This document shows positions 1 through 64,000 of a stretch of DNA of 64,000 bases, piece by piece. Every line of letters starts with the position of its first letter. Within the stretch, counting starts at the first letter, position 1. Source of the DNA: a bacterium. Its GTDB lineage: Bacteria > UBA8248. The translations under genes were made by a program, and so were the position numbers. The DNA lies in contig OZ251456.1 in the NCBI GenBank assembly GCA_965242545.1, forward strand, positions 21,146-85,145. The letters are read 5' to 3'. The notes beneath the pieces were generated by a model. The model was given only the letters and a program-made list of their open reading frames with translations. It made no database searches and was not told where the DNA came from.

Positions 1-1252
1 CGGCCAGCCACAGGGCGGCCATGATGGCCGGCTCGGGGCGCCGCAGTATCAGCGCGAGCAGATAGACGTTCGCCCCGATCCCCAGAAGCGGCAGCAGCGG
101 CACGAGGGGCACGCGAAAGGGCCTCGGCAGATCCGGGAATTTCCTGCGATGGCGGATGAGGGCGGCGTTCACCAGTATCAGCGCCAGCAGGAGAATGGCG
201 TCCGCGAAGTGCGCCAGCTTCTCCAGGTGAAAGCTCTGCGCGAAAAGGGCGACGCCTCCGCCCACCAGAAGAAGCGAGATGATGGGCGTGCGCGTGCGCG
301 GGTTGATGGCGGCGATGCCGGCGGGCAGGTGTCCCAGCTGCGCCATGGACAGCGCGACGCGGGAGCCCGCCAGAATGGACGCGTTGGACGCGGAGATCAT
401 CGAGAAAAGCGCGCCCACGACGATCACCATGCCGCCGATCGGTCCCAGGAATAGACGCGCCGCGTTGCCCATCGCCGCCTCCGTGTATTCCGTGAGGTTC
501 GCGGCGATGATCACGAAGACCACCAGGGTGTAGAGAATCGTCACGATCGCCATGGAGAGGAAGATGGCGCGGGGAATCGTCCTGACGGGATTGATGACTT
601 CCCCGGCCGAGGCCGCAATCGCCGAGAAGCCGAAGAAGGTGATGAAGACCAGACCCGCCGTCGCGCCGATTCGGGGGAGGTCCGCGCTCATTCTCTCCGC
701 CAGCGCCCGCGCGTCCAAGCTCCCCAGCCCGCCCCAGACGAACCAGACCAGAAGGATGACCTTGCCGGCGGTGATGAGGATTTGAAAGCGCGCCGACTCC
801 TTCGTTCCCTTCACGTTGAGCAGGACGAGGCATATCAGCCCCAGCGTCCCCGACATCTGTTCATAGGGAGAATGCCAGACGAACTCGTTGAAATACGAGG
901 AGAGGCTGCTGATGTAGAAGGCGCACGAAGAGGCGTAGCCGAGCACCAGCGTCCACCCCACCAGATAGGCGAGCGGCGGCGGAAACGTTCTCCGCGCGTA
1001 GAGATACCCCTCGCCGGATTCCGGGTAGATGGAGGAGAATTCGCAATACGTCAGCGCGGTGAAGGCGGCGACGAGGGCGGCGAGAAGAAAGGCGGCGACG
1101 GCCGAGGAGCCCACGTCGCGGACGGCTAGGCCGGAGAGCGTGAAGATGCCCGCCGCTATCATCGTCCCGACGCCGATGGAGAGCGCGGAGACGAGGCCCA
1201 GGTCCCGACTGAGTTCGGTTTCGATGCGCAGGCCGCCGTTGGGCTTGTTCAT
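1..1252 (-). CDS. APC-family amino acid permease (N-terminal part; gene continues beyond window start)
   Basis: Hand translation of the minus strand from ATG at 1250-1252 gives MNKPNGGLRIETELSRDLGLVSALSIGVGTMIAAGIFTLSGL..., and the frame stays open to base 1. It is absent from the ORF track because no stop lies inside the window. The polytopic hydrophobic pattern and the GxGIF motif are typical of APC transporters. Confidence 0.65.
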   Translation of the reverse strand, partial: MNKPNGGLRIETELSRDLGLVSALSIGVGTMIAAGIFTLSGLAVRDVGSSAVAAFLLAALVAAFTALTYCEFSSIYPESGEGYLYARRTFPPPLAYLVGWTLVLGYASSCAFYISSLSSYFNEFVWHSPYEQMSGTLGLICLVLLNVKGTKESARFQILITAGKVILLVWFVWGGLGSLDARALAERMSADLPRIGATAGLVFITFFGFSAIAASAGEVINPVRTIPRAIFLSMAIVTILYTLVVFVIIAANLTEYTEAAMGNAARLFLGPIGGMVIVVGALFSMISASNASILAGSRVALSMAQLGHLPAGIAAINPRTRTPIISLLLVGGGVALFAQSFHLEKLAHFADAILLLALILVNAALIRHRRKFPDLPRPFRVPLVPLLPLLGIGANVYLLALILRRPEPAIMAALWLA

Positions 1253-2112
1253 CGCAGCTCCGCCAGAAATTTCCGGAGCTCCCGCCGCACGACGGAGGGC
1301 TGGGAAACGGTCGGGAAATGACCGGCTCTCGCGCACAGCGCCGCGCGCGATTTTCCGGGCAGCGCGTCCAGCAGCGATTTTTCCGCCTCGGCGGAAAAGC
1401 GCCTGCTCTTTCCCCCGCGAAGCACGAGCGCGGGACATTCCGTCCGCTTCGCCCAGAAAACGGGATCGTAGTCGCTCGCCGAAGACGCCTGGAATTCCCG
1501 CAGCCGAAGAAGCCTGTCCTTTTCATAGGGCGCCCTGAGAGCGCCGTCCGCGTCGCCGCGCGTCAGAACGTCCGAGAGGAACCGTTCCGTCTCCGCGAGC
1601 GGCCAATGCCCCTCCTCGGCGGACGTGATGAATTTCCGCGCCTCGGCCAGGCTCCCGAATTCCGTCGGCCGCTCCCGCGCCGCCTCCAGGATCGCGCGGG
1701 CGTCCGCGCCGTCGGGCGTCGTCGGGTCCATCAGCACGGTCCCGACGACGCGATCCGGCCGGCCGGCGGCGGCGGCCAGGGCGACGGCGCCGGCGAAGGA
1801 GTGGCCCATCACCACGAAGCGATCCAGCAGGAGGGCGTCGGCGAGGCCGATGACGTCCCTGGCGAAGTCCGCGGCGGCGTCGCCCCCGCCCGGATCCTCC
1901 GTCCTTCCGTAGCCCCTCTGATCCGGGCATATCATGCGCAGCGTCCCCGCCCCTTCGGCCGTCGCGCTCCACATGCCGCCGCAGCCCAGCGAGCCGTGCA
2001 GCGCGATGACGGGCGCGAGCGAATTTCGCCGCGCCGGTCGCCATTCCCGGAACGACATCCGGAAGTTCGACACCGTCTCGAAACCGGCATACCAGCCGCC
2101 CTTGCCGCGCAT
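1249..2112 (-). CDS. alpha/beta hydrolase fold protein
   Basis: 287-aa ORF with a GHSFAG nucleophile-elbow motif. Its TGA stop overlaps the downstream permease ATG (ATGA). Confidence 0.65.
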   Translation of the reverse strand: MRGKGGWYAGFETVSNFRMSFREWRPARRNSLAPVIALHGSLGCGGMWSATAEGAGTLRMICPDQRGYGRTEDPGGGDAAADFARDVIGLADALLLDRFVVMGHSFAGAVALAAAAGRPDRVVGTVLMDPTTPDGADARAILEAARERPTEFGSLAEARKFITSAEEGHWPLAETERFLSDVLTRGDADGALRAPYEKDRLLRLREFQASSASDYDPVFWAKRTECPALVLRGGKSRRFSAEAEKSLLDALPGKSRAALCARAGHFPTVSQPSVVRRELRKFLAELR

Positions 2113-2691
2113 GTTTCCCTCATTTGAAGAAAGAAGCGGCGGGCGCGGGGAGTCCCACCCTGTCGGGAAGGCGCCCGCTCCCTCTCGCCGCGATGAAGAG
2201 GAGACGCCGTGAGGCGCGAATTCGCTCCCGCGAGCGGGAGAAAGCGCGATGACGCCCCTCGAAATATCTCTAGGAAGAGCCGCCTACGCGGGAGACGGCG
2301 ACGCGGCGGGCGCGAAAGCGGTTTTTCTCGCCGGCCGTCTACTCGAAGAATGGGCCCGCCTCCGGGTCCCGGTGGAGCGGATGGCGCGCGCCGCTTTCGT
2401 CCGGGGTCCGCGCGGCTCCGGGCGGAAGAAAGGAGTCCGGCCCCGGTAGGCGCTTCAGGCCGGGCTCCGCCGCGCGAATGAAGCCGCGGCCCCGGACTCC
2501 GCCGTCTCGAACGCCCGTCAGCTCCGCCGCCGGACGGGCGACGGGAGGGCCGGGGGCGCGGGCCGCGTCCATGTCGATCTCCTCTTCCGGGCTCGAAGCG
2601 TCCAGCCGCGATTCAACCACGAAAGGGGGCGCGTGTCGAGAGGCGTCCGCGCGGAAGCCCGCGCCGCCGAGAAACCGCGCCCCGGGGCTCG

Positions 2692-3471
2692 TCACCAGGG
2701 AATGTCCGGCTCGGCGAGCGCGCCGGGCGCCTCCGCCGTCTCCAGCAGGTCGAGCATGGCGCGAAGCGCGGCGCGCTGCTGGCCGGCGTTTCCCGGCCTC
2801 CCGAAGGGGTGGCCGAGCGGCCAGGGCAGGAAGACCGCCCTCGGGGGGCGCAGCTGAAGGGTGATCTCCTTCACCAGGGTCGCCGAGACGGTGGGCATCC
2901 CCGCCCTTTCCACCGCGTTCTGAATCAGCCCGACCGAGCGATGGCACAGCCCTCAGGCGGGGGCGAGCAGCGCGGCGTCCGCGCCCGCCTCCCGGAGGCG
3001 CCGCGCCGCCTCGGGCGCCGTCTCCTCGATGAGCCGGGGCAGAAGCGCGCCGTCGACGTGGCCCATGAAGCTCAGGTGCGCGTCGGCGACCCCGCCCGTC
3101 CTCCCCTCCGCCGCCAGCTCCCCGAGCCGCTCGTGGGGAAAGACGACGTTCAGGTCCGCGTCCGCGCCCCGGTGGTCGTAGTAGTCGTGGGTGATCGTCA
3201 GCTCCCCGCGCCCGGCGTCCGCCGGTATCTCCCGAAACGTCGGGTCGCCGTCGGGGTTCTCCATGTCGAAGGGGGTCTGCGTTTTGAGATGCACCCCCCC
3301 CGTCGTCACCAGCCCGAGCCGGCGCCCGGCGAGCGGCCGCGTCAGCGGCGTCCAGGGCGTCTCGCCGGCGAGGTCGGAGAAATCCCGCGTCCCCGCCCAT
3401 TTCCTCACCAGCCCCGGCCGGCGCGTCAGGAGGCGCGCCACCATCCTGTCCTTCCACCTTCTGAGACCCAA
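2692..3471 (-). CDS. PrdB/GrdB-family selenoprotein B-like reductase with an in-frame TGA (Sec) codon at 2953-2955
   Basis: ORFs 2953..3471 and 2692..2913 are in the same frame, separated only by one TGA. Across the junction the protein reads ...ALLAPA-U-GLCHRLVGLIQNAVERAGMPTV.... The motifs LVTTGGVHLKTQTPFD and U-G-x-C-H-R match my recollection of D-proline reductase PrdB (AGVHLKTD ... AGUGTCHR). Total length ~259 aa (248 ORF-listed residues plus the 11-codon junction with the TGA), versus my recalled ~240 aa for PrdB. Confidence 0.55.
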
Positions 3472-3588
3472 AGCCCCGCCTCCCCTGAAAGCCGCGCGCG
3501 CCGATGATAGCCGGGACCGGAGCCGGCGGGCAATCCGGGCCGCGTTCCGCGGGTCGCCATCGGCGCGATCCGGCCCGAAGCCGGCGGC

Positions 3589-3617
3589 TTGACGCGCGCG
3601 CGCTCCCTCAATATATT
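3589..3617 (+). promoter_or_regulatory. sigma70-like promoter TTGACG-N17-TATATT upstream of the DedA gene
   Basis: -35 TTGACG at 3589-3594, a 17-nt spacer, and -10 TATATT at 3612-3617, about 50 nt upstream of ATG 3666. Confidence 0.35.
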
Positions 3618-3665
3618 TCCCCCCGCGCCCCGGCTCCTCCCGGACATGAAGGCGACCGACCCGAA

Positions 3666-4388
3666 ATGAGCGACCCCGAACCCCGGCGAAAATTCTCGCC
3701 CCGGAGATTCCTCCTCCCGGCGGCGCTCCTCGCCGTCCTCGCGCTGTTCTTCTGGTCGGGGCTCGACCGCTACCTCACCCTCGAGGCGCTGCGGGAGAAC
3801 CGCGCCGCGCTCCAGGGGTGGGTGCGCGCGAACGGGGTGCTGGCCGTCCTCGCCTACGTGTTCGCCTACGCCGCCGTCACGGCCTTCTCGCTCCCCGGGG
3901 GCGCGGTGATGAGCGTCGCGGGCGGGTTCCTGTTCGGAACCCTCTGGGGGGCGCTCTACATAGTCGTGGGCGCGACGAGCGGCGCGCTGCTCCTCTTCAT
4001 GGCGGCGAAGACCGCCCTGGGCGACCCCCTGCGCGCGAGGGCGGGCCCCTGGTTGCTGAAGATGGAGCGGGGCTTTCAGAAGAACGCCCTGAGCTACCTG
4101 CTCGTTCTGAGGCTCGTGCCCCTGTTTCCCTTCTTCGTGGTGAACCTGGCGCCCGCCTTCCTGGGGGTGTCCCCCGGCGTCTATCTCCTCGGCACGTTCT
4201 TCGGCATCATCCCCGGCTCCCTCGTCTTCGCCTCGGTGGGGGCGGGGCTGGGCGCCATCTTCGAGGCGGGGGGCGAGTTCTCCGTCGGGAGCGTCCTGAC
4301 GCCCCAGGTCCTCCTCGCGCTCGGGGGGCTGGCCGTCCTCTCCCTCGTTCCGGTCGCCTACAAGAAGTTCAAGCCGAAGGACGACTGA
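3666..4388 (+). CDS. DedA / TVP38-TMEM64 family membrane protein
   Basis: Hydrophobic polytopic protein with the conserved ...GFLFGTLWG...LRLVPLFPF... signature. ATG at 3666 (MSDPEPRRKF) is the likely start, inside the longer ORF 3504..4388. Confidence 0.7.
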   Translation: MSDPEPRRKFSPRRFLLPAALLAVLALFFWSGLDRYLTLEALRENRAALQGWVRANGVLAVLAYVFAYAAVTAFSLPGGAVMSVAGGFLFGTLWGALYIVVGATSGALLLFMAAKTALGDPLRARAGPWLLKMERGFQKNALSYLLVLRLVPLFPFFVVNLAPAFLGVSPGVYLLGTFFGIIPGSLVFASVGAGLGAIFEAGGEFSVGSVLTPQVLLALGGLAVLSLVPVAYKKFKPKDD

Positions 4389-4399
4389 CGGACGGGGGA

Positions 4400-4570
4400 C
4401 GACGCGATCCCCCGCGCCGAAAGGATGCCCCGCCCGCAGGGACAACCCTCCGTGGTTGTCCCGTTTTCATCGCGCCCGCCGGACGCGAAACGGGACGCAT
4501 ATATGCGTGGGACGCGCCCCTCGGCGCGTCACCTACGCAAAACCGCCGCCCGGTCAGCAGGGGTATTCCG
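4400..4570. repeat. palindromic intergenic repeat cluster (modules GGGACAACC-N-GGTTGTCCC and GGGACGCATATATGCGTGGGAC)
   Basis: First locus of a repeat family that recurs at 7.9-8.15, 10.0-10.18, 22.15-22.62, 23.14-23.76, 24.04-24.15 and 30.76-30.98 kb. Confidence 0.7.
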
Positions 4571-4612
4571 CGAAAAAAACGCAATCTCCCCCCTCACCGG
4601 CCGGAACTGATC

Positions 4613-5686
4613 TCACAGGAGGGGCTCGACCTCCCGGACGAGGCGCTCGGCGACGGCGCGCCAGTCGAAAGAGGCCGCGCGCGCGACCCCGGCGCGTCCG
4701 AGCCTGTCGCGCAAGCCCTGGTTCTTCAGCAGGCCGACGAGCGCGCCGGCCAGGGCGCGCTCCCCTCCCCCGCGGTCGGGGGCGGCTTCCTCCGGCGGCA
4801 GCAGAACGCCCGCCTCGCCCACGACCTCGGGCGCCGCCGCGACCCGCAGTCCCACGACGGGAAGGCCCGCCGCCATGGCCTCCAGGAAGGCGATGCCGAA
4901 GCCCTCCTGAAGCGAGGGGAGGCAGAACACGTCCGCTGTCGCGTATTCGCGCCGCACGGTCTCGTCGTCGGGAACCTCGCCCAGGAGCGTCACGGCGTCT
5001 CCCAGCCCCAGACGCTTCACCTGCCTTTGAAGAGAATTCAGGCTCGGGCCCCCGCCCACGACGCGCAGCTTCGCCTCCGGCGCGGCGGCGAGCACCCGCG
5101 GCATGGCGCGAATCAGGCTCCGCGTGTTCTTTCTGGGGTATTGCCTCGCCACCGAGAGGATGGTCTGGCCCGGCGGCCCCTTCATCCTCCGTGCGCGCTC
5201 CCAATGGCGCGGATGAATCCCGTTCGGAACCACGCCGACCTTCTCCGCCGGAAGGTCATACGCCTCGCAGGCCGCGCGGCGGCTGTATTCGCTGGTGACG
5301 AGGACCCTCCCCGCGCGGCGCGCGTTGTCGCGCTCGAGGTGGGAGAGGGCGCGCAGATACTGGCGCGGCGCGCCCCGCTCGAAGCGCATCTCGTCCGCCG
5401 CGACCCCGTGCAGATACGCGACGAAGGGCGCCGCGGCGCGCAGGCTGAAGCCGTCGATGTCGAAGCCGATGACGAGGTCGAAATCATCGCACGAGAGCCG
5501 ATTCCCGAGCTCCAGATTATACAGAAGCCTTTGGAGCAGAAGGCTCGCCGCGCGCTCCTGCGGGCCGACGATCTCCACCTGATGGCCGTTCGCCTCCAGC
5601 CCGCCAGCGAGACCGGTGATGGCCGCCGCCGTGCCCGAGCCCCGCGCGGCGTCGAGCATCCAGGAGTTCAGGAAAGCGACCCGCAA
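4613..5686 (-). CDS. GT4-family glycosyltransferase
   Basis: 357 aa. The C-terminal ...FCLPSLQEGFGIAFLEAMAAGLPVV... motif is the GT4/GT-B EX7E signature. Confidence 0.8.
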   Translation of the reverse strand: MRVAFLNSWMLDAARGSGTAAAITGLAGGLEANGHQVEIVGPQERAASLLLQRLLYNLELGNRLSCDDFDLVIGFDIDGFSLRAAAPFVAYLHGVAADEMRFERGAPRQYLRALSHLERDNARRAGRVLVTSEYSRRAACEAYDLPAEKVGVVPNGIHPRHWERARRMKGPPGQTILSVARQYPRKNTRSLIRAMPRVLAAAPEAKLRVVGGGPSLNSLQRQVKRLGLGDAVTLLGEVPDDETVRREYATADVFCLPSLQEGFGIAFLEAMAAGLPVVGLRVAAAPEVVGEAGVLLPPEEAAPDRGGGERALAGALVGLLKNQGLRDRLGRAGVARAASFDWRAVAERLVREVEPLL

Positions 5687-5750
5687 CGCCTCTCCCCAAA
5701 AGGAAGGGGGGCGCGGCTCCCGCGCCCCGTCCCCGCCGCAAGAACGCGTC

Positions 5751-6083
5751 CTAAAGCGCCTGATCCGCCTTGGCCGCGAAGACGAAATCGCTCTCCGTCA
5801 GGCCGTCTATCTTGTGCGTCCAGACGGTGACCCGCACCTTGCCCCACGCGAGATGGATGTCGGGGTGATGCCCCTGCTCCTCGGCCATCTCGCCCACGCG
5901 GTTCGTGAAGTCGAGCGCCGCGCGGAAGTCGGGAAACCGGTATTCCTTCTCCAGATGATGCGCGTCCACCACGCGCCAGTCGCCGCCCAGCCGCTCCTGA
6001 AGGGCGGAGAGGGCGTCTCCCTCCAGCGGGGGGACGCCGCCCTTGCAGGGGACGCATTCCTTCGCCGCAAGCTCGCTGCTCAT
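5751..6083 (-). CDS. phhB: pterin-4a-carbinolamine dehydratase (PCD/DCoH)
   Basis: Start at internal ATG 6083 (MSSELAAKECVPCKGG...), with an AAGGAGA SD. ...EEQGHHPDIHLAWGKVRVTVWTHKIDGLTESDF is the canonical PCD motif. Confidence 0.75.
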   Translation of the reverse strand: MSSELAAKECVPCKGGVPPLEGDALSALQERLGGDWRVVDAHHLEKEYRFPDFRAALDFTNRVGEMAEEQGHHPDIHLAWGKVRVTVWTHKIDGLTESDFVFAAKADQAL

Positions 6084-6172
6084 GGCGTTCTCCTTCGCGG
6101 GTTCAGGGGAAAACCTCGTCGTCAAAAGGACGCTTCATCATCGCGCCTTTTCCGAAAAGCCGCAAGGCGGCC

Positions 6173-7306
6173 TCAGCCCTCCTTGAGGGCGGGCATCACC
6201 TCCCGGGCGAACCTCTCCATGCTGGCGGCGGCCTTCTCGACGTCCAGATTCCCGAAGTGAAAGTAGATGACCATGCCGCCGAAGCCCATCTTCTCCTTCT
6301 GCGCCATCAGTTCGTCGCGCACCGCGCGGGCGTCGCCCACGGCCGCCATGCCGTCGCGCATGAGCCGGGCGGGCGTCCTCTCCTCCTCGCCGAGCAGCCC
6401 CAGCGGCTTCGCGTCCCCGCGCCCCGGCGGCCGCCGGGGCGGGAGGCTGCCGGGGAACCGGCGCGCGAGCTCCGCCAGAATCTCGGGCTGTGCCCCGTAG
6501 AGGCTTCGCCAGTAATACGAGAGGGCGGGGCTCGCCTCCTCGACCGCCCGGGAGCGGGAATCCGCCACGTAGACCTGATGCTCCAGCCAGACGTGCTCCG
6601 CCTTCGCCTCCCAGCCGTGGGCGCGGCACCTCTCGCGGTAATAGGCGGCCTTTTTCAGGAGGTCGTCGAACGGCCGGTGGCTCAGCACGACGGGCGTCCG
6701 CGTCCTGGCGCCCCAGTCGAGCGAGGCTTCGGAATCGGCCGGGAAGAGAAGGGGCGGGTGAGGCCGCTGCCAGGGCCGCGTCCAGAGCTGGCAGCGCGGG
6801 TAGCGGAAATAGGCGCCCTCCCAGTCGAAAGGCTCGGTCTCGCGCCAGGCCTTGAGGATGAACTCCCACGCCTCTTGGAAGCGCCCCCGGCTCTCGGCCG
6901 GGTCCACGTTGTAGGCCAGATACTCCCGGTGCGCGCCGCGCAGGAAGCCCGCCACGACGCGCCCGCCGCTCAGCACGTCGAGTGCCGCGACCTCCTCCGC
7001 CACGCGCAGCGGCTGGGGGTAGAGGGGCAGGCAGTAGCCCAGGATGGCGATTCTCGCGCGCTTCGTCCGCGCGGCGATGTGGCCCGCGAAGACGCCCGGG
7101 GTGGGCATCGAGCCGAAGTGCGTCCCGTGATGCTCGTTCAGGCCGATGCCGTCGACGCCCGCCGCCTCGACGCGCTCCCAGAAGCGGAAGTGCGCCTCCC
7201 ACAGCGCGCGGGCCTTCCTCGCGTCGAACGCCGAGGCGTCGTGCGGATAGCGCGCCCCGCCCTCCAGATAGGGCCAGGGGATGGTGTCGAACGAGTAGAT
7301 TTGCAA
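6173..7306 (-). CDS. LLM-class flavin-dependent oxidoreductase (luciferase-like monooxygenase)
   Basis: 377 aa with typical LLM TIM-barrel motifs (GIGLNEHHGTHFG..., ...ILGYCLPLY...). Confidence 0.75.
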   Translation of the reverse strand: MQIYSFDTIPWPYLEGGARYPHDASAFDARKARALWEAHFRFWERVEAAGVDGIGLNEHHGTHFGSMPTPGVFAGHIAARTKRARIAILGYCLPLYPQPLRVAEEVAALDVLSGGRVVAGFLRGAHREYLAYNVDPAESRGRFQEAWEFILKAWRETEPFDWEGAYFRYPRCQLWTRPWQRPHPPLLFPADSEASLDWGARTRTPVVLSHRPFDDLLKKAAYYRERCRAHGWEAKAEHVWLEHQVYVADSRSRAVEEASPALSYYWRSLYGAQPEILAELARRFPGSLPPRRPPGRGDAKPLGLLGEEERTPARLMRDGMAAVGDARAVRDELMAQKEKMGFGGMVIYFHFGNLDVEKAAASMERFAREVMPALKEG

Positions 7307-7440
7307 GCGGCGCTCCCCGATGAAGCCCGAATCCGTAGCTCGGGGTTTTGTAGCATTCTTTCGCGCCGCCGCAAACGAAGGCGGGACTCGCGCGCCGGAG
7401 CCGCGAATCGGGACGGCTTCACTCCCGGAGGGGGCTGGCC

Positions 7441-8148
7441 GATCGGGGTGGGGAGGATGACCAGCGAGGTTCCGTAGGGGCGATCTCTCCTCGGGCTTGC
7501 CCCACGGTTCGCGAACCGCCCGTTTGGGTGGGAAGGCGATCTGGGAGAGGAGATGACCGCGATCGGAGCGGCGGGAGGAGCTGACCGATCGGGGCCGGGA
7601 GGATGGCCGCGATCGGGGCGGGGAGGCGATCCGGCCGATCGTGTCTTATTCAGAAGAAATTCCCCATCTTTCGGCGTTTTTCGTTTTGAATCAATCGGTT
7701 ATGCGTTCGCAAAAGCTGCGTGAATTCGCCTGAAAACGCCTTGAATTCGTTTTGAATTTGCTCGATGGTATTTGAATTGAAAGGTTTTCGGTTCGACGGA
7801 AAAAGACGCCCTCTTGATCGCCAATCGGGCGTGTTTCGGCTCGAATGGTACCTTTTTCGCTTCTTTTCGGGATACCGCAAATGCGGGCAAATGCGCGCGC
7901 CGCCGCGTCGCCGCCGACCCACAATCGGGGCGCATGTCCGCGCCCCCTACAATCGGACGCCACCCCACCGTGGGGCGGGCCCGGGAAGGAACCGCCCCTG
8001 CGAAACCCGTCGCGCCGCCGGGCGTCCCGCGAGGACAACCACAGGGGGTTGTCCCTACGGCAATCCGCATCGTCGGCCAATTCACGACGCGCCGCGTCGT
8101 CAACAACCCGCGATCGGGGCGCGTATATGGCGCCCTCGGCGTATTCCC
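7441..8148. repeat. left copy of a ~0.7-kb inverted repeat: 25-nt tandem GATCGGGGCGGGGAGG... units, an AT-rich ~250-bp core, and palindromic modules
   Basis: The reverse complement of 7650-7900 is ~90% identical to 30990-31245. The outer 7585-7650 matches the reverse complement of 31250-31320. The inner palindromic modules 7900-8148 match 30700-30980. Confidence 0.75.
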
Positions 8149-9543
8149 CTAGAACCGCGCGAGGAGGCTCACGCTCCCGCCGACCTCCCTGTTCTCGCCG
8201 GCGGCGGAGAAGTCCACGGAACCCCGAATCTCGTATTTTCCCTCTGCCCAGGCGTGAACGCCCCCGGCCCGCAGCCGAACCCGGGACGCCTCGGCCCTCG
8301 CCTTCAGCCGCTCGCCCGAGACCCTCGCGCTCGTCCCCGCCGAGAAGTCGTGCTCGAAGCCGGCCGCCCCGAACAGACGACCCGCGCCCGTCCGCTTCTC
8401 CACGCTCACCCCCGCCGCGCCCGTGAACATCTCGCCGTCCTCGATCGACACCCGCGAACCCACCGAGTCCGTGAAGTCGTCCAGCGAGACAGAGGAATGA
8501 ACCAGCCGGACGCGCGGCGTGAACGTCAGCCCCCCGGATTCGACCCGGCGCCCCAGCTCGACGCCCGCCGCCCAGCCCGAACCCGACGCCCCCGTCTCCA
8601 GCGCGCCCCGCGCGTCGGAGTCCAGATCCGCCTCATACGCGGTCGCCTCGAGCTGGGCGTCCAGATAGAAGCCCCCGCCAAGCCCCACGGCGGCCGAGAC
8701 GCCCACGCCGCTGCCGCTCACCTCGATCTCCCCGCTCCCGTCCACCTTCGCCGAGCCTCGCCCGTGACGCGCCGAGAAGCCGAGCAGGGCGTTCGCGCCC
8801 AGGCTCACGTCCACGCCCACCCGGACGCCGTAGCGGTCGTATTCATACGTCACGCCCGTCTCGGAGGCGTCCGCCTCCCAGTCGCCGCTCGCGCCCTCCG
8901 CCCGCGCCCAGACGCCGCGCGGCGACCGCGGCGCGCTCATCCGCTCCTCATGCGAGAGCATCCCGTTCATCCTCAGCAGAACCGAGGGCAGCGCCTCGTA
9001 GAGCTCGCAGCGGCGATCCCGCGCCCGGACACAGGAAAACACCGAGAGGTCGAGCGTCGAGAGGTCGAGCGGCTCGTCCTGGTCCTCCACCTCGAAGGTG
9101 GCGCGGTCGGTGATATTCCCCTCCTCGTCCACGAGCTCGACCTTCACGGTCTCGGCGCCCTCGACGGAGCCGCCCACCCGCTCCCGGATCGCCTCGCCCA
9201 CGTCCTCCTCATCGTCCCGCACCCGCACCGTGAGATCCACCGTCTCGCCCTTGATAAGCGGTTCGTCCGGATCGTTGTGCTCGGACCGCTTCACTGTTCC
9301 CGTTTCTCCGACCGTTATTTCCGTGGGGACGCACGACTCAACGGTGCCTATCACCTGGCCGTGAATGATGATGGTCGACCTGGGCTTCTGACGCCGCTGC
9401 CCTTCCGGGCAGTCCTCCTGCGCCCGCGCCTCCCCGGCGGAAAGCGTCAGCGCCGCCAGAAGCGCGGCGAGGAGAGGGATTCCTCGTCTCGCGCCTTTTG
9501 AACCGGGTAAAGAGCGGTCGTCTCCGTACAATCGCTTTCTCAT
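8149..9543 (-). CDS. autotransporter (type Va) outer-membrane protein: signal peptide, short passenger, C-terminal beta-barrel
   Basis: The signal peptide is MRKRL...LLAALLAALTLSAGEARAQE. The C-terminal ~300 aa are homologous to the C-terminus of the giant protein at 24042..30692 (YEALPSVLL..ERMSAPRSPRG...VRLVHSSVSLDDFTD...AGVSVEKRT...). It ends in ...LLARF, an aromatic terminal residue typical of OMPs. Confidence 0.7.
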   Translation of the reverse strand: MRKRLYGDDRSLPGSKGARRGIPLLAALLAALTLSAGEARAQEDCPEGQRRQKPRSTIIIHGQVIGTVESCVPTEITVGETGTVKRSEHNDPDEPLIKGETVDLTVRVRDDEEDVGEAIRERVGGSVEGAETVKVELVDEEGNITDRATFEVEDQDEPLDLSTLDLSVFSCVRARDRRCELYEALPSVLLRMNGMLSHEERMSAPRSPRGVWARAEGASGDWEADASETGVTYEYDRYGVRVGVDVSLGANALLGFSARHGRGSAKVDGSGEIEVSGSGVGVSAAVGLGGGFYLDAQLEATAYEADLDSDARGALETGASGSGWAAGVELGRRVESGGLTFTPRVRLVHSSVSLDDFTDSVGSRVSIEDGEMFTGAAGVSVEKRTGAGRLFGAAGFEHDFSAGTSARVSGERLKARAEASRVRLRAGGVHAWAEGKYEIRGSVDFSAAGENREVGGSVSLLARF

Positions 9544-9731
9544 CTGAATCGTCCTCTCGATGAAGTGAAAGAATCCCCTGTTGCTATCCGCCGCTTCTCG
9601 AATTCAGTCCGCCGGTTGTCGTCGGAAGACGACGAGGCGGAGGCGCGCGTTCGCCGAGAAGGCGGACTTCACGCCTTCGGGAGCGAGGAAGACGCCGCCG
9701 GAGGGCGCCCGCTCCCGGAAAACGGTTTCCT

Positions 9732-9801
9732 GTTGAGCGTTGAGCGTTGAGCGTTGAGCGTTGAGCGTTGAGCGTTGAGCGTTGAGCGTTGAGCGTTGAG
9801 C
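9732..9801. repeat. heptanucleotide tandem repeat (GTTGAGC)x10
   Basis: Perfect 70-nt array ~190 nt upstream of the autotransporter start at 9543. It lies between that gene and the cas9 remnant. Confidence 0.9.
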
Positions 9802-10138
9802 GCCTTTTCCCAGCCTAACCCCTCCCGCCTCGGGGCGCAAGGGGGCGTCGGGGACGCGGGGTTTCCGAACGCGGGAGAGAGGAAGATTCTCCCGCGCGCG
9901 GGCGACGGTTCAGGCATGAAAAGACGGGCCTCCTCGATGAGGGTCGAAAGCTCGCCGGCGGAAAGCGGAACCCGTCTCCGCGGCGAGTGAAAGCGACGAT
10001 TTGGACAAGGTTACGAAAATCCGCCTCGGGCGTCAATCCGCCCCCGGAAAAGCGGGCGGGACGGGGGAGGAACCCCGCGCCGTTCGGCGAACGGAGGCGG
10101 GGGCGTTCCGACGGCGGGGCGCATGTATGCGCCCCGTT

Positions 10139-10336
10139 TCGCGTCTGGCGGCGCGCCAGACGGGCGTCCCGCCTCTTGCGGTTCTTCGGCGTCTTGCTCT
10201 TCCTGTCCACCATCTCCTGAAACGCGCGGACGCCCATGGCTTCGAGGCGCGCCGGGTCGCCCGCCTCGTCCTCCTCGACGAGCGCCCAGCCGATGGAGTT
10301 GGGCCCCAGGTCGAGACCCAGCGTCATGCGAGGCAT
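10139..10336 (-). pseudogene. cas9: cas9 N-terminal remnant (RuvC-I motif plus the start of the arginine-rich bridge helix), truncated after 66 codons
   Basis: MPRMTLGLDLGPNSIGWALVEEDEAGDPARLEAMGVRAFQEMVDRKSKTPKNRKRRDARLARRQTR. The GLDLGxNSIGWA catalytic-Asp motif sits at residue 9, and the R-rich helix GVRxF...RRxARRxTR matches type II-C Cas9 N-termini. Homology stops exactly where the palindrome GGGGCGCATGTATGCGCCCC (10116-10135) begins; the rest of ORF 9815..10336 is repeat-derived nonsense. Confidence 0.55.
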
Positions 10337-10351
10337 ATCGAAAATCTCCCC

Positions 10352-10380
10352 TTGACAATTCGCGCGGGACAGCCTATCAT
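10352..10380 (+). promoter_or_regulatory. strong sigma70-type promoter TTGACA-N17-TATCAT
   Basis: -35 at 10352-10357 and -10 at 10375-10380, divergent from and 16 nt away from the cas9-remnant ATG. Confidence 0.45.
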
Positions 10381-10384
10381 CATA

Positions 10385-10513
10385 GCAGTTTTAGCTGATC
10401 GATGCCTGCTCGCTTTTCTCAACAAGAAGAGAATCTTCGCAGGCAATTCCCCGAACGGGGAAACGACTCCACCCTCGCGATGCCTTCGGGCCCCTCCGGG
10501 GGTGTATTTTTTT
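10385..10513 (+). ncRNA. candidate structured small RNA (~130 nt), possible tracrRNA or crRNA-like relic
   Basis: The predicted transcript starts AGCAGUUUUAGCUGAUCGAUGCCUGC.... It has nested stems (UGCCUGC/GCAGGCA enclosing UUCUC/GAGAA, then UUCCCCGAACGGGGAA) and ends in a GC hairpin (GCCUUCGGGCCCCUCCGGGGG) plus a U7 run at 10507-10513, which is an intrinsic terminator. No ORF is present. Confidence 0.35.
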
Positions 10514-10685
10514 GACCCCCTCCTCCGATTCCCTCCCGGTCAATCTCTCTCCGTCCGCGGGGGGACGCGGATGTGCGTCCCGCCTCTCCCGCGTGGTTGA
10601 AAACGGGCGGCCTTGCGGCCTACACTTGGACGCGCCGCCTCGCGGCTTCCCGGCAATCTATCGGCGACGAAAAGGAGGAGCGGAC

Positions 10686-11192
10686 ATGAGAAAATTCTTC
10701 GGTGGAGCGGCGGCGCTGCTGGCCGCCGCGGCCCTCGCTTTCGGCGCGGGGAGCGCCCTCGCCGCCGAGAGCGGCAGCTTCGAGTTCTACGAGAGCGCCG
10801 TCCACGACTATTCGACCATGAAGCACGCGGACGCGGACGTCACCGTCGGGCCCCTGCATGGAACGGCCACCATCGTCAAGAGCAGCGGCGGCCCCTTCAG
10901 GGAGGGCGCGAACTTCGGCGCGACGTGCCTCGTCTACGCGCGGAAGACGAAGAAGGGCGTCCACCTCGAGGCGCCCTGCTCGTTCACCGACGCGGCGGGC
11001 GACAAGCTCTGGCTGATCGCCCGAAGGAGCATGGGCGACATCCAGGTCGGCGGCGGGGGGCGGGGCGTCCAGCGCATCGTGGGCGGCACAGGCAAATACG
11101 CCGGGGTGACCGGAAACTGCCCCTACCGGACGGACTACCTGCCGGACAAGTGGCTCGTCTCCAAATCGACCTGCAGCTGGAGCAGGCCGTGA
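10686..11192 (+). CDS. secreted small Cys-containing protein, tandem paralog 1
   Basis: Signal peptide MRKFFGGAAALLAAAALAFGAGSALAAE. Four conserved Cys (ATCLVYARKT...APCSFTD...NCPYR...STCSW). SD GGAGGAG upstream. Confidence 0.6.
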   Translation: MRKFFGGAAALLAAAALAFGAGSALAAESGSFEFYESAVHDYSTMKHADADVTVGPLHGTATIVKSSGGPFREGANFGATCLVYARKTKKGVHLEAPCSFTDAAGDKLWLIARRSMGDIQVGGGGRGVQRIVGGTGKYAGVTGNCPYRTDYLPDKWLVSKSTCSWSRP

Positions 11193-11722
11193 TCGCGCGC
11201 GGAGCGAAGCGGAAGGCGGGGAAACCGCCCGGCGCGCTCCCGGCCGCCCTGGCGGTCGCCGCGGGCCTCGCCCTCGCGGCGGGAGCCGCCCTCGCCGCCG
11301 AAAGCGGGAGCTTCGAGCTCCACGAAACCTACGCTCCCGACCTGGCGACCATGAAGCACGCGGACGCCGAGATCACCGCGGGCTCCCTGCGCGGAGCGGC
11401 CGCCATCCTCGAAAGCGGCGGCGGCCCCTTCAGGGAGGGCGCGAACTTCGGCGCGGCGTGCCTCGTCTACGCGCGGAAGACGGAAAAGGGCGTCCGCCTC
11501 GAGGCGCCCTGCGCGCTCACCGACGCCTCGGGCGACAGGCTCTGGCTGCTGGTCGAAAAGCACGAGGGCGGCGTCCGGAACAACGGCGGGCGGGGCGTTC
11601 AGCGCATCGCGGGCGGCACCGGCAAATACGCCGGGGCGCGCGGAGAATGCGCCTATCGGTCGGAAACCCTGCCGAACGGACGCCTCGTCGTCCAATCGAC
11701 CTGCAGCTGGCGCAGGCCGTAA
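11189..11722 (+). CDS. secreted small Cys-containing protein, tandem paralog 2
   Basis: ~70% identical to paralog 1 (AACLVYARKTEKGVRLEAPCALTD...ECAYRSETLPNGRLVVQSTCSW). The GTG start overlaps the paralog-1 stop (GTGA). Confidence 0.55.
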   Translation: MIARGAKRKAGKPPGALPAALAVAAGLALAAGAALAAESGSFELHETYAPDLATMKHADAEITAGSLRGAAAILESGGGPFREGANFGAACLVYARKTEKGVRLEAPCALTDASGDRLWLLVEKHEGGVRNNGGRGVQRIAGGTGKYAGARGECAYRSETLPNGRLVVQSTCSWRRP

Positions 11723-11801
11723 GCCCCGGGCGCGCGGGCTTCGCCTTCCGCGGGGCTTCATTCTTCCCGCCGCCACGCTTTCGGAGAACGGGAGAAAAAG
11801 C

Positions 11802-13619
11802 GTGAAATTCCTGATGACGCCGCTGCTCGCCCTCCTCCTCGCGGCCGCGAACCCGGGCGGCGCGGCGGCGGCTCCCCCGTTGCGCGCCCTGCCTCCGGGA
11901 GCGGCCTACGGCGACTACGCCGTAGGGACGGTCACGGGCTTCGCCGTGGACAGGCATCAGCGCTTCGACCCGTGGAACGCCGCCTACGGCCGCCCCGAAT
12001 ACCGCGCCCTGCTGCGCCGGGTGGAGGCGTCGGGCCAGACCCGCGCGGTGGTGTTTCAGCTGTGGTATCCGGCTGCGCCGGACCCCGCGCGCGGGCGCGT
12101 CGCCGGGCCGCGCTCCCCCCTCCACGCGGCGAGCGGGCGGCGGGCGAAATTCTTCGACTTCTATTTTCGGGATCGCTCCCTGGCGGATCGCGTCGCCGCG
12201 GCCGCCCAGGTGGTGATGCCCCCGTTCATTCACCTTCGCGGCGGCGGAACCCTCGCCGAAGCGAAGGGCGCGGCGCGGCGGGACGCCCTCCGCGAGATTC
12301 GCCGGCGCATCCTCGACGCCCCGCTCGGGGCGTGGCTCCGCGCCCGGCCCGCCGAGGGGAGGTTTCCCCTCGTGGTTCTCGCCCACGGACTCGCCGGCAG
12401 CCACGGCATGTGGAGCTCCTTCGCCGAGTTTCTCGCCTCGCGCGGCTACGCGGTCGCGGCGCCCACCTTCGTCTCCGACGGCGGCCTGCCGCTCGCGTTC
12501 CACGATCCGGATTCGCCCTTCGCCGGGAGCGCCTCGCCCGATGAACTGAAGCGCGCCTACGCGCTGATGCTCGGCGAGGTCCGGGTCGTCCCCTACTTCT
12601 ACCGCCTCCTGTTCGGGCGCGAGGGCCGGGGCTTCGCGCCGCCGGCCGGCTTCGCGCCGCCGAAGGAGAGGGTCGTCCCCGGCGGCGTGGAGCGCGCCAC
12701 GACGATGATGCGCAACCTCTTTCGCCAGCGGGTGGCCGACCTGGCGCTGACGCTGCGAACCGCGCGGCTGCTCGGCGAGAAGAAGGAGACCTGCCGCGCC
12801 GCGCTCTCCGCCATGGGCGCGACCAGCGCGGCGCGCGGCCTGTGCGGCCTCCTGGCGGGGCGCATCAACGGCGCGCGGGCGGGCGTCGCCGGCCATTCGC
12901 TCGGCTCCATGACGGCGCAGCTCGCGGCGAATCACCTGCCGGGCGCGGCCGCGGCGCTCGGCTTCAACAACGCCCCGCCCTTCACCTGGACGCCGGAGGA
13001 GATGTTCGGCGCGGGCGAGACGGAGGACGGCGGCGAGACGCTGCCGGCGGGCAGCCGCAAGCCCCTGATGATCCTGATCGGCGACGAGGACGACTTCGTG
13101 CAGCGCATCTTCATCGGCCTCTTCCAGTCGGCGGTGAAGGCGGCCGGGGGCGACCCCGCCGCGGCCTTTCCGCTCGCCCCCGAGCGCGCCGCTCCCGATC
13201 GCGCGCGGAATCCCCAGCCGGTCGCGCTCAGCGCGTGGCGGCGCGCGCTCTCCGACCGCCTGCTGGTGATCGCGCGCGACACCGACCACTTCACGCTCGC
13301 GGAGGACTTCGCGCGGCTCTTCCCCTGGCCGGCGTTCCTGCGCGGGGAGCTTCCCTTCGGCCAGACCCCGGAGCGGACGCGCAAGCCGACGGGCGCGCGC
13401 GCCTTCGCCCCGCCGGGGGGCGCGGGGGAGCGCTACGTCCAGCCGGGCTGGATCGAAGTCCCCGGCGCGGGCCGGGCGTATCTGCCCCACGTGATCCGCG
13501 ACTGGTACGCGCGGGCGTGGTTCGACTGGCACCTCAAGGGAGACGGGAGCGCCCGCGAGCGGCTTCGGAGGCCCGACCCGTTCGGGGCCATGACCTCCGT
13601 CCGGCGGCGGATCCGCTGA
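11802..13619 (+). CDS. secreted alpha/beta hydrolase (lipase / PAF-acetylhydrolase-like)
   Basis: Signal peptide MKFLMTPLLALLLAAANPGGAAAA. Has a GHSLGS nucleophile elbow. GTG start with an upstream SD. Confidence 0.6.
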   Translation: MKFLMTPLLALLLAAANPGGAAAAPPLRALPPGAAYGDYAVGTVTGFAVDRHQRFDPWNAAYGRPEYRALLRRVEASGQTRAVVFQLWYPAAPDPARGRVAGPRSPLHAASGRRAKFFDFYFRDRSLADRVAAAAQVVMPPFIHLRGGGTLAEAKGAARRDALREIRRRILDAPLGAWLRARPAEGRFPLVVLAHGLAGSHGMWSSFAEFLASRGYAVAAPTFVSDGGLPLAFHDPDSPFAGSASPDELKRAYALMLGEVRVVPYFYRLLFGREGRGFAPPAGFAPPKERVVPGGVERATTMMRNLFRQRVADLALTLRTARLLGEKKETCRAALSAMGATSAARGLCGLLAGRINGARAGVAGHSLGSMTAQLAANHLPGAAAALGFNNAPPFTWTPEEMFGAGETEDGGETLPAGSRKPLMILIGDEDDFVQRIFIGLFQSAVKAAGGDPAAAFPLAPERAAPDRARNPQPVALSAWRRALSDRLLVIARDTDHFTLAEDFARLFPWPAFLRGELPFGQTPERTRKPTGARAFAPPGGAGERYVQPGWIEVPGAGRAYLPHVIRDWYARAWFDWHLKGDGSARERLRRPDPFGAMTSVRRRIR

Positions 13620-13638
13620 GCGGGGAGGCGCGCCGCGC

Positions 13639-15144
13639 CTAGGCGCGCGTCCTTTTGATCTCGCCGCGTCCGAGGCGCGCCATGTAGTCGTCCAGCTCCC
13701 GCTTCACGACGGGGGCGAGGAAGTAGAGCCCCAGGACGTTGGGCACGCAGATGAGGAACACCAGCGCGTCCGAAATGTCGAGAATCGGCCCCAGACTCAC
13801 CGCGCAGCCCAGGACGACGAAGAAGCAGAACGCGACCTTGTAGACGGTCTGCCCCGTCGGGCCCTCGCCGAACAGATACGTCCAGCCCTTCAGGCCGTAG
13901 TAGGACCAGGAGATCATGGTCGAGAAGGCGAAGAGCGTCCCGGCGAAGGCGAGCGGAATCGGGAACCAGGAGAGCTGCGTCCTGAAGGCGGCCGAGGCCA
14001 TGGCGATGCCCGTGGCGCCGTCCGCGTAGCCCGGATGCGCCGCGGCCGTCGTGGCGAGCACGAGCGCCGTGATCGTGCAGATGACGATGGTGTCGATGAA
14101 GGGCTCGAGCAGGGAGACCAGCCCCTCGGTGACGGGCTCGTCGGTTCGTACGGCGGCGTGGGCGATGGAGGCCGAGCCGATGCCCGCCTCGTTCGAGAAG
14201 ACGGCGCGCTGAAAGCCGATGATGAGCGCCCCGAGCGCCCCTCCCGCCACGCCCGCGCCCGTGAACGCCCCGCTCACGATGTCGCCGATCGCCTGCGCGA
14301 TGGCCGCCGGGCCGTTCATCGCGATGACGACGAGCGCGAAGAAGCAGTAGAGCGCCGCCATGAACGGGACGAGCTTCTCCGCCGTCGCCGCGATGGAGCG
14401 GATGCCGCCCACGATCACCATGAACACCACGCCGGCCATGACGAGGCCCACGAGCCAGCCCAGCCCGTCGAGCGCCCCGCCCGCCACGTTGTTGATCTGC
14501 ACGTAGGCCTGGTTCGACTGGAACATGTTGCCGATGCCCATCGCGCCGACGAGGATGCCGACCGCGTAGAACGCGCCGATGAACCTGCCGAAGCCCGCCA
14601 TGCCGCGCTCGGAGAAGCCGCGGCGCAGGTAGTGCATGGGGCCGCCGGAGACCGAGCCGTCCGGGTTCTCGCTGCGGTATTTGACGCCCAGGACGCACTC
14701 CACGAACTTCGTGGACATGCCCAGGAAGCCCGCCATGATGAACCAGAAGGTCGCGCCCGGCCCGCCGACCGTGACCGCCACCGCCACCCCGCCGATGTTC
14801 CCGATGCCCACCGTGCCCGAAACCGCCGTGGCCAGCGCCTGGAAGTGCGAGACCTCGCCGGGGTGGCGCGGATCGGCGTAGTCGCCGCGCGTGAGGCGCA
14901 CCGCGTGCCGGAAGCCGCGAACGTTCACGAAGCCCATCTTGAAGGTGAAGAAGACCGCGCCGGCGACCAGCCAGAGGACGACCAGCGGAAGCTGCGCGCC
15001 GAAGACCGGAACCTTGAAGAAGACGATCGCCCCGAAGGCGGAGGCGATCGGGGCGGTCGCCGCGTTGATCGCGTCGTCCACCCCCGCGAAGGCGGGCCGG
15101 GGCGCGAGGACGCAGGGGACGAGCGCGGCCATGAATTTTCTCAT
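13639..15144 (-). CDS. alanine/glycine:cation symporter (AGCS) family transporter
   Basis: The internal start MRKFMAALV... has an AGGAGG SD. The characteristic AGCS motifs ...FWFIMAGFLGMSTKFVECVLG... and ...FSNEAGIGSASIAHAA... are present. Confidence 0.75.
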   Translation of the reverse strand: MRKFMAALVPCVLAPRPAFAGVDDAINAATAPIASAFGAIVFFKVPVFGAQLPLVVLWLVAGAVFFTFKMGFVNVRGFRHAVRLTRGDYADPRHPGEVSHFQALATAVSGTVGIGNIGGVAVAVTVGGPGATFWFIMAGFLGMSTKFVECVLGVKYRSENPDGSVSGGPMHYLRRGFSERGMAGFGRFIGAFYAVGILVGAMGIGNMFQSNQAYVQINNVAGGALDGLGWLVGLVMAGVVFMVIVGGIRSIAATAEKLVPFMAALYCFFALVVIAMNGPAAIAQAIGDIVSGAFTGAGVAGGALGALIIGFQRAVFSNEAGIGSASIAHAAVRTDEPVTEGLVSLLEPFIDTIVICTITALVLATTAAAHPGYADGATGIAMASAAFRTQLSWFPIPLAFAGTLFAFSTMISWSYYGLKGWTYLFGEGPTGQTVYKVAFCFFVVLGCAVSLGPILDISDALVFLICVPNVLGLYFLAPVVKRELDDYMARLGRGEIKRTRA

Positions 15145-15209
15145 CGGGATTTCCTCCTGGAATCGCCCGCCGGCGCCCGCGAGGCTCGCCGGCGCCGGGC
15201 GGACGCGGC

Positions 15210-15986
15210 CTAGTGGCGCAGAATCTGGTTCAGGAACGTCTTGGTCCGGTCGTGCTTCGGATTGATGAAGAACTGCTGGGGCTCGTTCTGCTCCACGATC
15301 TCGCCCTCGTCCATGAAGATCACCCGGTCGGCGACCTCGCGCGCGAAGCCCATCTCGTGGGTGACGCAGAGCATGGTCATGCCCGACTCGGCCAGGCCGA
15401 CCATCACCTCCAGCACCTCCTTGATCATCTCGGGATCGAGGGCGGAGGTGGGCTCGTCGAACAGCATGACGCGCGGGTCCATGCACAGGGCGCGTGCGAT
15501 GGCGACGCGCTGCTGCTGGCCGCCGGAGAGCTGGCCCGGGTACTTGTCCGCCTGCTCGGGTATCTTGACGCGGTTCAGATACCGCATGGCGGTCTCCTCG
15601 GCCTCCTTTTTCGGAACCTTCCGCACCCAGACGGGCGCCAGCGCGCAGTTCTCCAGAACCGTCAGGTGCGGAAACAGGTTGAAGCTCTGGAACACCATGC
15701 CGACCTCGGAGCGCACCTCGTCGATGTTTCTGAGGTCGTTGGTGAGCCGCACCCCGTTGACCATGATGTCGCCCTCCTGGTGCTCCTCCAGCCGGTTAAG
15801 GCACCGCACCAGCGTGGACTTGCCGGAGCCGGAGGGGCCGCAGATGACGATGCGCTCGCCCCGCGCCACCTGCAGGTTGATGTCCTTGAGAACGTGGAAG
15901 GCGCCGAACCACTTGTTGACGCCGCGCATCTCGACCGCCGGACTCTCCGCCTTCACCTCGCCGCCTCCTTTCGCCTCGCGGGTCAT
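15210..15986 (-). CDS. polar amino acid ABC transporter ATP-binding protein
   Basis: Walker [10 protein letters not shown], signature [15 protein letters not shown] and Walker [12 protein letters not shown]. The ATG overlaps the upstream permease stop (ATGA). Confidence 0.85.
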
Positions 15987-17107
15987 CGCTCCTCCCCGCG
16001 CGAAAGCCTCTTTTCGAGCCACAGGCTGTAGCGCGACATCGAGAAGCAGAAGATGAAAAACCCGACGGCGATGAAGACGTAGAGATCGACGTCGAGCCCC
16101 AGCCATTCCTGATCCGCCACGATCGCCCGCGAGACGCCCAGCAGGTCGAAGATGCCGACGAGCGCGACCAGCGTGGTTTCCTTGTAGAGGGCGATGGCGG
16201 TGTTCACGACGCCGGGGATGGATATCTTGAGCGCCTGCGGCAGGACGATGAGCGCCGTGGTCTTCCAGTAGCCCATGCCCAGCGCGTCGCCCGCCTCGTA
16301 TTGCCCTCTCGGTATCGCCTGGAGGCCGCCGCGGATGACCTCCGCCATGTAGCCCGAGGCGAACAGGCACATGCCCACCACCGCGCGCAGATAGCCGTCG
16401 ATGGTCACCCCCTCGGGCAGGAACAGGGGCAGCGCGATGTTGGAGAAGAACAGGATGCAGATCAGCGGCACGCCCCGGATGTATTCGATGAAGACGACGC
16501 ACATCGCGCTGATGACGGGCATCTGCGAGCGGCGCCCGAGCGCCAGCAGAACGCCCAGGGGAATCGAGACCGCGATGCCGGTGACGCCCATCGTGATGGT
16601 GAGCAGCAGCCCGCCCCACCTCGCCGACTCGACGAAGGGGAGCCCGCCGAAGCCGCCGTAGAGAAGCCAGTAGGCGATGAAGGGGAAGGCGGCGCAGAAC
16701 GCCAGCCCGTATTTGCGCCCCGGCGCCCCGTCGTAAAGCCCGTAGTAGAGGGCGGCGAGCAGCAGGCAGAAGGCCAGGTTGGGCCGCCAGTGCTCGGCTT
16801 CGGGATAGAAGCCGTACATCAGCTGATCCCAGCGGGCGATGACGACCGACCAGCAGGCGCCGCCGGCGCCCGCGCACGCCGCCCGCGTGTCGCCGAAGGC
16901 GGCGTCGAAGATCATCCAGTTCAGGAGCGGCGGGATCGTGAAGTAGAGAAGCGCGAGCGAGGCGAGCGTCAGGAAGCCGTTGAAGTAGCTCGAGAAGAGG
17001 TTCTCCCGCATCCAGCCCAGCGCGCCGATCATCGTCGGCGGGGGCGGCCGGCTCGGCAGAGGGTTCCAGGCGGCGTCCCGCGCCGCTTCCGGGCTCGTCT
17101 CGCTCAT
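15983..17107 (-). CDS. amino acid ABC transporter permease (AapM-like)
   Basis: 374-aa polytopic protein with the EAA-like loop motif; part of the aap-like operon. Confidence 0.75.
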
Positions 17108-17111
17108 CGGA

Positions 17112-18290
17112 TCAGCGCTCCGTCAGCTTCACGCGCCTGTTGTACCAGTTCATGAAGGCCGAGATGAGCAGGCTGATGACGAGATAGGTTGCCATCGTCA
17201 TCGCCATGATCTCGATTTCCTTGCCTGTCTGGTTCAGCGCGATGCCGGCGTAGACCGCGAACAGCTCGGCGAAGCCGACCGCGTAGGCCAGCGAGGAGTT
17301 CTTGGTGAGGTTCAGATACTGGCTCGTCAGCGGGGGGATGATCACCCGCATCGCCTGCGGAATGATGATGAGCCGCATGTTCAGACCGCGCCTGAGACCG
17401 AGGGCGCGCGCCGCCTCCGTCTGCCCCTTGTGGACCGCCAGGACGCCGGCGCGGACGATCTCGGAGATGAAGGCGCCGGTGTAGAGCGTCAGCGCGAGGA
17501 GGATGGCGATGAACTCGGGGCGGATCACCATGCCGCCCCGGAGGTTGAAGCGCGTCGCCCGGGGGTGGAGCAGCTCGACGGGCTGGCCCGCCAGAAAATA
17601 GGCCGCCAGCGGCAGGCCCGCCAGGAGGGCGAGCGACGCCCAGAAGACGGGAAACGTCTCGCCGGTCGCTTCCTGCCGGGCGCGCGCCCATCCGCGGAGA
17701 GCGACCGCCGCCGCCGCGGCCGCGAAAAGCGCCGCCGCCACCCACCAGAAGGCCGGCTGCGGGTCGGGCGCCGGGCCGAACAGGCCCCGGTTGTTCAGAT
17801 AGAAGCCGAACCGGGGAGCGTCCGCGCGGCTCCAGCGCGGCAGCCCCAGGAGGATCGCGTACCAGAAGATGATCTGGAGAAGCAGCGGGATGTTCCGCAT
17901 GAATTCGACGTAGCAGTAGACGATCCGGCTGAGCAGCCAGTTCCGGGAGAGCCGCATCATGGCGAGAACGAAGCCGAGCATCGTCGCCAGCGCGCAGCCC
18001 AGGCTCGACACCAGGAGCGTGTTCAGAAGCCCCACGAAATAGACGTCGAGAACCGGCGAGGTCGGCGAGTAGGGAATCAGGGTCAGCGGAATGTCGAAGC
18101 CCGCCGGCTGGGTGAGGAACCAGAAGCTGATCTCCTTGCCCAGGCTGCCCATGTTCCGCGCCGCGTTGTAGGTCAGCGCGAACAGGACGAGCACCGCCAG
18201 GCCGAAGACGAGCGTCTGCGCCAGAATCGACCGGAAGCGCAGGTCGGTCCAAATCGAATCGCGTCCCCCGGCCGCCGCCTCATTCGCCAT
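17112..18290 (-). CDS. amino acid ABC transporter permease (AapQ-like)
   Basis: 392-aa polytopic permease in the same operon. Confidence 0.75.
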   Translation of the reverse strand: MANEAAAGGRDSIWTDLRFRSILAQTLVFGLAVLVLFALTYNAARNMGSLGKEISFWFLTQPAGFDIPLTLIPYSPTSPVLDVYFVGLLNTLLVSSLGCALATMLGFVLAMMRLSRNWLLSRIVYCYVEFMRNIPLLLQIIFWYAILLGLPRWSRADAPRFGFYLNNRGLFGPAPDPQPAFWWVAAALFAAAAAAVALRGWARARQEATGETFPVFWASLALLAGLPLAAYFLAGQPVELLHPRATRFNLRGGMVIRPEFIAILLALTLYTGAFISEIVRAGVLAVHKGQTEAARALGLRRGLNMRLIIIPQAMRVIIPPLTSQYLNLTKNSSLAYAVGFAELFAVYAGIALNQTGKEIEIMAMTMATYLVISLLISAFMNWYNRRVKLTER

Positions 18291-18430
18291 TGCGCCCGCC
18301 TCCGTCAGGGAAGCCCCCTTCCGCCCGAGCCGCGAGCGTCAAAAAAAGGGCGGGGCATTCCGGCTCGCGTCGTCATGCCCCGCCCCTCGAGCCTGTTCCG
18401 TGAAAGGAGGGCTCCCCGCTTCCCGAGCGG

Positions 18431-19447
18431 CTACCGGAACGGCGGCGCGTAGAGGATGCCGCCCCTGCTCCAGAGCTGGTTCAGGCCCCGCTCGAGTCCG
18501 ATCTTCGTTTTGGGGCCGATGTGGCGCTCGAAGATTTCGCCGTAGTTGCCGACGGCCTTGATGGCGCGCGCCGCCCAGTCCTTGGGCAGACCCAGCATCT
18601 TGCCGTATTCGCCCTCGGAGCCGAGGAGTCGGCGCACTTCCGGATCCTTCGAGGCCGTCATCATGGCGTCGGCGTTCGCCGCGGTGACGCCCTTCTCCTC
18701 CGCGATGATGATCGCGTTCAGCACCCAGCGCACGAGGTCGCCCCACTGGTTGTCGCCGTGGCGAACGAGCGGGCCCAGGGGCTCCTTCGAGATGATTTCC
18801 GGCAGGATGGCGTGCGCCTTCGGGTCCTTCAGAACGGCGCGGGTCGAGGCCAGGCCGGAGGCGTCCGTCGTATAGACGTCGCAGCGGCCCGCCTCGTAGC
18901 CGGCGCGCGCCTCGGCGTTCGTCTCGATGGTGATCGGCTCATACTTCATGCCGTTCGCGCGGAAGAAGTCCGCCAGGTTCAGCTCCGTCGTCGTGCCCGT
19001 CTGGATGCACACCGAGGCGCCGCCCAGCTCCTTCGCCGACTTCACGCCCAGCGCCTTGCGCACCATGAAGCCCTGGCCGTCGTAGTAGTTCACGCCGGTG
19101 AACTCGAACTTGAGGTTCACGTCGCGCGAGAACGTCCACGTCGTGTTGCGGGAGAGCAGGTCGATTTCGCCGGCCGCCAGCGCCGGGAAGCGGTTCTTGG
19201 TGGTGAGGGGCGTGAACTTCACGGCCTTCGGGTCGCCCAGCGCGGCGGCGGCGACGGCGCGGCAAACGTCCACGTCGAAGCCCCGCCACTCGCCCTTGTC
19301 GTCGGGGGCGGCGAAGCCGGGCAGGCCGGTCGAGACGCCGCAATTCAGCGATCCGCGCTTCTTCACGTCGTCCAGCGTGCCGGCGAGCGCGGCGCCCGCC
19401 GCGCAGAGCGCGAACGCCGCCGCAAGCGATGCAACGATTTTTCTCAT
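18431..19447 (-). CDS. amino acid ABC transporter substrate-binding protein (AapJ-like)
   Basis: Signal peptide MRKIVASLAAAFALCAAGAALA, followed by a periplasmic binding-protein fold. Confidence 0.8.
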   Translation of the reverse strand: MRKIVASLAAAFALCAAGAALAGTLDDVKKRGSLNCGVSTGLPGFAAPDDKGEWRGFDVDVCRAVAAAALGDPKAVKFTPLTTKNRFPALAAGEIDLLSRNTTWTFSRDVNLKFEFTGVNYYDGQGFMVRKALGVKSAKELGGASVCIQTGTTTELNLADFFRANGMKYEPITIETNAEARAGYEAGRCDVYTTDASGLASTRAVLKDPKAHAILPEIISKEPLGPLVRHGDNQWGDLVRWVLNAIIIAEEKGVTAANADAMMTASKDPEVRRLLGSEGEYGKMLGLPKDWAARAIKAVGNYGEIFERHIGPKTKIGLERGLNQLWSRGGILYAPPFR

Positions 19448-19756
19448 CTCTCCCTCTCCTCTCGATTGTGAGGCGCTGCGAACGGATTTGCGCGAATCCT
19501 CCCGTCGGGGAGGCGTGTCCGCGCTCTTCTCCCGACCCCGCGGCCGGAACAGGAAATTCCGGATCCTTCTCCATCTTCGGCCTTTGACGATGAAGTCGAT
19601 TCACTCTTATTCACGATGCGCGAAAATGTCAACAGGCGAACGGGGCGGGCGCGCCTCCGTCTCCCGTCCCGTCCCCGGTTTTCTTTCCCGAACGCCCCGT
19701 CGGTGGTATGAATGGTTCCCGTCTTCTGAGGAACCACTCGCGGATGAGGGCGCTTC

Positions 19757-20989
19757 GTGAATCCCCGCGGCGCCGTTCGCCTTCATCCGCCCGCTCCGGG
19801 AGCGCGCATGAACGCAGGCGGCGGCGTCCTCGTCCTCGCGTCGAGCCACGCGGTGAACTCCGTCTACAACCGGATGCTCACGCCCATTCTCCCGCTCATC
19901 ATGGCCGACTTCGGCCTGAACTACGCCCAGACGGGGCTCATCGCCTCCGCCTACGCCCTCTCGAGCAGCCTGTTTCAGTGGCCAATCTCCTTTCTGGGCG
20001 ACTTCACGGGGAGAACCCGTCTCATCCTCGCCCTCTCCCTGCTCTTCAACGCCCTGCCCGCCGGGTTCTACGGCGGCTCGACCACCTACGCGGGGCTGCT
20101 CGCCCTGGTCTTCCTGAGCGGGCTGGGCTGCTCGGCCTACCACCCGGCGGCGGTCTCGATGATCGCCCGCGAAAGCCCCGAAAGCCGGGGATTCGCCATG
20201 GGCCTCTTCAAGGCGGGCGGCGACTTCGGCAGCATCCTGACGCCGGCGATCATGAGCTGGCTCACGGTGCATCTGGCGAGCTGGCGCGCCGCCTCGCGGT
20301 ATTTCGCGCTGCCGGGAATCGTCTGCGCCCTCGTCGTCTGGCTGAGGTTCCGGGACGCGCCCGGGGCGCGGACGTCGATGGCGAAGGAGGCGAGGTCCAC
20401 GGCGCGCGAACTGCTGAGCGACAGGTTCATGATCCTCATCACCCTGCTCTCCTCCTGCCGGGTGATGGGCCTGCGGGGCATCATGACGTTCCTGCCCCTG
20501 CTGCTGGCGGAGGGGCTGGGGCTGGACACCATCGGGGTCGGCTGGGCGATCACGGGCTATTTCCTCGTCGGCACGGCCTTCGCCGTCTTCTGGGGAAAAT
20601 ACGCGGACGGAAAGAGCGAGACGCGCCTCCTCCTCGTCATGATGGCGTCGAGCGCCCTCGCGCTCGCGTTCCTCTCTCGCGCCGAGTCGACCGTCGTCTC
20701 CCTCGGTCTGCTGGCGCTTCTGGGCGCGGGGCTGAACCCCTCGCAGAGCCTCATGCTCGCCCTCGCCACGGGCGAGGTGCGGGAGAAGAACCGCGCGAGC
20801 GCGGTCGGCCTCATGTACACGGCGAACGAGGCGGCCTCGGTCGCCTCGCCCTTCCTGGGCGGCCTCATCGCCCAGGCGGCGGGTCTGAGGGAGTCGTTCC
20901 TGTTCTACGCCCTGCTCTGCCTCGCCGCCACGGGCCTCGCCTGGCTCATCCACGCGGATCGGAAACGACGGGAGAGGGCGAAGCCGTGA
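19757..20989 (+). CDS. MFS transporter
   Basis: ~12 predicted TM segments and MFS-like loop motifs. Start uncertain (alternative ATG ~19808). Confidence 0.6.
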   Translation: MNPRGAVRLHPPAPGARMNAGGGVLVLASSHAVNSVYNRMLTPILPLIMADFGLNYAQTGLIASAYALSSSLFQWPISFLGDFTGRTRLILALSLLFNALPAGFYGGSTTYAGLLALVFLSGLGCSAYHPAAVSMIARESPESRGFAMGLFKAGGDFGSILTPAIMSWLTVHLASWRAASRYFALPGIVCALVVWLRFRDAPGARTSMAKEARSTARELLSDRFMILITLLSSCRVMGLRGIMTFLPLLLAEGLGLDTIGVGWAITGYFLVGTAFAVFWGKYADGKSETRLLLVMMASSALALAFLSRAESTVVSLGLLALLGAGLNPSQSLMLALATGEVREKNRASAVGLMYTANEAASVASPFLGGLIAQAAGLRESFLFYALLCLAATGLAWLIHADRKRRERAKP

Positions 20990-22149
20990 CGTCGGGAACG
21001 CGGCGCGCTCTCCCGCTCATCGTCTGCCTCGCCCTGGGCGCGTGCGGAGCGGCGGGCCGCGGCGCCCCACCGGCCGAGTCCCGCGCCCGCCTGAAGCCGC
21101 CCTTCGACCTCCCGAAGCCGCGCGGCGCGAAGGGGAGGCACGGGCGCGAAGAAGCCCCCTGCGGCGCGCCTCCCCCGCCCGTCCGCGACCTGACCTTCGG
21201 GGGCTTCTACGCCGGGGGGAGCGGCTCGTCCGTCATCGACCCCGCCGCGATGCGCCGCTACCGCGCGGCGCGCGCCCCCGTCCGCTCCTTTCAGCGCGCC
21301 CTCCTCGCGCGAACCGACCGCTACGTCGAGACGCGCCGCCCCCGCACCGCCGCCTGCGCGCTGGCGTGGCTCGACCGCTGGGCGCGCGCGGGCGCCTTTC
21401 TGGGCCGGGTCAGCCGGCAAGGGGGCTACGAGCGCAAATGGGCGCTCGGGGCGGTCTCGATGGCCTATCTCAAGGCGCGCGGCGCGAGCGGACTCGACCC
21501 CGCCCGGAAAAAAGCGGTCGAGCGGTGGATCGGCGAATGGGCGCGGGTCGTCCACGCGGACTACGCGGATCCGGCCAAATCCCGCCGGACGAGCCGCAGG
21601 AACAACCACGCCTATTGGGCCGCCTGGTCGGTCGGACTCGCCGCCGTCGTCCTCGACGACCGGAGCCTCCTCGACTGGGCGATGACGCGCTACCGCCGCG
21701 CCACGCGCCAGATAACCCCCGAGGGCGTCCTGCCGCTCGAACTCGCGCGCGGCTCCAAGGCGCTTCACTACCACCTCTACGCGGCCGCCGCGCTGGTGAT
21801 GCTCGACGAGCTGGGCGCGCGCAACGGATACGCGGCGGGCGGCGCCGCGCTCGGGCGGCTCGTCCGGCTCGTCGTCGCGGGCCTTTCGGACCCGGCGTTT
21901 TTCGTCCGCAGGACCGGAAAGCGGCAGAACTGGGTGGGACGCCTCGACGGCTCGAAGCTCGCCTGGATGGAGCCCCGCTACGCCCGCCGCCGGGAGCCCG
22001 CGCTCGCGCCCTGGATCCGCAGATTCCGCCCCATGAGGAGCCGGCTCCTGGGCGGCGACGCGACGCTGCTCTACGGCGCGCCCCTCCCGCCCCGCCGGGG
22101 CGCGGTTCGCGGGAGGCTTCCTCCCCGGAAACGCCCCCCAAGCCGCTGA
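20986..22149 (+). CDS. alginate lyase family (PL5-like) lipoprotein
   Basis: The GTG start overlaps the MFS stop (GTGA). Has a lipobox LIVCLALGAC, and an RRNNHAYWAAW motif resembling the NNHSYW motif of AlgL-type lyases. Confidence 0.5.
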   Translation: MTSGTRRALPLIVCLALGACGAAGRGAPPAESRARLKPPFDLPKPRGAKGRHGREEAPCGAPPPPVRDLTFGGFYAGGSGSSVIDPAAMRRYRAARAPVRSFQRALLARTDRYVETRRPRTAACALAWLDRWARAGAFLGRVSRQGGYERKWALGAVSMAYLKARGASGLDPARKKAVERWIGEWARVVHADYADPAKSRRTSRRNNHAYWAAWSVGLAAVVLDDRSLLDWAMTRYRRATRQITPEGVLPLELARGSKALHYHLYAAAALVMLDELGARNGYAAGGAALGRLVRLVVAGLSDPAFFVRRTGKRQNWVGRLDGSKLAWMEPRYARRREPALAPWIRRFRPMRSRLLGGDATLLYGAPLPPRRGAVRGRLPPRKRPPSR

Positions 22150-22620
22150 ACCACCCCGCCTTTGGTCGCCGAACGGCGCGGGACGCATGTAGAAGAACGC
22201 CGCGGAGACGCCCCCGTGGCCGTCCCCTACAATGGAATATCGCCACCCTCGCCGTAGGGGGCGCATATATGCGCCCCGATTGTAGGGTTGGCGACGATGC
22301 GGATTGCCGTAGGGACAACCCCCTGTGGTTGTCCGTTGTCAACGGCGCGCGCCGGTCTGGTTTTCACCGCCGGGACGTTGCGCCCGTAGGTGAAGCGCCA
22401 AGGGGCGCTTCCCACACATACATGCGCCCCGGTTGTGGAATTGCCGACGATGCGGCGCGGACAACCACAGGGGGTTGTCCCTACGAAGGCGGAATCACCA
22501 CCGGCCCGCAGGGGTGGTTCCTTCCCGGGCCCGCCCCACGGTTCGCGGCGGCGCGCCCGCCCGTGTTCGCCGAACGGCGGGGGCATTGCCGTTCCGTCGG
22601 CGATTCGGTATGATCGCGCG
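22150..22620. repeat. palindromic intergenic repeat cluster (modules A-E)
   Basis: Contains GGGGCGCATATATGCGCCCC, GGACAACC-N-GGTTGTCCCTACG (twice), and CACCGCCGGGA-N-CCGTAGGTGAAGCGCCAAGGGGCGCTTCCCACACATA. Confidence 0.7.
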
Positions 22621-22658
22621 GCGATAATGAGGATCAACCGAATGGAGACGCGCCGGAC

Positions 22659-23138
22659 ATGACGGACTACGAGAAGCTCAACCTTGTCATCGCCTTTCTC
22701 GCGCTGATCGCCTCCTACGGCGGTCTGGCGCTGCTCTACTACGGCATCCGCCAGATGGATCGGGGGAGCGCGCGGCGGGCGGCGGAGTCGAAGCGCCAGC
22801 ACGAGGAGACGATGACCGCGCTCGCCGAGGAGCGGGAGGAGGCCCGGAGCCGGCACGAGGAGGCGATGCGGAAGATCGCCGAGGATCAGGAGGCGTCGCG
22901 GAAGCGGCACGAGGAGGCGATGGCCGCGCTCGCCGAGGAGCGGGAAGCCTCCCGGAAGCGGCATGACGAGGTGATGGCCGAATCGGAGAAGCGGCACGAG
23001 GAGGCCATGCGCAAGCACGACGAGGCCATGCGGAAGCACGACGAGGGGGCGGAGGAATCCAAACGCCGGCACGAGGAGAGCATGGCCGCGCTCACGGAGC
23101 TCATCAAGCGGACGGGAAACCCGCAGAAGCCCTCGTAG
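22659..23138 (+). CDS. small membrane-anchored coiled-coil protein with RHEEAM heptad-like repeats
   Basis: An N-terminal TM helix (LVIAFLALIASYGGLALLYY) followed by ~7 degenerate copies of (K/R)RHEEAM(R/A). Confidence 0.45.
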   Translation: MTDYEKLNLVIAFLALIASYGGLALLYYGIRQMDRGSARRAAESKRQHEETMTALAEEREEARSRHEEAMRKIAEDQEASRKRHEEAMAALAEEREASRKRHDEVMAESEKRHEEAMRKHDEAMRKHDEGAEESKRRHEESMAALTELIKRTGNPQKPS

Positions 23139-23139
23139 G

Positions 23140-23760
23140 GACACAACCCCCCGTGGTTGTCCTTCATCATGTTCGTATCCCGCAGATACCCGAACCGCCC
23201 GCCTTTGGTCACCGAACGACGCGGGACGCATGTATGCGTCCCCTACGGCGAGGGTGGCGATATTCCTTTGCAGGTGACGCGCGGGAGCGCGTCCATACAT
23301 GCGCCCCGTCGTGAATTGGCCGCCGGCGCGGATTGCCGTAGGGACAACCCCCCCGTGGTTGCCCGTTGTCAACGATCCGGGCGGTTCCGCATCGGAAACG
23401 CCCCGCAATTCACGAACCGTGGGGCGGCCCCGGGGAGGGGTTGCCCCTGCGCAAAAACAAAACCGCCGCCCTGCCTTGTTCACCGCCGGGATATTTCACC
23501 CGTAGGTGAAGCGCCAAGGGGCGCTTCCCACACATATATGCGCCCCGCATGTGGAATTGGCGATGACGCGGCGCGGACAACCACGGGGGGTTGTCCCTAC
23601 GGAACCGACAAACCCGCATCACCCCGAACGGCGCGGCACCTGCGCAAAACAAAATCGTCGTCCGTCCGTGGTCGCCGGATGGATATTGCGCCCGTCCGCG
23701 CGGGACGCATATATGCGTCCCCTACAAAACCGTTGCCCGGCGCGGGTGTGAATTTTCATC
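23140..23760. repeat. palindromic intergenic repeat cluster
   Basis: GGGACGCATGTATGCGTCCC, GGGACAACC-N-GGTTGCCC, GGGGCGCATATATGCGCCCC and GGACGCATATATGCGTCCCCTAC, the same modules as at 22.2 kb. Confidence 0.7.
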
Positions 23761-23923
23761 TTGCGCGGGGGTTGAACTTCGCCAACTCTTTTTGTTACAA
23801 TGGCGGTCATCATCGGTTTTGACGCGGGACTCGAACGAAACGGGAATCGACCGCTTACAAAGGGGGCAGCGCACATGAGCATGTTCAGCTTGTCCGCGCC
23901 TTGGGATTTGGGGCATACTGGCG

Positions 23924-24023
23924 CCGACTCACCGACTCACCGACTCACCGACTCACCGACTCACCGACTCACCGACTCACCGACTCACCGACTCACCGAC
24001 TCACCGACTCACCGACTCACCGA
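23924..24023. repeat. octanucleotide tandem repeat (CCGACTCA)x12.5
   Basis: Perfect 100-nt array immediately 5-prime of the giant autotransporter gene's ATG at 24042. It lies within the TTG-initiated ORF 23901. Confidence 0.9.
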
Positions 24024-24041
24024 CATGAGAAGGGGCGCGCG

Positions 24042-27000
24042 ATGAGAACGCCGGACGGCGCGGGACGCAACTATGCGTCCCCTACAAAATCGTCGCCGCC
24101 CTGTTTCCGTAGGGGGCGCGGACAACCACGGGGGGTTGTCCCTACGGATATAAAACCGGCATGGGGGCGGCTGGCGGGGCTTCTCGCCGGCTTGGCGCTG
24201 GCGGGGCTGCTGCTGGCGCCGGGGGAGGCGCGGGCGCAAGCCCTTCTATGCGGGAACTCGAACAACGTCCGCTTGGACTGCCCGAATCGGGATTATCCCG
24301 ACGGCATCGTCTATGGCATCGCGGGCGACAGCAGCAATATCAGCCACGGCATCCCCCAGACGCTCAACCTCCTGGGCCACAGTTCCGGGCCGATCACGCT
24401 CACGGCCGGCGCCCGGGGGGTCGCCTTCGGCGCGCGAGCCAGCGGAGGGGCAGGCCTCACGTTGAACATCGGCGGCGCGACGGGCGGGACCGCCCACGTC
24501 GTCAGATTCGTCCAGGGGACGAACTCGGTCTCCGGCATCGACCGGAACAACGGCATCTATGTTTGGCGTACGGCCAACAACACCGGCGCGAGCACAACGC
24601 TGAACGTGAAAGCCGGTGTGACCATCGGCACGATGGCCACGCCGATGAAGCAGCACGGCATCTTCCTCCGCCCGCACGCCGACCGCCCCTCCGCTGGCCG
24701 GGGCAGCGCCGGCCTCACCCTCACCAGCGCGGCGACCATCCATGCCGCCCGGCAGGGCATTCGGATAGTCCGGCAGACCGGGGGCACCAACGACGCGACC
24801 ACCGTCACCAACACCGGCGCCATCCACTCGGGCGTCGGCAACGCCGCCGCCACCGGCAGCTACGTCGACCGGCCGCACGGCATCTACGCGCTGCATGGGG
24901 GGACGCAGAGGACCGGCTCGCTGACCGTCACCAACTCGGGCGACATCACGGTGGGGGGCGCCTACACCGGCATCCTGATGAACTACTGGGGCGCCGGCGC
25001 CCTGAGCCTCGACAACCGCGGGGACATCGCCGCGGCGACGGGGCAGACGGCGAAGCAGGGCATCCAGTTCAACTACAAGTACTGGGACAACCAGAGCGCC
25101 CAGGCCATCACGCTCACGAACTCCGGCGACATCACGGCGTCCGAGTTCGGCATCCGGCTCACGAAGCTCTCGGGCGGCGCGGTCGAGCTCACGAACAGCG
25201 GCGCCATCACGGTGACGGGCGACGCGGCGCAACACGCGGGGCACGCCATCTATCTGGCGGAGGGCGTCACCTTCGGCGAGGGCAGAACCTACGCCGCCAA
25301 CGGCGGCGCCCTCACGGTCGACAACAGCGGTGTCCTCAGCTCGAAGAACCACGCCCTCTACGTCTACCTGGCCACGGCGGACGACGACGTCGAGCTCGAG
25401 AACAGCGGCGACGTCGTCTCGGAGGAGGGGGACGGCATCCGGATCGAGCGGGTCGTCGAGGGCGACGTCGCGGTCGAGAACAGCGGGAGCGTCTCGGGGA
25501 AGGGCCACGGCATTTACGTGGGCCAGGCGGCGCGGATCGACTTCGAGCAGTCGGGGTCGGGGACGATCAGGGGCCGGACGGGGGTCTATCTCGGTGTCGC
25601 GAAGGAGAGCGCGTCGGGCGACTCGCGCAGCACGGACAGCGGCGGGGATCACATCCCCGCGATCGACGTGACCTGGTCGGGCGGGAGCGTGGCGCGGGGG
25701 CCGGCGACGACGGGCGCCCGCTTCACGGCGACCACCTGGCTGGAGACGTCCGTCGCCGACCGGGAGGCGACGGTGGTGAAGTCGGTGGAGGATTCGCTGC
25801 GCTGGGGGGCGGCGGCGGGTCTGGAGGCGCGCGTCCTGTCCTGGCGGGCGGTGATGGAGCAGGTGGCGGCGGGCGACGATCCGGGCGTGATAGCGAACGC
25901 GGCGGCGCAGACGACGCTGCTGGCGACGAGCGGGGCCGGTTCGCGCCGGGCGACCATCCTGGCGCAGGTCCGGGCGATGCTGGGGAACGATGACCTCTCG
26001 GTGGGGACGGATCTCCTCACCGCCATCGACTCGACGGCGACGAGCGTGAGCGACCTGAGCGACGCGGAGATCGCGACCTATCTGACCCAGGACGCCCCGG
26101 ACATCCGGATCATTCTGCGGAACATCCTGCGTTACGGCCTCTCGGCCGCCGAGAAGGCGGTTCTGGCGGCGGTCGTGGCGGGGGACGGCACGGCGCTCAC
26201 CACCGCGCTGGCCGTCACGACGCCGGCCGCCTTCTCCTCCGCCTACAAGACGGCGGTGACCGGGCTGCTGTCCCGCTACAACCTGGACGACGTCAGCGTC
26301 AGCATGACGGGCGGCGAGATCGCCTCGCGCGGCGACGGCATCCGGGCCTATTACGCGACGGCGAACGACAGCAACGGGAGCGTGGAGATCACCATCGGCG
26401 CGAACGCGGCCGTGGAGGGAGACGTCCACGGGATTCACGTTTCGGGCGGCGGGGTGAACGCCTCCAGCGTGAAGCAGCAGCGCGTCACCGTGAACGGGAG
26501 GGTGACGGGCGGGACGGGGGCGGGCGTTCACCTGGTGGGCGGGGGGACGGTGACGGTGGGCGCGGGCGGGCGCGTGGGCGCGACCTCGGGCACGGCCATC
26601 GAGACCTCGGACGGCGGCGATCTGACGGCGGCCATCTCCGGGCGGGTGGAGGGGGACATCCGGGCGGCGGGGACGCTGACGCTCACCTCGGCGGCGGGGA
26701 GCGTGATCACGGGGACGGTTCACGACCCCTCGGGTTCGCTGTCGGTGGCGGGGAGCATCGGGCGGATCGTCTATACGAGCGGGGGGACGGTGACGGTGGC
26801 GGCGGCGGGCCGGCTCACGGGGGTGTCGGGCGAGGCGGTTCGCAGCGACTCAGGCGATTTGAGCGTGACCATCGCCGGGCGGGCGACGGGCGACGTTGAG
26901 GCGGGGGGCAGCGGGAACCTGACCCTGAGCCTCACCGGGAGCGGGCGGCTGGACGGCGACGCCGAGGCGGGGGGGACGCTGACGCTGACGGCGGCGGCGG

Positions 27001-30000
27001 GGACGGTGATCACGGGGACGGTTCACGACCCTTCGAGCGCGTTCACGACGGTGTCGGGGAGCATCGGGCGGATCGTCTATACGAGCGGGGGGACGGTGAC
27101 GGTGGCCGCGGCGGGCCGGCTCACGGGGGCGTCGGGCGAGGCGGTTCGCAGCGACGCGGGCAACCTGAGCGTGACCATCGCCGGGCGGGCGACGGGCGAC
27201 GTTGAGGCGGGGGGCAGCGGGAACCTGACCCTGAGCCTCACCGGGAGCGGGCGGCTGGACGGCGACGCCGAGGCGGGGGGGACGCTGACGCTGACGGCGG
27301 CGGCGGGAACGGTGATCACGGGGACGGTTCACGACCCTTCGAGCGCGTTCTCCACGGTGTCGGGGAGCATCGGGCGGATTCTCTACACGAACGGCGGGAC
27401 GGTGGCGGTGGCCGCGGCGGGCGCTTTGACGGGGGTTTCGGGCGAGGCGGTTCGCAGCGACGCGGGCAACCTGAACGTGGACGTCTCGGGCCGGGCGGGG
27501 GGCGACGTCATCGCCAACGGCGGGGGCGATCTGGACCTGGACGTGCTGGGTTCGGGGCGGGTCGAGGGTGACGTCAAGACCTCGGGCGGGGGCGACCTGG
27601 ACGTCTCCCTGGCCGGCACCGGGCGGATTGACGGCGACGTGCGCGCCCAGGGCGGGGGCGACCTGACGCTCGCCTCGGCGGCGAATACCGTCATCACGGG
27701 CACGGCCTACGACCCGACGGGCGCGCTGTCGGTGGCGGGGAGCGTCGGACGGATTCTCTATACGAACGGCGGGGACGTGACGGTCGCATCGGGGGGCGCC
27801 CTGACGGGCATCGATGGCGTGGCCGTCCGCAGCGCCGCGGGGAACCTGGACGCCGACGTCGCCGGGCGCGCGGGAGGCGACGTCATCGCCAACGGCGGGG
27901 GCGATCTGGACGTGGACGTCTCGGGTACGGTCGCGGGCGACGTTCTGGCGAACGGCGGCGGCGACCTGACGGCGGACCTCACCGGGACCGGGCGGGTGGA
28001 AGGCGATATCCGGGCCTCGGGCGGGGGGACGCTGACGCTGACGGCGGCGGCGGGGACGGTCATCACGGGGACGGTTTACAGTCCCGCGAGTCCGTTCACG
28101 GTGTCGGGGAGCATCGGGCGGATTGTTTATACGAACGGCGGGACGGCGACGGTGGCCGCGGCGGGCGCCCTGACGGGGGTCTCGGGCGAGGCGGTTCGCA
28201 GCGAGGCGGGGGACTTGAGCGTGACCGTCGCCGGGCGCGCGGGAGGCGCCATCCTGGCGAACGGCGGGGGCGACCTGACGACGGACGTCTCGGGGACGGT
28301 CGAGGGCGACGTTATCGCCTCGGGCGGGGGCGACGTGGAGGTGGACGTCACGGCCGCCGGGCGGATCGAGGGAGACGTTCGCGCCGAGGGCGGCGGGATG
28401 CTGACGCTGACGGCGGCGGCGGGGAGCGTCATCACGGGGACGGTCTACGGCCGCCCCGCGGGCGCGTTCACGGTGGAGGGCAGCATTGGACGGCTGGTCT
28501 ACGCGAGCGGGGGCGAGGTGACGGTCGCCGAGGGCGGCGTCCTGACGGGGGTGGATACCGGGGACGGCATGGAGGTGATTCGGAGCGAGGCGGGGGATTT
28601 GAGCGTCACGGTGGCCGGGCGGATCGGGGGCGGCATCCGCTCCGCGGGCGGCCTGGACGTCACGATAACGAGCGCGGCGCCGGGCGACCTCCGCGCGGGC
28701 GGCGACATGACGGCGGATATATCCGGGACGGTCGAGGGCGACCTGGACGCCGGCGGCGATTTGACGGCGACGATCACCGGGGAAGTCGAGGGCGACCTCG
28801 CCGCCGGGGGCGACATGACGGCGGAGATTTCGGGAACGGTCGAGGGGAGCGTCCGCGCGGGCGGGGCCGTGACGGCGGAGCTCTCCGGGCGGATCGAGGG
28901 CGACCTGGACGCCGGCGGGGCGCTGGCGCTGACGGCGACGTCGGGGAGCGTCATCGCGGGCACGCTTCGCGGCCCCGGGGGCGCGTTCACGGTGAGGGGG
29001 AGCATCGGGCGGATCCTTTACCGGGGGGCGGGGACGGTGACCGTGCCCGAGGGCGGCGTTCTGACGGGCGTGGATACCGGGGACGGCATGGAGGTGATTC
29101 GGGGCGAGGCGGGGGACTTGAGCGTGGTGGTGGCCGGGACGGTGGGGGGCGGCATCCGCTCCGCGGGCGGCCTGGACGTCACGATAACGAGCATGGTGCC
29201 GGGCGACGTTCGCGCGGGCGGCGACGTGACGGCGGACGTCTCCGGGACGCTGACCGGCGACCTGGACGCCGGGGGCGACATGACGGCGGATATCACCGGG
29301 ACGCTGACGGGCGACGTGGTCGCCGGGGGTGATTTGACGGCGGATATTTCGGGGACGGTTGACGGGAGCGTCCGCTCCGGGGGCGACCTCACGGCGGTGA
29401 TCACCGGGATGGTGACGGGCGACGTGGAGGGACCGGGCGCGGGCGATCACACCGTGACGGTCTCGGCGGGGGCGGTGGTGACGGGAACGGTTCACCTGGC
29501 GGCCTCCACCGTGCGGGTGGACGGGACGGTGGGCGGGGTGCGCTTCCGGCGGGGCGGAACCCTCACCATCGGGCCGAACGGGCGGATACTGGCGGGCGAA
29601 GGGGTGGCGATACGCAACGACCGGGGCGCGCTGACGGTGACGATAGAGGCGGCCCCGGGCGAGCGGCCCGAGGAGAGCGTCGCCCGGGTGGAGGGGACGG
29701 TGGTGGACCCGGGCGGGAACGAGCGGGCGCGGACGCTGACCCTCCTCTCGACGGACGGGCAGACGGCCGAGCTGAGCCTGGACCTGGAGGGGCGGATCAG
29801 GAGCGGCCTGCCCCCGCGCGCGAAGGTGTATGAGGCGCTGCCCTCGGTTCTGCTGGGCATGAGCCGCCCGCTCTCCTACGGGGAGCGGCTGAGCGCGCCG
29901 CGCTCGCCCCGGGGCGCCTGGGCGCGGGTCGAGGGCGCGAGCGCCAGCTGGAAGGCGGTCTCCTCCGCCTCGGACGCGGAATACGACATGAAGCGCCACG

Positions 30001-30692
30001 GCGTCCGCGCGGGCGTGGACCTGCGCGCGGGGGCGGACTTCCTGCTCGGCTTCTCGGTTCATCACGTTCGGGGCTCGGCGAACATGGGCGCGGACGACGA
30101 GGGCGGGGAGCTCGAGGCGCGGGGCAGCGGGCTGGGGCTTCACGCGGCGTGGGCCTTCGGCGGGGGCTTCTACGCGGCGGGGCAGTTCGAGGCGACCTCC
30201 TACGAGGCGGACATGGAGTCGGACCGGCGGGGGGAGCTGGAGACGGGCGCCCGCGCCCTGGGCCTGACGGTCGGGGCGGAGCTGGGGCGCCGCGTCGCCT
30301 CCGGGGGGGTGACCATCGCCCCGCGCGTCCGGCTGGTTCACGCCTCGGTCTCGATGGACGACTTCACCGACGAGGCGGGCTCCGAGGTCTCGGTCAAGGA
30401 CGCCGCCAGCTTCACGGGCGCGGCGGGCGTGAGCGTGGAGAAGCGCACCCGCGCCGGGCGCGCGTTCGTCTCGGCGGACTTCGAGCGGGAGTTCATCGAG
30501 GAGACCCGGGTGAAGCTCGACCGCGACGCCCTGAAGGCCAAGGCGTCGGAGAGCCGGCTTCGCCTGCGCGCGGGCGGCCTCCACGCCTGGGGCGGGGGCA
30601 GATACGCCGTGCGCGGCGCCCTGGACTTCTCCGCCGCCGGCGATGAAAGCTACGAGGTCGGCGGCAGCCTCGCCTTCCGCGTGAGGTTCTAG
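24042..30692 (+). CDS. giant autotransporter adhesin (~2,216 aa) with a repetitive passenger domain and a C-terminal beta-barrel
   Basis: Signal peptide ...WGRLAGLLAGLALAGLLLAPGEARA-QA. Passenger domain of Gly/Thr/Val-rich beta-helix-like repeats, including ~101-aa modules repeated near-identically. The C-terminal 300 aa are homologous to the 8149..9543 protein and end in ...FRVRF. Start codon uncertain: ATG 24042 reads through a palindromic repeat module. Confidence 0.7.
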   Translation: MRTPDGAGRNYASPTKSSPPCFRRGRGQPRGVVPTDIKPAWGRLAGLLAGLALAGLLLAPGEARAQALLCGNSNNVRLDCPNRDYPDGIVYGIAGDSSNISHGIPQTLNLLGHSSGPITLTAGARGVAFGARASGGAGLTLNIGGATGGTAHVVRFVQGTNSVSGIDRNNGIYVWRTANNTGASTTLNVKAGVTIGTMATPMKQHGIFLRPHADRPSAGRGSAGLTLTSAATIHAARQGIRIVRQTGGTNDATTVTNTGAIHSGVGNAAATGSYVDRPHGIYALHGGTQRTGSLTVTNSGDITVGGAYTGILMNYWGAGALSLDNRGDIAAATGQTAKQGIQFNYKYWDNQSAQAITLTNSGDITASEFGIRLTKLSGGAVELTNSGAITVTGDAAQHAGHAIYLAEGVTFGEGRTYAANGGALTVDNSGVLSSKNHALYVYLATADDDVELENSGDVVSEEGDGIRIERVVEGDVAVENSGSVSGKGHGIYVGQAARIDFEQSGSGTIRGRTGVYLGVAKESASGDSRSTDSGGDHIPAIDVTWSGGSVARGPATTGARFTATTWLETSVADREATVVKSVEDSLRWGAAAGLEARVLSWRAVMEQVAAGDDPGVIANAAAQTTLLATSGAGSRRATILAQVRAMLGNDDLSVGTDLLTAIDSTATSVSDLSDAEIATYLTQDAPDIRIILRNILRYGLSAAEKAVLAAVVAGDGTALTTALAVTTPAAFSSAYKTAVTGLLSRYNLDDVSVSMTGGEIASRGDGIRAYYATANDSNGSVEITIGANAAVEGDVHGIHVSGGGVNASSVKQQRVTVNGRVTGGTGAGVHLVGGGTVTVGAGGRVGATSGTAIETSDGGDLTAAISGRVEGDIRAAGTLTLTSAAGSVITGTVHDPSGSLSVAGSIGRIVYTSGGTVTVAAAGRLTGVSGEAVRSDSGDLSVTIAGRATGDVEAGGSGNLTLSLTGSGRLDGDAEAGGTLTLTAAAGTVITGTVHDPSSAFTTVSGSIGRIVYTSGGTVTVAAAGRLTGASGEAVRSDAGNLSVTIAGRATGDVEAGGSGNLTLSLTGSGRLDGDAEAGGTLTLTAAAGTVITGTVHDPSSAFSTVSGSIGRILYTNGGTVAVAAAGALTGVSGEAVRSDAGNLNVDVSGRAGGDVIANGGGDLDLDVLGSGRVEGDVKTSGGGDLDVSLAGTGRIDGDVRAQGGGDLTLASAANTVITGTAYDPTGALSVAGSVGRILYTNGGDVTVASGGALTGIDGVAVRSAAGNLDADVAGRAGGDVIANGGGDLDVDVSGTVAGDVLANGGGDLTADLTGTGRVEGDIRASGGGTLTLTAAAGTVITGTVYSPASPFTVSGSIGRIVYTNGGTATVAAAGALTGVSGEAVRSEAGDLSVTVAGRAGGAILANGGGDLTTDVSGTVEGDVIASGGGDVEVDVTAAGRIEGDVRAEGGGMLTLTAAAGSVITGTVYGRPAGAFTVEGSIGRLVYASGGEVTVAEGGVLTGVDTGDGMEVIRSEAGDLSVTVAGRIGGGIRSAGGLDVTITSAAPGDLRAGGDMTADISGTVEGDLDAGGDLTATITGEVEGDLAAGGDMTAEISGTVEGSVRAGGAVTAELSGRIEGDLDAGGALALTATSGSVIAGTLRGPGGAFTVRGSIGRILYRGAGTVTVPEGGVLTGVDTGDGMEVIRGEAGDLSVVVAGTVGGGIRSAGGLDVTITSMVPGDVRAGGDVTADVSGTLTGDLDAGGDMTADITGTLTGDVVAGGDLTADISGTVDGSVRSGGDLTAVITGMVTGDVEGPGAGDHTVTVSAGAVVTGTVHLAASTVRVDGTVGGVRFRRGGTLTIGPNGRILAGEGVAIRNDRGALTVTIEAAPGERPEESVARVEGTVVDPGGNERARTLTLLSTDGQTAELSLDLEGRIRSGLPPRAKVYEALPSVLLGMSRPLSYGERLSAPRSPRGAWARVEGASASWKAVSSASDAEYDMKRHGVRAGVDLRAGADFLLGFSVHHVRGSANMGADDEGGELEARGSGLGLHAAWAFGGGFYAAGQFEATSYEADMESDRRGELETGARALGLTVGAELGRRVASGGVTIAPRVRLVHASVSMDDFTDEAGSEVSVKDAASFTGAAGVSVEKRTRAGRAFVSADFEREFIEETRVKLDRDALKAKASESRLRLRAGGLHAWGGGRYAVRGALDFSAAGDESYEVGGSLAFRVRF

Positions 30693-30699
30693 CCGCGGG

Positions 30700-31410
30700 A
30701 CGCGAAAACGCGAATCGACCGGGCGCGGGGAACGGCGAATCACGCCCCCGCGCCCGGTTTTTTGCGCGGCAAAACGGGACGCATATATGCGTCCCCTACG
30801 GGCCGGGGGTGGCGTCATCCAATTGTAGGGGGCGCGGACACCCGCCCCGCACCTGCGCGTCACCTACCCCCTACGCAAAACCGCCGCCCTGTTTCCGTAG
30901 GGGGCGCATATATGCGCCCCGATTGTGGGACGGCGACGACGCGGCGCGGACAACCACGGGGGGTTGTCCCTACGGAAACAAAATTCCCCGCGCGCATTTG
31001 CCCGCATTTGCCGTCGCCCGAAAAGAAGCGAAAAAGGTACCATTCGAGCTGAAACGCGCCCGATTCCCGATCAAAAAGGCGTCTTTTTCCGTCGAACCGA
31101 AAATCTTTCAATTCAAATACAATCGAGCGAATTCAAAACGAATTCAAGGCGTTTTCAGGCGAATTGACGCAGCTTTCAGGAACGCATAACCGCTTGATTC
31201 AAAACGAAAAACGCCGAAACGCGGGGAATTTTATCTGGATAAGACCCGATCGGGCGGATCGCCCTCTCGCCCCGATCCCGGCCATTCTCCCGGCCCCGAT
31301 CTGCCATTCCGCCGCGCCGGGGTCGGCTCATCCTCTCCCCGCTCCGATCGGCCCCTCCACCGGGAGTGGTTTCCCCCTCGCCCCCGAAGCCCGGATCCCG
31401 ACCATCGCTC
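30700..31410. repeat. right copy of the ~0.7-kb inverted repeat (see 7441..8148)
   Basis: 30990-31245 is ~90% identical to the reverse complement of 7650-7900. It includes palindromic modules and 25-nt GATCGGGGC... units. Confidence 0.75.
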
Positions 31411-31416
31411 CCCGGC

Positions 31417-32193
31417 TCACCTGCCTTTCCATCGCGGCTTTCTTTTCTCCAGGAAGGCGCGCAGCCCCTCCGCCTTGTCCTCGGTTTCGCAAAGCGCGCC
31501 CTGGGCGAACTTCTCGAGCGCCAGCCCCGCCTCCATGCTCCCCTCCATGCCGCAGCGCACCATGGCCTTCATGAACTGCGGCACGAAAGGCGCGTAGCCC
31601 GCCAGTTTCCGCGCCATCTCGCGGACCTCGGGCAGGAGGTCGTCGGGTTCCGCCAGCCGGGTGACGAGGCCGATTTCGAGGGCGCGCTCCGCGCCGATGA
31701 CCTCTCCCATCAGGAGCATCTCCATGGCCCAGGCGCGCCCGACGAGGCGGGGCAGGCGCTGGGTGCCGCCGCCGCCCGGGATGATGCCGAGCCGCCCCTC
31801 CGGCGTGGCGAATTTCGAGGCCGGCGTGGCGATTCGCAGGTCGCAGCCGAGCGCCACCTCCAGGCCGCCGCCCATGCAGTAGCCGTTGATCGCCGCGATC
31901 GTCGCCTTGGGCGTTCTCTCCAGGCGCTCCGCCACCCCCTGCACCAGGGGGGTGAGCGCGATTTCGAGGCTGCGGCGCTCGACTTCCTCCAGGTCGGAGC
32001 CGGAGGCGAAGGCCTTGCCGCCCGCCCCGGTGACGGCGATGGCGCGGATGGCCTCCTCCCCCGCCGCCCGGGCGATGGCGGCGTGCAGATCGTCCAGCGT
32101 GGCCAGGGAGATGGCGTTGAGCCGCTCGGGGCGGTTGATGGTGATCAGGGCGAGGGGCCCGTCCGCTTCATACAACACGTTTTCGTATGGCAT
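31417..32193 (-). CDS. enoyl-CoA hydratase/isomerase (crotonase family)
   Basis: MPYENVLYEADGPLALITINRPERLNA... and ...INGYCMGGGLEVALGCDLRIA... are crotonase motifs. Confidence 0.85.
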   Translation of the reverse strand: MPYENVLYEADGPLALITINRPERLNAISLATLDDLHAAIARAAGEEAIRAIAVTGAGGKAFASGSDLEEVERRSLEIALTPLVQGVAERLERTPKATIAAINGYCMGGGLEVALGCDLRIATPASKFATPEGRLGIIPGGGGTQRLPRLVGRAWAMEMLLMGEVIGAERALEIGLVTRLAEPDDLLPEVREMARKLAGYAPFVPQFMKAMVRCGMEGSMEAGLALEKFAQGALCETEDKAEGLRAFLEKRKPRWKGR

Positions 32194-32238
32194 GACCGTC
32201 CTTTCTCGGCGGGCGCGCGCCGCGCTTCTCTCCGGGGG

Positions 32239-33231
32239 TCAGGCGTCTCTCGCGACCCTGTTTCGCAGTATCCCGATTCCCTCGATTTCCAGCTCGATCA
32301 CGTCGCCCGGCCTTATCCATCTGTCGAGGTCCGCCCCGCAGCCCGTGGCCACCGTGCCGGAGCCGAACATCTCCCCCGGGAGGAGCTCCTCCTCCATCGA
32401 GGCGTATTCGATCATCCTCTCCCAGGAATAGTAGGCGTCGCCCGCGTTGCCCCTGCTCCATTCCTCGCCGTTGACGCGGGCGATCATCGCGGCGTCGGCG
32501 GGGTCGAACTCGTCCGGCGTGACGATGCACGGGCCGACCGCCGTGCCGAAGTCCTTGCCCTTGTGCGGCCCCAGCCAGTTCTTCATCTCGGCGATCTGGA
32601 TGTCGCGCGCGCTGAAGTCGTTGAGCGCGCTGAAGCCGAAAACGTGCGCCATCGCGTCTTCCTGGCGGATGTCCCTGCCGCGCTTTCCGATGAACATGGC
32701 GAGCTCCAGCTCGTAGTCGAGCTTTTCGGTGTAGCGCGGCCATCTGATCTCATCCTCCGGGCCGATGATGGAGAGGCGGTTTCCCTTGTAGCAGGAGGGC
32801 AGTTCATACCAGACGGGGTCGATGACCGCGTTCCGCCGCCGCGCGCCCGCGGCCTTGTGGCCTTCGTGGATCAGAAAATCGCGAAACGCCTTGGGGCGCG
32901 GCGCGGGCGCGCGCAGACGCGCCTCATCGAGGGAGAAGGCGAGCCGCTCGCCTCCCGGCCCGCGCCGGGCGGCGTCCGCCAGGATGAACTCCTGGGCCGC
33001 CCGGGCGGCCGCCAGCGAGGGCGCGCCGCCCGCCATGAGCGCGCACATGTCCTGGGGAAGCCGGAAGTCGGCGTATTCCCGAAAGCGCGGCTCCTCGCCC
33101 TCTTCCCTGAGGAGGGCGGCGTAGCCGTTCGCGAGGTCGAGGGCGATTGGCCCGTCGGTGCCCTGCGCCAGCGCGCCGACGCGCGAGACGCGGCCAAGAG
33201 GGGTGGCGACTTCAAACGTGATGAACTTCAT
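32239..33231 (-). CDS. fumarylacetoacetate hydrolase (FAH) family protein
   Basis: Start MKFITFEV at 33231 with a GAGGGAGA SD. The C-terminal ...GTAVGPCIVTPDE... and ...GDVIELEIEGIGILRNRV... are FAH-fold motifs. Confidence 0.75.
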   Translation of the reverse strand: MKFITFEVATPLGRVSRVGALAQGTDGPIALDLANGYAALLREEGEEPRFREYADFRLPQDMCALMAGGAPSLAAARAAQEFILADAARRGPGGERLAFSLDEARLRAPAPRPKAFRDFLIHEGHKAAGARRRNAVIDPVWYELPSCYKGNRLSIIGPEDEIRWPRYTEKLDYELELAMFIGKRGRDIRQEDAMAHVFGFSALNDFSARDIQIAEMKNWLGPHKGKDFGTAVGPCIVTPDEFDPADAAMIARVNGEEWSRGNAGDAYYSWERMIEYASMEEELLPGEMFGSGTVATGCGADLDRWIRPGDVIELEIEGIGILRNRVARDA

Positions 33232-33480
33232 CTCCCTCTCCCGTGAAAGAGGCCGGCGCGGGGCGCGGAAATTTCCGTTGCCTCCGAAAATAGCACGGTT
33301 CGCCTCGCGCGGGGAGGCGACGCTCGCCGAAGCCCCGCGACCGCGCGACCGGAGAGCCGAAATTCGGGAAGTTGCAAAATATCCCCCGAAGGTCTTGACT
33401 TCGGCCATGGGCGCAGGTAGGTTTAGGCGTTTTCTGGGGGTAGGGCGTCCAAGCGGCCTCCCTGGAAAACATGTGAATTC

Positions 33481-34149
33481 ATGAGCCATTCCCCAACGGT
33501 TTTCGTGGAAGCGCCTGAACCTTTCGGGGGTGGGCTTATGTCCGACGCGGGCGTGATGAGAGAGGGATCGATGGGCCGTCTTCTTCGTTTCAGGCGATTC
33601 GCGCCCGTTCTGGCGCTGGTTCTCGGGCTGCTCGCCGAGCCCGCGGCGTCCTGGGCGGCGAGCGTCCCGCAAAGCGGCTTCGGCGGGTGGCTCGCGAGCT
33701 TCAACCTCGGGAGCGGGGCGCTCGTCATCAACCCGCTCGTCATCCTCGTGCAGTGGGCCAATTTTCTGATTCTCCTGGTCGTCCTCAACAAAATTCTGAT
33801 CAAGCCCCTGATGGGCCTCATGGAATCGCGCGACGCGGAGATCGCCGGCGACCTCGAAGCCGCCGAACGGGACAGGGGCGAAGCGTCGGGCTACGTCAGC
33901 CAGTATGAGGATTCGCTGGCGGAAATTCAGCGGGAGAACACGGAAGCCCTCGCCGCTCTCCAGCAGGAGATGACGGAGGCGAGCCGAAAGAGTCTCGACG
34001 GGATTCGGGAGAGAACGAACCGCGAGATTGAGGAAACGCGCCAGTCCCTCGTGATCCAGGCGGGGCGGGCGGCTTCCCAGCTCGAGGAGAGGGCCGACCG
34101 GCTGGCGAGCGAAATTGCCAGCAAACTCGCGGGCCGCAGGGTCGAATAA
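33481..34149 (+). CDS. atpF: F0F1 ATP synthase subunit b-prime
   Basis: A TM helix (LVILVQWANFLILLVVLNKILIKPL) followed by a long charged helix. First of two b-type subunits. Start uncertain (possibly ATG ~33571). Confidence 0.65.
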   Translation: MSHSPTVFVEAPEPFGGGLMSDAGVMREGSMGRLLRFRRFAPVLALVLGLLAEPAASWAASVPQSGFGGWLASFNLGSGALVINPLVILVQWANFLILLVVLNKILIKPLMGLMESRDAEIAGDLEAAERDRGEASGYVSQYEDSLAEIQRENTEALAALQQEMTEASRKSLDGIRERTNREIEETRQSLVIQAGRAASQLEERADRLASEIASKLAGRRVE

Positions 34150-34152
34150 GGG

Positions 34153-34758
34153 ATGACGGAAACCGTGCTTTCAGCGAGAAGACGCTGGTGTCTTTCGGGC
34201 CTTCTGCTTGCGGCGGCGCTGCTTTCGCCGGAAGGCGCTCTGGCCGCGGAGGCGCATCACAAGGCGTTCAGCTTCACCGAGGAGCTCTTCAAGCTCGTCA
34301 ACACGCTCGTCGTCGTGGTCATCCTTTACAAGTTCGCGTTTCATCCCCTCAAGAATTTCCTGAAAGACAGGAGAGAGGGCGTTCGCAAGGCGCTCGAGGA
34401 GGCCAGGGCGGCGCGCGATGAAGCGGAAAAGCAGCTTGCCGAGCAGCGCGAGAAGGTGGCCGACCTGGAGACCGAGCTCGCCCGCGTTCGCGATCGGGGA
34501 GAGAAGGAGCGCGGCGCGCTGAAGGAAAGACTCGAGGAGGAGCGGGAGACCCAGGAGCGGCGCCTGCTGGATCAGACGAGGGCGACCATCGGGCTCGAAA
34601 TCTCCAAGGCGCGCGCGGAGCTGCGGAGCCAGGCGGCGAGCCTGGCGCTGGGTCTGGCGGAGGAGATGCTCAAAAACAAGCTGGACGAGACGGATCAGGA
34701 AAGATTCGTTGCGAGCTATCTCGCCGAACTCGACAACAGAAACGGAGGATCGCTGTGA
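34153..34758 (+). CDS. atpF: F0F1 ATP synthase subunit b
   Basis: ...LVNTLVVVVILYKFAFHPLKNFLKDRREGV... followed by a coiled-coil. Confidence 0.7.
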   Translation: MTETVLSARRRWCLSGLLLAAALLSPEGALAAEAHHKAFSFTEELFKLVNTLVVVVILYKFAFHPLKNFLKDRREGVRKALEEARAARDEAEKQLAEQREKVADLETELARVRDRGEKERGALKERLEEERETQERRLLDQTRATIGLEISKARAELRSQAASLALGLAEEMLKNKLDETDQERFVASYLAELDNRNGGSL

Positions 34759-35297
34759 CAGGCGGCGAGGCGGCGCGGCGCTACGCGCGGGCATTGGTGG
34801 AAATCGCCGAGAAGCGAGACGCCCTGGACGAGACCGGAGAGGCTCTGGCGGAGATCGCGGGTGAATTGCAGGGGAACCGGGAGCTGCGGCGCGTTCTGCT
34901 GAACCCGCGCTTCGCGCGAGGCGCGCGGGTGAGGATACTCGAGGATATCATGGACTCGTCGGGCGCGAGCGAACTGCTGCGGAATTTCGTGCGCGTGGCG
35001 GCCGAGAAAGATCGCGTCGGCGAGTTGTCCGCCATGGCGCGGAGCTATCAGCAGCTTGCGGACGAGAGGCGCGGCCGGGTTCGCGCCCGCGTGAGCGCGG
35101 CGCGCGACCTCGACCCCGCCGCCCTTGAGAAGCTGCGCGAGAAACTCTCCGAGATGACCGGCAGCGAGGTTCTCGTGGAAGTGGAGAGGGACGAAACATT
35201 GATTGGAGGGCTGGTCTGCCGCCTGGGCGGCGTCGTCATGGACGGAAGCATCCGCAACCAGCTTCGCAGCCTGCGGAAGACGCTGATTGCGAATTGA
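34755..35297 (+). CDS. atpH: F0F1 ATP synthase subunit delta
   Basis: OSCP/delta family. The GTG start overlaps the atpF stop (GTGA). Confidence 0.75.
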
Positions 35298-35338
35298 CGC
35301 TTTTTCGGGAGTCAGCTGAAGAATCAAGGGGGCAATTC

Positions 35339-36880
<1,542 letters not shown>

Positions 36881-36887
36881 GCGGAAA

Positions 36888-39276
<2,389 letters not shown>

Positions 39277-39279
39277 GGA

Positions 39280-39705
39280 ATGACCGAAGGAAAGATGACG
39301 CTCGACATCGTGACGCCGGAGAGCAAGCTCGTCTCCGCCGAGGTGGACGAGGTGGCCGCCCCCGGCTTTCACGGCGAGATCGGCGTGCTGCCCCGGCACA
39401 CGCCCTATCTGTGTCAGCTCGGCGTCGGCGTGCTCAGCTACCGCTCCGGCAGCGCGCGGTATTTCGTCTCGATCGTCGAGGGGTTCGCCGAGGTGGGGCC
39501 GGACAGAATAACCGTTCTGGCCGAGAGCGCCGAGCGGGCGGAAGACATTGATTCCGCGCGTGCGGAGGAATCCCGCAAGCGCGCGGAAGAGCGCATGGCG
39601 GGCCGGGGACAGGAGGAGCGCTTCGATTTCGAGCGCGCCGAGGCGTCCCTGAGACGCGCCATCGCCCGCATTTCCGTGGCGCGGGAGAGCGGCATCGACG
39701 CCTAG
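39280..39705 (+). CDS. atpC: F0F1 ATP synthase subunit epsilon
   Basis: MTLDIVTPESKLVSAEVDEV... Confidence 0.85.
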   Translation: MTEGKMTLDIVTPESKLVSAEVDEVAAPGFHGEIGVLPRHTPYLCQLGVGVLSYRSGSARYFVSIVEGFAEVGPDRITVLAESAERAEDIDSARAEESRKRAEERMAGRGQEERFDFERAEASLRRAIARISVARESGIDA

Positions 39706-39871
39706 CGAAGCGTCCGGAATGGGGGGGGCCGCCGCTGACCGGGGGATGAATGGCGGCTCCGCTTTTCGTTTCATATCCAAAGCGCGCGTCTTCGTCGAAA
39801 AGAGCGCAGGGCGCGCTCTTGGAAATTGGCCGCCTGAAGCGGACGTCTTTGGGCTTGCGGGAGGTGACGCC

Positions 39872-40318
39872 GTGAAAATCTTGTCCGTTGTCGTTTTCGC
39901 GCTCACGATCTCGTTCGCCTTGGCGTCGCCGTCCCATCCGGCGGGCGATCCGAAGGGCCCCGAAACGGCGGGGGAGCACTATTCCCGAGGGGAGGAAAAG
40001 GCGAGGCAGGGACAATGGACGGAGGCGGCGGCGCTGTTTGAAAAGGCGGCCGGAGAGGACCCGCAGGATTATCGCGCGCTCAACATGCTGGGCTATTCCT
40101 TGAGGAAGATGGGCAGGACGAAAGAGGCCCTCGCCGCCTACGACAGGGCGCTTTCCCTCAAGCCCGACTACGCGCCTGCCCTCGAATACAGGGGCGTCGC
40201 CCACGTCTTGGCTGGAAACAAGGCGGCCGCTCTGGCGGATTTTCAGAGGCTCAAGCGCCTGGGTTCTCCCCTCGCCGAGGATTTGCGCGAGAAAATCATG
40301 GCCATGCCGGCCAACTGA
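39872..40318 (+). CDS. secreted TPR-repeat protein
   Basis: GTG start with a GGGAGGTG SD. Signal peptide VKILSVVVFALTISFALA, followed by TPR motifs (...ALNMLGYSLRKMGRTKEALAAYDRALSLKPDYAPAL...). Confidence 0.55.
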   Translation: MKILSVVVFALTISFALASPSHPAGDPKGPETAGEHYSRGEEKARQGQWTEAAALFEKAAGEDPQDYRALNMLGYSLRKMGRTKEALAAYDRALSLKPDYAPALEYRGVAHVLAGNKAAALADFQRLKRLGSPLAEDLREKIMAMPAN

Positions 40319-40493
40319 ACTGATATCCGAACCGGAAAGCCGCCTTGCGGACTCTCTCCCCGGGGCGGTTTTGCGGGTTTGAGCATGAGCAGCCAAGCCG
40401 CTCCGCCGCGATTCAGGACGGAGGCTGGAAACGTCCCCGCTTCCCCGCATCGGCTTCCGCGGCATGACGGGCGACGGGAGGCGCCCTTTTCCG

Positions 40494-41684
40494 CTATATC
40501 CGCATGAACTTCATGGGGAATTTCTGGAGCGATCGCGCCCCCGTCCTGGTGACTTCCACGAGGTTGCCCACCTGAAGGCCGCGCTTGCCGTCCGCTGTGC
40601 AGACGTTGGGCTGAATTACCATGAGCATTCCTTCCCGGAAGGTGATTTCGTTCTGGGGACGCTTGAGAATGCTGGCGTCTATGTCGATTCGGGGATTTTC
40701 GATGAGCAGCCCCCAGCCGTGGAACGTGGTGTCGAAGGTGGTGAAGCCCTCCTCTTCGATGACCGCGCCCGCGCGCTTGACGTCCTCGCGCGTGGCGCCC
40801 GGCTTGAGCGCCTTGAATATCCGATCGTAGGCCTCGACGGCCACTTCGTAGAGTTTCCGGTAGACGGGCGTCGGCTCGACGCCGACGGAAACGGGCCGGT
40901 GCGCCTGACCCGGGTGCATTTCATAATCGGCGGAGAGCTCCGTCAGAACGATGTCGCCTTTTCTGATCTTCCGATGGGTGGGGAACTGGTTCGGAAAAAT
41001 CAGGCGCGGCCTCGCCATGGAGGTGGATCCCACGAAAATGAGCTGCGGGCTTCCGCCCCTGGGCATGTATGCGCCGGAAATGAGGGCGGCGAGCCCGAAT
41101 TCGCTCATGCCCGCCTTCGCTTTTTTCTCCAGCGCCTCGAACGCCATGTCCGTCAGCGCCGCTCCGCGCCTGAACCATTTGAGCTCCTCCGGGCTTTTGA
41201 CGAGCCGCGCTTCCGCCAGGATGTCCGAGGCGTCGGTGAATTGCGCGCTTTTCAGGGTTTTCCGCCAATGATCCACCACGCTGAACGGCATGGACACCGG
41301 CAGGATGCCCCGAAAGCCGACCAGGCCGATGCTCCCCTTATCGAGTCCCAGTTCGCGGATGCGCCCCTCCACCTTCGCGCCCGGATCGTAGTCCACGGCC
41401 TCGGTTCTCGGGATGACGCTCATCTTTTTCGCGTAGGGAAGGTAGAGCCGATTCGAGATGAAGAGAGCGGGGGCGCCCTTGAGGGGGAAGACGAAGAAGC
41501 TGCTCACCGGGTCCTTGTAGTTCGTTGCGTATTTGACGTTGGCCTGATTGCCCCCCTGCATCCCCGAGTCCCCGTAGAATACGAGCGCGTCGATTCCCCG
41601 CGCGCGCATCCTTTTTCTAATCTCCCGATAGCGGCGGGCGTATTCGGCCTTCGGATATCGCGGATGGTCCTGAACCGGAGCCAT
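40494..41684 (-). CDS. M24-family metallopeptidase (Xaa-Pro aminopeptidase/creatinase-like)
   Basis: Pita-bread fold motifs, e.g. ...GDIVLTELSADYEMHPGQAHRPVSVG.... Internal start MAPVQDHP. Confidence 0.65.
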   Translation of the reverse strand: MAPVQDHPRYPKAEYARRYREIRKRMRARGIDALVFYGDSGMQGGNQANVKYATNYKDPVSSFFVFPLKGAPALFISNRLYLPYAKKMSVIPRTEAVDYDPGAKVEGRIRELGLDKGSIGLVGFRGILPVSMPFSVVDHWRKTLKSAQFTDASDILAEARLVKSPEELKWFRRGAALTDMAFEALEKKAKAGMSEFGLAALISGAYMPRGGSPQLIFVGSTSMARPRLIFPNQFPTHRKIRKGDIVLTELSADYEMHPGQAHRPVSVGVEPTPVYRKLYEVAVEAYDRIFKALKPGATREDVKRAGAVIEEEGFTTFDTTFHGWGLLIENPRIDIDASILKRPQNEITFREGMLMVIQPNVCTADGKRGLQVGNLVEVTRTGARSLQKFPMKFMRI

Positions 41685-41710
41685 GTCGGCGTCTCCCTGG
41701 TTTTCGGGGG

Positions 41711-42718
41711 CTATTTCTTCAGCGCGGGCATGAGCTCGTCGGAGATGAGCCGCGCGCTTTCCAGCGCGGAGGATGCGGGCATCCCGATCCAGCTCGTGCG
41801 GATGATGAGGTGGTTCACGCCCATCTCCTTGTAGGGCATGAGCTGCTCGCAGCATTCCTCCGGCGAGCCGATGACGAAGCGATTCTTCAGCAGCGCCTCG
41901 AAGGGCTGATCGAAGGTCTCATCCTCCGGCAGGGCCCTGTCCTGCCCCCAGCGGGCGTAGTCCCTGTATTTCTGGCCGAGGTAGGGGCCGGCGAGTTCGA
42001 GAGCCGTTTTCCGGTTCTTGGCGCAGAATACCTCCTTCATGCAGGGGAGCTCTTTCGGGAAAGGCTTGCCCGCTTCCTTCAGGCCTTCGCGGTAGATGTC
42101 CATCTGGCGCGCGATGGTGCGCGTGGTGGCGTGGGGGTTGATGAAGAGCGTATCGCCCAGATGCGCCGCCCGCCTCACGGCGGGGTCGCTGTTCGCCGCG
42201 AACCAGATGGGCGGATGGGGCTTTTGCACGGGGCGCAGGTTCAGGCGGACGTTCTCCAGCGCGCAGTATTCGCTCTCGAACGAAACGGCCTCTTCCGTCC
42301 ACAGGCGCTTCACGAGCTCCAGGCAGTCCACGAAGCGCTTCACTCGCTCGCCTCGCCTGACGCCGAAGGCGTCGAACTCCACGTCCCGGTAGCCCAGGCC
42401 GACGCCGAACGCCATGTTCCCCTCCGCGATGGCGTCCATGGTGGCGACGGTCTCCGCCACGTAGACCGGGTTGTGAAGGTTGATGAGCAGAACGCCGATG
42501 CCGAGCGTCATCTCGCCCGCCTCGGCCTTCAGGCGCGCCAGAAAGGGCAGGTTTTGAAGGTGCTGCACGTTCCCCTCGCTGAGGTAGTGCTGACCGGTGA
42601 AGAATGAATCCCAGCCCTTGTCGCGCGCCAGGCGAACGAGGGCGATTTGATCGTGGAGCGCTTCAACTAGGTTGGCGTCCAGGGTCTGCTGCGCCGAGAG
42701 AAAGATGCCGAATTTCAT
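41711..42718 (-). CDS. LLM-class flavin-dependent oxidoreductase
   Basis: MKFGIFLSAQQ...; luciferase-like fold. Confidence 0.75.
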   Translation of the reverse strand: MKFGIFLSAQQTLDANLVEALHDQIALVRLARDKGWDSFFTGQHYLSEGNVQHLQNLPFLARLKAEAGEMTLGIGVLLINLHNPVYVAETVATMDAIAEGNMAFGVGLGYRDVEFDAFGVRRGERVKRFVDCLELVKRLWTEEAVSFESEYCALENVRLNLRPVQKPHPPIWFAANSDPAVRRAAHLGDTLFINPHATTRTIARQMDIYREGLKEAGKPFPKELPCMKEVFCAKNRKTALELAGPYLGQKYRDYARWGQDRALPEDETFDQPFEALLKNRFVIGSPEECCEQLMPYKEMGVNHLIIRTSWIGMPASSALESARLISDELMPALKK

Positions 42719-42816
42719 GCCCGAACCTCAAGAAAGGCGCTTTGCGCGAAGGTGTAAAAAAGCCGCGGGGACGCGCCTTGAGCGCCCCCGCGGCCTGATG
42801 AAGCGAAAACGCCCGC

Positions 42817-44346
42817 CTAGTTGCTGCCGAGCACCTCAATCTCCCAGGGCAGCAGCGTTTCGTCGTGGCGCGGCGTCCACCGCAGATTCGAGCGATGGCC
42901 GAGCACGTCGTGAATCTTCACGACGATCTTGTGCGTGGCCAGCTCCTTCATCTTGTCGGTCACGGTCTCGAACGCGGCCTGTTGCGCTTTCGTGTCGACG
43001 GTGGCGTTGGCCTTGTCGATCAGTTTATCCAGCTCGGGGAAGCACATGCCGCTCCAGGCCCCTTTGCAGCTCGAGGTTCCGCGAAGGACGCCGGAAGAAT
43101 CGCCTCCGCCGTTGCCGAAGCCCATGTAGTAGGCCGCCGCGCCTTTTTTCTTGCCGGCCTTGTAGGCGCGGTGCAGCTTCTTGAAGAGCGGAAAGCGCTG
43201 GGAGTTGCAGGTGGCGTCCACGCCGACTTTCTTGATCATGCCGGCGAAGGCCTCGCAGGTGGCCTTGTCGCCCGGATAGCGGCCGTTCGTGGCGATGACT
43301 TCCATCTTGAAGCCCTTGGGGTAGCCGGCTTCCTTGAGGAGGGCCTTCGCCTTGGCCGGGTCGTAGCCGTACCATTTCTTGTTCGGGTTGTAGCCCGAGT
43401 AGTTCCAGGGGTGGAGCATTTGGCCGAACAGATCGGCGCGCCCGCCCAGGATGGTCGTTCGCACCGCTTCCGCGTCCAGGGCGTAGTTGATCGCCCTGCG
43501 CACCTTCACGTTGGCCATCGGGCCGCCGTGTCTCGTGAAGAAGCCCATGTGCATGATGCGCACGGCGGGAACGACGGCGACGCTCGTTTTCGGGTTTTTC
43601 TGAAGTTGCGGGATGAACTGAGGCATGATGCCCCAGGCCACGTCAATTTCGCCCGCCAGAAGCGCCTTGGCGCGCGTGGCGCTCTCGCGGATGCGACGGA
43701 GTACGATGCGCTGCGGTCGCTTCGGGAAGTTCTTGTTGTTCCACCAGTTCGGGTTCGCCTCGAACACCATCTTCTGGCCCTTGGTCCAGGATTTGAGGAT
43801 GTAGGGGCCCGTCCCGTAGGTGTTGCGCGAGATTTTGGCGACATCCATGCCCTTGGTGTTCAGGCTGATGGCGCCGGCCCAGCGGGTCAGGCGGTTCCAC
43901 ATGCCGCTGTCCGGCTGCTTGTTGTGGTAGATGAAGGTGTGGTCGTCAATGATCTCGATTTTGTCGAAGTTCTTGAAATACGTCCTCTGGCGCGCGGAAC
44001 TCGTGACGCGGCTGAGCGTATACTTGATATTCTCGGCGGTAAGGCGCGTGCCGTCCGTGAATTTCACGCCCTTTCGCAGGTGGAACTTTGCGCTTTGGGG
44101 GGTTATTTTCACCCACTTGGTGGCGAGCCAGGGCTTCTTCGCGCCCGTTCCTGTCTCGGCGTGAAGCAGGGTGTCGTAGCTCCAGCGCCAGACCATCGCG
44201 CCGATGAAGTTCGAGGTGCGATGCGGGTCCATTGTCGGGGGTTCGCCCGTCAGGGCGATGGTGACGGTGCTTTTCGCGCTGGCCGTCATGGGCGCGCCGA
44301 CCGCCAGGACGGCTAAGGCGGCCAGAATTACGAGAAATTTCCGCAT
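42817..44346 (-). CDS. ABC transporter substrate-binding protein, family 5 (Dpp/Opp-like)
   Basis: Signal peptide MRKFLVILAALAVLAVGAPMTASA. 509 aa, an SBP_bac_5-like fold. Confidence 0.75.
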   Translation of the reverse strand: MRKFLVILAALAVLAVGAPMTASAKSTVTIALTGEPPTMDPHRTSNFIGAMVWRWSYDTLLHAETGTGAKKPWLATKWVKITPQSAKFHLRKGVKFTDGTRLTAENIKYTLSRVTSSARQRTYFKNFDKIEIIDDHTFIYHNKQPDSGMWNRLTRWAGAISLNTKGMDVAKISRNTYGTGPYILKSWTKGQKMVFEANPNWWNNKNFPKRPQRIVLRRIRESATRAKALLAGEIDVAWGIMPQFIPQLQKNPKTSVAVVPAVRIMHMGFFTRHGGPMANVKVRRAINYALDAEAVRTTILGGRADLFGQMLHPWNYSGYNPNKKWYGYDPAKAKALLKEAGYPKGFKMEVIATNGRYPGDKATCEAFAGMIKKVGVDATCNSQRFPLFKKLHRAYKAGKKKGAAAYYMGFGNGGGDSSGVLRGTSSCKGAWSGMCFPELDKLIDKANATVDTKAQQAAFETVTDKMKELATHKIVVKIHDVLGHRSNLRWTPRHDETLLPWEIEVLGSN

Positions 44347-44581
44347 GGGGGTTCCTCCTTTAGGGAAAGATAGGCTCCGAACTGCTCTGGCGACACTGAA
44401 AATCCGAGTCTTGCCAATCGCAAAAGCCCCGATCGATATTGCGGTTTTTCCGCTGTGGATGTCCTACTCTATCACGGATGCGAATCGGGCGTCAAAGCAT
44501 AAAGCGCGGTTTTTTTGCGTGGGTCCCGTTTTCCTTGTGAGCGCGCGCGGGTTGCGTGTATGGTCTCCATGTCTCTGAATA

Positions 44582-45796
44582 ATGAACATGCGCGCGGGCT
44601 TCGTGAAGGAGAGGGTCCTCATGGCGGCGGAAAACATCATCGGCTCCTGGTTTCGATATTTCCCCGAGCATTATCTGTGGTCGCAGCTGATGAGCGGGCA
44701 AATCAACATCGCCCCCATGGGAGGCTCGAACTTCCAGGAACTGGATCAGATCGGAAAGCGGCTGGGCGGGCGCGCGGGAGACGCCGACGCCTGGCATGAT
44801 GCCTGGAGCTGGATGGCGGACAAGACACTGGCGTTCGCCGAGGAGGAGGAGCGCAGGGGCCACGCGCAGACCTCGATGGCGGCCTACGTGCGAAGCGCGA
44901 TTTATCGCTACGCGAGCGAGCGCTTCGTCCATCCCGACGATCCGAGAAAGGCGGCGTCCTACAGAAAACTCCTCCCCCACTACGAAAAGGGGATGACGCA
45001 CCGCGTCCCCGGGTTTCAGCGCGTGGAGGTTCCCTACGAGGAGGGCCCGCTGGCGGCGTATTTGATTCCGCCCAGGAACCCGACCGGCAACGACCCTTAC
45101 GTCGCCTTTTTCGACGGACTGGACGGCTCCAAGGAGATCACCGTCCTGTGGGGCGCGCTTTTCCTCATGGAGCGCGGCGTCGGCGCGCTCTGCGTGGATG
45201 GACCGGGACAAGGAGAGACGCTCCGCCTTCGCGGAATACCGAGCCGTCCCGACTACGAGGCGGCCGGAACGGCGGCTTTCGATTTTCTGGACGCGCGGCC
45301 CGAGGTGGATTCCGCGCGCATCGGCCTCATGGCGATGAGCATGGGGGACTACTACGCGCCGCGCATCGCCGCCTTCGAGCACCGCTACGCGGCATGTCTC
45401 GCGTGGGGGGCGCATTTCGATTATCACGAGGTCTGGGTTCACCGACGGAAAGTGCTGGAAGGCGGCGGCACCGTCTCTTCTTCCGCCATCTGGCAGCTGC
45501 CCTGGGTGCTGGGGACGCCGGACATGGACTCGGCGATGGAGAAATGCAGAGCCTACACGCTGGCGGGCGTCGCGGAGAGGATACGAATGCCCATCTGCAT
45601 CACCCATGGGCGCGACGACAACATCGTGCCGGTCGATATGGCCTACAGGCTCTACGATGCGTGCGGCTCGAAGGAGAAGGAGCTCAAAATCTTCACCGTC
45701 CAGGACGGGGGCAGCCAGCACTGCGTTTTCGACAATCTGCCGATGTGCGGCGCCTGGATTGCGGACTGGTGGATGGACAGGTTCGCCGCCGCGTAG
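44582..45796 (+). CDS. alpha/beta hydrolase (DHPON-hydrolase-like family), paralog of 61205..62380
   Basis: Shared motifs with the paralog: ...FDGLDGSKEI..., GDYYAPR, ...HG..D..VP..., GSKEKELKIF / GSKDKTFRIV, and QHCQ/QHCV. Confidence 0.6.
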   Translation: MNMRAGFVKERVLMAAENIIGSWFRYFPEHYLWSQLMSGQINIAPMGGSNFQELDQIGKRLGGRAGDADAWHDAWSWMADKTLAFAEEEERRGHAQTSMAAYVRSAIYRYASERFVHPDDPRKAASYRKLLPHYEKGMTHRVPGFQRVEVPYEEGPLAAYLIPPRNPTGNDPYVAFFDGLDGSKEITVLWGALFLMERGVGALCVDGPGQGETLRLRGIPSRPDYEAAGTAAFDFLDARPEVDSARIGLMAMSMGDYYAPRIAAFEHRYAACLAWGAHFDYHEVWVHRRKVLEGGGTVSSSAIWQLPWVLGTPDMDSAMEKCRAYTLAGVAERIRMPICITHGRDDNIVPVDMAYRLYDACGSKEKELKIFTVQDGGSQHCVFDNLPMCGAWIADWWMDRFAAA

Positions 45797-45870
45797 GCGC
45801 CGTCTGTTTCCGGCGGGGTTTTCGGCTCCGAGCGCCCCGTCTTTCATCTTTTCTTGAGGAGGGTAATACG

Positions 45871-46305
45871 ATGGCCGAAGAAACGAGAGAGGAAAAGGTC
45901 CGGCGCATTACGGAGAAAATTCACGGCGACAGGGGGTTCGTCTATGACGTGCTGGGCTTCGGCGCGCAGCTGGACCCGGATTATTTCGAGGCCTACTCTC
46001 AGATGCACTGGGGGTTCTTCAAGGAGAAGCCGCGACATCTGGACCCCAAGACGCGCGAACTCATCGAAATCGGCCTGCTCGCCTTCAAGGGCATGAAGCA
46101 CGAAGTTTATACCCACACGAAAAAGGCGCTGCGCCTCGGCGCAACGATGGAGGAGGCGCTCGAGGCGTTCGAGGTGGCGAGCATTGGCGGGGGCGCGCCC
46201 GTGCTGATGGAGGGCCTGTACGCGCTCAAGCGCATCGCTGACGAGCAGGCCGAGGAGGAGCGGGCGAACGCCGGCCGCTCGCTGGCGGAGGAAGGGGATT
46301 TGTGA
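45871..46305 (+). CDS. carboxymuconolactone decarboxylase (AhpD-like) family protein
   Basis: 144 aa. Has the CMD-fold motif ...ELIEIGLLAFKGMKHEVYTHTKKALRLGAT.... SD GGAGGG upstream. Confidence 0.6.
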   Translation: MAEETREEKVRRITEKIHGDRGFVYDVLGFGAQLDPDYFEAYSQMHWGFFKEKPRHLDPKTRELIEIGLLAFKGMKHEVYTHTKKALRLGATMEEALEAFEVASIGGGAPVLMEGLYALKRIADEQAEEERANAGRSLAEEGDL

Positions 46306-46367
46306 GAACCTCCCCTTGAAATCCACGGACGAGATCAACTCACCTTCCCGCGCAAGGAGAGCGCCCT

Positions 46368-47336
46368 TTGACCCAGGGGAAAGCGTCTTTGACCGATGAG
46401 CGGATGCAGGAGATGTACCGCGCCATGCTGCGCATACGGAGGTTCGAGGAGACGGCGTTCGAGCTGTTCGAGAAAGGCGAGGTGGTGGGCGGCATCCACG
46501 TGAGCGTCGGGCAGGAGGCCTGCTCGGTCGGGGCGTGCGGCGCGCTCGAGGAGGAGGACGCGATTCTCACCACCCATAGAGGCCACGGCCATTCCATCGC
46601 CAAGGGAACGCGCCTGCCCGAGATGATGGCGGAGCTTCTGGGCAAGGCGACCGGCCTTTGTCACGCCAAGGGCGGCTCCATGCACATAGCGGACGTCTCG
46701 AAGGGGCACTACGGCGCGCATTCCATCGTGGGCTCGAACATGCCCATGGCGGTGGGCATCGGCCTCGCCTTTCACTTCGAGGGAAGGGGACAGGTGGCGA
46801 TCGCCTTCTTCGGGGACGGCGCGGCGAACGAGGGCAGCTTCCATGAATCCATGAATCTGGCCTCGATATGGAAGCTGCCCGTCATCTTCTTCTGCGAGAA
46901 CAACCATTTCGCGTCGAGCACCCGGGTGGGATACGCCACCTCGGTGGCGGATATCAGCGCGCGGGCGGGGAGCTATGACGCGCCCGGCGTGACCGTGGAC
47001 GGCATGGACGTGCTGGCGGTTCACGAGGCGACGGTCGAGGCGGTGGCCCGCGCGCGGGCCGGTTCGGGCCCCAGCCTGATCGAGGCGAAAACCTACCGGT
47101 ATTTCGGACATTCGAGGAAAGACCCCCGGTTCGGGCTCTACAGAACGGAGGATGAGTGGAGCGCATGGAGGGAAAAAGACCCCCTCGTCCTGGCGGAGAG
47201 AATCCTTGGGGTGAGCGGCGCGCAGAAAAAAGCGCATCTGGCGGCCGTGGAGCGGGAGCTGCGCGAAGCGCTCGCCTTCGCGGAGGCGAGCCCCGAGCCG
47301 GCGCCTGACGACGTTTATGAGGACCTCTATGCCTGA
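46368..47336 (+). CDS. TPP-dependent dehydrogenase E1 component alpha subunit
   Basis: ...GGIHVSVGQEA...THRGHGH... and the TPP-binding GDGAANEG motif. Confidence 0.8.
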   Translation: MTQGKASLTDERMQEMYRAMLRIRRFEETAFELFEKGEVVGGIHVSVGQEACSVGACGALEEEDAILTTHRGHGHSIAKGTRLPEMMAELLGKATGLCHAKGGSMHIADVSKGHYGAHSIVGSNMPMAVGIGLAFHFEGRGQVAIAFFGDGAANEGSFHESMNLASIWKLPVIFFCENNHFASSTRVGYATSVADISARAGSYDAPGVTVDGMDVLAVHEATVEAVARARAGSGPSLIEAKTYRYFGHSRKDPRFGLYRTEDEWSAWREKDPLVLAERILGVSGAQKKAHLAAVERELREALAFAEASPEPAPDDVYEDLYA

Positions 47337-48330
47337 GGCGAAGACGCGCTCCGCTTCCTACGCGGCGGCGATCAACGAGGCGCTCCATGAGGAGATGGCG
47401 CGCGACGACAAGGTGTTCCTGATGGGGGAGGACGTGGCGCTCTCCGCCATCTCTCCCGCCACGGCGGGCCTGAGCGAGAGGTTCGGTCTCGACCGCGTGC
47501 GCGACACGCCCATCAGCGAACTGGGCTTCACCGGCGCCGCCGTCGGCGCGGCGATGGCGGGCTATCGGCCCGTGCTCGACATGCGGCGCATCGATTTCAT
47601 GATGCTGGCGATCGACCCAATAGCGAACCAGGCGGCGAAGCTGCGCTACATGCTCGGCGGCCAGGTGAGCGTCCCCCTGGTGATCCGCGCGCCCGAGGGC
47701 GGCGGCGTCCAGAACGGCCCCACGCACAGCCAGTGCCTTGAGGCCTGGTTCATCCAGGTCCCGGGCCTGCGCGTCGTGGTGCCGAGCGACCCGGCGGACG
47801 CGAAGGGGTTGCTGAAGTCCGCCATCCGGGAGGACAACCCCGTGCTGTTCGTGGAGTATCGCTCGCTCTATGCTCTGGAAGGCCCCGTGCCCGAGGGTGA
47901 CCATACGGCGCCCATCGGCGAAGCGGCGGTGAAGCGGGAGGGAGCGGACATCACGCTCATCGGCGTCGGAAGCCAGGCGCGCAACTGCCTGGAGGCGGCG
48001 GATGCGCTCGCGGGAGAGGGAATAGACGCCGAGGTGGTGGATCCCAGAACCATTAACCCCCTTGACGTGGAGGGTCTCGCGGCTTCCGTTCGGAAGACCG
48101 GATTTTGCGTGATAGCCGAGGAGGGGCACAAAAGCGGCGGCGTGGGCGCGGAGATCGCCGCCTCGCTTCAGGAGACGGCGTTCGGCGCGCTCAAGGCGCC
48201 CATCGCCCGCGTGGCCGCCCTTGACGTGCCCGTGCCCGTCCACGCGAAGCTTGAGGCGATCGTCCTGCCCAGCGCGGAGAAAATCCTGGCGGCGGCGAGA
48301 AAGACCTTGGCCGCCGCCTCCACCGGGTAG
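47329..48330 (+). CDS. TPP-dependent dehydrogenase E1 component beta subunit
   Basis: Transketolase-like pyrimidine-binding and C-terminal domains. Overlaps the alpha-subunit stop. Confidence 0.8.
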   Translation: MPEAKTRSASYAAAINEALHEEMARDDKVFLMGEDVALSAISPATAGLSERFGLDRVRDTPISELGFTGAAVGAAMAGYRPVLDMRRIDFMMLAIDPIANQAAKLRYMLGGQVSVPLVIRAPEGGGVQNGPTHSQCLEAWFIQVPGLRVVVPSDPADAKGLLKSAIREDNPVLFVEYRSLYALEGPVPEGDHTAPIGEAAVKREGADITLIGVGSQARNCLEAADALAGEGIDAEVVDPRTINPLDVEGLAASVRKTGFCVIAEEGHKSGGVGAEIAASLQETAFGALKAPIARVAALDVPVPVHAKLEAIVLPSAEKILAAARKTLAAASTG

Positions 48331-48334
48331 CGCT

Positions 48335-49402
48335 TCAGTCCTGGGCGACGATGGGGTTTCTCAAAACGCCCAAGCGCTCGACTTCGCACTCCACCACGTC
48401 TCCCGGCTTGAGCAGAAACGGCTCCGGGTCTTCCTGTTCGAGAGCCACGCCGCAGAACGTCCCCGACGAGATGATGTCGCCGGGCTCCAGCGACATCTGG
48501 CTGTAGAAGGCGACGAGATCGGGTATCTTGAAAATCATGTCGGTCAGGCGTTCGTCCTGGCGCGTCTCGCCGTTCACCCGGCATTGGACGCGCAGTGATT
48601 CCGGGTTCGGGACTTCGTCCGAGGTGACGACGTAGGGGCCGATGGGGTTGGTGGCGTCGAAGTTTTTTCCGAGGAACACGCCGCCCAGCGCGGGAGTTCT
48701 CTGCACCTCGCGCGCCGTGATGTCGTTGTAGACCGCGTAGCCCAGGATGACGTCATAGGCGTTCTCGGGCTTCACGTCCTTGCAGTACGCGCCGATGACG
48801 ATGCCGACCTCCACCTCGTAGTCGAGCATCCGGGTTTGCTTCGGGTAGAGCACGGGCTCTTCATGGCCGATGAGCGAGGTATGGAAGCGCGGCGCGCCGG
48901 GCACGTTTTCGGGAACCGCGTGGCCCGTGTTCGCCACGTGCTTGTTCGAGTTCAGCCCGGTGTGGCAAAACTTGCCCGGACGCGGAATCGGCGCCCTGAG
49001 GCGCGCGTGTCCGCTTTTCAGGGCCGCCAACTCCCCATCGGGTCCCGCCGGTTCTCCGCCGGCCTCGATGGTCGCCTCCGCGTGGTCGAGAGCCGCGCGC
49101 GCGGCGGCCAGCGCCGGCTCCCCGCCGCAGAGAAAATCGCGCATGTCTCCCGGAATCCGTGCGTTCGCCATGGCGTAGGGGCGTCCCTCGCTTCCTCTTT
49201 TTGCGAGCCAGTCAGCGTAGGCGAGCCGCAAGTCGAGCATCCGCCCGTCGGACAGGACGGCTCCCAGGCGGTCTCCGGCGGCGCCCGGCGATAAATTCCT
49301 GTAGGTGGCGAGTTTCAATGGGCATTCTCCTTCATGGATTGCGAGGCTTGAGCGATAAGCTGAAAACGGGAACCGCGCCTGGACGGGCGGGTGCAGCGTC
49401 AA
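48335..49402 (-). CDS. FAH-family hydrolase (second copy)
   Basis: ...LDYEVEVGIVIGAYCKDV... and ...GDVVECEVERLGVLRNPI.... 5-prime end uncertain. Confidence 0.6.
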   Translation of the reverse strand: MTLHPPVQARFPFSAYRSSLAIHEGECPLKLATYRNLSPGAAGDRLGAVLSDGRMLDLRLAYADWLAKRGSEGRPYAMANARIPGDMRDFLCGGEPALAAARAALDHAEATIEAGGEPAGPDGELAALKSGHARLRAPIPRPGKFCHTGLNSNKHVANTGHAVPENVPGAPRFHTSLIGHEEPVLYPKQTRMLDYEVEVGIVIGAYCKDVKPENAYDVILGYAVYNDITAREVQRTPALGGVFLGKNFDATNPIGPYVVTSDEVPNPESLRVQCRVNGETRQDERLTDMIFKIPDLVAFYSQMSLEPGDIISSGTFCGVALEQEDPEPFLLKPGDVVECEVERLGVLRNPIVAQD

Positions 49403-49603
49403 CGGCTCATCCTACAAAACGAAAGCGCAGGCTGTCCACGAAGCGGGACGAGGGAAGGCGCGCCGATTGAAGAGACCAGGATTCGGCGGCAGAGCCTCAC
49501 GCGCCGGACGCGCTCTTGACGCCGCGGCGAAAGAAGGGGATAAAGTATCATTCAAGTGAAGTCGATGCGTTCGTTTCGCGGTTGTTTTTATCAAGGTTCC
49601 GTC

Positions 49604-50623
49604 ATGCGCACCTATATCATCAGACGCTGTCTTCAAAGCTTCATCGTGTTCGGGGCGATTCTTCTCATCGTGTTTTCGATGCTGCAGATCACGGGAAACC
49701 CCGCGGCGGTTCTGATGCCGCTCGATTCCTCCGAGGAGGACATTCAGGCGTTCAGCAGGGAGATGGGCTTCGATCAGCCAATCCCGGTTCAGTTCGCCAA
49801 GTTCATCCTGGGTTCGGATCTGGTGGACGACCTCTTCGGCTTCGAGAAACCCAAGGAGGAAGTCCGTCAAATCGAACGCGACACCGACGCGCCCAAGATA
49901 GTCAAGACCAAAGGCGTCATTCGCGGGGATTTCGGCTTTTCCTACAGGCACGAGATCCCGGCGATGGGCCTCGTGCTGGAGCACTTTCCGAACACGGTGC
50001 TTCTCGCCTTCGTGGCGGTCTTGATAGCCGTGGTAATTTCCATCCCCGCGGGGGTTCTTTCGGCGACTTTCCGCAACACGTGGATTGACTACACCAGCTC
50101 CGTCGGCGCGATGTTCGGCCAGTCGATGCCGAATTTCTGGCTCGGGCTTCTGCTCATCATCTTTTTCGCCGTTTATCTGGACTGGCTGCCCACGTCGGGC
50201 TTTGACGCCTGGTATTACATCATCCTGCCGGCGGTCACGGCGGGCCTTTACGCCACCGCGCGCATCACGCGCCTGGTGCGCTCCCAGATGCTGGAGGTGC
50301 TGGGCATGGACTATGTGCGCACGGCGCGCTCGAAGGGCATCGTGGAGTGGCTTGTGGTGGTTCGGCACGCCCTCAAGAACGCGTCCATCCCCGTCGTTAC
50401 CCTGGTGGGCTTCGAGCTGGGCATCCTGCTCGGCGGCACGGTGGTGACGGAGGCCGTCTTCGCGTGGCCGGGCGTGGGTTTTCTGGTGGTGGACGCGATC
50501 AACAATCAGGACTATCCCATCGTCCAGGCGGCGGTGGCGCTGCTGGCGTTCGTGTTCGTGTTCGTGAATCTCGTGGTGGATATACTCTACGCTTGGCTCG
50601 ACCCGAGAATTTCCTACAGTTAG
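49604..50623 (+). CDS. ABC transporter permease (DppB/OppB-like)
   Basis: MRTYIIRRCLQSFIVFGAILLIVF.... ABC-2 type transmembrane domain. Confidence 0.75.
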   Translation: MRTYIIRRCLQSFIVFGAILLIVFSMLQITGNPAAVLMPLDSSEEDIQAFSREMGFDQPIPVQFAKFILGSDLVDDLFGFEKPKEEVRQIERDTDAPKIVKTKGVIRGDFGFSYRHEIPAMGLVLEHFPNTVLLAFVAVLIAVVISIPAGVLSATFRNTWIDYTSSVGAMFGQSMPNFWLGLLLIIFFAVYLDWLPTSGFDAWYYIILPAVTAGLYATARITRLVRSQMLEVLGMDYVRTARSKGIVEWLVVVRHALKNASIPVVTLVGFELGILLGGTVVTEAVFAWPGVGFLVVDAINNQDYPIVQAAVALLAFVFVFVNLVVDILYAWLDPRISYS

Positions 50624-50648
50624 GCGACGGAAGACAGGGGCGATTTTT

Positions 50649-51578
50649 ATGGTCGTGGACGACAGGGCGGCGACGCTCGATATGGAAATGGATGATGACA
50701 TGGAGCGCGGGCCGACCGATTTCCGGTTGGCCATGCAGGAGCTCAAGCGGCGGCCGCCGGCGATATTCGGCGCGCTGTTCGTCGGCATCGTCATCATCTT
50801 CGCCCTCGCGCCGGAGCTGTTCTCCCCGCTGGATCCGCTCTCCCAGGATTTGGGACGGTATCTCAAGGCGCCCGGCTACGTGGACAAGGCGGGCGACGTC
50901 TATTGGCTGGGCACGGACCAGCAGGGCCGGGACATCCTGAGCCGCATCATCTGGGGTTCGCGCATCTCGCTCATCGTCGGCATCGCCGCCGTCCTAGTGA
51001 GCGGGCTCATCGGCATCACCGTCGGCATTTTCGCGGGCTATTTCGGCGGGTGGGTGGACACCGTCATCAGCCGCATCATCGACACGGCGCTGGCGGTTCC
51101 CTTCATCCTGCTGGCCATCAGCCTGGTGGCGATTTTGGGGCCGAGCCTGCAGAACATCGTCCTCGTCATCGCGCTGAGGACCTGGCTGGTCTATGCGCGA
51201 GTGGTTCGCGCGGAGGTTCTCTCCATCAAGGAAAACGAATTCATCACCGGAGCGCAGGCCACCGGCTGCGGCACGCTGCGGATTCTGTTCGTCTATCTTT
51301 TCCCGAACGTCGCCTCGACAACCATCGTCATCGCCACGCTCTACCTGGGCCGGATGATCATCATCGAATCCGCTCTCTCCTTCCTGGGCCTGGGCGTGCC
51401 GCCCCCCACGCCTACGTGGGGCGGGATGCTCGCCGACGGCAGGAGCTTCCTCGATACGGCCTGGTGGATCGCGCTCTTCCCGGGCCTCATTCTGATGCTC
51501 ACGGTCCTGAGCGTGAATCTTCTGGGCGACTGGCTGCGCGACGTGCTCGACCCGAGGATGAAGCGTCTCGCCGAGTAG
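50649..51578 (+). CDS. ABC transporter permease (DppC/OppC-like)
   Basis: Polytopic protein with an EAA-like motif. Confidence 0.75.
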   Translation: MVVDDRAATLDMEMDDDMERGPTDFRLAMQELKRRPPAIFGALFVGIVIIFALAPELFSPLDPLSQDLGRYLKAPGYVDKAGDVYWLGTDQQGRDILSRIIWGSRISLIVGIAAVLVSGLIGITVGIFAGYFGGWVDTVISRIIDTALAVPFILLAISLVAILGPSLQNIVLVIALRTWLVYARVVRAEVLSIKENEFITGAQATGCGTLRILFVYLFPNVASTTIVIATLYLGRMIIIESALSFLGLGVPPPTPTWGGMLADGRSFLDTAWWIALFPGLILMLTVLSVNLLGDWLRDVLDPRMKRLAE

Positions 51579-51602
51579 CCCCCAGAGCGGGAGGCCGCCC
51601 CC

Positions 51603-52595
51603 ATGCTGAATTCCGATGTTCCCCGGAGCGTCCTCGTGCGCGACGTCGTGATGCGCGACGGCATCCAGAACCTCAGGCAGGTCCTGCCCACGGATCTGAA
51701 GGTCGCCATCATCGAGGGCCTTGCCGACGCGGGCGTTCGCCGCATCGAGGCGACGAGCTTCATGAACCCCGGGGCGGTGCCCGCCACCGCGGACGCCGAG
51801 GAGGTGATGCGCCGCATCAGGAGAAAGCCGGGCGTCAGGTATGAGGCGCTGGTCGCCAACCGGCGCGGCGCGCGCCGGGCGGCGGACGCCGGGTGCGATG
51901 GAATTCAGCAGGTCGTCTCCCTCACGGACGTCCACAACCGCGCGAACGTGAACCGATCGGGCAAGCAGAGCCTGGAGGAGATGCGCGAGGTCGCCGGAAT
52001 CGTGAAGGGCGCGGGGATTCCCTTCAGCGGGGCGATCAGCCTCGCAACGGGGTGTCCCTATACCGGGCGCGTGGCGGAGCGGGCGGTATATGATCTGGCG
52101 GAGAAATACGACGAACTGGGCGTGGACGAGGTGTTTTTGTGCGATTCGATGGGAATGGGCGATCCCGCGCGGATGGCGCGCATGGTGAGCGAGCTCAGGC
52201 GCCGCTGGCCGCGCAAGGGGCTGGTCGTTCACATTCACAACACGCGCGGGATGGGGCTCGCCAACGCCCTGGCCTCGATGCAGGCGGGCGCGGGCGTCCT
52301 TGATGCCTCGCTCGGCGGCATCGGGGGGTGCCCTTTCGCGCCGGGGGCTTCCGGAAACGTCTCGACGGAGGACTTGGCCCACATGCTCTGGCTGATGGAG
52401 GTGGAAACGGGCCTTGACGTGGACGCTCTCATCCGCCTGGCGGAAAAGCTGGCGAACGCCCTGGACGCGCCTTTGCACGGCGCGGTGCTCAAGGCGGGCA
52501 AGAGTTTCACGAAGACGCCGATACCCGAGGGCCTCCTCGTGAACGAGGACGCCCGCACCACCCAGGCGGTGGACGCGCTGGCCGAGCGGATATAA
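51603..52595 (+). CDS. hydroxymethylglutaryl-CoA lyase-like (HMGL family)
   Basis: ...VRDVVMRDGIQN... and the TIM-barrel DRE-TIM metallolyase motifs. Confidence 0.75.
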   Translation: MLNSDVPRSVLVRDVVMRDGIQNLRQVLPTDLKVAIIEGLADAGVRRIEATSFMNPGAVPATADAEEVMRRIRRKPGVRYEALVANRRGARRAADAGCDGIQQVVSLTDVHNRANVNRSGKQSLEEMREVAGIVKGAGIPFSGAISLATGCPYTGRVAERAVYDLAEKYDELGVDEVFLCDSMGMGDPARMARMVSELRRRWPRKGLVVHIHNTRGMGLANALASMQAGAGVLDASLGGIGGCPFAPGASGNVSTEDLAHMLWLMEVETGLDVDALIRLAEKLANALDAPLHGAVLKAGKSFTKTPIPEGLLVNEDARTTQAVDALAERI

Positions 52596-52683
52596 GAAGA
52601 GCGCGGCGCGGCGACGCTCTCCCCGGGGGCGCTTCGGGCCGGTTTCCGCGCGTCGGTCCAAGGGAAGCGTTCGCCCTCGTCCG

Positions 52684-53895
52684 TCAGCCCAGTTCGATTC
52701 CCTCGCTTTCGAGCTTCTCCTCCGAATAGCCCAGGCGATCCGCCAGTATCTCCCGGTTGCTTCTTCCCAGCGGCTCGCCCGCGTGGCGGATTTCACCCGG
52801 CGTGCGCGAGAGTTTGCCGAAGACCTCCTGCATCCTCACGGGGCCGCCGAGCTCCTCGTCCTCCACGGTCACGATGTTCCCGCGCGCGGCGACCTGCTCG
52901 TTTTCCACCACCATCTTCACGTTGTTGATGGGAGTGGCCGCGCCCTCGAACGCCGTCAGGCGCGCCATCACTTCCTCGAGCGTGAGCGCCGCAATGGTCT
53001 TCTGGAGTTCGCCTTCAAGCGCGTCGGGGTTCTTCATGCGCTCGCGGTTGTTCAAGAACCTTGGATCCGCGATGAGATCCTCGCGCCCGAGGCCCTTGCA
53101 GATGTTCTCGAAGATCGACTGGTTCGAGCCCGCGATAAGCACCCACTGATCGTCGGCGGTGCGAAAGTTGTTTCTGGGCACGGCGAATTCGAGGCGTGAG
53201 CCGCTTCTGCCCTGGATGAAGCCGAGCTGGTCGTAGTAGATCACCTGGGGCCCCAGCATGGTGAGCAGCTGCTCGTAGATCGCCAGGTCTATCTGCTGGC
53301 CCAGGCCTCCTCTTTTTTCACGCTCGAACAGGGCGATCATCACCAGGAAGGCGGCGGCGATGCCCGTGGAGCAGTCGCCCAGCCCCCAGGAAGGGCTCAG
53401 GGGCGGGCCGTCCGCGTGGCCGTTGATGTGGCTGAAGCCCGCGAAGGCCTCCGCCAAGGAGCCGAAGCCCGGGCGGTTTTTGTAGGGGCCCGTTCTGCCG
53501 AAGCCCGTGATGGAGAGCATGATGACGGCGGGGTTCACCTCCTTGAGCGCGTCGTAGTCGAGTCCCCATTTTTGAAGGACGCCGGTGCGGTAGTTCTCCA
53601 CCACCACGTCGGCTTCCTCCACGAGCCGCTTCGCCGCCTCGACGCCGAATGGCGTTCTGAGGTCCAGTGTCACGCTTTTCTTGTTGCGGTTGATCATCTT
53701 GTGGTAGAGGCCCACGCCGTTTTTGTGATGGCCCCAGAGGCGCATGGGGTCTCCGCCCTTCGGGTTTTCGATCTTGACGATCTCGGCGCCGTAGTCGGCC
53801 AGATACATGGTCGCCAGCGGTCCCGCCAGATAGTTCGAGATGTCCACGACCTTCACCCCCGCCAGGGGCGGGTGCGCCTCCGCCGAATCATTCAT
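52684..53895 (-). CDS. CaiB/BaiF family (class III) CoA-transferase
   Basis: ...GVKVVDISNYLAGPLATMYLADYGAEIVKIE... is the family signature. Confidence 0.8.
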   Translation of the reverse strand: MNDSAEAHPPLAGVKVVDISNYLAGPLATMYLADYGAEIVKIENPKGGDPMRLWGHHKNGVGLYHKMINRNKKSVTLDLRTPFGVEAAKRLVEEADVVVENYRTGVLQKWGLDYDALKEVNPAVIMLSITGFGRTGPYKNRPGFGSLAEAFAGFSHINGHADGPPLSPSWGLGDCSTGIAAAFLVMIALFEREKRGGLGQQIDLAIYEQLLTMLGPQVIYYDQLGFIQGRSGSRLEFAVPRNNFRTADDQWVLIAGSNQSIFENICKGLGREDLIADPRFLNNRERMKNPDALEGELQKTIAALTLEEVMARLTAFEGAATPINNVKMVVENEQVAARGNIVTVEDEELGGPVRMQEVFGKLSRTPGEIRHAGEPLGRSNREILADRLGYSEEKLESEGIELG

Positions 53896-53998
53896 GGAGA
53901 ATCCTCTGTCCGGGTTTTCGCGTGTTCACGAAGCGGGGGGAATGCTATCATCCGGCTTGTTCCATGAAAATCGACGAGGCTTTGTCGTGGAGAAAACC

Positions 53999-54368
53999 AT
54001 GGGCTATCGCGGAATGCACGTCGTGGACTCCGACGCGCACTATCTCGAGGAAATTCGGGATTTCGCCAAATATCTGAAAGGCCCCGCCGTCGAGCGCTTC
54101 GCCGACTGGAGCGGGCGATACCACATGCCTGCCCTGGTGGGGGAGCAATACGACGTCATGCTCCACGGCCGCACGGTGCGTGGGCGCCGACGGCAGGGTG
54201 GAGGAGCACTACGCGCGCGAGGAGGCGGACGTCATCGTCTGCCCCATGCACGGCTGGGAGTTCGAGGTCAGGACGGGGGAATGCCTCGCCAACCGCAGGC
54301 GAAAAGCGCGGCGCTTTCCCGTGGAAACGAACGGGGAGGACATTTACGTCATCCTGCCGGGAAGGTGA
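53999..54368 (+). pseudogene. fused gene remnants: amidohydrolase N-terminal fragment joined to a Rieske [2Fe-2S] C-terminal fragment
   Basis: Frame 1 reads MGYRGMHVVDSDAHYLEEIRDF..., an amidohydrolase-like N-terminus of only ~60 aa. Frame 2 reads ...VIVCPMHGWEFEVRTGECLANRRRKARRFPVETNGEDIYVILPGR*, a Rieske second Cys/His box plus C-terminus with no first box. Neither fragment is full length. Confidence 0.5.
54303..54368 (+). repeat. direct repeat copy 1 (island boundary, att-like)
   Basis: GCGCGGCGCTTTCCCGTGGAAACG-AACGGGGAGGACATTTACGTCATCC. It is repeated at 57716-57775 as GCGCGGCGCTTTCCCGTGGAAACGGGCGGAGAGGACATTTACTTCATCC. Confidence 0.7.
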
Positions 54369-54440
54369 GGGGGTGAATCGGGGTGGTGAAAGATCCATCA
54401 CCGATCTTCAAATTGCGAATAAGGATAGGATAGAAGAAAC

Positions 54441-55607
54441 GTGTCTCTGGCGAATCTGGACAGGGAAGCGCTCCGTAAAAAGGTGATGGAGGCTTACGAT
54501 GCGGATAACCCCCATCTCCAGCGGTTCCGGGAACATGCGCGCCGTCTCCGGGACGGAGTGAAGCCGCTTCGCGCATATTCAGCGCACGCGGTCTCGTCGG
54601 TCTCTGCGGATGGCGGCGACAATCGCCTCACGTTTAATCCGGTAGTTGTTGAACTCATCCGGGTTGTGGATTCGCGAGGTATGGAGTGCGTACTTGATGT
54701 CGTCGCCAGCACCAGCACTTTGAAAGAACTGGGAGGGCGCGCCGAGCCGGGATCGGAACATGGAAATCCTCCCTTGCAGCGACTAGCCCAGGATACCGGA
54801 AGGACGCTCGAATATATGGCGTCAAACCTCATCAGAGGCATCGGGACTCCGGGCGGAAGCACCACGGCGATGCGCTGTTACCGCGACATCGTTGAGTGGG
54901 CCGTGCTTTACGATTTTGTTGCGAACCCCAATCTTCAATTGGGTAACGATACAATTCTGGTGCGAGACGGCCTTCTCCGAACCAAGTCCTTCTCGCGGGA
55001 CATGTTCCCTTTGCTGGATGAAAAGATCCGTGGCGGCGTAGCCGCGCACGCGCAAAAAAACGTGCGACTCTCAATCGTGGGCGTAGCGAAGCAAAGCGCC
55101 GTTCTCGGACGACTTGCGGTCGCTCTTGAGCTGGAAGCGACGTTTCACAAGGATTACCCATGCTACGTTCGCGTCGATCGGGACATAGAGAAAGAGTGCT
55201 ACGATTTCGACAGCTCTTGGTTTGAGACGTACGAAACAACAGAGGAAGACAACGCCGGCCGCCGGTTGTACCAATCTCTGGGGCGTCTCCATCTTGTGAA
55301 GTTCGGGGACAGTCCAATGGATCCGGTCTGGCCTGTTGATATCGCTGAATGGCAGGTGGGGGGCGCCGACCGCATTCTGGGGCAACTAATGGCCGACGCC
55401 CAAGAAGGCTTCCCCATCCCCGATTACCCGATGTGCATTCAGCGAGCGCATAACTATGCGAAAATATCGGGTCTCGAAGTCCAGGACCTACAGGATATGC
55501 TTTTCCAAGGATTGTGCAGCAAACTTACAAATGAAGAGTCCGAGCGTCTCCTTCGCATGAAGCACTTGGGGCAAACGCTGGCGGATCTCAGATACAGGGA
55601 AGCCTGA
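54441..55607 (+). CDS. NurA-like nuclease (RNase-H-fold) partner of the HerA-like ATPase
   Basis: 388 aa. The motifs VSADGGDNRL (~aa 55) and TILVRDGLL (~aa 175) resemble NurA DGS-type catalytic motifs. It is immediately upstream and co-directional with a HerA-like ATPase, and lies in lower-GC sequence. Confidence 0.4.
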   Translation: MSLANLDREALRKKVMEAYDADNPHLQRFREHARRLRDGVKPLRAYSAHAVSSVSADGGDNRLTFNPVVVELIRVVDSRGMECVLDVVASTSTLKELGGRAEPGSEHGNPPLQRLAQDTGRTLEYMASNLIRGIGTPGGSTTAMRCYRDIVEWAVLYDFVANPNLQLGNDTILVRDGLLRTKSFSRDMFPLLDEKIRGGVAAHAQKNVRLSIVGVAKQSAVLGRLAVALELEATFHKDYPCYVRVDRDIEKECYDFDSSWFETYETTEEDNAGRRLYQSLGRLHLVKFGDSPMDPVWPVDIAEWQVGGADRILGQLMADAQEGFPIPDYPMCIQRAHNYAKISGLEVQDLQDMLFQGLCSKLTNEESERLLRMKHLGQTLADLRYREA

Positions 55608-55711
55608 AAAAATGCTGTTTTCGAAACGCGCGCATCGTTGGAGCGTTCAAGGGCTTTAATGAGCGCGGCTTTGAGTTTGCGGCTGAAATTATTGCCCCGT
55701 ACGACGCTGGA

Positions 55712-57679
55712 ATGCTTGATCGTCCTCAACTCGGCCAGTTCCTTCTTGTTGAGCTCGGCTCACGGGAAGAGGCCGCGCTCGGACGCATAACGCGCCTCGT
55801 TCCTTCCGGGCTGCTGACGACGCCGGAAGGTGAAGACTACATCACTACGATGCAGCGCAGGCAGCAAGAGGTGCCCGAAGACCTGAAGCAACAGCGCCTG
55901 AAGTATCGCGTTCAGGTAAAACTGCTTGGGGCTGCGCGCGCAAGCGGAAGCGAAATCATCTATGTTCCATCACAGCGGAGACTGCCGCATCTCGGCGCGC
56001 GCGTCGCGTTGCCCAGCGATCTGGTTTTGCGGGAACTATGCAAACTGAGCCAGGGAGAAACGGAGCTGGGGTCATACGTGTTGGGCGAATTCGTATTCTG
56101 CGGCGCTAGTCATAGACAGCGCCAGCGCGAACTGCTCTCTTTGGATCCTCGCCTTCAGGTTACCTTTGACATCAAAAACCTTGTGTCCCGCCGTTCTGTC
56201 GTTTTCGCGCGCGCGGGCTACGGGAAGTCCAATCTCGTCAAGTTTCTTGTCGCCGAGTTATACAAGACGCAGCCGACGACGGGGAGCGGCCGCCCCGTCG
56301 GCACGCTGATTTTCGATCCCGATGGCGAGTATTTCTGGCCTGACCGCGTTGCGGATCGCTCGGGGCTGTGCGATGTGCCGCACCTGAAGGATCGGCTTAT
56401 CGTGTTCACCAACCGGCCAGCGCCAAATCCATACTATGGCAGCTGGAAGGCCGGCGAAGTGAAGCTAGACATCCGAGATATCGCCCCGCGTGACGTGATC
56501 GGCATTGCGATTCCTTCCGACCGCCAAACCCAGCAGAACGTGCTCAAGCTAAAGAGCGTTTCACGCCCAAACTGGCGCGAACTCGTCGATCTGATCCATG
56601 GAGAAGGACTTCGGGCCGAGGACGATGAAATCGGAAAACTTCTTGGCTATGCAGGACCTCAAATCTCGAACGCGGGGGCCGAAATCGCGGCGGCTCGCAG
56701 CAACATGTTCAACGTTGTGCGTACCCTCCACGATCCTGCCAGCAAGTTGCTGGCGAGGACGCTCCGCGCTCTGGCCAAAGGCCAGGTTGTCATAATCGAC
56801 ATCAGCTTGTTGAGTTCGGGTACCGGCAACATGCTTGCCGGTCTGCTTCTCAGGCGGATTTTCTCGCATAACCAGGAGAACTTTACAGGCGGGAATCCCG
56901 TAATCCCCGCCGTCGCCATCGTAGAGGAGGCGCAGAGCGTTCTCGGCCGCCGTCTGGACGATACCAGCCCTTATGTCGAATGGGTAAAGGAAGGGCGCAA
57001 GTACGATCTCGGAGCCATGCTCGTTACGCAGCAGCCTAGCGCGCTGGCGCCCGAATTGCTCAGTCAGGCGGACAACTGGTTTTGTTTCCATCTGCTCTCC
57101 GAAGGCGATGCCGAAGCGCTTGGAAAGTACAACTCCCACTATTCATCGGACATTCTCGCTCATCTCATCGCGGAGCCTATCCCCGGCAATTGCTACATGT
57201 GGAGCGCACCGCATCAGCCCTTCGTGCTTCCGGTTCGATTGCGAGACTTCGGCGAAATCTATGGGGACAACATACGGAAAGAAGATGATGCGTCGCCCAT
57301 AGAAAAAACCGGGACTCAGGAAGTTATCAAGGAGCAGTCGGACGCGATGGCCCGCATCAGAGATTGCGTCCGGGAGCAACTGAAAGAAAATCGCACAGAT
57401 AGAGGCTTTCCGATTAAATACTATAGAATACCTGATGCGCTTCCCGAAGGCAGGGAGGGGGTTGGGATCAAAGATGGCCAACTGTACTACCTCATCAAAG
57501 CCTGCAAATCTCCCGAAGATCCCCACACGGAAGATGAGTTGAAACGCCCAATTCTCGAGCTGTTGCTTGGAGAAGGAATCTTATGGGTCAAAAAGCATGA
57601 GAATGCGGATTACTACTGCGCCGCCCCGGAAGATTGGGAGCGCGTGATCGGAAAGAAGCCGACCCTTTCGGATCCATAA
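55712..57679 (+). CDS. HerA/FtsK-like P-loop ATPase (DUF87-type)
   Basis: Walker A FARAGYGKSNLVKF, Walker B plus catalytic Glu VAIVEEAQSV, and sensor LVTQQP. 655 aa. The size and motifs fit HerA-family translocases. Confidence 0.6.
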   Translation: MLDRPQLGQFLLVELGSREEAALGRITRLVPSGLLTTPEGEDYITTMQRRQQEVPEDLKQQRLKYRVQVKLLGAARASGSEIIYVPSQRRLPHLGARVALPSDLVLRELCKLSQGETELGSYVLGEFVFCGASHRQRQRELLSLDPRLQVTFDIKNLVSRRSVVFARAGYGKSNLVKFLVAELYKTQPTTGSGRPVGTLIFDPDGEYFWPDRVADRSGLCDVPHLKDRLIVFTNRPAPNPYYGSWKAGEVKLDIRDIAPRDVIGIAIPSDRQTQQNVLKLKSVSRPNWRELVDLIHGEGLRAEDDEIGKLLGYAGPQISNAGAEIAAARSNMFNVVRTLHDPASKLLARTLRALAKGQVVIIDISLLSSGTGNMLAGLLLRRIFSHNQENFTGGNPVIPAVAIVEEAQSVLGRRLDDTSPYVEWVKEGRKYDLGAMLVTQQPSALAPELLSQADNWFCFHLLSEGDAEALGKYNSHYSSDILAHLIAEPIPGNCYMWSAPHQPFVLPVRLRDFGEIYGDNIRKEDDASPIEKTGTQEVIKEQSDAMARIRDCVREQLKENRTDRGFPIKYYRIPDALPEGREGVGIKDGQLYYLIKACKSPEDPHTEDELKRPILELLLGEGILWVKKHENADYYCAAPEDWERVIGKKPTLSDP

Positions 57680-57715
57680 CGCTTGGCGCTCTATATGTCT
57701 CCTCGCTCGTTTGAC

Positions 57716-57775
57716 GGGCGCGGCGCTTTCCCGTGGAAACGGGCGGAGAGGACATTTACTTCATCCCGTCCGTCG
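57716..57775 (+). repeat. direct repeat copy 2 (island boundary)
   Basis: See 54303..54368. It duplicates the Rieske 3-prime coding end but without a proper stop. Confidence 0.7.
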
Positions 57776-57801
57776 AACAAATATCGAATCCCCAAAGCCC
57801 G

Positions 57802-58605
57802 TCAGCTCCCCCTGAAATTCGGCTTGCGCTTTTCGTGAAAGGCCTCGACGCCCTCCCGAAAATCGTCCGACTGGCGTAGCCTCGCGTAGCAGTGCCCCTC
57901 CAACTCGATGGCGGCGGAGAGGAGCGCATCCTCGGTTTCGTTGAGCAGGCGCTTGGCCGTGCGCTGCGCCAGAGGCGCGAACCCGCGCAACTCGGCGACC
58001 AGGGCGTCCGTGGCCTTTTCGAGCTCATCGTCCGGGACGACCTCCGAGACGATGCCCCATTCATGCGCCTGCCTGCCGGTGATGCGCTTCGAGCGCATGA
58101 TGATGTTTTTCGTTCGCGTGACGCCGATCATCTTTTGCAGGCGCGCCGAGCCGCCGGAGCCGGGAATCTGCCCCAAGCGCTGTTCGGGGAGGGCGTAAAG
58201 CGTCGTCTCCGAGGCGACGCGGAAGTCGCAGGCGAGCGAGACCTCGAAGCCGACGCCGAAGCAATAGCCGCGATTGGCGGCGACGACGGGCTTCTCGCAC
58301 CTCGCCGGCGCAGCGATGTTGGCGGCCAGTTTCGAGACGTGTTCGGGCGAGGCTTCCAGGAAGCCTCGGATGAATCCGCCGGAGGAGAAGTTCGGGCCGA
58401 GGGCGCGCAGCACGATCACCCGCACCCGATCATCTTGGTCGAGGTTCTCGAACGCGGCGCGCATCTCCTCGCGCTGCCCCATCGAGATGGTGTTCATGTC
58501 GCCTCGGTCGAGAATGACGTCGCCGCGCTCTCGCCCGGCGTCCACCTCGACCGTGAAGCCGTCGAAACTCGCGCCGCTCATATCTTCCGCGCCCCCGCTC
58601 GCCAA
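57802..58605 (-). CDS. enoyl-CoA hydratase/isomerase family protein
   Basis: Crotonase fold motifs (...ANRGYCFGVGFEVSLACDFRVAS...). Confidence 0.8.
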   Translation of the reverse strand: MASGGAEDMSGASFDGFTVEVDAGRERGDVILDRGDMNTISMGQREEMRAAFENLDQDDRVRVIVLRALGPNFSSGGFIRGFLEASPEHVSKLAANIAAPARCEKPVVAANRGYCFGVGFEVSLACDFRVASETTLYALPEQRLGQIPGSGGSARLQKMIGVTRTKNIIMRSKRITGRQAHEWGIVSEVVPDDELEKATDALVAELRGFAPLAQRTAKRLLNETEDALLSAAIELEGHCYARLRQSDDFREGVEAFHEKRKPNFRGS

Positions 58606-58668
58606 GTCGGTTCCTCCCGTCTTGATTCTCTCGCTTCGCGCACCCTTCCGGCGTGCGTGGCGGCGCCG

Positions 58669-60285
58669 CTACTCGACGGACGCCGTTTCCAGCAGTCGCT
58701 TCTTGTCGATCTTGCCGCCGCCGACGCGGGGAAGCTCGCTCAGTTGAATGAACCGCGCCGGTATCTTGTAGGTGGCGAGGCCGCCCGCGCGCAAAACGTC
58801 GATCAGGGCTTCCGGGCGAAGCGTCTTTCCTTCGCGCGCCTGAAAAAAGGCCCAGGGCGTCTCACCGTATTCGGGGTCGGGCGCGGCGACGACGGCGCAC
58901 TGGAATATGTCGGGGTGCTTTGCGATTTCCCGTTCGACCTCGATCGGCAATATCTTCTGGCCGCTGCGGTTGATGACTTCCTTGCTGCGGCCCAGCAACG
59001 TCAGGCGGCCGTCTCCGTCAAGGCTCGCGACGTCGCCGGTCGCGCACCAGCCTTCCGACCAGACCGCCCGCGTGGCTTCCGGATCGTTCCAGTAGCCGGA
59101 GGAAGCGTAGGGCGCGGAAATTTTGAGGAGGCCGGCCTTTCCCGGGGGAAGCGCCTCTCCGTTCTCGTCCTCGATTCGCAGGCGGCATCCCGGATGCGGC
59201 ATGCCGACGCCGCCGCCCAGCCGGAGCGCGGCCGGCTCCTTGACGTCCGCGTGCGCGAAGCCGGGGCATTCCATGCTTCCCGCCGCGACCACGACGCGGC
59301 AGTTGGTCCGGCTTTCGAGTCGGCGCGCCGCGTCGAGGTCCGCCGCAGCGGTACCCACCCGGAGGGCGCGCAGCGAACTCAGGTCGAACGAGGCAAGATC
59401 TTCCTCCGCCAGCCGGGCGAGGATGACGGGGACCGTCGTCGCCACCGTGATCTTCTCGTCTTCCATGAGCTGGAGCAGGGCGCGCGCATTGTAGGCGTCG
59501 GGAAAAGTGAAGGCGCAGGGCGCGGCGCCCGACGCCACCCAGACCAGCAGTCCGGCGCCCCCCGCCATCGGCGCGAATACGCCGACGTTGTCGTCTTCGC
59601 CGATGTTCAACCGCGCGGCGTTGGCGCGGCCGAGGCACATCTGCGCCCCTTCCGGCCATTCGCACAGTTTGGGGAGGCCGCTGGAGCCGCTTGAGACCGT
59701 GATCAGGGAAACTTCATCAAACCGGAAGCGTCGGGCGGCGATCTGATCGATCCCCTCGGCGTCTTGCGGGGTTTTCGTCAGCTCCGCCCAAGGCAGCCAT
59801 CCATCGGGCGGCTTCCTCGACAGGCCGACGCGCAGGACGAGCTCGACCCGGCCGTCGGGTGCCTCTTCCAGCCAGTCCGCCTGCCCGTCGTCCATGGATT
59901 CGGGCGAGATGAAAACGGCGGCGGGGTCGAGCTGCCGGCGGGCGTGGGCGAGTTCCTTGCGCCGCCATTGCATGGGGGCGAAGCAGCCGATGACTCCGGC
60001 TTTCTTGAGAGCGATTCGGAGGATCATCTCGCGGTTGGAGGAGGGCATCTGCACGAGGGCGCGGGCGCCGCGCCCGATCCCCCGGGCGATCAGATTCGCG
60101 GCGATGCGCTCGGTGAGATGCTCCAGCTCCCGCCAGGTGAACTCCCGTTCCGAATCGCGGCAGGCGACCTTCCCGGGAAAGTCCCGCGCATAGGCGGCGT
60201 ATCGCTCGACCATCGTCACGCGCGACCAATGCCCGGCCGCGAGATAACCCTCGATTTTTTCCTGATCGAGAAGGAACGGCTTCAT
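58669..60285 (-). CDS. AMP-dependent acyl-CoA synthetase/ligase
   Basis: Start MKPFLLDQEK at 60285. Has the AMP-binding motif TSGSSGLPK-like (VSSGSSGLPKL) and a C-terminal GGKIDKKRL. Confidence 0.8.
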   Translation of the reverse strand: MKPFLLDQEKIEGYLAAGHWSRVTMVERYAAYARDFPGKVACRDSEREFTWRELEHLTERIAANLIARGIGRGARALVQMPSSNREMILRIALKKAGVIGCFAPMQWRRKELAHARRQLDPAAVFISPESMDDGQADWLEEAPDGRVELVLRVGLSRKPPDGWLPWAELTKTPQDAEGIDQIAARRFRFDEVSLITVSSGSSGLPKLCEWPEGAQMCLGRANAARLNIGEDDNVGVFAPMAGGAGLLVWVASGAAPCAFTFPDAYNARALLQLMEDEKITVATTVPVILARLAEEDLASFDLSSLRALRVGTAAADLDAARRLESRTNCRVVVAAGSMECPGFAHADVKEPAALRLGGGVGMPHPGCRLRIEDENGEALPPGKAGLLKISAPYASSGYWNDPEATRAVWSEGWCATGDVASLDGDGRLTLLGRSKEVINRSGQKILPIEVEREIAKHPDIFQCAVVAAPDPEYGETPWAFFQAREGKTLRPEALIDVLRAGGLATYKIPARFIQLSELPRVGGGKIDKKRLLETASVE

Positions 60286-60299
60286 GCCCGGCTCTCCGG

Positions 60300-61085
60300 C
60301 TAGCGGCCCTTGTATTCGGGAGGGCGCTTTTCGGCGTAGGCCCTGAGCGCCTCGCGTCCGTCTTCGGTCGCCATGCAGATGGCGTAGAGTTTGCGCTCGT
60401 AGTCGATGCCCGTCAGCAGGTCCGTCTCCGTCGAGCGCAAAACGGCGTCGCGCCCGGCGACGAAGGCCATGGGCGCCTGCGCGCCCAGCTCGCGCGCCAG
60501 CGCCTTCGCGCGGGACAGCAGGTCGGCCTGCGGCATGACCTCGGTGACCAAGCCGATGGCGCGTGCGGTTTGGGCGTCGATGCGTCGTCCGGTCAGCACC
60601 ATCTGCATGGCCCAGCCGAGACCCACGAACCGGGAGAGGCGCTGCGTGCCGCCGGAGCCCGGAATCTGGCCGAAGTTGATTTCCGGCTGCGCGAGCAGGG
60701 CGTTCTCGCTCGCGATGCGAATGGTGCATCCCATGGCGAATTCCAGTCCGGCGCCGAAGCAGTAGCCGTTGATCGCGGCGACGGTCGGCTTGCCGAGACG
60801 CTCCACTGCGGTTGGCAGGTCTTTTCTGAGCGTCGCCGCCGGCCCCATTTCCGAGACCAGCGTTCGCTGCTCCAGCTCCGGGATGTTGGTGCCGGCGCAA
60901 AACGCCTTGTCCCCGTGTCCGGTGAACACGATGGCCTTGACCGCGTCGGCGACTTCGGCGCGGCGAACGCAGTCCAGCAGATCGACCCGCATCTGGTGGG
61001 TCATGGCGTTTCGCCGCTCGGGCCGGTGCAGGGTGACGATCAGCAAGTCCCCGTCCATTTCGGTCAGCACGTTCTCGTAGGGCAT
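60300..61085 (-). CDS. enoyl-CoA hydratase/isomerase family protein
   Basis: MPYENVLTEMDGDLLIVTLHRPERRNAM...; GGAGG SD upstream. Confidence 0.8.
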   Translation of the reverse strand: MPYENVLTEMDGDLLIVTLHRPERRNAMTHQMRVDLLDCVRRAEVADAVKAIVFTGHGDKAFCAGTNIPELEQRTLVSEMGPAATLRKDLPTAVERLGKPTVAAINGYCFGAGLEFAMGCTIRIASENALLAQPEINFGQIPGSGGTQRLSRFVGLGWAMQMVLTGRRIDAQTARAIGLVTEVMPQADLLSRAKALARELGAQAPMAFVAGRDAVLRSTETDLLTGIDYERKLYAICMATEDGREALRAYAEKRPPEYKGR

Positions 61086-61204
61086 GGGAGAGCCGCCTCC
61101 TCGTTCCGTAGAATTTTCGCGCCGACGCTCGCCGCGGCCCTGCATCTGCGCGCCGTCCGCTTTCCTTGGCCGCGCGGGGATTTCCGCCGGGCGCCCGAAC
61201 CTGC

Positions 61205-62380
61205 TTAGGCGCCCAGCTTCAGTTTGAGCCAGTCGAAAATCTCGTGCGCGTAAGGGGGGACATTGTCCATCTGGCAGTGCTGGGCGCCGGTTTCCGTCCC
61301 CTTGACGATTCGGAACGTTTTGTCCTTCGAGCCGACGGCCCGATAGAGCTTCCGCGCCTCGGCGAGGGATATCTGCTGGTCGCCCTCCCCGTGAATCAGG
61401 AAGAACGGACAGCGCATTTTCTGCGCTACGCCGTCGAGCTTGAAGCCTTCGAGCTTTTCGAGGGAATCCTCGGTGGATTCGGAGTCGAATATCCAGTTCA
61501 GATGATGGCCGGGAACCGAGAGCGCCGTCTTGTAGGCGGCGGCGATGCGTTCGCGCCATACTTTCTGATAATCCCAAATCGCCCCCCAGGCCACGCACGC
61601 CTTGAAGCGGCGCTCCATGCTGGCGCTTCTGGGCGCGTAGTAGCCGCCCAGGCTGATCGCCATGACGCCCGCGCGCTTCGCGTTCACGTCCTTCCTCGTC
61701 TCCAGATAATCAAGCGACGCCGCGCCCGCGGCTTCGTGGTCGTGCCGCAGGTAGAGCTTCCGGAAGCGGATGGCCTCCCCGTTTCCGGGCGCGTCCACGG
61801 CCAGCACGCTCATCCCCCGGCGCGCGAGGTCCTCCGCCCCCAGCAGGTATTGAATCTCCTTCGAGACGTCGAAGCCGTCAAAGGACACCACCACGGGCGG
61901 CTTCGCCTTTCTCGTGTTCCGCGCGTGGACGAGGAGGCCGGGCAGCGCCTTTTTCCCCTCAAAGGGGATTTCCACATGTTCAATGCGGGGAGCGTCCGTG
62001 ACCGCGGCGAAGCGCTTGAAGGAATCCAGCGACTTGCGGTAGGCGTCGTTCGCCGCCTTGTCCTTGGGCGTCCTGAAGCGCTCGCCGAGTTGATAGTAGA
62101 AGCAGGCGCGCTTGTGGAAGGCGGCGGCGGAGAGGGCGTTCTTTTTTCTGGCGGCGGCCATGCCCAGGGCGCGCATCCTGTCGCCCTCCTTCACCCATTC
62201 CGCGAACCAGGCGTCATCGTCGCCCACCTTGCCCGCCAGCCTTCGGCAGACGCGATCCGCCTCCCCCATCGTGGCGGCGCCCCAATAGGACGCGGAGCAG
62301 GCGATGCTCACGCCCGCGGACCAGCGGTAGTCATCCGGAAAATACGCGAACCAGGGTTCCTTGCCGACGGCTTTTGCCAT
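61205..62380 (-). CDS. alpha/beta hydrolase (DHPON-hydrolase-like), paralog of 44582..45796
   Basis: See paralog entry. Confidence 0.6.
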   Translation of the reverse strand: MAKAVGKEPWFAYFPDDYRWSAGVSIACSASYWGAATMGEADRVCRRLAGKVGDDDAWFAEWVKEGDRMRALGMAAARKKNALSAAAFHKRACFYYQLGERFRTPKDKAANDAYRKSLDSFKRFAAVTDAPRIEHVEIPFEGKKALPGLLVHARNTRKAKPPVVVSFDGFDVSKEIQYLLGAEDLARRGMSVLAVDAPGNGEAIRFRKLYLRHDHEAAGAASLDYLETRKDVNAKRAGVMAISLGGYYAPRSASMERRFKACVAWGAIWDYQKVWRERIAAAYKTALSVPGHHLNWIFDSESTEDSLEKLEGFKLDGVAQKMRCPFFLIHGEGDQQISLAEARKLYRAVGSKDKTFRIVKGTETGAQHCQMDNVPPYAHEIFDWLKLKLGA

Positions 62381-62575
62381 GGAAGATTTCTCCTTGCGGG
62401 AAGCGGAAATTGCCGTGAACGTCTTTCGACGATTACCTCATGGATAACTCCATCATATCACGCCGCCGCCATCGCCGCGAGGAGAGTCCGTCCGCAAGGC
62501 GCGCGGTCGTTTTTGTAGTAGGATATCGCCCGCCCTCCGGCCCGCTCGCTTCCCGCATGGAAACGCAAGGAGACG

Positions 62576-63256
62576 ATGATGACGCTATCCGATGAAACCC
62601 TCGCGCGGCTCAGGGAGCTGGACACGCCCACGGTGTCGAACGCGGTGGAATCCTTCGGCGTCCGACCCAGGAGCGCGGGCCACGCCGACGCGAGCGTCAG
62701 GTGTATGTTTCCCGAGATGGGGATTGCGCTCGGCTACGCCGTTACGTTCACGACGATCGAATACGCTCCGGGCGAGGCGCGCTCGAACGAGGAGCGCGCC
62801 GCGCTCTACCGCGCCGTGGCCGCCGCGCCCAAACCCTGCCTTCTCGTCCAGCAGGACGTGGGGCCCAAACCGCACTCGGCGTGCTTCTGGGGAGAGATCA
62901 TGTCGAACCTGTTCGTGAGGCTGGGCGCCGGGGGCGTGGTGACGGACGGGGTCGTGCGCGATTCGGACGCCATGCGCGAGGCGGGCTTCAAGACCTGGTG
63001 TGCGGGGACGACGGCCTCGCGCGGCGACGTGCGCGTGGCGTCCGTGAACGCCCCGATCTCGGTCGGTGGCATGGCCGTCCTCCCGGGCGATCTGATTCAC
63101 GCGGACGCGAGCGGGGTCGTCGTGGCGCCGAAAGAAATTGCGGGGGAGATTCCCGACGCCGCCCGGCGGGTGCTGGACAAGGAAGCCGAGGTTCTCGAAG
63201 CGATTCGGGACGGGAATTTCAGCCTGGATGACCTCATTCAGCGATTCTGGGGGTAG
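62576..63256 (+). CDS. RraA-family protein (RNase E inhibitor / HMG-CHA aldolase-like)
   Basis: ...GEIMSNLFVRLGAGGVVTDGVVRDSD... is an RraA/MenG-fold motif. Confidence 0.7.
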   Translation: MMTLSDETLARLRELDTPTVSNAVESFGVRPRSAGHADASVRCMFPEMGIALGYAVTFTTIEYAPGEARSNEERAALYRAVAAAPKPCLLVQQDVGPKPHSACFWGEIMSNLFVRLGAGGVVTDGVVRDSDAMREAGFKTWCAGTTASRGDVRVASVNAPISVGGMAVLPGDLIHADASGVVVAPKEIAGEIPDAARRVLDKEAEVLEAIRDGNFSLDDLIQRFWG

Positions 63257-63409
63257 GGGAGCGGGGGTCGCCCGTCCGTAAAAGGGGCATTTGTAGTAGG
63301 ATGATTCCCGACGGTGAAGGTGAAAAGACCTCATGCCGTCGCTTTTGGGGCAGGAATAAACATTGGATGATGGGCTAAAAAGACGCGGCGTTTTGGAAGG
63401 TAGCAGAGA

Positions 63410-63643
63410 TTGCGTATGAACCGGGACAAATCGCTTTTCCAAAAGATTCTCGGCGGCCGCTCGGACGGGAATATCCGCTTCGCCGACTTGCGCGGCCCGC
63501 TCCGGCATCTGGGGTTCACCGAAAGGGCGCGGGGAGCCATCACATACTCAGAAGGGAAGGCGTCGCCGAGAGAATCAATCTGCAGCGAGACGGTAGTCAG
63601 GCGAAACCCTATCAGACGCGGCAGGTTCGTCTGGTACTCCTGA
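63410..63643 (+). CDS. HicA-like toxin (possibly degenerate: GSHH replaced by GAIT)
   Basis: KSLFQKILGGRSDGNIRFADLRGPLRHLGFTERARGAITY aligns with HicA ...LL..L.....F.F.EL..LL...GF...R.RGSHH.F. Confidence 0.4.
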   Translation: MRMNRDKSLFQKILGGRSDGNIRFADLRGPLRHLGFTERARGAITYSEGKASPRESICSETVVRRNPIRRGRFVWYS

Positions 63644-63665
63644 AGCATGAGCTGGAGAAGGAGGA

Positions 63666-63881
63666 ATGATGGACAAATACGAGATTATTCTCTATTGGAT
63701 CAACGCGGACGAGGCCTTCGTGGCGGAAGTCCCGGAGCTGCCCGGTTGTGCGGCGCATGGCGACACGCAGGAAGACGCGCTCCAGAACGCCAACCAAGCG
63801 ATGGCTCTCTGGATCGAGACCGCGAGAGAGTTCGGCGATCCGATACCGGAACCCAAAGGCGAACGGCTGATGCTGGCATGA
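63666..63881 (+). CDS. HicB-like antitoxin (UPF0150 N-domain)
   Basis: YEIILYWINADEAFVAEVPELPGCAAHGDTQEDALQNANQAMALWIE matches the HicB N-terminal domain pattern. AGGAGG SD upstream. Confidence 0.5.
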   Translation: MMDKYEIILYWINADEAFVAEVPELPGCAAHGDTQEDALQNANQAMALWIETAREFGDPIPEPKGERLMLA

Positions 63882-64000
63882 AGGGGCGGGAAGAGGATCG
63901 CCGTTGCGCGGCAAGGTGAAGGACCGAGCGGGGTTGTTGCCTAACCGAATCGCTCACCTGAACAGCCGAACGGCTTTTCCATAAGTGTAGACCTGTGGCC

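Follow-up and report, generated by a model that had tools for sequence, protein, structure and literature searches.

A PrdB-like gene with a conserved in-frame UGA, probably decoded as selenocysteine, and without proline reductase partners in its neighborhood

Two open reading frames on the minus strand of the window (the whole stretch of 64,000 nt that was analyzed) follow each other in the same frame. Does the TGA codon between them end a short protein, or is it read as selenocysteine (Sec) within one longer protein, and would this protein then be a subunit of D-proline reductase? A preliminary description of the locus had taken the two frames for one interrupted gene, and reading of the sequence confirmed that the TGA at 2953-2955 is the only internal stop. 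The elements of the gene are:

2953..3471 and 2692..2913, minus strand: the two open reading frames as listed, in the same frame and separated by the single stop TGA 2953-2955
2692..3444, minus strand: complete PrdB-like selenoprotein gene, start ATG 3444-3442, 250 codons including the presumed Sec163, terminator TGA 2694-2692
2953..2955, minus strand: in-frame TGA of U163, with which the U-G-L-C motif begins, taken to encode selenocysteine on the basis of the conserved TGA and of Cys homologs
2944..2946, minus strand: TGC codon of Cys166, presumed resolving thiol of the UxxC pair, with C present in all Sec-type loci and in the CxxC of Cys-type relatives
3449..3455, minus strand: Shine-Dalgarno-like GGAAGGA, 4 nt upstream of ATG 3444, read directly off the sequence

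The TGA stands in the context ...DAALLAPA-TGA-GLCHRSVGLIQ.... The GC content at third codon positions (GC3) of the frame was 0.95 before the TGA and 0.92 after it, and competing or overlapping alternative frames at the locus had values of 0.63-0.73. Since GGAAGGA precedes ATG 3444 and close homologs begin with MVARLL, this ATG is the likely start codon rather than TTG 3471. Comparison to 20 relatives from the same clade gave 267/300/743 substitutions by codon position upstream of the UGA and 320/260/600 after it, with no stop in 78 codons. Judged from these sequences, the region 3' of the UGA is under purifying selection. TGA terminates 15 of 35 other well-supported open reading frames of the window, and therefore the genetic code is standard; the terminator of the PrdB-like gene itself is also TGA. 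A scan for other genes with in-frame TGA revealed no credible candidate within the 64-kb window, and a looser scan across all related loci returned mostly off-frame noise.

At least 577 species-representative genomes gave a match; we compared loci from 80 of them, each of which aligns across residues 1-250. The TGA was present at the identical alignment column in 78 of the 80 genomes, which places its conservation far beyond chance. These genomes are labeled as Nitrospinota, Ca. Tectomicrobia, Thermodesulfobacteriota, Nitrospirota, Binatia, NC10, Acidobacteriota and others. The two exceptions are L071, which has GGA, and L069, in which the codon is unresolved. Cysteine occupied the UGA column in 13 full-length relatives, some of them labeled Chloroflexota, Bacillota or Rubrobacter, with C-x-x-C-H aligned to U-G-L-C-H. 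The column of Cys166 was invariantly C in the Sec-type loci and was also C in the CxxC motif of the Cys-type relatives. Thus, orthologs continue through the codon and do not terminate there. The earlier proposal of Sec in a UxxC motif is supported by the Cys homologs at the same column, by the conserved TGA and by the SECIS-like hairpin described below.

Most relatives in the databases are about 170 aa long and cover 65% of the query, which is the signature of gene callers halting at the UGA. In every public assembly examined, the gene was split into an open reading frame of 163 aa and one of about 70 aa. The identical N-terminal product of 163 aa was found in independent public metagenome assemblies. 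Two apparently full-length database entries, P0004 and P0018, show W at the Sec column. The codon behind the W of P0004 was checked and is TGA, which is untranslatable under table 11.

Some loci deserve mention in their own right. The GGA (Gly) of L071 lies at 6487-6489 in a single Deltaproteobacteria MAG, in which the hairpin is unchanged; Sec may have been lost recently in this locus, the copy may be inactive, or the base may have been miscalled. In the PrdB-like gene of L097 the TGA is replaced by CGA (Arg) and the hairpin is intact. Two more candidates for selenoprotein genes, both split by gene callers, are found within 5 kb in L097. One, at 8230 on the plus strand, is AhpD/CMD-like with C-E-Y-TGA (CxxU), and the other, at 9780 on the minus strand, is a redoxin with W-TGA-P-H-C (UxxC).

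Bacterial SECIS elements are described as stem-loops that lie just 3' of the UGA and have a G in their small apical loop (PMC1088965). A candidate for such an element emerged when 74 distinct sequences were aligned without gaps around the UGA:

2924..2942, minus strand: SECIS-like hairpin AUC-GCUC-[GGUC]-GGGC-U-GAU, loop 2932-2935, bulged U 2927

Counted from the U of UGA, the hairpin occupies positions +14 to +32, which places it 11 nt downstream of this codon; its predicted stability is -5.1 kcal/mol. We folded it alongside the SECIS of E. coli fdhF, the sequence of which was verified in more than 5,400 genomes. Both share a GGUC apical loop, an upper stem of 4 bp, one bulged U and a lower stem. 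The predicted stability of the fdhF element is slightly higher (-5.7 kcal/mol) and its loop starts 18 nt after the UGA, compared to 17 nt in the window, whereas the bulged U is on the 5' side in fdhF and on the 3' side in the window. The prdB SECIS of C. difficile, unlike the fdhF element, was reported to escape recognition by E. coli (PMC11229817). The clade of the window departs from the register of the wider family and folds with the GGUC loop instead: unlike the fdhF element, most of the wider orphan family has an 8-bp stem and a triloop containing G-U (GUG, GUU or similar) at the same position.

Compensatory changes were seen at pair 24-40 (U-A in 47 sequences, C-G in 12) and at pair 27-37 (G-C in 54, A-U in 4, via two synonymous changes), and pair 28-36 of the family hairpin is A-U in 2 sequences. 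Synonymous variation was zero across codons +5 to +9 in 19 distinct sequences of the clade, at a gene-wide mean of 0.25. The hairpin of the window alone was no more stable than shuffled sequence (z = -0.39), and the 76 nt around the UGA also did not fold better than shuffles; the signal emerged only in the comparative alignment. Searching positions 2600-3100 against Rfam at a permissive threshold returned chance hits and no match to a SECIS family. The covariation is confounded because the hairpin encodes the conserved peptide RSVGLI, and we therefore consider the SECIS-like hairpin well supported, though short of proof.

The assignment to the PrdB/GrdB family that had been made beforehand proved correct. 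The TIGR04483 model for PrdB matched along its full length (E 2e-45), and the alignment was collinear between residues 28-241 and model positions 17-225 of 238 (209 positions). The score of 155 bits, however, stayed below the equivalog cut-off of 300. Seven orphan-type proteins, that of the window and six relatives, scored 116-202 bits, and the genuine PrdB used as control, P0140 (242 aa), reached 434 bits. TIGR01918 (E 6e-12, 45 bits, curated cut-off 65) and the Pfam GRDB model PF07355 (E 1.6e-3, 18 bits, curated cut-off 22) also matched below their cut-offs. The motif AGUGTCHR, which the preliminary description had given for PrdB, fits the canonical protein (GGCGTCHR in P0140), while the branch studied here has U-G-L-C-H/N.

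Canonical PrdB of C. sticklandii or C. difficile (Sec151/152) and the protein of the window are of similar length (about 240-250 aa), belong to the same fold family and are collinear. Both have the redox residue at the same place in (U/C)-G-x-C-H-R, as U163-G-L-C166 of the 250-aa protein corresponds to about position 152 of PrdB after the 11-residue offset of the HMM match. The motifs GG(V/I)H, GDxx(F/Y)R and FMG are also common to both. In contrast, SHGGFDN and FMGGGG of PrdB are replaced by THDYYDH and FMGHVDG, the protein of the window has an extra N-terminal helical segment of about 27 residues, and the orphan branch occurs in non-clostridial, largely non-fermentative lineages. Homology to GrdB, GrdF and GrdH (PF07355, TIGR01917/01918; about 430 aa) is restricted to their C-terminal half including the Sec region (model positions of about 268-409). 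The protein of the window lacks the N-terminal half of these proteins, and grdA, grdE and grdC are not nearby.

For comparison of the gene neighborhoods we used the locus of P0140 (L094), in which an operon comprises genes for an RnfC-like PrdC, PrdA (PF09338), a 65-aa open reading frame at the position of PrdH, and PrdB, with a proline racemase gene further downstream. PrdA is the pyruvoyl proprotein that joins PrdB in the active complex, and D-proline reductase converts D-proline to 5-aminovalerate. PrdH is a maturation factor described in 2024 and has 92 residues in C. difficile. The 65-aa frame of L094 (7792-7989, between prdA and prdB) was assigned to no Pfam family by gene callers. Searches by tblastn with PrdA, the 65-aa PrdH-like protein and the racemase of L094 gave no match, neither in the window nor in roughly 90 orphan loci adding up to 0.99 Mb, and L094 itself was positive. 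PF09338 did not match any open reading frame of the window, and neither prdC nor prdH nor prdF (proline racemase) was found in its 64 kb. RnfC-like matches were located 4-5 kb away from the PrdB-like gene in six Thermodesulfobacteriota loci; in L093, the only one of these with called genes, the match is followed by an RnfD-type gene and belongs to an Rnf operon. The view of a stand-alone protein with unclear function was therefore borne out by the absence of PrdA, PrdC, PrdH and PrdF nearby. We concluded from the score below the cut-off, the missing prdA partners and the replaced motifs that the protein is PrdB-like and not PrdB.

We consider it very probable that this intact gene encodes an orphan PrdB-like selenoenzyme of about 250 residues, with UGA163 as Sec in a UxxC redox pair and acting without PrdA. 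Other explanations have to be weighed against this. If the UGA were a true stop, a truncated protein of 163 residues would be made, with or without a 73-residue product starting at GTG 2913, and Sec decoding may have been lost. The gene callers of every database split the gene in this way, the window lacks Sec machinery, and the adjoining CDO-like gene has decayed in this strain. However, the region behind the UGA is free of stops and under purifying selection, the UxxC motif straddles the break, synonymous changes are absent from the core of the hairpin, and the putative GTG start is located 13 codons past the UGA within conserved sequence. This makes a true stop highly unlikely. A standard amino acid (Trp, Gly or Cys) might also be inserted at the UGA, by a variant code or by near-cognate read-through, and the column is indeed rendered as W in P0004 and P0018. 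We give hardly any credence to such recoding, as the TGA behind the W of P0004 is untranslatable under table 11, TGA ends 15 of 35 open reading frames of the window and the PrdB-like gene as well, and the position-specific hairpin together with the Cys homologs indicates Sec. A pseudogene, arisen by a nonsense mutation in a former Cys-type gene, or a sequencing error would require a single change, since TGA is one nucleotide away from TGC or TGT. This reading is effectively refuted, and left with next to no probability, by the recurrence of the TGA in 78 of the 80 genomes compared and in other, independent assemblies with the identical N-terminal product, and by the intact GC3 and selection downstream. 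The conserved TGA, the Cys homologs, the downstream selection and the standard code, when combined, were taken to exclude pseudogene, sequencing error, split gene and code change.

A different question is whether the protein could nevertheless be a bona fide PrdB, with prdA, prdC and prdH elsewhere in the genome. The homology to the PrdB model spans the full length, and JGI pipelines call relatives 'D-proline reductase (dithiol) PrdB'. We regard this as very unlikely, because the score is about half of the cut-off while true PrdB P0140 from a prd operon clearly exceeds it, because the tblastn searches for PrdA, the PrdH-like protein and the racemase were blank in the window and in the orphan loci, because the two motifs SHGGFDN and FMGGGG are replaced, and because the gene content of the window looks aerobic.

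For the orphan PrdB-like selenoenzyme we propose the following course of events. UGA163 would be decoded as Sec, with the hairpin at +14 to +32 and its GGUC loop recruiting SelB with Sec-tRNA(Sec), and translation would proceed past Sec163 over 87 further codons to the ordinary UGA stop. Sec163 and Cys166 (U-G-L-C) would form a selenol/thiol redox pair. By analogy to PrdB, Sec163 would most likely be the nucleophile in the reductive bond cleavage of a small substrate; for PrdB, an attack of Sec on the substrate is established, and replacement of Sec by Cys (U151C) abolishes activity (PMC11229817). The adduct would next be resolved by Cys166 to a selenenyl-sulfide, which a cellular thiol or electron donor would reduce again. 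Because no pyruvoyl subunit (PrdA) would take part, D-proline is an unlikely substrate. That this organism actually inserts Sec, the steps of catalysis and the kind of substrate are inferred. An AlphaFold2 model of P0004, a relative with 51% identity, predicted a single compact alpha/beta domain (pLDDT 93, pTM 0.91). Searching the PDB by sequence revealed no related solved structure, and Foldseek with the P0004 model against the PDB returned nothing significant (best E 7e-3, TM 0.29). Since no solved structure with the same fold was found, the catalytic cycle is drawn by analogy.

Tentatively, and at somewhat less than even chances, the orphan PrdB-like proteins with Sec or Cys in UxxC may constitute a distinct, PrdA-independent enzyme family, with a remodeled active site (HDYYDH and FMGH versus SHGGFDN and FMGGGG) and a substrate still to be discovered.

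The neighborhood of the gene in the window contains the following features:

3504..3533, minus strand: sigma-70-type promoter-like site TTGCCC-18-TATCAT upstream of the selenoprotein gene, consensus match only
3589..3617, plus strand: divergent promoter-like site TTGACG-17-TATATT upstream of the VTT/DedA gene, consensus match only
3666..4388, plus strand: divergent gene for a VTT-domain (DedA/TVP38-type) membrane protein of 240 aa, PF09335 E 2e-20
2273..2571, minus strand: remnant of a CDO_I cupin (cysteine-dioxygenase-type) gene that has lost 291 bp internally, in frame, and contains an in-frame stop
1249..2112, minus strand: alpha/beta-hydrolase gene, Abhydrolase_6/1 (Pfam), at the same position in 18 loci of the clade
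1..1252, minus strand: amino-acid permease gene, cut by the window edge, PF13520/PF00324, next syntenic gene downstream

The spacer of 220 bp between the PrdB-like and the VTT/DedA genes holds both promoter-like sites, and two such sites were found in the region at an expectation of 0.1. VTT genes are neighbors in 16 of 81 loci, in three of them, from unrelated phyla, directly adjacent. In one database protein of 395 aa on a 6-kb Logan contig (P0119), a complete VTT/DedA domain is followed by the N-terminal portion of a PrdB-like sequence, which breaks off at the Sec position. P0119 is either a true gene fusion or a product of gene calling across two genes; a true fusion would support a functional link between VTT/DedA and PrdB-like proteins. 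The VTT association is recurrent and not universal, and we treat it as a lead and not as a conclusion.

Downstream on the same strand, the order CDO-type cupin, hydrolase and permease is common to 13-18 relatives of the Nitrospinota clade, depending on the gene, and neighborhoods outside this clade differ from that of the window. A CDO_I-type cupin gene succeeds the selenoprotein gene in all 18 close relatives. The deletion in the window was recognized relative to contig L084, which is about 96% identical and has the identical N-terminal product, and shows a 5-nt microhomology. The selenoprotein gene is intact beside the cupin remnant, and therefore the two genes are not obligately coupled. 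Adjacency or fusion to VTT/DedA and the thiol-dioxygenase-type cupin of the clade hint at membrane-associated chemistry of a thiol, selenol or sulfur compound.

A heavy-metal (CPC-motif) P-type ATPase gene is located about 0.2-0.5 kb upstream, mostly on the same strand, in 11 loci (L032, L038, L044, L049, L060, L064, L067, L068, L071, L074 and L077) with the labels Deltaproteobacteria, Thermodesulfobacteriota, Desulfobacterales, Desulfarculus or Thermodesulfovibrionales. In L091, a Cys-type locus from Chloroflexota, genes for CorA, MgtE and Nramp transporters follow the PrdB-like gene. These ATPase and transporter neighbors may hint at a metal link. A Pfam census of 97 immediate neighbors from 58 distant loci resulted in 147 families, the commonest of which occurred in 7 loci, and thus revealed no conserved partner and no hint at the substrate; PrdA-, GrdA- or thioredoxin-like families were not among the 25 families listed. 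Clustering of the neighbors by BLAST also showed clade-specific synteny only, without a universal partner.

In the 64-kb window selA, selB, selD and tRNA-Sec were not found, and tRNA scans of the window and of 47 related loci gave no hit. With genes for F-type ATP synthase, monooxygenases, a Rieske protein, FAA hydrolases and transporters, the window looks like ordinary chromosome with an aerobic flavor. Two other regions stand out. Positions 54441-57679 (plus strand) have a GC content of 0.57-0.58, compared to about 0.65-0.70 elsewhere, and contain a 388-aa frame without Pfam hit followed by a 655-aa HerA/DUF87-type ATPase; this may be a horizontally acquired module, perhaps for defense or DNA translocation. 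Positions 23823-30692 (plus strand), the most GC-rich part of the window with a GC skew of +0.19 to +0.24, harbor an open reading frame of 2,289 codons. Pfam recognizes a single bactofilin domain in it, near residue 1630, and nothing else, and it probably encodes a repetitive or low-complexity surface or cytoskeletal protein.

A family that fits this description has been catalogued before. The selenoproteomes of the Sargasso Sea (2005) and of GOS (2008) were analyzed by Zhang, Gladyshev and co-authors. In the Sargasso Sea data, 'Proline reductase PrdB (UxxC)' ranked third in abundance among the selenoprotein families, with 42 genes (PMC1088965), and in GOS, where 235 Sec and 110 Cys forms were counted, it was again one of the most abundant families (PMC2398784). 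Matched by description, this family and the orphan branch share the relation to pfam07355, the UxxC motif, the abundance in oxic environmental metagenomes and the existence of Sec and Cys forms. Both papers left the missing PrdA and the function unaddressed; otherwise there is no difference in kind. Reviews still list the PrdB (UxxC) family plainly as D-proline reductase, and annotation pipelines label the relatives as PrdB or as 'selenoprotein B family protein'. Our searches of the literature for 'PrdB-like' proteins and for proline reductase in Nitrospina revealed nothing. MAGs labeled Nitrospinota (GTDB UBA8248) were reported to have 48-54 selenoproteins (PMC13326102), which is at most indirect support for Sec machinery in the organism of the window.

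The gene of the window is thus a genuine but ordinary member of the already catalogued orphan PrdB-like selenoprotein family. It adds one member and a clear contrast to a genuine prd operon, and no new principle. Since gene callers split it in every public assembly examined, recognizing the selenoprotein corrects the annotation, and the gene marks the organism as a probable Sec decoder. At least 577 species genomes contain members of the orphan branch, which is also abundant in ocean metagenomes. As its members are labeled 'D-proline reductase' despite scores below the equivalog cut-off and the missing PrdA, it represents a large, misnamed selenoenzyme family.

Follow-up and report, generated by a model that had tools for sequence, protein, structure and literature searches.

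Two autotransporter genes that point away from each other delimit a 24-kb block in the window (the whole 64,000-nt stretch of bacterial DNA analysed here), and each is followed on its outer side by related non-coding DNA in inverted orientation. This arrangement raises the question of what these arms are and whether they mark the interval between them as a special segment. We lean towards the reading that each arm is a copy of a non-coding repeat of ~0.45-0.55 kb, which is dispersed, low in copy number, restricted to one lineage and embedded in mosaics of repetitive extragenic palindromes (REPs). This would make the find fairly ordinary, as a small lineage-specific repeat family in palindrome-rich intergenic gaps, and nothing shows a function for the repeat or a special nature of the 24-kb interior. 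The features of the locus are as follows:

6173..7357, minus strand: luciferase-like monooxygenase (PF00296; start read from the sequence), the left outside neighbour, co-directional with the left element
7390..7634, minus strand: left outer arm, GC-rich units of ~24 nt with GATC/GGCC palindromes (TRF period 24 at 7547-7630)
7635..7898, minus strand: left AT-rich core, 264 nt (nhmmer profile match, E 1e-94)
7901..7950, minus strand: GTAG-headed REP module (GTAGGGGGCGC..GCGCCCC plus tail) abutting the left core, 90% complementary to 30897-30946
7951..8148, no strand: REP mosaic from the left core to the small-autotransporter stop (matches 22288-22334, 22507-22542 and 23301-23364)
8149..9543, minus strand: small autotransporter, 464 aa (PF03797, E 5e-29)
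9815-10336, minus strand: Cas9 remnant ORF (aa 5-66 match Cas9 N-termini, E 1.5e-9)
24042..30692, plus strand: large autotransporter (PF03797 in the last 500 aa, E 7e-26; beta-helix repeats)
30693..30896, no strand: REP mosaic 3' of the large autotransporter (Rfam: weak sub-threshold noise only)
30897..30989, plus strand: REP module like that at 7901-7950, then a second REP (GGACAACC..GGTTGTCC) and a linker before the right core
30990..31253, plus strand: right AT-rich core, 264 nt (nhmmer profile; first 81 nt 92.6% identical to the positional orthologue in L006)
31254..31414, plus strand: right outer arm, GATC-rich units (BLAST of L009 4309-4735 against 30989-31414: 87.5%)
31417..32193, minus strand: enoyl-CoA hydratase (PF00378, ECH_1, E 2e-60), the right outside neighbour, convergent with the right element

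The left outer arm, which carries a REP-like insertion at ~7464-7532 (matching 23409-23454), stops 35-85 nt short of the monooxygenase gene start, and the right outer arm reaches the stop codon of the enoyl-CoA hydratase (31417). The start of the large autotransporter is uncertain: the long ORF already begins at 23901, and REPs are present at 24062-24148.

An inverted repeat of ~0.7 kb had been proposed from the sequence alone. The repeat exists, but its collinear stretch is narrower, and the remainder consists of reshuffled GTAG-headed REP palindromes. Only the 264-nt core, ~90 nt of adjoining GATC-rich units and one 50-nt REP are collinear between the two copies. The ungapped arms (7569-7899 and 30989-31319) span 331 nt at 89% identity, with a longest identical run of 36 nt, and BLAST aligned 358 nt at 87% identity (7543-7899 with 31339-30989). 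The cores alone (7635-7898, reverse complemented, and 30990-31253) are 90.9% identical with no gaps, and a 33-mer derived from them occurred exactly twice in the window against none expected. By comparison, the identity of 85-90% that had been claimed for the full intervals 7441-8148 and 30700-31410 fell to 68% over all columns of a global alignment, which contained 147 gap columns. The 250-290 nt next to the stop codons are not collinear, share 52% identity and represent differing assortments of REP palindromes, and the GATC part is 62% identical between left and right. The AT-rich core was described correctly: its 264 nt have a GC content of 46.6% in the left copy and 47.7% in the right copy versus 67-70% in the surroundings. 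The tandem 25-nt unit reported for each copy was recovered by TRF as a 24-nt unit in the left copy only (3.3 copies, 73% matches). Finally, assembly collapse is excluded as a source of the repeats because the two cores show 9% differing positions and orthologous copies are present in assemblies made independently.

We compared five copies of the element, one of them partial, across the window and related genomes; the four full copies are the left and right window copies (winL and winR) and those of the contigs L009 and L011. These copies occupy at least three types of locus: the flank of the small autotransporter, the flank of the large autotransporter and a position upstream of mnmE. In L009, REPs, the core (4310-4573) and GATC units lie between divergent mnmE-mnmG and a Tat-signal gene with no autotransporter nearby, and the core is 92-94% identical to those of the window. 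In L011, the core lies 3' of the small-autotransporter orthologue and synteny with the window stops after the element. L013 presents no core 3' of its large-autotransporter orthologue. The sequences of L013 and L006 agree at 94.5% across the large autotransporter and up to the end of the first REP, beyond which they part, L006 running into the core and L013 into the 3' end of rmuC; L013 and the window likewise share sequence through the first REP and diverge exactly at the start of the second. We regard L013 as a rearrangement junction and not as an empty site, since its far flank differs as well (rmuC instead of the enoyl-CoA hydratase). The third locus by mnmE/mnmG and the presence/absence difference between L006 and L013 substantiate the earlier idea of a non-coding element and show it to be discrete and independent of the autotransporters. 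Three of the four full copies (winL, L009 and L011) are located directly upstream of a co-directional gene, where they are the sole AT-rich DNA in the spacer.

The flanking genes were identified correctly: both are autotransporters with PF03797 beta-domains that are transcribed outward, and their stops (8149 and 30692) face the repeats. Homology of the barrels was likewise confirmed (8149-9000 against 30692-29829, 74% nucleotide identity by BLAST and 59% amino-acid identity). The barrel paralogues are 73.5% identical at the nucleotide level with a dS of 0.47 and a dN of 0.28, and they are 73-77% identical in every genome compared, with orthologues of the small autotransporter in L004, L011 and L012 and of the large one in L006, L013 and L014. 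As judged from these comparisons, the barrels are old paralogues whose duplication predates the split from the relatives. Perfect 7-8-nt repeat tracts are located upstream of each autotransporter, at 9732-9802 and 23924-24024.

The cores are indeed better conserved than the coding part within the window (90.9% versus 74% nucleotide identity), which had been taken to suggest, among other options, a functional non-coding element. This contrast vanishes upon comparison of orthologues. Between the positional orthologues winL and L011, the core is 82.1% identical (17.9% different; Jukes-Cantor distance of about 0.205), which is no better than expected from the dS of 0.17-0.21 or from the upstream non-coding DNA (84% identical) of the same pair. 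By these estimates, the core is diverging at the synonymous rate between positional orthologues. The apparent conservation of the non-coding part thus arises from the comparison of young repeat copies with old gene paralogues, the repeat itself drifting at the synonymous rate. We read the repeat copies as younger than the autotransporter duplication: core divergence among the window and L009 copies is 6-9%. The site patterns of the four full copies fit the topology (L011,(winL,(winR,L009))), with six informative sites versus two and one for the other arrangements; an initial case for concerted evolution that was built on two sites in the first 81 nt was superseded by this four-copy analysis. 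L011 carries 31 private core changes and winL, winR and L009 only 3-7 each. The GATC region of winL and L011 contains a REP insertion that is absent from winR and L009, and our preferred rooting therefore requires a loss of this unit. Under the alternative rooting, the core would have evolved 4-5-fold more slowly in the window lineage, which would point to constraint or conversion.

The palindromic modules around the cores are imperfect palindromes of 20-40 nt that can form hairpins (e.g., GGGGCGCATATATGCGCCCC and GGACAACC..GGTTGTCC) and carry an unpaired GTAG (CTAC) tag at one end (CCGTAGGGGGCGC.., CCGTAGGGACAACC.. and CCGTAGGTGAAGCGCC..). REPs have been described as just such palindromic modules with GTAG heads that recur in clusters (PMC3733652, PMC2817692), and the unpaired GTAG (CTAC) tag is part of their definition (PMC3733652). 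The 64-kb window contains about 25 REPs in 8 clusters, and the palindromes of the repeat flanks recur at 4.4, 10.1, 22.2-23.7 and 24.1 kb. As in the REP clusters and BIMEs reported elsewhere (PMC3733652, PMC2817692), the GTAG/CTAC-headed hairpins of 20-40 nt come in several types and both orientations, are mostly clustered 3' of genes and turn over fast between relatives. In contrast to those systems, neither the 264-nt AT-rich core nor the 24-nt GATC units have the palindromic make-up of a REP, and the copy number seen is low. The core was always found embedded among REPs, and the REP module with its tail is joined to the core in L009 and L006 as well. We did not detect any RAYT-like gene in the 64-kb window. 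Of the GATC clusters in the window, the left outer arm ranks first and the right outer arm second.

The element comprises a GTAG-headed REP hairpin, the 264-nt AT-rich core and a short array of GC-rich GATC/GGCC units of ~24 nt. The core resembles a degenerated array whose units measure roughly 10.5-11 nt, with A-tracts in helical phase, and the whole element resides in REP-rich mosaic intergenic regions. Two copies may by chance have ended up 3' of autotransporter paralogues that diverged long ago, in flanks rich in REPs. The window copies are alike because their common ancestor is much more recent than that of the genes; such an ancestor could reflect the copying of an element of the left-locus type to other loci or ectopic conversion between copies. 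Spread could have relied on a REP-associated transposase that acts in trans, as part of the REP machinery, or on ectopic recombination at REPs, and the element would have no sequence-specific product. A side effect could be that the two inverted copies on rare occasions recombine through RecA and thereby invert the 23-kb interval. Transposition would be a putative route only: we did not find terminal inverted repeats conserved in all copies, a target-site duplication or a clean empty site; an 18-nt pair at the ends of the L009 copy (78% complementary) was not reproduced in the other copies.

The search for further copies returned little. A scan of public genomes with an exact 20-mer of the core yielded three chance matches of 20-22 nt only, a negative that is weak for relatives since the 20-mer spans a position that is variable in L009. 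Scans of JGI metagenomes with conserved 22-26-mers, scans of viral sequences and a plasmid blastn yielded nothing. MnmG of L009 reached no more than 51% identity with any entry of the plasmid collection.

Alternatively, it is possible, if unlikely, that the core is a functional module at the DNA level, such as a promoter/UP region that travels to downstream genes or intrinsically curved DNA on which a nucleoid protein nucleates, and that selection keeps it similar; the GATC/CCTCC units would then form a structured leader. Phased A-tract DNA, which is intrinsically curved, occurs upstream of bacterial promoters and in regions bound by nucleoid proteins. Similarly, AA/TT runs recur here once per helical turn over ~24 turns: the A-tracts are phased at ~11 nt throughout the core, the AA/TT periodicity at 11.0 nt reached a power of 2.0-2.5 versus 0.95±0.4 in dinucleotide-preserving shuffles (1-9 of 500 shuffles reach the observed value), and the phasing exceeded the shuffles in all four full copies, the diverged L011 included. 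In this respect the cores outrank all other windows of the 64 kb. The low number of private changes in winL, winR and L009 and the position of three copies upstream of co-directional genes also speak for such a module. However, the core is autocorrelated at lags of 10, 21, 31 and 41, and an origin from a short tandem array would account for the phasing just as well; the periodicity may be the mere trace of a decayed tandem repeat, although it could reflect selection on DNA shape instead. No copy presents a sigma-70-like promoter, the gene next to the right copy is convergent and turns its 3' end towards it, and orthologous copies diverge at the synonymous rate. We give still less weight to the possibility that the core or the GATC arm encodes a small RNA on the strand opposite the autotransporters, such as a protein sponge with GGA motifs in its loops. 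GGA motifs number 10-12 per ~200 nt versus 6.5-8 in shuffles, several of them lie in predicted loops (e.g., GGCC-GGGAGGAU-GGCC), and the core/arm junction contains a short hairpin that is conserved and has one compensatory change, but the GGA excess amounts to about 1.3-2.7 standard deviations only and the arm is the least conserved part. The covariation analysis called for by the sequence-only reading did not bear out an ncRNA: fold-stability z-scores were near 0 (-0.55 to +0.9), the RNAalifold covariation term was positive with one compensatory pair among 72-82 predicted pairs, Rfam scans by gathering threshold and by E-value returned nothing in core or arm at E≤5, and the element lacks a promoter or terminator consensus for a small RNA. 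It is barely conceivable that a small basic protein of ~63 aa is the product of the core. One frame is open through both window cores with a common stop codon, but substitutions in it are essentially unconstrained (10 amino-acid changes per 16 nucleotide changes between the window copies), its TTG start is missing in L006, and its sole homologue among 5.8 billion proteins is another copy of the element. The core contains no conserved or constrained ORF.

The proposal of a single inverted duplication of ~1.5 kb, comprising the autotransporter C-terminus and its 3' flank with the flank preserved by purifying selection or conversion, appears very improbable. Both copies have the same orientation relative to the homologous barrels, and conversion would be feasible between tracts that are 90% identical and share runs of up to 36 nt. 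Against this, coding part and flank are neither collinear nor of the same age: the 250-290 nt between them do not align collinearly, and the barrel dS of 0.47, from a paralogy older than the split from the relatives, compares with a core divergence of 0.097, so that the two similarities date from different times. In addition, L009 carries the core without an autotransporter, L013 carries the autotransporter orthologue without the core, and winL holds six core states in common with L011 that are not found in winR. We are similarly disinclined to see in the arms the termini of a mobile unit, composite or invertible, with the 24-kb block as its cargo. The arms are inverted with their outer ends facing outward and synteny with relatives breaks at them, but the 64 kb contain no transposase, integrase, invertase or tRNA, the interior has the GC content of the left flank, L009 holds a solitary copy, and there is no target duplication. 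A combined scenario would see the repeat as a mobile cassette of DNA architecture in which ~24 turns of phased A-tracts and a hairpin-forming GATC array act as a promoter or insulator for the gene on the outer side, while the inverted pair flips a 23-kb block ending in autotransporters with repeat-tract switches; taken jointly, these two parts make a long shot. The dispersed, REP-embedded repeat is the reading that we retain.

Several other assignments were rejected. An apparent covarying pair of a terminator hairpin inside the core, seen in three copies, is broken in L011. A CRISPR leader or tracrRNA, considered on account of the Cas9 remnant, does not fit the observed periods and Rfam was silent. 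A replication origin was also considered in view of mnmE/mnmG, the clustered GATC sites and the minimum of GC skew near 25 kb. The skew, however, tracks gene strand and the G-rich passenger domain, a single weak DnaA-box-like 9-mer is all that is present, and the element exists in several copies. Nor does the repeat qualify as an iteron origin or plasmid-type centromere: the spacing of its five loose (C/T)(G/A)A(A/T)TTCA(A/C) motifs is irregular, two of the five are not kept in L011, and there is neither a rep or par gene nearby nor a plasmid match.

Correia, ERIC and RUP elements are miniature non-autonomous repeats of bacteria. Similar to these MITE-like elements, the repeat is non-coding, intergenic, ~0.5 kb long and found at several unrelated loci, varies between close strains and breaks short-read contigs. 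In contrast, we found no conserved terminal inverted repeats, no target duplication and no clean empty site, it has no known parent insertion sequence, and its base composition lies 20 points below that of the genome. The Rhizobium-specific intergenic mosaic elements are composite intergenic repeats. So are the mosaic intergenic regions of Neisseria, which are mentioned in PMC3733652. Both resemble the present case in that REP-type palindromes are interleaved with other repeat families, but they are shorter, far more numerous and unrelated to it in sequence. The value of our results is mostly interpretive. They describe a family of repeats for which no match was seen outside a single high-GC lineage that is uncultured and poorly sampled, explain why short-read contigs of relatives end at these spots, and point to the REP-rich DNA beside the autotransporters as sites at which gene order differs among close strains. 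If the A-tract phasing or the upstream position proved functional, the repeat would provide a modest example of a regulatory module that is portable.

Finally, the 24-kb interior shows no sign of being accessory or mobile, contrary to what had been proposed. It encodes transporters and hydrolases, its GC content is that of the left flank, and Pfam scans of all GC3-supported ORFs in the 64 kb did not detect an integrase, invertase or recombinase; a transposase and a tRNA are likewise absent. The inverted pair is, as had been noted, a formal substrate for homologous inversion, and such an inversion could occur between the arms; a site-specific invertible segment would have a recombinase gene within or beside it, which is not the case here. 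The Cas9 remnant that had been reported inside the segment is real, as judged from its match to Cas9 N-termini, and an atp operon is located just outside the 24-kb segment.

The inverted pair is real but ordinary. A repeat search aligned its arms without gaps at 7569-7899 and 30989-31319 (331 nt, 89% identity), and BLAST extended the pair to 7543-7899 and 31339-30989 (358 nt, 87%). The sequence-only reading had described inverted repeats of 85-90% identity at 7441-8148 and 30700-31410; over these full intervals, identity is 68% with 147 gap columns. That observation was correct in kind and overstated in extent, because the parts of the repeat, measured one by one, differ sharply. Each copy consists of four parts, listed here in the reading direction of the adjoining autotransporter gene.

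Parts of the inverted pair (left copy and right copy)
Palindrome run: 52% identity, with gaps
7901-7950 and 30897-30946: specific palindrome module, 90% identity
7635-7898 and 30990-31253: AT-rich core of 264 nt, 46.6-47.7% GC, no gaps
GATC-rich part (GC-rich units): 62% identity, with gaps

Genes around and between the copies
Outside the left copy, start 35-85 nt past it: luciferase-like monooxygenase, co-directional with the copy
8149-9543 (-): small autotransporter gene
10136-10336 (-): Cas9 N-terminal remnant
~10683-11192 and ~11240-11722 (+): two small secreted paralogues, in tandem
22614-23138: coiled-coil repeat protein
Elsewhere in the interior: hydrolase, Na:alanine symporter, amino-acid ABC system, MFS transporter, alginate-lyase-domain protein
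24042-30692 (+): large autotransporter gene
Stop codon just outside the right copy: enoyl-CoA hydratase, convergent
34-39.7 kb, after the right copy: atp operon

The interior indeed carries the reported cas9 remnant, amino-acid transporters (the ABC system and symporter) and lyase domain. It had been read as an accessory segment of 24 kb. No mobility gene was found among its genes and no tRNA in the 64-kb window, and nothing marks the interior as accessory; the arms do not delimit such an island. The Cas9 fragment matches Cas9 chains of the PDB at E 1.5e-9. It has the RuvC-I motif, enters the bridge helix and ends abruptly at a REP palindrome, with no other cas gene or array nearby. The secreted paralogues share a signal peptide followed by AESGSFE...CSW(S/R)RP and have no match in Pfam.

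The palindromes are GTAG-headed REPs of at least four types, clustered in the first 31 kb (4440-4510, 7927-8060, 10116, 10562, 22258-22460, 23141-23702, 24062-24148 and 30776-30985) with none at 31.4-64 kb. They agree with the published description of GTAG-tagged REPs, which cluster downstream of genes (PMC3733652; PMC2817692). The REP-free stretch is also poorer in GC (60-65% vs ~70% in the first 31 kb).

Searches of public genomes, metagenomes, viruses and plasmids with the core sequences were empty or returned chance matches. Relatives were reached only through proteins: nine homologues of the small autotransporter, all from ENA metagenome assemblies, together with cluster members, and one contig (L009) located through a spurious ORF over its core copy.

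Contigs of relatives
L004, L011, L012: small-gene orthologues
L006, L013, L014: large-gene orthologues
L005, L010: third autotransporter paralogue (L010 on a circular 3.03-Mb contig)

A core profile search across the window and these relatives' contigs recovered five copies only: the two window copies and those of L009, L011 and L006. In L011, the element lies downstream of the small-autotransporter orthologue, and the genes further out are unrelated to those of the window. In L006, the large-autotransporter orthologue is followed by the same REPs and by a core within which the contig stops. The third paralogue has downstream REPs and no core. In L009, REPs, core and GATC units lie between divergent mnmE-mnmG and a Tat-signal gene. 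The homology of the barrels beside both window copies was upheld: the autotransporter beta-domain is matched by ORF 8149-9543 and, in the long ORF that stops at 30692, by the final 500 codons, the barrels share 59% protein identity, and the C-termini (8149-9000 vs 30692-29829) give a 74% BLAST match. The element is not bound to these genes, as the L009 copy has no autotransporter.

The two window cores are 90.9% identical over 264 nt; over the same length, L009 matches the left core at 92.0% and the right at 93.9%, and L011 matches the left at 82.1%. The right core and L006 are 92.6% identical over 81 nt only. Identity between barrel paralogues is 73-77% in all of the genomes vs 91-96% for orthologues, and the window paralogues differ by dS 0.47 and dN 0.28 (Nei-Gojobori, as for all dS values here). 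From these divergences, the autotransporter duplication is several times as old as the ancestor that the core copies share, and the feature is not a single 1.5-kb inverted duplication of gene and flank. In positional orthologues, the core evolves at the pace of synonymous and other non-coding sites: its JC distance is about 0.205, the small gene and its L011 counterpart differ by dS 0.17-0.21, and the non-coding DNA upstream of the small gene is 84% identical to L011; dS between the large gene and L013/L006 is 0.13-0.155. With old genes, young core copies and a neutral-like rate, no selection is needed to explain why non-coding DNA is better conserved than coding DNA, from which a functional or mobile element, or gene conversion, had been suggested.

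Site patterns in the four full copies favor grouping the left window copy with L011 and the right with L009 (6 sites; 2 and 1 for the alternatives). L011 carries 31 private changes and the other three 7, 3 and 5. With the root placed on L011, whose branch is long, the element would already have been at the small-autotransporter locus when the genomes diverged, and the remaining copies would have descended later from a left-type copy. This rooting requires the loss of a REP insertion within the GATC units, because the insertion is common to the left copy and L011 and absent from the right copy and L009; such a loss is plausible given that unit number differs among copies. The other rooting would call for constraint or conversion along the lineage of the window.

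Best supported is the interpretation as a dispersed repeat, selfish or neutral, that is carried in REP mosaics. Among the intergenic mosaic repeats of bacteria, a broad class, it is a new member restricted to one lineage. REP-associated transposition or ectopic recombination at REPs would copy or exchange it. L013 and L006 are 94.5% identical through the large-gene orthologue and first REP, past which L013 runs into the end of rmuC without a core; the breakpoint coincides exactly with a REP boundary. The ends of the copies show weak complementarity that is not conserved, and neither a target duplication nor a clean empty site was seen among the copies compared. The inverted pair shares stretches of perfect identity as long as 36 nt, which would suffice for occasional homologous inversion of ~23 kb.

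The main rival, a DNA-level regulatory role of the core, seems unlikely to us. It draws on the position of three of the four full copies, each directly 5' to a gene read in the same direction, and on a sharp 11.0-nt AA/TT period along the whole core in all four (window 7635-7898 and 30990-31253; L009 4310-4573; L011 2027-2290). Power is 2.0-2.5 vs 0.95±0.4 at the best period of dinucleotide-preserving shuffles (reached by 1-9 of 500), and both window cores are the strongest AA/TT-periodic windows of the 64 kb. Given peaks of base autocorrelation at lags 10, 20-21, 31 and 41, the core resembles the decayed remains of an array whose units each spanned one helical turn, probably with phased A-tracts and intrinsic curvature. 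The core showed neither a coding nor an RNA-structure signal. A single frame is open across both window cores; its 16 nucleotide differences produce 10 amino-acid changes, the start codon is absent in one relative, and the sole match among 5.8 billion proteins is a spurious ORF that overlies a further copy of the element. Neither strand of the core folds better than shuffled sequence (z -0.55 to +0.9). The proposed ncRNA was likewise disfavored by the four-copy consensus fold, with a positive (penalising) covariation term and 1 compensatory pair of 72-82; Rfam returned no match, either across the window at the gathering score or in core or arm at E≤5, and neither a sigma-70-type promoter nor a consistent terminator was found in three copies. 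A sponge RNA on the GGA-rich strand of the arms, suggested by a weak motif excess there, is improbable.

Arguably more interesting biology in this interval lies upstream of the autotransporters. A perfect 7- or 8-nt repeat tract precedes each paralogue's start by ~190-260 nt, in the same position with a different unit.

Upstream tracts
Window 9732-9802: small gene, (GTTGAGC)x10
Window 23924-24024: large gene, (CCGACTCA)x12.6
L010 9688-9839: third paralogue, (AACTTCCC)x19

These tracts, which resemble the promoter repeats of the phase-variable hmw adhesins of Haemophilus (PMC8262952), may mediate phase variation of surface proteins through changes in repeat length. Four short-read contigs (L004, L005, L011 and L012) begin within them. 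If the large gene starts at ATG 24042, two REP palindromes lie inside its ORF (24042-24160); an alternative ATG at 23876 has a G-rich, ribosome-site-like stretch and is out of frame, which one extra 8-nt unit would restore. Its passenger contains tandem repeats of 306-369 nt and 54-108 nt (26639-28552 and 28682-29428) with weak bactofilin-like beta-helix matches, and orthologues vary widely in length (fragments of 589-1012 aa). The coiled-coil gene has RHEEAM-type repeats (tandem periods of 54 and 108 nt) and is flanked by inverted REP clusters (22207-22278 vs 23222-23293). It lies just upstream of the large autotransporter in the window and 4.5 kb downstream of the orthologue in L013 (9196-9567), where an additional autotransporter with a GDSL-lipase passenger (6954-8822), without counterpart in the window, is also found nearby.

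Follow-up and report, generated by a model that had tools for sequence, protein, structure and literature searches.

A perfect heptanucleotide array upstream of an autotransporter gene is a probable contingency locus in an uncultured high-GC bacterium

The perfect array of ten heptanucleotides upstream of a small autotransporter gene is, in our reading, a hypermutable simple-sequence repeat in the regulatory leader of that gene, i.e. a contingency locus. We give this reading a probability of about 0.7, and it draws on comparison with relatives rather than on the locus in the window itself (the window being the whole 64,000 nt stretch of DNA that was analysed). The array as such is real and clearly non-random: Tandem Repeats Finder (TRF) reports it at 9732..9802 (score 142) with a period of 7 and 10.1 copies that match at 100% and have no indels, direct reading of the sequence confirms it, and with 71 nt it is the longest period-7 run in the window, whereas 100 shuffles gave longest runs of 15.5 nt on average and of 19 nt at most. 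On the plus strand it reads (GTTGAGC)x10.1; in the sense of the autotransporter gene, which is on the minus strand, it runs from 9801 to 9732 as (GCTCAAC)10, and it stops 188 nt (9731..9544) short of the ATG at 9543. An earlier note on this DNA had described a perfect (GTTGAGC)x10 repeat, of a unit length that is not a multiple of three, about 190 nt upstream of the start of the small autotransporter gene, and all of this is borne out. Perfect arrays of at least four copies and at least 24 nt occur only twice in the 64 kb, and a tblastn search finds only two autotransporter barrels in the same 64 kb, each with one perfect array directly upstream. Given roughly 55 genes in all, chance alone would very rarely produce this pairing.

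The heptamer array, its gene and its leader

The small autotransporter gene (8149..9543, minus strand) encodes a 464 aa protein with a signal peptide, a short passenger and a beta-barrel. The barrel matches the Pfam Autotransporter beta-domain PF03797 over residues 211–439 (E=5e-29), the N-terminus has a signal-peptide-like segment in its translation (MRKRLYGDDRSLPGSKGARRGIPLLAALLAALTLSAGEARAQ), and a GC3 of 0.86 supports the ORF being coding. Contingency loci have a perfect repeat long enough to slip, with units of 1–9 nt, in the promoter, the 5' leader or the 5' end of the coding sequence of a surface-protein gene; here 10.1 copies of a 7 nt unit lie 188 nt upstream of the ATG of such a gene.

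Alignments and direct reading of the 188 nt leader between array and ATG (9544..9731, minus strand) show a hairpin (GTCGTC-TTCC-GACGAC), a Shine-Dalgarno sequence (GAGAGGA, 9558..9552) and a TGA at 9606..9604 in the frame of the autotransporter. Because this stop stands in frame between array and ATG, the array is outside the autotransporter ORF; a frameshift switch within the coding region was rejected on the same stop, and also because the signal peptide starts at the ATG at 9543. With regard to RNA structure, a conserved riboswitch-like fold of the leader is unsupported: its minimum free energy is no lower than that of shuffled sequences (z=-0.31), and in the fold of the leader alignment only 3/48 pairs have compensatory changes and the covariation term is positive. 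The (GCUCAAC)10 tract itself is predicted to be unpaired in the RNA fold. Rfam searches gave 0 matches at gathering scores in the window and 0 at E<=1 for 9400..10700, and metagenome scans with a 40-nt conserved block of the leader and with the conserved GAGGAG..ATG block gave no match.

Promoter-like motifs were found only upstream of the array. The nearer one, here called P2-like (9812..9840, minus strand, identified by direct reading), consists of TTGCGC (9840..9835) and TAGGCT (9817..9812) with a 17 nt spacer and ends 10 nt before the array. It aligns with the TTGCGC-17-TATAGT of two more distant relatives (L127 and L128, described below), which ends 8 nt before a (AACTTCCC)n array. The farther one, P1-like (TTGACG-17-TAACCT, 10008..10036, minus strand), lies about 200 nt upstream of the array in a block conserved with L127/L128, where its counterpart is TTGCCG-17-TAGCCT. 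Three blocks upstream of the array are conserved between the window and L127/L128, namely the P1-like motif, GAGGAG-N12-ATG and the P2-like motif. Both promoter-like motifs are weak and score below the threshold of the consensus scan, the consensus of which may not be that of the host; the same scan, with the same proviso, gave no promoter-like site on the minus strand of 9731..9544.

The earlier note had suggested that the array changes either promoter spacing or the length of the untranslated region. The first option falls away, as an array of 70 nt is too long to be the spacer between a -35 and a -10 box (16–18 nt) and all promoter-like hexamer pairs are wholly upstream of it. The second stands: since the promoter-like motifs all precede the array, the array is probably transcribed into the 5' leader, where it would form the 5' part of the mRNA.

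The second perfect array of the window, (CCGACTCA)x12.6 at 23924..24024 on the plus strand (TRF score 202), lies upstream of a giant autotransporter-like ORF of 2176 codons (24162..30692, plus strand). The C-terminal barrel of this ORF (29817..30689) was found by tblastn and is 59% identical to the barrel of the small autotransporter (E=2.6e-98). A sigma-70-like promoter called by the scan, TTGAAC-18-TACAAT at 23772..23801, is located 122 nt upstream of the (CCGACTCA)x12.6 array.

Several further features of the two autotransporter loci were seen on the way. The second array is about 137 nt upstream of the signal peptide of the giant ORF. The ATG at 24161 and the run of five G behind it (24161..24168 together) are shifted by one base relative to the frame of the signal peptide; if the run had four G, the start would read MGRLAGLLAGLALAGLLLAPGEARAQA. 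The run of five G could be an assembly error, the mark of a pseudogene or a second switch, and the only in-frame upstream ATG (24042) would put a REP palindrome within the coding sequence. Just upstream of this big locus is a 159-aa ORF (22659..23138, plus strand) that is rich in His, Glu and Ala and built of 54-nt (18-residue) repeats, with a 151-aa counterpart adjoining an autotransporter gene in two sister-species contigs (L129/L130). Finally, an element of about 300 nt is found downstream of both autotransporter genes (7599..7899 and 30969..31277), in the same orientation relative to each gene, and also downstream of the ortholog of the small gene in three sister-species contigs (L123, L125 and L126).

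Related cassettes and copy-number change

We searched a collection of 5.8 billion sequences for the proteins closest to the small autotransporter, and the contigs used for comparison bear labels from L001 to L135. The closest protein is 77% identical and belongs to a sister species, in which the gene is 86–88% identical in DNA; the ortholog and its cluster mates were found on five contigs from five samples (L001, L123–L126). All five contigs begin inside a GCTCAAC array, which ends 181–182 nt before the ATG, and therefore both the unit and its position have been kept between the two species. The copy numbers on these contigs (at least 8, 6.6, 6.6, 6.6 and 3 units) are lower bounds only. The sister array may be long or variable enough to stop short-read assembly, and the breaks may also just mean that the array exceeds the k-mer of the assembler. 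Directly after the array, 120 nt (9731..9612) match the sister species at 92.5% identity, a value that drops to 87.7% in the coding sequence and to 69% in the remainder of the leader.

A homologous autotransporter cassette, with 68% identity in the barrel, is present in two circular genomes of 3.03–3.04 Mb (L127 and L128), and its upstream region is homologous to the window from about position 10065 as far as the array. Where the window has the heptamer, these genomes carry a perfect array of another unit, (AACTTCCC)n, one strain having 23 full units and the other 19, between flanks that are nearly fixed (298/300 positions identical before the array and 458/461 after it, in long-read metagenome assemblies). 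The difference between 23 and 19 units supports the whole-unit change expected of a contingency repeat, as seen in a homologous cassette with another unit and not at the locus of the window. In another relative (L002), 12.5 perfect copies of a 13-mer stop 26 nt short of the Shine-Dalgarno sequence and ATG of a gene for a secreted protein, and an autotransporter gene follows. This 13-mer array must be transcribed, because no promoter fits between it and the gene. Four different units occupy the equivalent place in four related cassettes. The earlier note had called the position of the heptamer typical of contingency loci that control surface proteins, and the unit and position shared with the sister species, the five contig breaks, the cassette with 23 versus 19 units and the second array in the window all agree with that view.

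Proposed action of the array and competing explanations

The conserved cassette is ordered as P1-like motif, start of a short ORF, P2-like motif, array, leader of about 190 nt, Shine-Dalgarno sequence and autotransporter gene. In the proposed mechanism, which the comparison of relatives supports at this step, slipped-strand mispairing during replication would add or remove 7-nt units. Transcription would start upstream of the array, most likely at the P2-like motif a few nt before it or at P1 about 200 nt before it, so that the 5' end of the mRNA leader would carry the array as an unstructured (GCUCAAC)n tract that is poor in G. By analogy with known systems, and with precedent as its only basis, the length of the leader might then set the amount of autotransporter, which would be a graded 'volume' control rather than an on/off frameshift, of the kind known from Haemophilus influenzae (hmw1A/hmw2A) and Moraxella catarrhalis (uspA2).

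The opa genes of Neisseria, with their CTCTT units, are switched by a frameshift repeat in the coding region. The heptanucleotide repeat of neuO in E. coli K1 is of the same coding-region type (PMC13001214; PMC9659370). The array described here shares with both a unit length not divisible by three and, as proposed, slippage as the mutational mechanism, but lies outside the autotransporter ORF. By analogy, the locus appears closest to hmw1A/hmw2A, i.e. to expression control by a 5'-leader repeat of a type V secreted surface protein. In nontypeable H. influenzae these paralogous genes each have their own array of 9–28 repeats, and in hmw1A the -10 box of the second promoter (P2) overlaps the first ATCTTTC repeat, so that the active transcript, made from P2, has the repeats in its 5' UTR, and additional repeats lower expression (PMC8262952; PMC2424069). 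The likeness includes a 7-nt unit, a similar range of copies, a location upstream of a type V secreted surface protein and one array per paralog, and it may extend to a place in the 5' UTR just after the -10 box of an upstream promoter, which here would be the sub-threshold TTGCGC-17-TAGGCT motif that stops 10 nt short of the array. The differences are that hmw1A/hmw2A encode two-partner-secretion adhesins of a human pathogen, whereas the gene here is a classical autotransporter (type Va) of an uncultured high-GC bacterium; that no second promoter was found right after the array (9731..9544 scanned); and that the unit sequence is unrelated and the paralogous cassettes here differ in both unit and unit length.

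Two other systems invite comparison. In uspA2 of M. catarrhalis, AGAT repeats in the 5' UTR vary from 6 to 23 copies by strain and tune expression, with no frameshift that would turn it off (PMC4679880, citing Attia and Hansen 2006). As here, by prediction, the repeat is in the 5' untranslated leader of a surface protein of the autotransporter family, but uspA2 has a tetranucleotide unit, a trimeric autotransporter and a peak of expression at a particular copy number. Marine Beggiatoaceae have TAACTGA heptamer repeats just upstream of start codons, with a proposed post-transcriptional role (PMC4679880). These are likewise heptameric direct repeats before start codons in a non-pathogen, but comprise one unit at 169 sites per genome, usually in few copies, whereas the cassettes here have a private unit each, in 10–24 perfect copies, and are associated with autotransporter genes.

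The array could also act through translation. A possible upstream ORF (9669..9935, minus strand, counted from its GAGGAG at 9935..9930) runs from an ATG at 9917 through the array to a stop at 9669, and if it were translated, the copy number modulo three would set where translation stops and, through this, translation or transcript survival downstream. We consider this unlikely. Its start, GAGGAG-N12-ATG-CNT-GAA-CCG, ranks with the most strongly conserved sequences that precede the arrays in the window and L127/L128, all four arrays are open in every sense frame, and in L002 an ATG lies 4 nt before the array and opens an ORF that at the present copy number stops in an ATGA overlap with the main start. 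The peptide is however not conserved beyond about 10 codons, the stops vary (window -128, -43 and -63; L127/L128 -116, -154 or read-through) with no common coupling geometry, the ATG at 9917 would be outside the mRNA if P2 is the active promoter, and open frames with a nearby ATG are not rare in DNA of 68% GC. Slightly less probable still is that the array regulates nothing and is a neutral by-product of a slippage-prone sequence in a cassette that is rich in REP elements and prone to recombination. In many bacterial genomes no other class of long repeat is as common as heptamers (earlier surveys, summarised in PMC4679880), GCTCAAC arrays are found in at least 120 species genomes of many phyla in varied contexts, and the cassette is surrounded by REP-like palindromes and has changed its genomic context. 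A neutral origin fits poorly with the two long arrays of the 64 kb preceding its only two autotransporter genes, with the four units at one equivalent place in four related cassettes, and with a unit and position kept perfectly between species of which the genes differ by about 13%.

It is more doubtful again, and in our view very unlikely, that the array is a row of spaced binding sites for a DNA- or RNA-binding protein, be it a cold-shock-domain protein on each heptamer or a transcription factor, with copy number setting occupancy. One CspB molecule per heptamer direct repeat is possible (cited in PMC4679880), and the array RNA is single-stranded in prediction, but no candidate regulator gene adjoins the cassette, and a single sequence-specific binder is disfavoured because the related cassettes use unrelated units of 7, 8 and 13 nt.

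There is also a speculative variant of the reading as a contingency locus, in which the arrays would be tunable loading platforms on the nascent mRNA, their length setting premature Rho termination or 30S capture in the leader; we regard it as an unlikely extension. C-rich, G-poor unstructured RNA is the composition of Rho-utilisation sites and of ribosome standby sites. In the mRNA sense the G content is 14% for GCUCAAC, 0% for AACUUCCC and 12.5% for CCGACUCA, compared with 34% G in the genome. Stretches of 70 nt with G <=16% and C >=40% are confined to the 8-mer array on the plus strand, and form about ten regions, the heptamer among them, on the minus strand. If the variant were true, each autotransporter gene would have a private, heritable but reversible attenuator, and the recurrence of the same heptamer in at least 120 species could be a convergent solution to one need.

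Genomic setting, distribution and significance

The minus-strand ORF starting at 10336 matches PDB Cas9 structures (E=2.6e-10) over query residues 5–70 only, and is a cas9 remnant (10137..10336, minus strand) that holds just the RuvC-I motif and the start of the arginine-rich helix. It is 83% identical to the intact Cas9 of L129 over residues 1–54, with nothing beyond. From 22091 down to 10137 the window is syntenic with sister-species contigs at 82–91% identity, and in four of these, L129 (18604..21017), L130, L131 and L135, the small secreted-protein gene is followed by an intact cas9, which spans at least 985 aa wherever the locus contains all of it; L132–L134 are without cas9 at this place. 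The homology to the sister cas9 contigs stops at 10137, adjoining the REP-like palindrome GGGGCGCATGTATGCGCCCC (10116..10135), which was found by family pattern matches, and the sister species has its orthologous small autotransporter in a different neighbourhood. Since four sister-species contigs have an intact cas9 here and the autotransporter ortholog is elsewhere in that species, the array and its gene do stand where the body of cas9 was, in a REP-flanked cassette that has moved. This is where the earlier note had placed the array, and its claim holds: only the first ~200 nt of cas9 are left, and four sister contigs are intact.

The REP family pattern gives 18 strand-specific matches in the window, equal to 9 palindromic sites, compared with 0.04 expected. 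Sites of one REP-like family (GGGRCGCANNTATGCGYCCC) are at 7927, 10116, 10562, 22258, 23223, 23702, 24062, 30776 and 30901, and those of another (GGACAACCNCGGGGGGTTGTCC) at 8017, 22443, 23559, 24104 and 30932; both families cluster round both autotransporter cassettes and are common to the sister species. Beside the cas9 remnant, the plus strand of 10352..10513 has a strong promoter-like TTGACA-17-TATCAT, followed by a 36-nt sequence resembling a CRISPR repeat or anti-repeat (10388..10423) and an intrinsic-terminator-like hairpin with a T run, and looks like an orphan tracrRNA gene. This segment has no Rfam match, there is no CRISPR array in the window, and the 36-nt repeat-like sequence occurs there only once. 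The heptamer array was also considered as a CRISPR array or a relative of CRISPR repeats, and both ideas were rejected: its 7-nt units stand head to tail without spacers, CRISPR repeats measure about 24–48 nt, and the 36-nt repeat-like sequence has its single occurrence elsewhere. A small secreted-protein gene is duplicated in tandem in the window (10686..11192 and about 11200..11722, plus strand, 83% DNA identity), and the sister species has a single copy of 166 aa.

The GCTCAAC unit is not confined to this lineage. One genome per species was scanned for three tandem units, which gave at least 120 loci (L003–L122), and among the matches listed are members of the Verrucomicrobiota, Kiritimatiellia, Planctomycetota, Comamonadaceae, Sulfurovum, Bacteroidales, Acidobacteriota, Synergistaceae and others, with arrays of 3–15 perfect units. 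Contexts among these matches are varied: in Synergistaceae, strong -10 boxes are immediately followed by the array (TTGACA-17-TACAAT-GC-array is one case), one array lies upstream of a TupA-like ATP-grasp gene, a DUF1559 prepilin-like gene of a planctomycete begins with an array in its reading frame, and in Comamonadaceae and Verrucomicrobiota the array is one arm of inverted heptamer arrays. Other repeats in the listed GCTCAAC loci are almost all heptamers, in agreement with earlier surveys (PMC4679880). A location after a -10 box was rejected as a general rule for (GCTCAAC)n, being found in 4/28 sense and 4/27 antisense cases compared with a background of 6% among the matches listed; there, arrays beside a -10 box are confined to this lineage and to some loci of Synergistaceae and Planctomycetaceae. 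We also observed that arrays neighbouring GCTCAAC arrays are often of one-base variants of the unit, that a single Ottowia MAG has GCTCAAC arrays on at least five contigs, and that one goat-rumen Synergistaceae MAG has near-identical promoter-leader modules (TATAAT-GC-array) with 5 and 7 GCTCAAC units (L026 3307..3341 and L073 2365..2413, in reverse-complement coordinates).

With regard to the host, the GC content of the window is 60–75%, proteins with 96% identity to its ATP synthase beta subunit come from MAGs that NCBI labels as Nitrospinae/Nitrospinota bacterium, and the close relatives all come from metagenomes. Switching of surface proteins by repeats is textbook biology for a handful of host-adapted pathogens, and a known repeat design is now seen in an uncultured, high-GC lineage known from metagenomes only. 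What is unusual is that several autotransporter genes of this lineage have a private unit each, at the equivalent place in a shared upstream cassette. The autotransporter cassette where cas9 was is also a concrete case of the loss of CRISPR immunity at a REP-flanked junction. If the mechanism is true, the lineage would offer a natural allelic series, with units of 7, 8 and 13 nt, for the action of repeats in 5' leaders, and if the arrays tune expression, stochastic variation of the cell surface would be used well outside the pathogens, perhaps against phages or grazers.

What the first reader, a model, noticed from the sequence alone, without database searches (positions are those of the whole stretch)
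10139..10336. Orphan cas9 N-terminal fragment truncated exactly at a palindromic repeat element
66 codons encode a textbook Cas9 start: the RuvC-I motif LGLDLGPNSIGWALV with a catalytic Asp, then the arginine-rich bridge-helix onset GVRAFQ...RRDARLARRQTR, most like type II-C enzymes. Homology ends at the first base of the palindrome GGGGCGCATGTATGCGCCCC. The remainder of the locus (HNH and PI domains, cas1 and cas2, the array) is absent from the window. A heptamer microsatellite and an autotransporter gene occupy the expected position. This is a footprint of a lost type II CRISPR-Cas system. The repeat elements appear to have mediated the deletion.
Basis: partly seen in the sequence, partly recalled or inferred. 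Interest (0 to 1): 0.7.

Follow-up and report, generated by a model that had tools for sequence, protein, structure and literature searches.

The report
Cas9 gene stump with intact tracrRNA
This is the leftover first 65 codons of a type II-C cas9 gene, next to a tracrRNA gene that still looks intact; close relatives carry the complete CRISPR-Cas system at the same spot, so it is an ordinary, well-documented case of immune-system loss.

Summary
On the minus strand, 10336..10140 encodes the first 64-65 residues of a Cas9: the RuvC-I motif with the catalytic Asp, then the start of the Arg-rich bridge helix. It matches NCBIfam TIGR01865 at E=2.4e-15 and is 94% identical to the N-terminus of a 993-aa Cas9 from a closely related metagenomic organism.

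Three related contigs (L006, L007, L008; 82-96% nucleotide identity to the window) continue at this point into full cas9-cas1-cas2 and a 36-nt-repeat array. L008 is collinear with the window's neighbouring genes. tblastn finds no other piece of Cas9, Cas1 or Cas2 in the 64 kb, and no CRISPR repeat.

It has a near-consensus promoter and an intrinsic terminator. It is the tracrRNA of this Cas9 clade, and its 5' end pairs along all 36 nt of the relatives' CRISPR repeat.

Homology stops 4 nt before a REP-like palindrome that has 7-8 copies in the window. Adjacency is the only evidence that the repeat caused the deletion.

A second, independent stump plus tracrRNA (L001) breaks about 20 nt away. 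I could not explain that.

Verdict: a real relic, a known kind of thing, of modest interest.

The parts
10140..10336 (-). cas9 stump: start codon to codon 65 (RuvC-I motif with the catalytic Asp at residue 9, then the first part of the Arg-rich bridge helix)
   Evidence: TIGR01865 E=2.4e-15. 94% aa identity to residues 1-64 of the full-length Cas9 P0028. blastn homology to L006, L003, L002 and L008 ends at 10137-10141. No frameshift or stop inside the stump; 5 synonymous and 5 non-synonymous codon differences from L006.
9815..10139 (-). read-through tail of the stump ORF (107 codons), not homologous to Cas9
   Evidence: No Pfam match. No similarity to the intact loci. Only 21% identical columns beyond the junction.
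10387..10513 (+). tracrRNA gene divergent from cas9. Anti-repeat about 10387-10424, a UUCCCC/GGGGAA hairpin, then a terminal hairpin and U-tract. The start site is inferred from the promoter.
   Evidence: Conserved at the same place upstream of full-length cas9 in L002, L003, L006, L007 and L008. 95% identical to L006, against 80-88% for the flanking non-coding DNA. The duplex with the relatives' crRNA-sense repeat spans 36 nt at -55.3 kcal/mol; shuffled repeats give -22.0 +/- 3.2. Consensus fold with a compensated pair, C-G versus A-U. No Rfam family matches.
10352..10380 (+). sigma-70-type promoter of the tracrRNA gene (TTGACA, 17 nt, TATCAT)
   Evidence: 11 of 12 consensus positions. The -35 box is conserved in relatives.
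10480..10513 (+). intrinsic terminator of the tracrRNA
   Evidence: GC-rich hairpin followed by 7 T. Conserved in relatives.
10116..10135 (.). REP-like palindrome GGGGCGCATGTATGCGCCCC, 4 nt beyond the end of cas9 homology
   Evidence: 7-8 related copies in the window against 0.01 expected. Most other copies carry GTAG/CTAC tags; this one does not.
10074..10108 (.). second short repeat module beside the palindrome (mosaic repeat region)
   Evidence: 84-86% similar to window 22148-22182 and 22552-22583, both of which lie near other palindrome copies.
10686..11192 (+). 168-aa signal-peptide protein gene, the conserved neighbour of the tracrRNA in intact loci (a synteny anchor, not part of the CRISPR system)
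   Evidence: A gene of 166-168 aa sits in the same position and orientation in L006, L007 and L008. 96.8% nt identity to L006. No Pfam family.

Best explanation
The window carries the decayed remains of a type II-C CRISPR-Cas locus. The ancestor had a divergent tracrRNA gene followed by cas9, cas1, cas2 and an array of 36-nt repeats with 30-nt spacers, transcribed antisense to cas9. A deletion or replacement of at least 4.4-4.9 kb removed cas9 from codon 66 onward, together with cas1, cas2 and the array. It joined the stump to a repeat-rich intergenic region upstream of an autotransporter gene.

The stump has only RuvC-I and half a bridge helix, so it cannot act as a nuclease. The tracrRNA gene still has its promoter, anti-repeat, scaffold hairpins and terminator, and is probably still transcribed. 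Without Cas9 and crRNAs it has no known job.

Shown here: the identity of the stump, the synteny with intact loci, the absence of the rest from the window, and the identity and intactness of the tracrRNA sequence. Inferred: the direction of the event (loss), tracrRNA transcription, and the lack of function.
For: Cas9 identity.

Intact loci in relatives. L006 aligns to window 11261..10140 at 92.8%, then runs on into a 993-aa cas9, cas1 and cas2. L008 is collinear with window 17933..10137, covering the permease, ABC ATPase, Na/Ala symporter, hydrolase and 166-aa gene, and then continues into cas9, cas1, cas2 and the array. Arrays with the repeat ATTATAGCTGATCGATGCCTGCCCGCAATTCACAAC at period 66 are in L006, L007 and L008; L003 has a 94%-similar repeat.

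Absence from the window. tblastn with Cas9, Cas1 and Cas2 of L006 finds only Cas9 residues 1-64. The repeat core occurs only inside the tracrRNA. TRF finds no array.

tracrRNA. Chylinski et al. 2013 (PMC3737331) report anti-repeats mostly upstream of cas9 in II-A and II-C loci, and antisense array transcription in N. meningitidis and C. jejuni. Both match this geometry.

None of the 120 best relatives of this Cas9 clade sits on a contig of 3,087,465 bp, which is the length of the contig carrying the window's stump ORF.
Against: Only 64 kb of a contig of about 3.09 Mb could be read, so a second and more distant type II locus that uses this tracrRNA cannot be excluded. The far end of the deletion was not found, so 'simple deletion' and 'replacement or rearrangement' cannot be told apart. 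The stump has no stop or frameshift and the tracrRNA is better conserved than the neighbouring non-coding DNA. Both facts also fit continued selection, although a recent loss explains them equally well.
Confidence: 0.88

Rival explanations
1. The stump and tracrRNA form a retained, selected module. The orphan tracrRNA would have been co-opted, for example as a regulatory small RNA or as a partner for a Cas9 supplied in trans, and loci would be trimmed recurrently at the bridge-helix coding stretch.
For: A second, independent case exists. L001 (56% GC, different flanking genes, different Cas9 sub-clade) keeps the same divergent tracrRNA and a stump whose homology ends at about codon 58, roughly 20 nt from the window's break. 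The window's tracrRNA keeps a near-perfect promoter and terminator and is 95% identical to L006, against 80-88% for adjacent non-coding DNA.
Against: L001's tracrRNA looks decayed. It has 4 changes in the 17-nt anti-repeat core that is invariant in the six other copies, and its U-tract is broken. The window is so close to intact relatives (93-97% nt) that too little time has passed for decay to show. The stump's codon differences are 5 synonymous to 5 non-synonymous, which is no sign of purifying selection. A 66-aa query preferentially recovers stumps of about this length. No target or partner was identified.
Confidence: 0.06
2. Assembly artefact: contigs were joined wrongly at a short repeat, and in the real genome cas9 continues.
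For: The junction lies 4 nt from a multi-copy palindrome. A related metagenomic contig (L009) breaks inside the nearby microsatellite, so this region is hard to assemble.
Against: The palindrome is only 20 bp and its flanks are unique. The stump ORF sits on a contig of 3,087,465 bp in NCBI/ENA. No other cas9, cas1 or cas2 fragment is in the window. No Cas9 of this clade is recorded on a contig of that length.
Confidence: 0.04
3. The fragment comes from a non-Cas9 RuvC protein (IscB or TnpB).
For: Weak Pfam RRXRR match, E=0.005, 17 bits against a cut-off of 25.
Against: TIGR01865 Cas9 E=2.4e-15. 94% identity to the N-terminus of a 993-aa protein with Cas9_a, HNH_4 and RuvC_III domains, followed by cas1, cas2 and an array. 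The tracrRNA lies alongside.
Confidence: 0.01

Closest known systems
Type II-C CRISPR-Cas loci (Neisseria meningitidis / Campylobacter jejuni type)
   Same: The relatives' loci consist of a cas9 of about 990 aa, cas1 and cas2, with no csn2 or cas4. They have 36-nt repeats and 30-nt spacers. The repeat in crRNA sense, GUUGUG...GCUAUAAU, resembles the Nme repeat ends (from my own knowledge). The array is read antisense to cas9, as reported for Nme and Cje (PMC3737331). The best solved-structure relatives are Cas9 chains of about 1050-1090 aa, including the 6JDQ/6KC8 group, which I recall as NmeCas9.
   Different: In the window only the tracrRNA gene and 65 codons of cas9 remain. Here the tracrRNA is upstream of and divergent from cas9, whereas from memory Nme's lies downstream of cas9. 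This Cas9 clade (motif FQEMVDRxxKTPKN) comes from uncultivated bacteria, some labelled Nitrospinota, and as far as I could find has not been characterised.
Defective or degenerate type II loci (Chylinski et al. [quoted passage not shown]
   Same: Partial loss of type II components is a known outcome. Truncated cas9 genes are seen often enough to be filtered out of surveys.
   Different: Here the loss is nearly complete and the tracrRNA is the surviving intact part. The intact syntenic state is documented in relatives at 82-96% nucleotide identity.
GTAG-tagged REP elements / BIMEs (PMC3733652, PMC2817692)
   Same: A short GC-rich palindrome in many extragenic copies. Most copies are flanked by GTAG/CTAC and clustered with other small repeat modules.
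   Different: The copy at the junction lacks the tag. No RAYT gene was looked for. A role in the deletion is only suggested by position.

Membership tests
Cas9 (TIGR01865, type II effector) | N-terminal RuvC-I motif with catalytic Asp, followed by an Arg-rich bridge helix | tested here: met
   LGLDLGPNSIGWA with Asp9; KRRDARLARRQ. TIGR01865 E=2.4e-15 over profile positions 2-51. Aligns to residues 13-74 of an NmeCas9-type PDB chain.
Cas9 (TIGR01865, type II effector) | REC lobe, RuvC-II/III, HNH and PAM-interacting domains (a complete protein of about 1000 aa) | tested here: not met
   tblastn with full Cas9 of L006 and L003 finds only residues 1-64 in the window. The tail of the ORF has no Pfam domain. 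This is a gene fragment, not a Cas9 enzyme.
Type II-C CRISPR-Cas locus | cas9 + cas1 + cas2 without csn2 or cas4, plus an array and a tracrRNA | tested here: not met
   Met in relatives L003, L006, L007 and L008. In the window cas1, cas2 and the array are absent. The window holds a remnant, not a locus.
tracrRNA | Anti-repeat complementary to the cognate CRISPR repeat | tested here: met
   36-nt duplex with the repeat of L006, L007 and L008 at -55.3 kcal/mol; 200 shuffles give -22.0 +/- 3.2. The opposite strand of the repeat does not pair. No cognate repeat remains in the window itself.
tracrRNA | Own promoter and Rho-independent terminator, encoded next to cas9 | tested here: met
   TTGACA-17-TATCAT and hairpin plus T7. 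The -35 box lies 16 nt from the cas9 start codon. The same arrangement occurs in five intact loci.
tracrRNA | Expressed, and bound by Cas9 with crRNA | not testable with these tools
   No expression data. No Cas9 is left in the window.
REP (GTAG-tagged extragenic palindrome) | Short imperfect palindrome, multi-copy and extragenic | tested here: met
   12 strand-matches at 7 sites against 0.01 expected, plus one further variant copy.
REP (GTAG-tagged extragenic palindrome) | Conserved GTAG tetranucleotide at one end | tested here: inconclusive
   Present as GTAG/CTAC at the other copies but absent at the junction copy 10116-10135.
REP (GTAG-tagged extragenic palindrome) | Cognate RAYT (TnpA-REP) gene in the genome | not tested
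   Not searched. Only 64 kb of the genome was available.
IscB / TnpB | Best match to the IscB-type RRXRR/RuvC N-terminus rather than to Cas9 | tested here: not met
   RRXRR E=0.005, below cut-off, against Cas9 E=2.4e-15 and 94% identity to a full Cas9.

The most novel reading that the evidence does not exclude
The orphan tracrRNA is kept because it still does something, for example acting as a regulatory small RNA or serving a Cas9 brought in by a mobile element. On this reading the two independent breakpoints about 20 nt apart, in the bridge-helix coding stretch, reflect a specific recurrent process that disarms type II-C loci while sparing the tracrRNA.
Probability: 0.06. Interest if true: 0.6.

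Novelty: new member of a known kind. Interest (0 to 1): 0.27.

Why it matters
This is a clean natural before-and-after pair for CRISPR-Cas loss. Near-identical organisms carry either the complete type II-C system or only a 65-codon stump plus the tracrRNA, in the same gene neighbourhood. That is useful for annotation: the 173-aa ORF should be marked as a cas9 pseudogene and the tracrRNA annotated. It is also useful for studies of how often and how bacteria shed Cas9 systems. As a by-product, the work defines the tracrRNA, repeat and locus layout of an uncharacterised compact Cas9 clade of about 990 aa. It does not reveal a new mechanism.

Tried and rejected
1. Rfam, at gathering thresholds over the whole window and at permissive thresholds over 9500-10800, found no family for the small RNA.

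2. The first word-index protein search with the stump returned only short fragments. This briefly suggested a family of mini-proteins. The exhaustive HMMER scan and a search with a full-length relative showed that this was an effect of the search method.

3. The 53-56-aa 'members' of the P0028 cluster are unrelated antisense ORFs.

4. A metagenome scan with a 20-nt tracrRNA core gave only two chance hits inside coding sequence. The genome scan gave two true loci, L002 and L003.

5. I tried to find the far breakpoint. L007's right flank (SCO1/SenC) is not in the window. The autotransporter's closest relative sits on a 1.9-kb contig that ends in the microsatellite. No REP palindrome occurs in any related locus held.

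6. The window's exact stump ORF is not indexed for contig look-up.

7. A literature search for orphan tracrRNA or cas9 pseudogenes returned nothing specific.

8. I considered recombination between the tracrRNA anti-repeat and the array as the cause of the deletion and rejected it. The two are in inverted orientation, so recombination would invert the segment rather than delete it, and the break lies inside cas9.

Full report
**1. What is in the sequence**

The feature lies on the minus strand. ORF 10336..9815 (173 aa) begins MPRMTLGLDLGPNSIGWALVEEDEAGDPARLEAMGVRAFQEMVDRKSKTPKNRKRRDARLARRQTR.

- NCBIfam's Cas9 model TIGR01865 matches residues 5-66 to profile positions 2-51 of 1070 at E=2.4e-15.
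- The IscB-type Pfam family RRXRR reaches only E=0.005, below its cut-off.
- An exhaustive HMMER scan of 1.84 billion representative proteins gives 788 hits. The top ones are full-length Cas9 proteins of about 1000 aa aligned at their residues 1-64.
- PDB chains that I recall as N. meningitidis Cas9 align over residues 5-66.
- Asp9 in GLDLG is the RuvC-I catalytic residue by alignment.

The IscB/TnpB alternative is rejected.

**2. The intact counterpart exists, in the same place, in close relatives**

The first word-index search returned only short fragments. One of them, on contig L001, shared a conserved non-coding block upstream of the stump. Scanning genomes for a 23-nt core of that block found two loci with full-length cas9: L002 (a Nitrospinota MAG) and L003 (chromosome OY843592.1). 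In L003, cas9 is followed by cas1, cas2 and an array.

A search with L003's Cas9 returned a clade of about 20 proteins of 978-1009 aa, all with Cas9_a, HNH_4 and RuvC_III domains. The member closest to the stump is P0028, with 60 of 64 residues identical. Its contig L006, and the contigs L007 and L008 of two further members, encode cas9-cas1-cas2 without csn2 or cas4, which is the type II-C layout.

blastn against the window gave these alignments:

| Locus segment | Window segment | Identity |
|---|---|---|
| L006 177-1295 | 11261..10140 | 92.8% |
| L008 1-4293 | 17933..13638 | 91.4% |
| L008 4369-6749 | 13633..11251 | 88.0% |
| L008 6274-7285 | 11190..10137 | 82.4% |

The L008 alignment covers the permease, ABC ATPase, Na/Ala symporter, hydrolase and 166-aa gene. 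L008 then runs on into full cas9. Organisms that share the window's gene neighbourhood therefore carry the complete system exactly where the window has the stump.

**3. What is missing**

- tblastn with Cas9, Cas1 and Cas2 of L006 finds only Cas9 residues 1-64 (10336..10145) in the whole 64 kb.
- The repeat core TAGCTGATCGATGCCTGC occurs once, inside the small RNA gene.
- TRF shows no array.

Measured on L007 and L008, at least 4.4-4.9 kb has gone.

The stump ORF is recorded on a single contig of 3,087,465 bp. None of the 120 best members of this Cas9 clade sits on a contig of that length. This argues against a second close copy in the genome but does not prove it.

**4.

A TTGACA-17-TATCAT promoter (10352-10380, 11 of 12 consensus positions) lies divergent from the stump. 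A hairpin plus T7 terminator lies at 10480-10513. Together they bracket an RNA of about 127 nt.

The RNA is conserved at this position in all five intact loci. The arrays of L006, L007 and L008 have the repeat ATTATAGCTGATCGATGCCTGCCCGCAATTCACAAC on the cas9-sense strand, at period 66.

The complement of that repeat is GUUGUGAAUUGCGGGCAGGCAUCGAUCAGCUAUAAU. It pairs with the first ~38 nt of the window's RNA over the full 36 nt of the repeat, at -55.3 kcal/mol. Shuffled repeats give -22.0 +/- 3.2, and the other strand of the repeat does not pair.

This is the geometry described by Chylinski et al. 2013 (PMC3737331). [quoted passage not shown] Rfam has no matching family.

Identity of each window segment to L006:

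| Segment | Identity |
|---|---|
| tracrRNA | 95% |
| neighbouring 168-aa gene | 97% |
| adjacent non-coding DNA | 80-88% |
| stump | about 93% by direct nucleotide comparison (5 synonymous, 5 non-synonymous codon differences) |

**5. The junction**

Against L006, L007 and L008, homology runs through ...CGCCGCCAG(A)CGCG and ends at 10140. AAAC follows, then GGGGCGCATACATGCGCCCC on the minus strand (10135..10116).

This palindrome belongs to a family with 7-8 copies in the window. Most copies are flanked by GTAG/CTAC and clustered with other small hairpin modules. That is the signature of GTAG-tagged REP/BIME elements (PMC3733652, PMC2817692). The stretch 10074-10108 beside it is another repeat module.

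The junction copy lacks the tag. No such palindrome occurs in any related locus held. The distal breakpoint could not be located. L007's right flank (SCO1/SenC) is absent from the window, and the only relative of the autotransporter region ends in the microsatellite. The claim that the REP mediated the deletion therefore remains a positional suggestion.

**6. Explanation and rivals**

The best explanation, with confidence of about 0.88, is a dead relic of a type II-C locus. It consists of a non-functional cas9 5' stump plus an orphan tracrRNA gene that is probably still transcribed. Given 93-97% identity to intact relatives, the loss was probably recent.

The rivals are:
- a selected stump-plus-tracrRNA module (0.06);
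- an assembly chimera (0.04);
- a non-Cas9 RuvC protein (about 0.01, rejected).

One observation remains unexplained. L001 is a different organism, with 56% GC, different neighbouring genes and a different Cas9 sub-clade. It also keeps the tracrRNA and a stump that ends only about 20 nt upstream of the window's break. L001's tracrRNA shows decay in the otherwise invariant anti-repeat core and in the U-tract, which favours neutral relics. A 66-aa query also biases recovery toward stumps of this length. The coincidence is recorded in the notebook.

**7. Verdict**

The feature is real and is correctly read as a Cas9 footprint. The kind of thing is known: degenerate type II loci, with truncated cas9 genes routinely discarded in surveys. 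The added value is the documented intact syntenic state, the surviving tracrRNA, and the definition of the RNA components of an uncharacterised compact Cas9 clade. Interest is modest, at about 0.27.

Noticed in passing
L001:5100-5535 (ENA metagenome contig ERZ25069191 ctg366215): A second, independent cas9 stump (80-aa ORF, with homology to about codon 58) that has the same divergent tracrRNA, in a 56%-GC organism with different neighbours (a type I R-M methylase downstream). Its breakpoint is about 20 nt from the window's. Its tracrRNA anti-repeat core and U-tract carry changes not seen in the six other copies.
   Followed up: partly
window 9732-9802 and 23924-24024: Two perfect microsatellites, (GTTGAGC)x10.1 and (CCGACTCA)x12.6. 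Each lies about 140-260 nt upstream of an autotransporter gene: 9543..8149, and a giant repeat-rich gene ending at 30692 whose beta-domain is 75% identical at the DNA level to that of relative L009. The heptamer tract is also present in L009, where the contig ends within it. These are candidate phase-variation switches. The reading frame at the start of the giant gene (23901 versus 24161) is unclear.
   Followed up: partly
window 11248/11251 and 58006/58007; L007:9100-9120; L006:177-189: In L006 and L007, sequence matching window 48884-58006 (95.7%) is joined directly to sequence matching window 11248..10591. This fits an inversion of about 47 kb relative to the window and L008. In L007 the gene crossing window 58006 is cut at the join, so the window/L008 order looks ancestral.
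   Followed up: partly
window 10686-11192 and about 11226-11722: Tandem duplicate genes for a secreted protein of about 168 aa with no Pfam family, about 80% identical at the DNA level. L006, L007 and L008 show one copy next to the tracrRNA.
   Followed up: no
window 7927, 22258, 23223, 23702, 24063, 30776, 30901: Clusters of GTAG/CTAC-tagged palindromes (GGGRCGCAT..ATGCGYCCC), together with a second hairpin type (GGACAACC...GGTTGTCC). They flank the large autotransporter gene and give BIME-like mosaics. Similar modules lie at the 3' end of L009.
   Followed up: partly
L007:14709-14832 and L008:11537-11657: In both arrays two adjacent spacers are identical (GCTAGCCCCTCGTCCGCTA... in L007, CACCTCGTCCGCCACCTCG... 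in L008). L007 also has one 166-nt gap in the 66-nt period (14832-14941). These point to spacer duplication and a disrupted unit.
   Followed up: no

What the first reader, a model, noticed from the sequence alone, without database searches (positions are those of the whole stretch)
10352..10513. Promoter- and terminator-delimited structured small RNA beginning GUUUUAG, divergent from the cas9 remnant
A near-consensus sigma70 promoter (TTGACA-17-TATCAT) drives a ~130-nt transcript. It has nested stems (UGCCUGC/GCAGGCA, UUCUC/GAGAA, UUCCCC/GGGGAA) and a GC hairpin plus a U7 intrinsic terminator. There is no coding potential. Its 5-prime portion, GUUUUAGCUGAUCGAUGCCUGCUCGCUUUUCUCAAC, starts like a type II CRISPR repeat and ends ...AAC. 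Location and architecture fit a surviving tracrRNA, or a single-repeat relic from the lost array. Alternatively it is an unrelated sRNA that has captured the divergent cas9 promoter region.
Basis: partly seen in the sequence, partly recalled or inferred. Interest (0 to 1): 0.6.

Follow-up and report, generated by a model that had tools for sequence, protein, structure and literature searches.

The report
Orphan tracrRNA beside a cas9 stub
This small RNA gene is the tracrRNA (the helper RNA that Cas9 needs) of a type II-C CRISPR-Cas9 locus that has lost almost all of cas9, plus cas1, cas2 and its spacer array, so it is a well-preserved leftover of a known kind of system, not a new one.

Summary
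A near-consensus sigma-70 promoter (10352-10380) and a hairpin-plus-U7 terminator (10470-10513) bound a ~127-nt non-coding transcript, divergent from a 66-codon cas9 stub.

It is a tracrRNA. The closest relatives of the stub have full ~1000-aa Cas9 genes with cas1, cas2 and arrays. They carry a homologous RNA gene in the same divergent position. In the 48 related loci where an array was compared, the first ~36 nt of that RNA mirror the locus's own repeat on the opposite strand. The RNA is therefore complementary to crRNA transcribed antisense to cas9, as in type II-C systems.

A covariance model trained only on loci that retain cas9 coding sequence and an array hits the window once, at 10388-10512 (65 bits, E 8e-15). 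The window's anti-repeat would pair 33/36 with the repeat of relative L009 (-58 kcal/mol).

The 64-kb window holds no array, cas1, cas2 or further cas9 sequence. A REP-like palindrome sits about 10 nt beyond the break. The RNA shows no excess decay, so the loss is probably recent; retained function cannot be excluded.

Side observations: three independent stubs all break in the bridge-helix coding stretch, and the family has a predicted self-masking hairpin. Verdict: new member of a known kind, low to moderate interest.

The parts
10352..10380 (+). Sigma-70-type promoter of the tracrRNA gene: -35 TTGACA (10352-10357), 17-nt spacer, -10 TATCAT (10375-10380)
   Evidence: Consensus scan gives 11 of 12 matches, with 0.0 sites expected in shuffles. 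The first three -35 bases (TTG) are invariant in all 8 close homologues and TTGAC is kept in 6 of them (alignment A2).
10387..10513 (+). tracrRNA transcript (about 127 nt; start inferred 7-8 nt after the -10 box, end at the U-tract)
   Evidence: Covariance model R1, trained on 27 related loci that each have an array and cas9 coding sequence and excluding the window, hits only 10388-10512 (+). The hit is 65.2 bits, E 7.6e-15 and full length. Fold z = -2.7.
10388..10423 (+). Anti-repeat, 36 nt: GUUUUAGCUGAUCGAUGCCUGCUCGCUUUUCUCAAC
   Evidence: Pairs 33 of 36 (22 of the first 22) with the crRNA-sense repeat of relative L009. Duplex energy is -58.1 kcal/mol against -17.1 +/- 3.4 for shuffled repeats. 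In the 48 array-bearing loci compared, the homologous segment mirrors the locus's own repeat. No complementary partner exists in the window.
10426..10438 (+). Stem-loop 1 (nexus position): GAAGA-GAA-UCUUC
   Evidence: The hairpin position is kept, with different or much longer stems, in L005, L026, L036, L042, L062, L065 and L082. It forms in the cofold once a crRNA repeat occupies the anti-repeat. Its three basal pairs are conserved, with little covariation.
10439..10446 (+). Conserved linker GCAGGCAA. In the free RNA it can pair with UGCCUGC (10403-10409) of the anti-repeat.
   Evidence: Near-invariant across the family (A3). The minimum-energy fold of the free RNA pairs it with the anti-repeat. 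The same is predicted in 42 homologues.
10447..10462 (+). Stem-loop 2: UUCCCC-GAAC-GGGGAA
   Evidence: 98.9% of cells are paired across 29 sequences, and 4 of 6 pairs show changes on both sides.
10470..10513 (+). Intrinsic terminator: stem 10470-10504 followed by U7 at 10507-10513
   Evidence: Terminator scan and fold. Five of 7 stem pairs show changes on both sides across the family.
10145..10336 (-). cas9 stub: codons 1 to about 64-66 (RuvC-I motif GLDLGPNSIGWA and the start of the Arg-rich bridge helix). The open frame runs on by chance to 9815.
   Evidence: Translation. tblastn with full-length Cas9 proteins of L005-L010 gives 73-80% identity over 10145-10357 and nothing else in 64 kb. blastn homology ends at 10140-10148. 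The L009 protein is a bona fide Cas9 by Pfam: RuvC_III, HNH_4 and Cas9_a.
10116..10135 (.). REP-like palindrome GGGGCGCATGTATGCGCCCC about 10 nt beyond the point where cas9 homology stops; a candidate for the rearrangement that removed the rest of the locus
   Evidence: Eight copies of the family occur in the window against 0 expected. A causal role is inferred only.

Best explanation
The element is the tracrRNA gene of a type II-C CRISPR-Cas9 locus that has been gutted.

In intact relatives the RNA is transcribed divergently from just upstream of cas9. Its first 36 nt (the anti-repeat) hybridise to the repeat in each crRNA. The crRNAs are transcribed from the array in the direction opposite to cas9. 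Cas9 then binds the duplex together with the downstream scaffold: stem-loop 1, the GCAGGCAA linker, stem-loop 2 and the terminator hairpin. This gives the active DNA-cutting complex.

In this window a rearrangement removed cas9 from about codon 66 onward, together with cas1, cas2 and the array. A REP-like palindrome lies about 10 nt past the break.

- Shown: the RNA gene still has an intact promoter, anti-repeat, scaffold and terminator. It is homologous to the tracrRNAs of loci with cas9 and arrays. Those tracrRNAs are complementary to their own loci's repeats. The partners are absent from the window.
- Inferred: the RNA is probably still made but has no crRNA and no Cas9 to work with in these 64 kb. 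It is most likely a recent, not yet decayed remnant. Transcription, the direction of array transcription, the recency of the loss and the role of the REP-like element are all inferences.
For: 1. Homology and position. The closest relatives of the stub (L005-L010, 74-80% aa identity) encode full 986-1009-aa Cas9 proteins, each followed by a Cas1-sized ORF. Five of the six also have an array in the fetched DNA. All six carry a 77-88% identical RNA gene (61% for L007) in the same divergent position.
2. Anti-repeat. In all 48 array-bearing loci compared, the RNA's 5' ~36 nt mirror that locus's own repeat on the opposite strand. Own repeat versus other loci's repeats gives 21.1 versus 17.1 pairs over the first 22 nt. 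The own repeat is best or tied best in 30 of 35 loci.
3. Array direction. The reverse-complemented repeat GUUGUGG...CUAAAAU has the GUUG start and the -10-like TAAAAT end that I recall for N. meningitidis and C. jejuni repeats. Arrays transcribed opposite to cas9 are documented for those species (PMC3737331).
4. Model. A covariance model built without the window or L001 hits the window once, full length, at 65.2 bits and E 7.6e-15.
5. Structure. Stem-loop 2 is 98.9% paired with compensatory changes in 4 of 6 pairs, and the terminator stem covaries.
6. Pairing capacity. The window's anti-repeat forms a -58 kcal/mol duplex with the L009 repeat, against -17 +/- 3.4 for shuffled repeats.
7. Orphan state. 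Only Cas9 residues 1 to about 66 are present. No cas1, cas2, other cas9 piece, array or complementary sequence exists in the window.
8. Orthologous site. Window 15220-19463 is 83% identical to L006 3323-7580, which lies next to L006's tracrRNA and cas9.
9. No excess decay. The window RNA has 6 private differences, and none lies in stem-loop 1, the GCAGGCAA linker or stem-loop 2. L005, L006 and L007, which have full cas9, have 10, 7 and 37.
Against: - There are no expression data, so transcription rests on consensus motifs and their conservation.
- The defining test, pairing with the locus's own repeats, cannot be done because the window has no array. The evidence is by homology to relatives.
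- The direction of array transcription in this clade is inferred, not measured.
- Only 64 kb of the genome is visible. A second type II locus elsewhere could make the RNA functional instead of a relic.
- The good preservation of promoter, stems and terminator fits selection as well as it fits recent loss.
- The gene order around the locus differs from L007 in a way that one simple deletion does not explain.
Confidence: 0.8

Rival explanations
1. The tracrRNA is still in service. Another type II-C locus elsewhere in the genome, outside the window, supplies Cas9 and crRNAs with a matching repeat. This copy then acts in trans as a spare or as the main tracrRNA.
For: Promoter, anti-repeat, scaffold and terminator are all intact. 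The window RNA has no more private changes than L005, L006 or L007, which have full cas9. Compared with its closest homologues, the stem-loop 1 closing pair (C-G to A-U) and the outermost terminator pair (A-U to C-G) differ on both sides, which keeps both stems.
Against: Nothing in the 64 kb supports it: no cognate repeat, cas1, cas2 or second cas9. The syntenic site in L006 holds that genome's CRISPR locus, so this is the ancestral locus, not an extra copy.
Confidence: 0.12
2. The orphan RNA has been taken over as a stand-alone regulatory sRNA. In its free fold the first ~15 nt are single-stranded, followed by hairpins and a terminator, so it could base-pair with mRNAs without Cas9.
For: The predicted free form has an unpaired 5' tail, a stable hairpin and an intrinsic terminator. 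tracrRNA genes persist next to cas9 stubs in three independent lineages: the window, L001 and L016.
Against: No target was identified, and no complementary sequence occurs in the window above chance. In L001 the anti-repeat has four private substitutions at otherwise invariant positions, as expected for decay and not for a conserved seed. Persistence in three lineages is also expected from ascertainment, because loci were found through the cas9 N-terminus.
Confidence: 0.05
3. It is a solitary, degenerate CRISPR repeat left from the lost array, which by chance sits between a promoter-like and a terminator-like site.
For: The first 36 nt are repeat-like: 22 of 22 identical to the cas9-sense strand of the L009 repeat.
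Against: In relatives that still have arrays, the same element lies upstream of cas9 on the opposite strand, more than 4 kb from the array. It is followed by about 90 nt of conserved scaffold with covarying hairpins. The whole 125 nt matches the covariance model, not just the repeat-like part.
Confidence: 0.01
4. It is a cis-acting leader (attenuator or riboswitch) of the downstream gene at 10686-11192.
For: It lies 173 nt upstream of that gene on the same strand and ends in a terminator.
Against: Homologues are followed by unrelated sequence in other genomes and are always tied to cas9. In L007 the homologue of the downstream gene lies beyond the array, not next to the RNA. A separate promoter-like site at 10597-10626 lies between the terminator and the gene. 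No Rfam riboswitch or leader matched.
Confidence: 0.01

Closest known systems
Type II-C tracrRNAs of Neisseria meningitidis and Campylobacter jejuni
   Same: Compact Cas9 of about 1000 aa with cas1 and cas2. In those two species the array is transcribed opposite to cas9 (PMC3737331). From memory, their repeats start GUUG/GUUU and end in a -10-like TACAAT/TAAAAT, and the anti-repeat is followed by AAG and then scaffold hairpins and a terminator.
   Different: No detectable sequence similarity and no Rfam hit. The gene lies divergently upstream of cas9, not inside or after the cas operon. The segment after the anti-repeat can fold back on the anti-repeat in the free RNA. Here the Cas9, cas1, cas2 and array partners are missing.
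Streptococcus pyogenes tracrRNA (type II-A) and its long form tracr-L
   Same: An RNA gene upstream of cas9; 'upstream of cas9' is one of the four typical tracrRNA positions (PMC3737331). The free RNA has an internal fold that involves the anti-repeat. From memory (Workman et al. 2021, not checked here), tracr-L folds on itself into a natural single guide.
   Different: The order is reversed: anti-repeat first, then the repeat-like segment. The self-hairpin therefore has the opposite polarity to an sgRNA and cannot present a guide in the same way. There is no evidence for promoter targeting. The Cas9 subtype differs.
Degenerate or orphan CRISPR-Cas loci (orphan arrays, cas pseudogenes)
   Same: Partial loss of a defence locus that leaves non-functional pieces. 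L016 keeps a tracrRNA, a cas9 stub and a short array remnant (one full repeat, one degenerate repeat and a partial repeat).
   Different: The piece that survives intact here is the tracrRNA gene, not the array. The literature search found the term 'orphan tracrRNA' only in the acknowledgements of one 2026 preprint, so such relics seem little described.
Francisella novicida scaRNA/tracrRNA gene regulation
   Same: A precedent for type II small RNAs acting outside immunity (from memory).
   Different: That mechanism needs Cas9, which is absent here. There is no evidence of an mRNA target.

Membership tests
tracrRNA (trans-activating CRISPR RNA of type II systems; criteria of Chylinski et al. 2013, PMC3737331) | An anti-repeat able to base-pair with the repeats of the associated CRISPR array | tested here: inconclusive
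   The window has no array to test against. By proxy, the anti-repeat pairs 33 of 36 with the L009 repeat, at -58 versus -17 kcal/mol for shuffles. The homologous segment matches the locus's own repeat in the 48 array-bearing loci compared.
tracrRNA (trans-activating CRISPR RNA of type II systems; criteria of Chylinski et al. 2013, PMC3737331) | Intergenic location in a type II locus at a typical position (here, upstream of cas9) | tested here: met
   It lies 50 nt from the start of the cas9 stub, on the divergent strand. Most of the related loci inspected, including all six closest relatives, show the same arrangement.
tracrRNA (trans-activating CRISPR RNA of type II systems; criteria of Chylinski et al. 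2013, PMC3737331) | Own promoter and Rho-independent terminator flanking the anti-repeat | tested here: met
   TTGACA-17-TATCAT, plus a hairpin followed by U7. The -35 TTG is invariant in all 8 close homologues and TTGAC is kept in 6; the terminator is conserved across them. These are motif matches only.
tracrRNA (trans-activating CRISPR RNA of type II systems; criteria of Chylinski et al. 2013, PMC3737331) | Homology in sequence and structure to tracrRNAs of loci with cas9 and an array from the same Cas9 clade | tested here: met
   Model R1, built from 27 such loci with the window excluded, gives a single hit at 10388-10512: 65.2 bits, E 7.6e-15, full length.
tracrRNA (trans-activating CRISPR RNA of type II systems; criteria of Chylinski et al. 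2013, PMC3737331) | Expression, pairing or co-processing with pre-crRNA, and binding by Cas9 | not testable with these tools
   Needs RNA-seq or Northern blots and biochemistry.
Functional type II-C CRISPR-Cas locus | Full-length cas9 with RuvC and HNH domains | tested here: not met
   Only residues 1 to about 66 are present. The 64-aa stub has no Pfam domain, whereas L009 Cas9 has RuvC_III, HNH_4 and Cas9_a.
Functional type II-C CRISPR-Cas locus | cas1, cas2 and a repeat-spacer array | tested here: not met
   No tblastn hit to the cas-region ORFs of the relatives. No array-like repeat family in 64 kb. No cognate repeat.
Any described Rfam family (release 15) | Score at or above the family's gathering threshold | tested here: not met
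   No hits at gathering thresholds in the whole window. The only hits in the region were chance-level, at E 2.8 and 5.3.
Solitary CRISPR repeat relic | A repeat in array position and orientation, with no conserved flanking scaffold | tested here: not met
   It lies on the opposite side of cas9 and on the opposite strand from the arrays of relatives. It has about 90 nt of conserved, covarying scaffold.

The most novel reading that the evidence does not exclude
tracrRNA genes that outlive their cas9 may be kept by selection, not left as passive debris. The window, L001 and L016 each retain a tracrRNA next to a cas9 stub that breaks within the same 30-codon stretch (the Arg-rich bridge helix). 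The free RNA is predicted to fold with a single-stranded 5' tail. The RNA, perhaps with the Arg-rich stub peptide, could then act as a Cas9-independent regulator. Alternatively, the bridge-helix coding stretch could be a specific hot spot for the loss of cas9.
Probability: 0.06. Interest if true: 0.7.

Novelty: new member of a known kind. Interest (0 to 1): 0.3.

Why it matters
For this genome, it means the CRISPR-Cas9 locus at this site is dead and should not be annotated as a working defence system or as a new sRNA class.

More widely, the comparison defines the tracrRNA of a large clade of compact type II-C Cas9s: anti-repeat, AA, stem-loop 1, GCAGGCAA, stem-loop 2, terminator. The clade is mostly from Planctomycetota and related uncultured lineages, and its tracrRNA is not in Rfam. 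This could help guide-RNA design for those enzymes.

Two by-products are worth a specialist's look but are not established here:
- cas9 broke independently at nearly the same place, in the bridge-helix coding stretch, in three lineages that all kept the tracrRNA.
- A fold that masks the anti-repeat is predicted across the family.

Tried and rejected
- Rfam, both at gathering thresholds over the whole window and at permissive E-values around the region: nothing relevant.
- Exact-sequence look-ups of two window proteins, to find the source genome: not on record. The nearest relatives are unclassified MAGs and one Nitrospinota MAG.
- Metagenome scan for the conserved scaffold GCAGGCAATTCCCCG...CGGGGAAACGA: 0 hits.
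- Metagenome scan for the anti-repeat core GCTGATCGATGCCTG: 120 or more single chance matches and no arrays. Uninformative.
- Search for a partner of the anti-repeat in the window: only the element itself for the 36-mer at up to 3 mismatches, and a chance-level hit for the 16-mer core.
- Reconstructing the deletion from synteny. L006 shares the ABC-transporter side. However, the relatives' loci end inside or just after their arrays. The one shared downstream gene (L007 15970-16161, matching window 10997-11175) lies on the other side of the RNA in the window. A single clean deletion could not be shown.
- Testing the free-form hairpin (UGCCUGC/GCAGGCA) by covariation. Both strands are nearly invariant, with one covarying terminal pair, and eight of 29 sequences break one pair. 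The column test is inconclusive, and only the energy comparison supports the hairpin.
- The first protein search returned only short fragments. This briefly suggested a family of small proteins. They turned out to be contig ends, frameshifted long-read assemblies (L003, L004) or a true stub (L001).

Full report
**Observation**

A promoter, TTGACA-17 nt-TATCAT, lies at 10352-10380. It matches 11 of 12 consensus positions, in a G+C-rich stretch where shuffles give essentially no such sites. A G+C-rich hairpin followed by seven T's ends at 10513. The ~127-nt RNA in between folds at -46.4 kcal/mol, z = -2.7. No Rfam family matches, at curated thresholds over the whole window or at permissive thresholds locally. 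On the other strand, starting 50 nt from the promoter, an ORF begins MPRMTLGLDLGPNSIGWALV..., which is the RuvC-I motif and the start of the Arg-rich bridge helix of Cas9.

**Finding relatives**

A protein search with the 67-residue N-terminus returned only short fragments. Their contigs showed why. Some are contig ends, two are frameshifted long-read assemblies that still carry cas9 pieces, cas1, cas2 and arrays (L003, L004), and one is another true stub (L001). All carried a related small RNA gene divergently upstream of cas9.

A scan of one genome per prokaryotic species with the N-terminal alignment gave 80 loci. The six closest (L005-L010, 74-80% aa identity) encode full Cas9 proteins of 986-1009 aa, each followed by a Cas1-sized ORF. 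Five of the six also have an array in the fetched DNA. The L009 protein has the RuvC_III, HNH_4 and Cas9_a domains. Each of the six has an RNA gene in the same place as the window's, with a matching promoter, 77-88% identical in five of them and 61% in L007.

**Why it is a tracrRNA**

The arrays of these loci lie downstream of cas2. Read on the cas9 strand, their repeats are, for example, ATTTTAGCTGATCGATGCCTGCCCGCAATCCACAAC in L009. The small RNA is encoded on the opposite strand, yet its first 36 nt read almost the same: window GTTTTAGCTGATCGATGCCTGCTCGCTTTTCTCAAC. It is therefore complementary to an array transcript made antisense to cas9.

That is the arrangement reported for N. meningitidis and C. 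jejuni (PMC3737331). The reverse-complemented repeat (GUUGUGG...CUAAAAU) has the GUUG start and -10-like end that I recall for repeats of that subtype. The array direction in this clade remains an inference.

Three further lines of evidence support the assignment.

- In all 48 array-bearing loci compared, the upstream RNA's 5' end tracks that locus's own repeat, including clade-specific differences.
- Pairing with the own repeat beats pairing with other loci's repeats: 21.1 versus 17.1 of 22 positions, and the own repeat is best or tied best in 30 of 35 loci.
- A recurrent pair of U-U mismatches near the 3' end of the anti-repeat gives the usual internal bulge.

The window's anti-repeat would pair 33 of 36 with the L009 repeat. 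The duplex energy is -58 kcal/mol, against -17 +/- 3.4 for shuffled repeats.

**Scaffold**

After the anti-repeat come, in order:

- AA
- a hairpin, GAAGA-GAA-UCUUC in the window
- the near-invariant GCAGGCAA
- a second hairpin, UUCCCC-GAAC-GGGGAA
- a short linker
- the terminator

Across 29 sequences the second hairpin is 98.9% paired, with changes on both sides in 4 of 6 pairs, and the terminator stem covaries. The first hairpin's position is confirmed by lineages where it is replaced by a different or much longer stem: L005, L026, L036, L042, L062, L065 and L082.

A covariance model built from 27 related loci that each have an array and cas9 coding sequence, without the window or L001, finds exactly one match in the 64-kb window. 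The match is at 10388-10512 on the plus strand, full length, 65.2 bits, E 7.6e-15.

**What is missing**

tblastn with the cas-region ORFs of the relatives finds only Cas9 residues 1 to about 66 in the window (10145-10357) and nothing else. Nucleotide homology stops at 10140-10148. The window has no CRISPR-like repeat family. It also has no sequence complementary to the anti-repeat beyond chance.

A 20-nt palindrome, GGGGCGCATGTATGCGCCCC (10116-10135), lies about 10 nt beyond the break. It belongs to a REP-like family with eight copies in the window against none expected. Its involvement in the rearrangement is only an inference.

The site is orthologous to a live locus. Window 15220-19463 (an amino-acid ABC transporter operon) is 83% identical to the DNA next to the tracrRNA and cas9 of L006. 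The gene order differs from L007 in a way one deletion does not explain.

**State of the relic**

The window's RNA has six private differences from its seven close homologues. Three are in the 3' half of the anti-repeat and three are in the terminator loop. None is in stem-loop 1, the GCAGGCAA linker or stem-loop 2. L005, L006 and L007, which have full cas9, have 10, 7 and 37 private differences. Compared with its closest homologues, the closing pair of the first hairpin and the outermost terminator pair differ on both sides, which keeps both stems. The promoter is closer to consensus than in several loci with full cas9.

There is thus no sign of decay. That fits a recent loss, which I favour because no partner is visible. 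It also fits continued use with a Cas9 encoded elsewhere, which cannot be excluded from 64 kb. By contrast, the second orphan (L001) has four private substitutions in the otherwise invariant anti-repeat core.

**Side observations**

1. Three independent stubs were seen: the window (break near codon 66), L001 (near codon 59) and L016 (codon 88). In L016 the break is fused through a CTG microhomology to the last 15 nt of a repeat, leaving a short array remnant. All three breaks lie in the bridge-helix coding stretch. No break was seen elsewhere in cas9 among the 84 loci. The sample is small and was found through the N-terminus, so this is a lead, not a result.
2. In 42 homologues the 3' half of the anti-repeat is predicted to pair with the segment that precedes and includes GCAGGC. 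The mean is 14 pairs and the mean z is -2.6 against shuffled anti-repeats. When a crRNA repeat is added, the fold switches to the intermolecular duplex plus the first hairpin. Covariation cannot confirm this, because both strands are nearly invariant.

**Verdict**

The element is a well-preserved orphan tracrRNA of a degraded type II-C locus. It is a new member of a known kind, ordinary in mechanism and of modest interest.

Noticed in passing
window 10145 (break); L001 about 5176; L016 4324-4470: Three independent cas9 stubs keep their tracrRNA and break within about 30 codons of each other (codons ~66, ~59 and 88), all in the Arg-rich bridge-helix coding stretch. In L016 the stub is joined through a CTG microhomology to the last 15 nt of a CRISPR repeat, followed by one full and one degenerate repeat. 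No other truncation points were seen among the 84 loci.
   Followed up: partly
window 10403-10445, and homologous positions in 42 loci: The 3' half of the anti-repeat is predicted to pair with the segment just before and including GCAGGC, so the free tracrRNA masks part of its own anti-repeat (mean 14 pairs, mean z -2.6). The fold switches to stem-loop 1 when a crRNA repeat is supplied. Column covariation could not confirm it.
   Followed up: partly
window 7927-7946, 10116-10135, 22258-22277, 23223-23242, 23702-23721, 24062-24081, 30776-30795, 30901-30920: A REP-like 20-nt palindrome family, GGGRCGCATRYATGCGYCCC, has eight copies against none expected. One copy sits about 10 nt beyond the cas9 break.
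   Followed up: partly
window 8017-8073, 22443-22499, 23559-23615, 24104-24160, 30932-30988; L005 13265-13289: A second palindromic repeat family, GGACAACCACGGGGGGTTGTCC, is present. Sequence flanking its 30932-30988 copy (window 30991-31015) also matches DNA about 60 nt after the end of the CRISPR array in relative L005.
   Followed up: no
window 9732-9802: A perfect tandem repeat (GTTGAGC) x 10 lies in the non-coding stretch between the cas9 stub's chance ORF and the autotransporter gene (8149-9543, minus strand).
   Followed up: no
window 23924-24027: An 8-nt tandem repeat (CCGACTCA)n lies at the 5' end of a 2263-aa ORF (23901-30692) that is full of internal repeats. Its C-terminal segment resembles that of the 464-aa autotransporter at 8149-9543. 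It may be a slippage-prone tract, which would suggest phase variation.
   Followed up: no
window 10686-11192 and about 11220-11722; L007 15970-16161: Two tandem paralogues (83% nucleotide identity) encode small proteins with a signal-peptide-like N-terminus; the first copy, the only one scanned, has no Pfam match. The homologue in L007 lies beyond the CRISPR array, on the other side of the locus from where it sits in the window. This points to rearrangements beyond a simple deletion.
   Followed up: partly
window 15220-19463; L006 3323-7580: 4.3 kb of an amino-acid ABC transporter operon is 83% identical to DNA next to the tracrRNA and cas9 of an unclassified MAG. This places the window's organism near that lineage. 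The window has about 4.7 kb (symporter, hydrolase, two secreted-protein genes) between the operon and the tracrRNA, where L006 has about 0.25 kb.
   Followed up: partly
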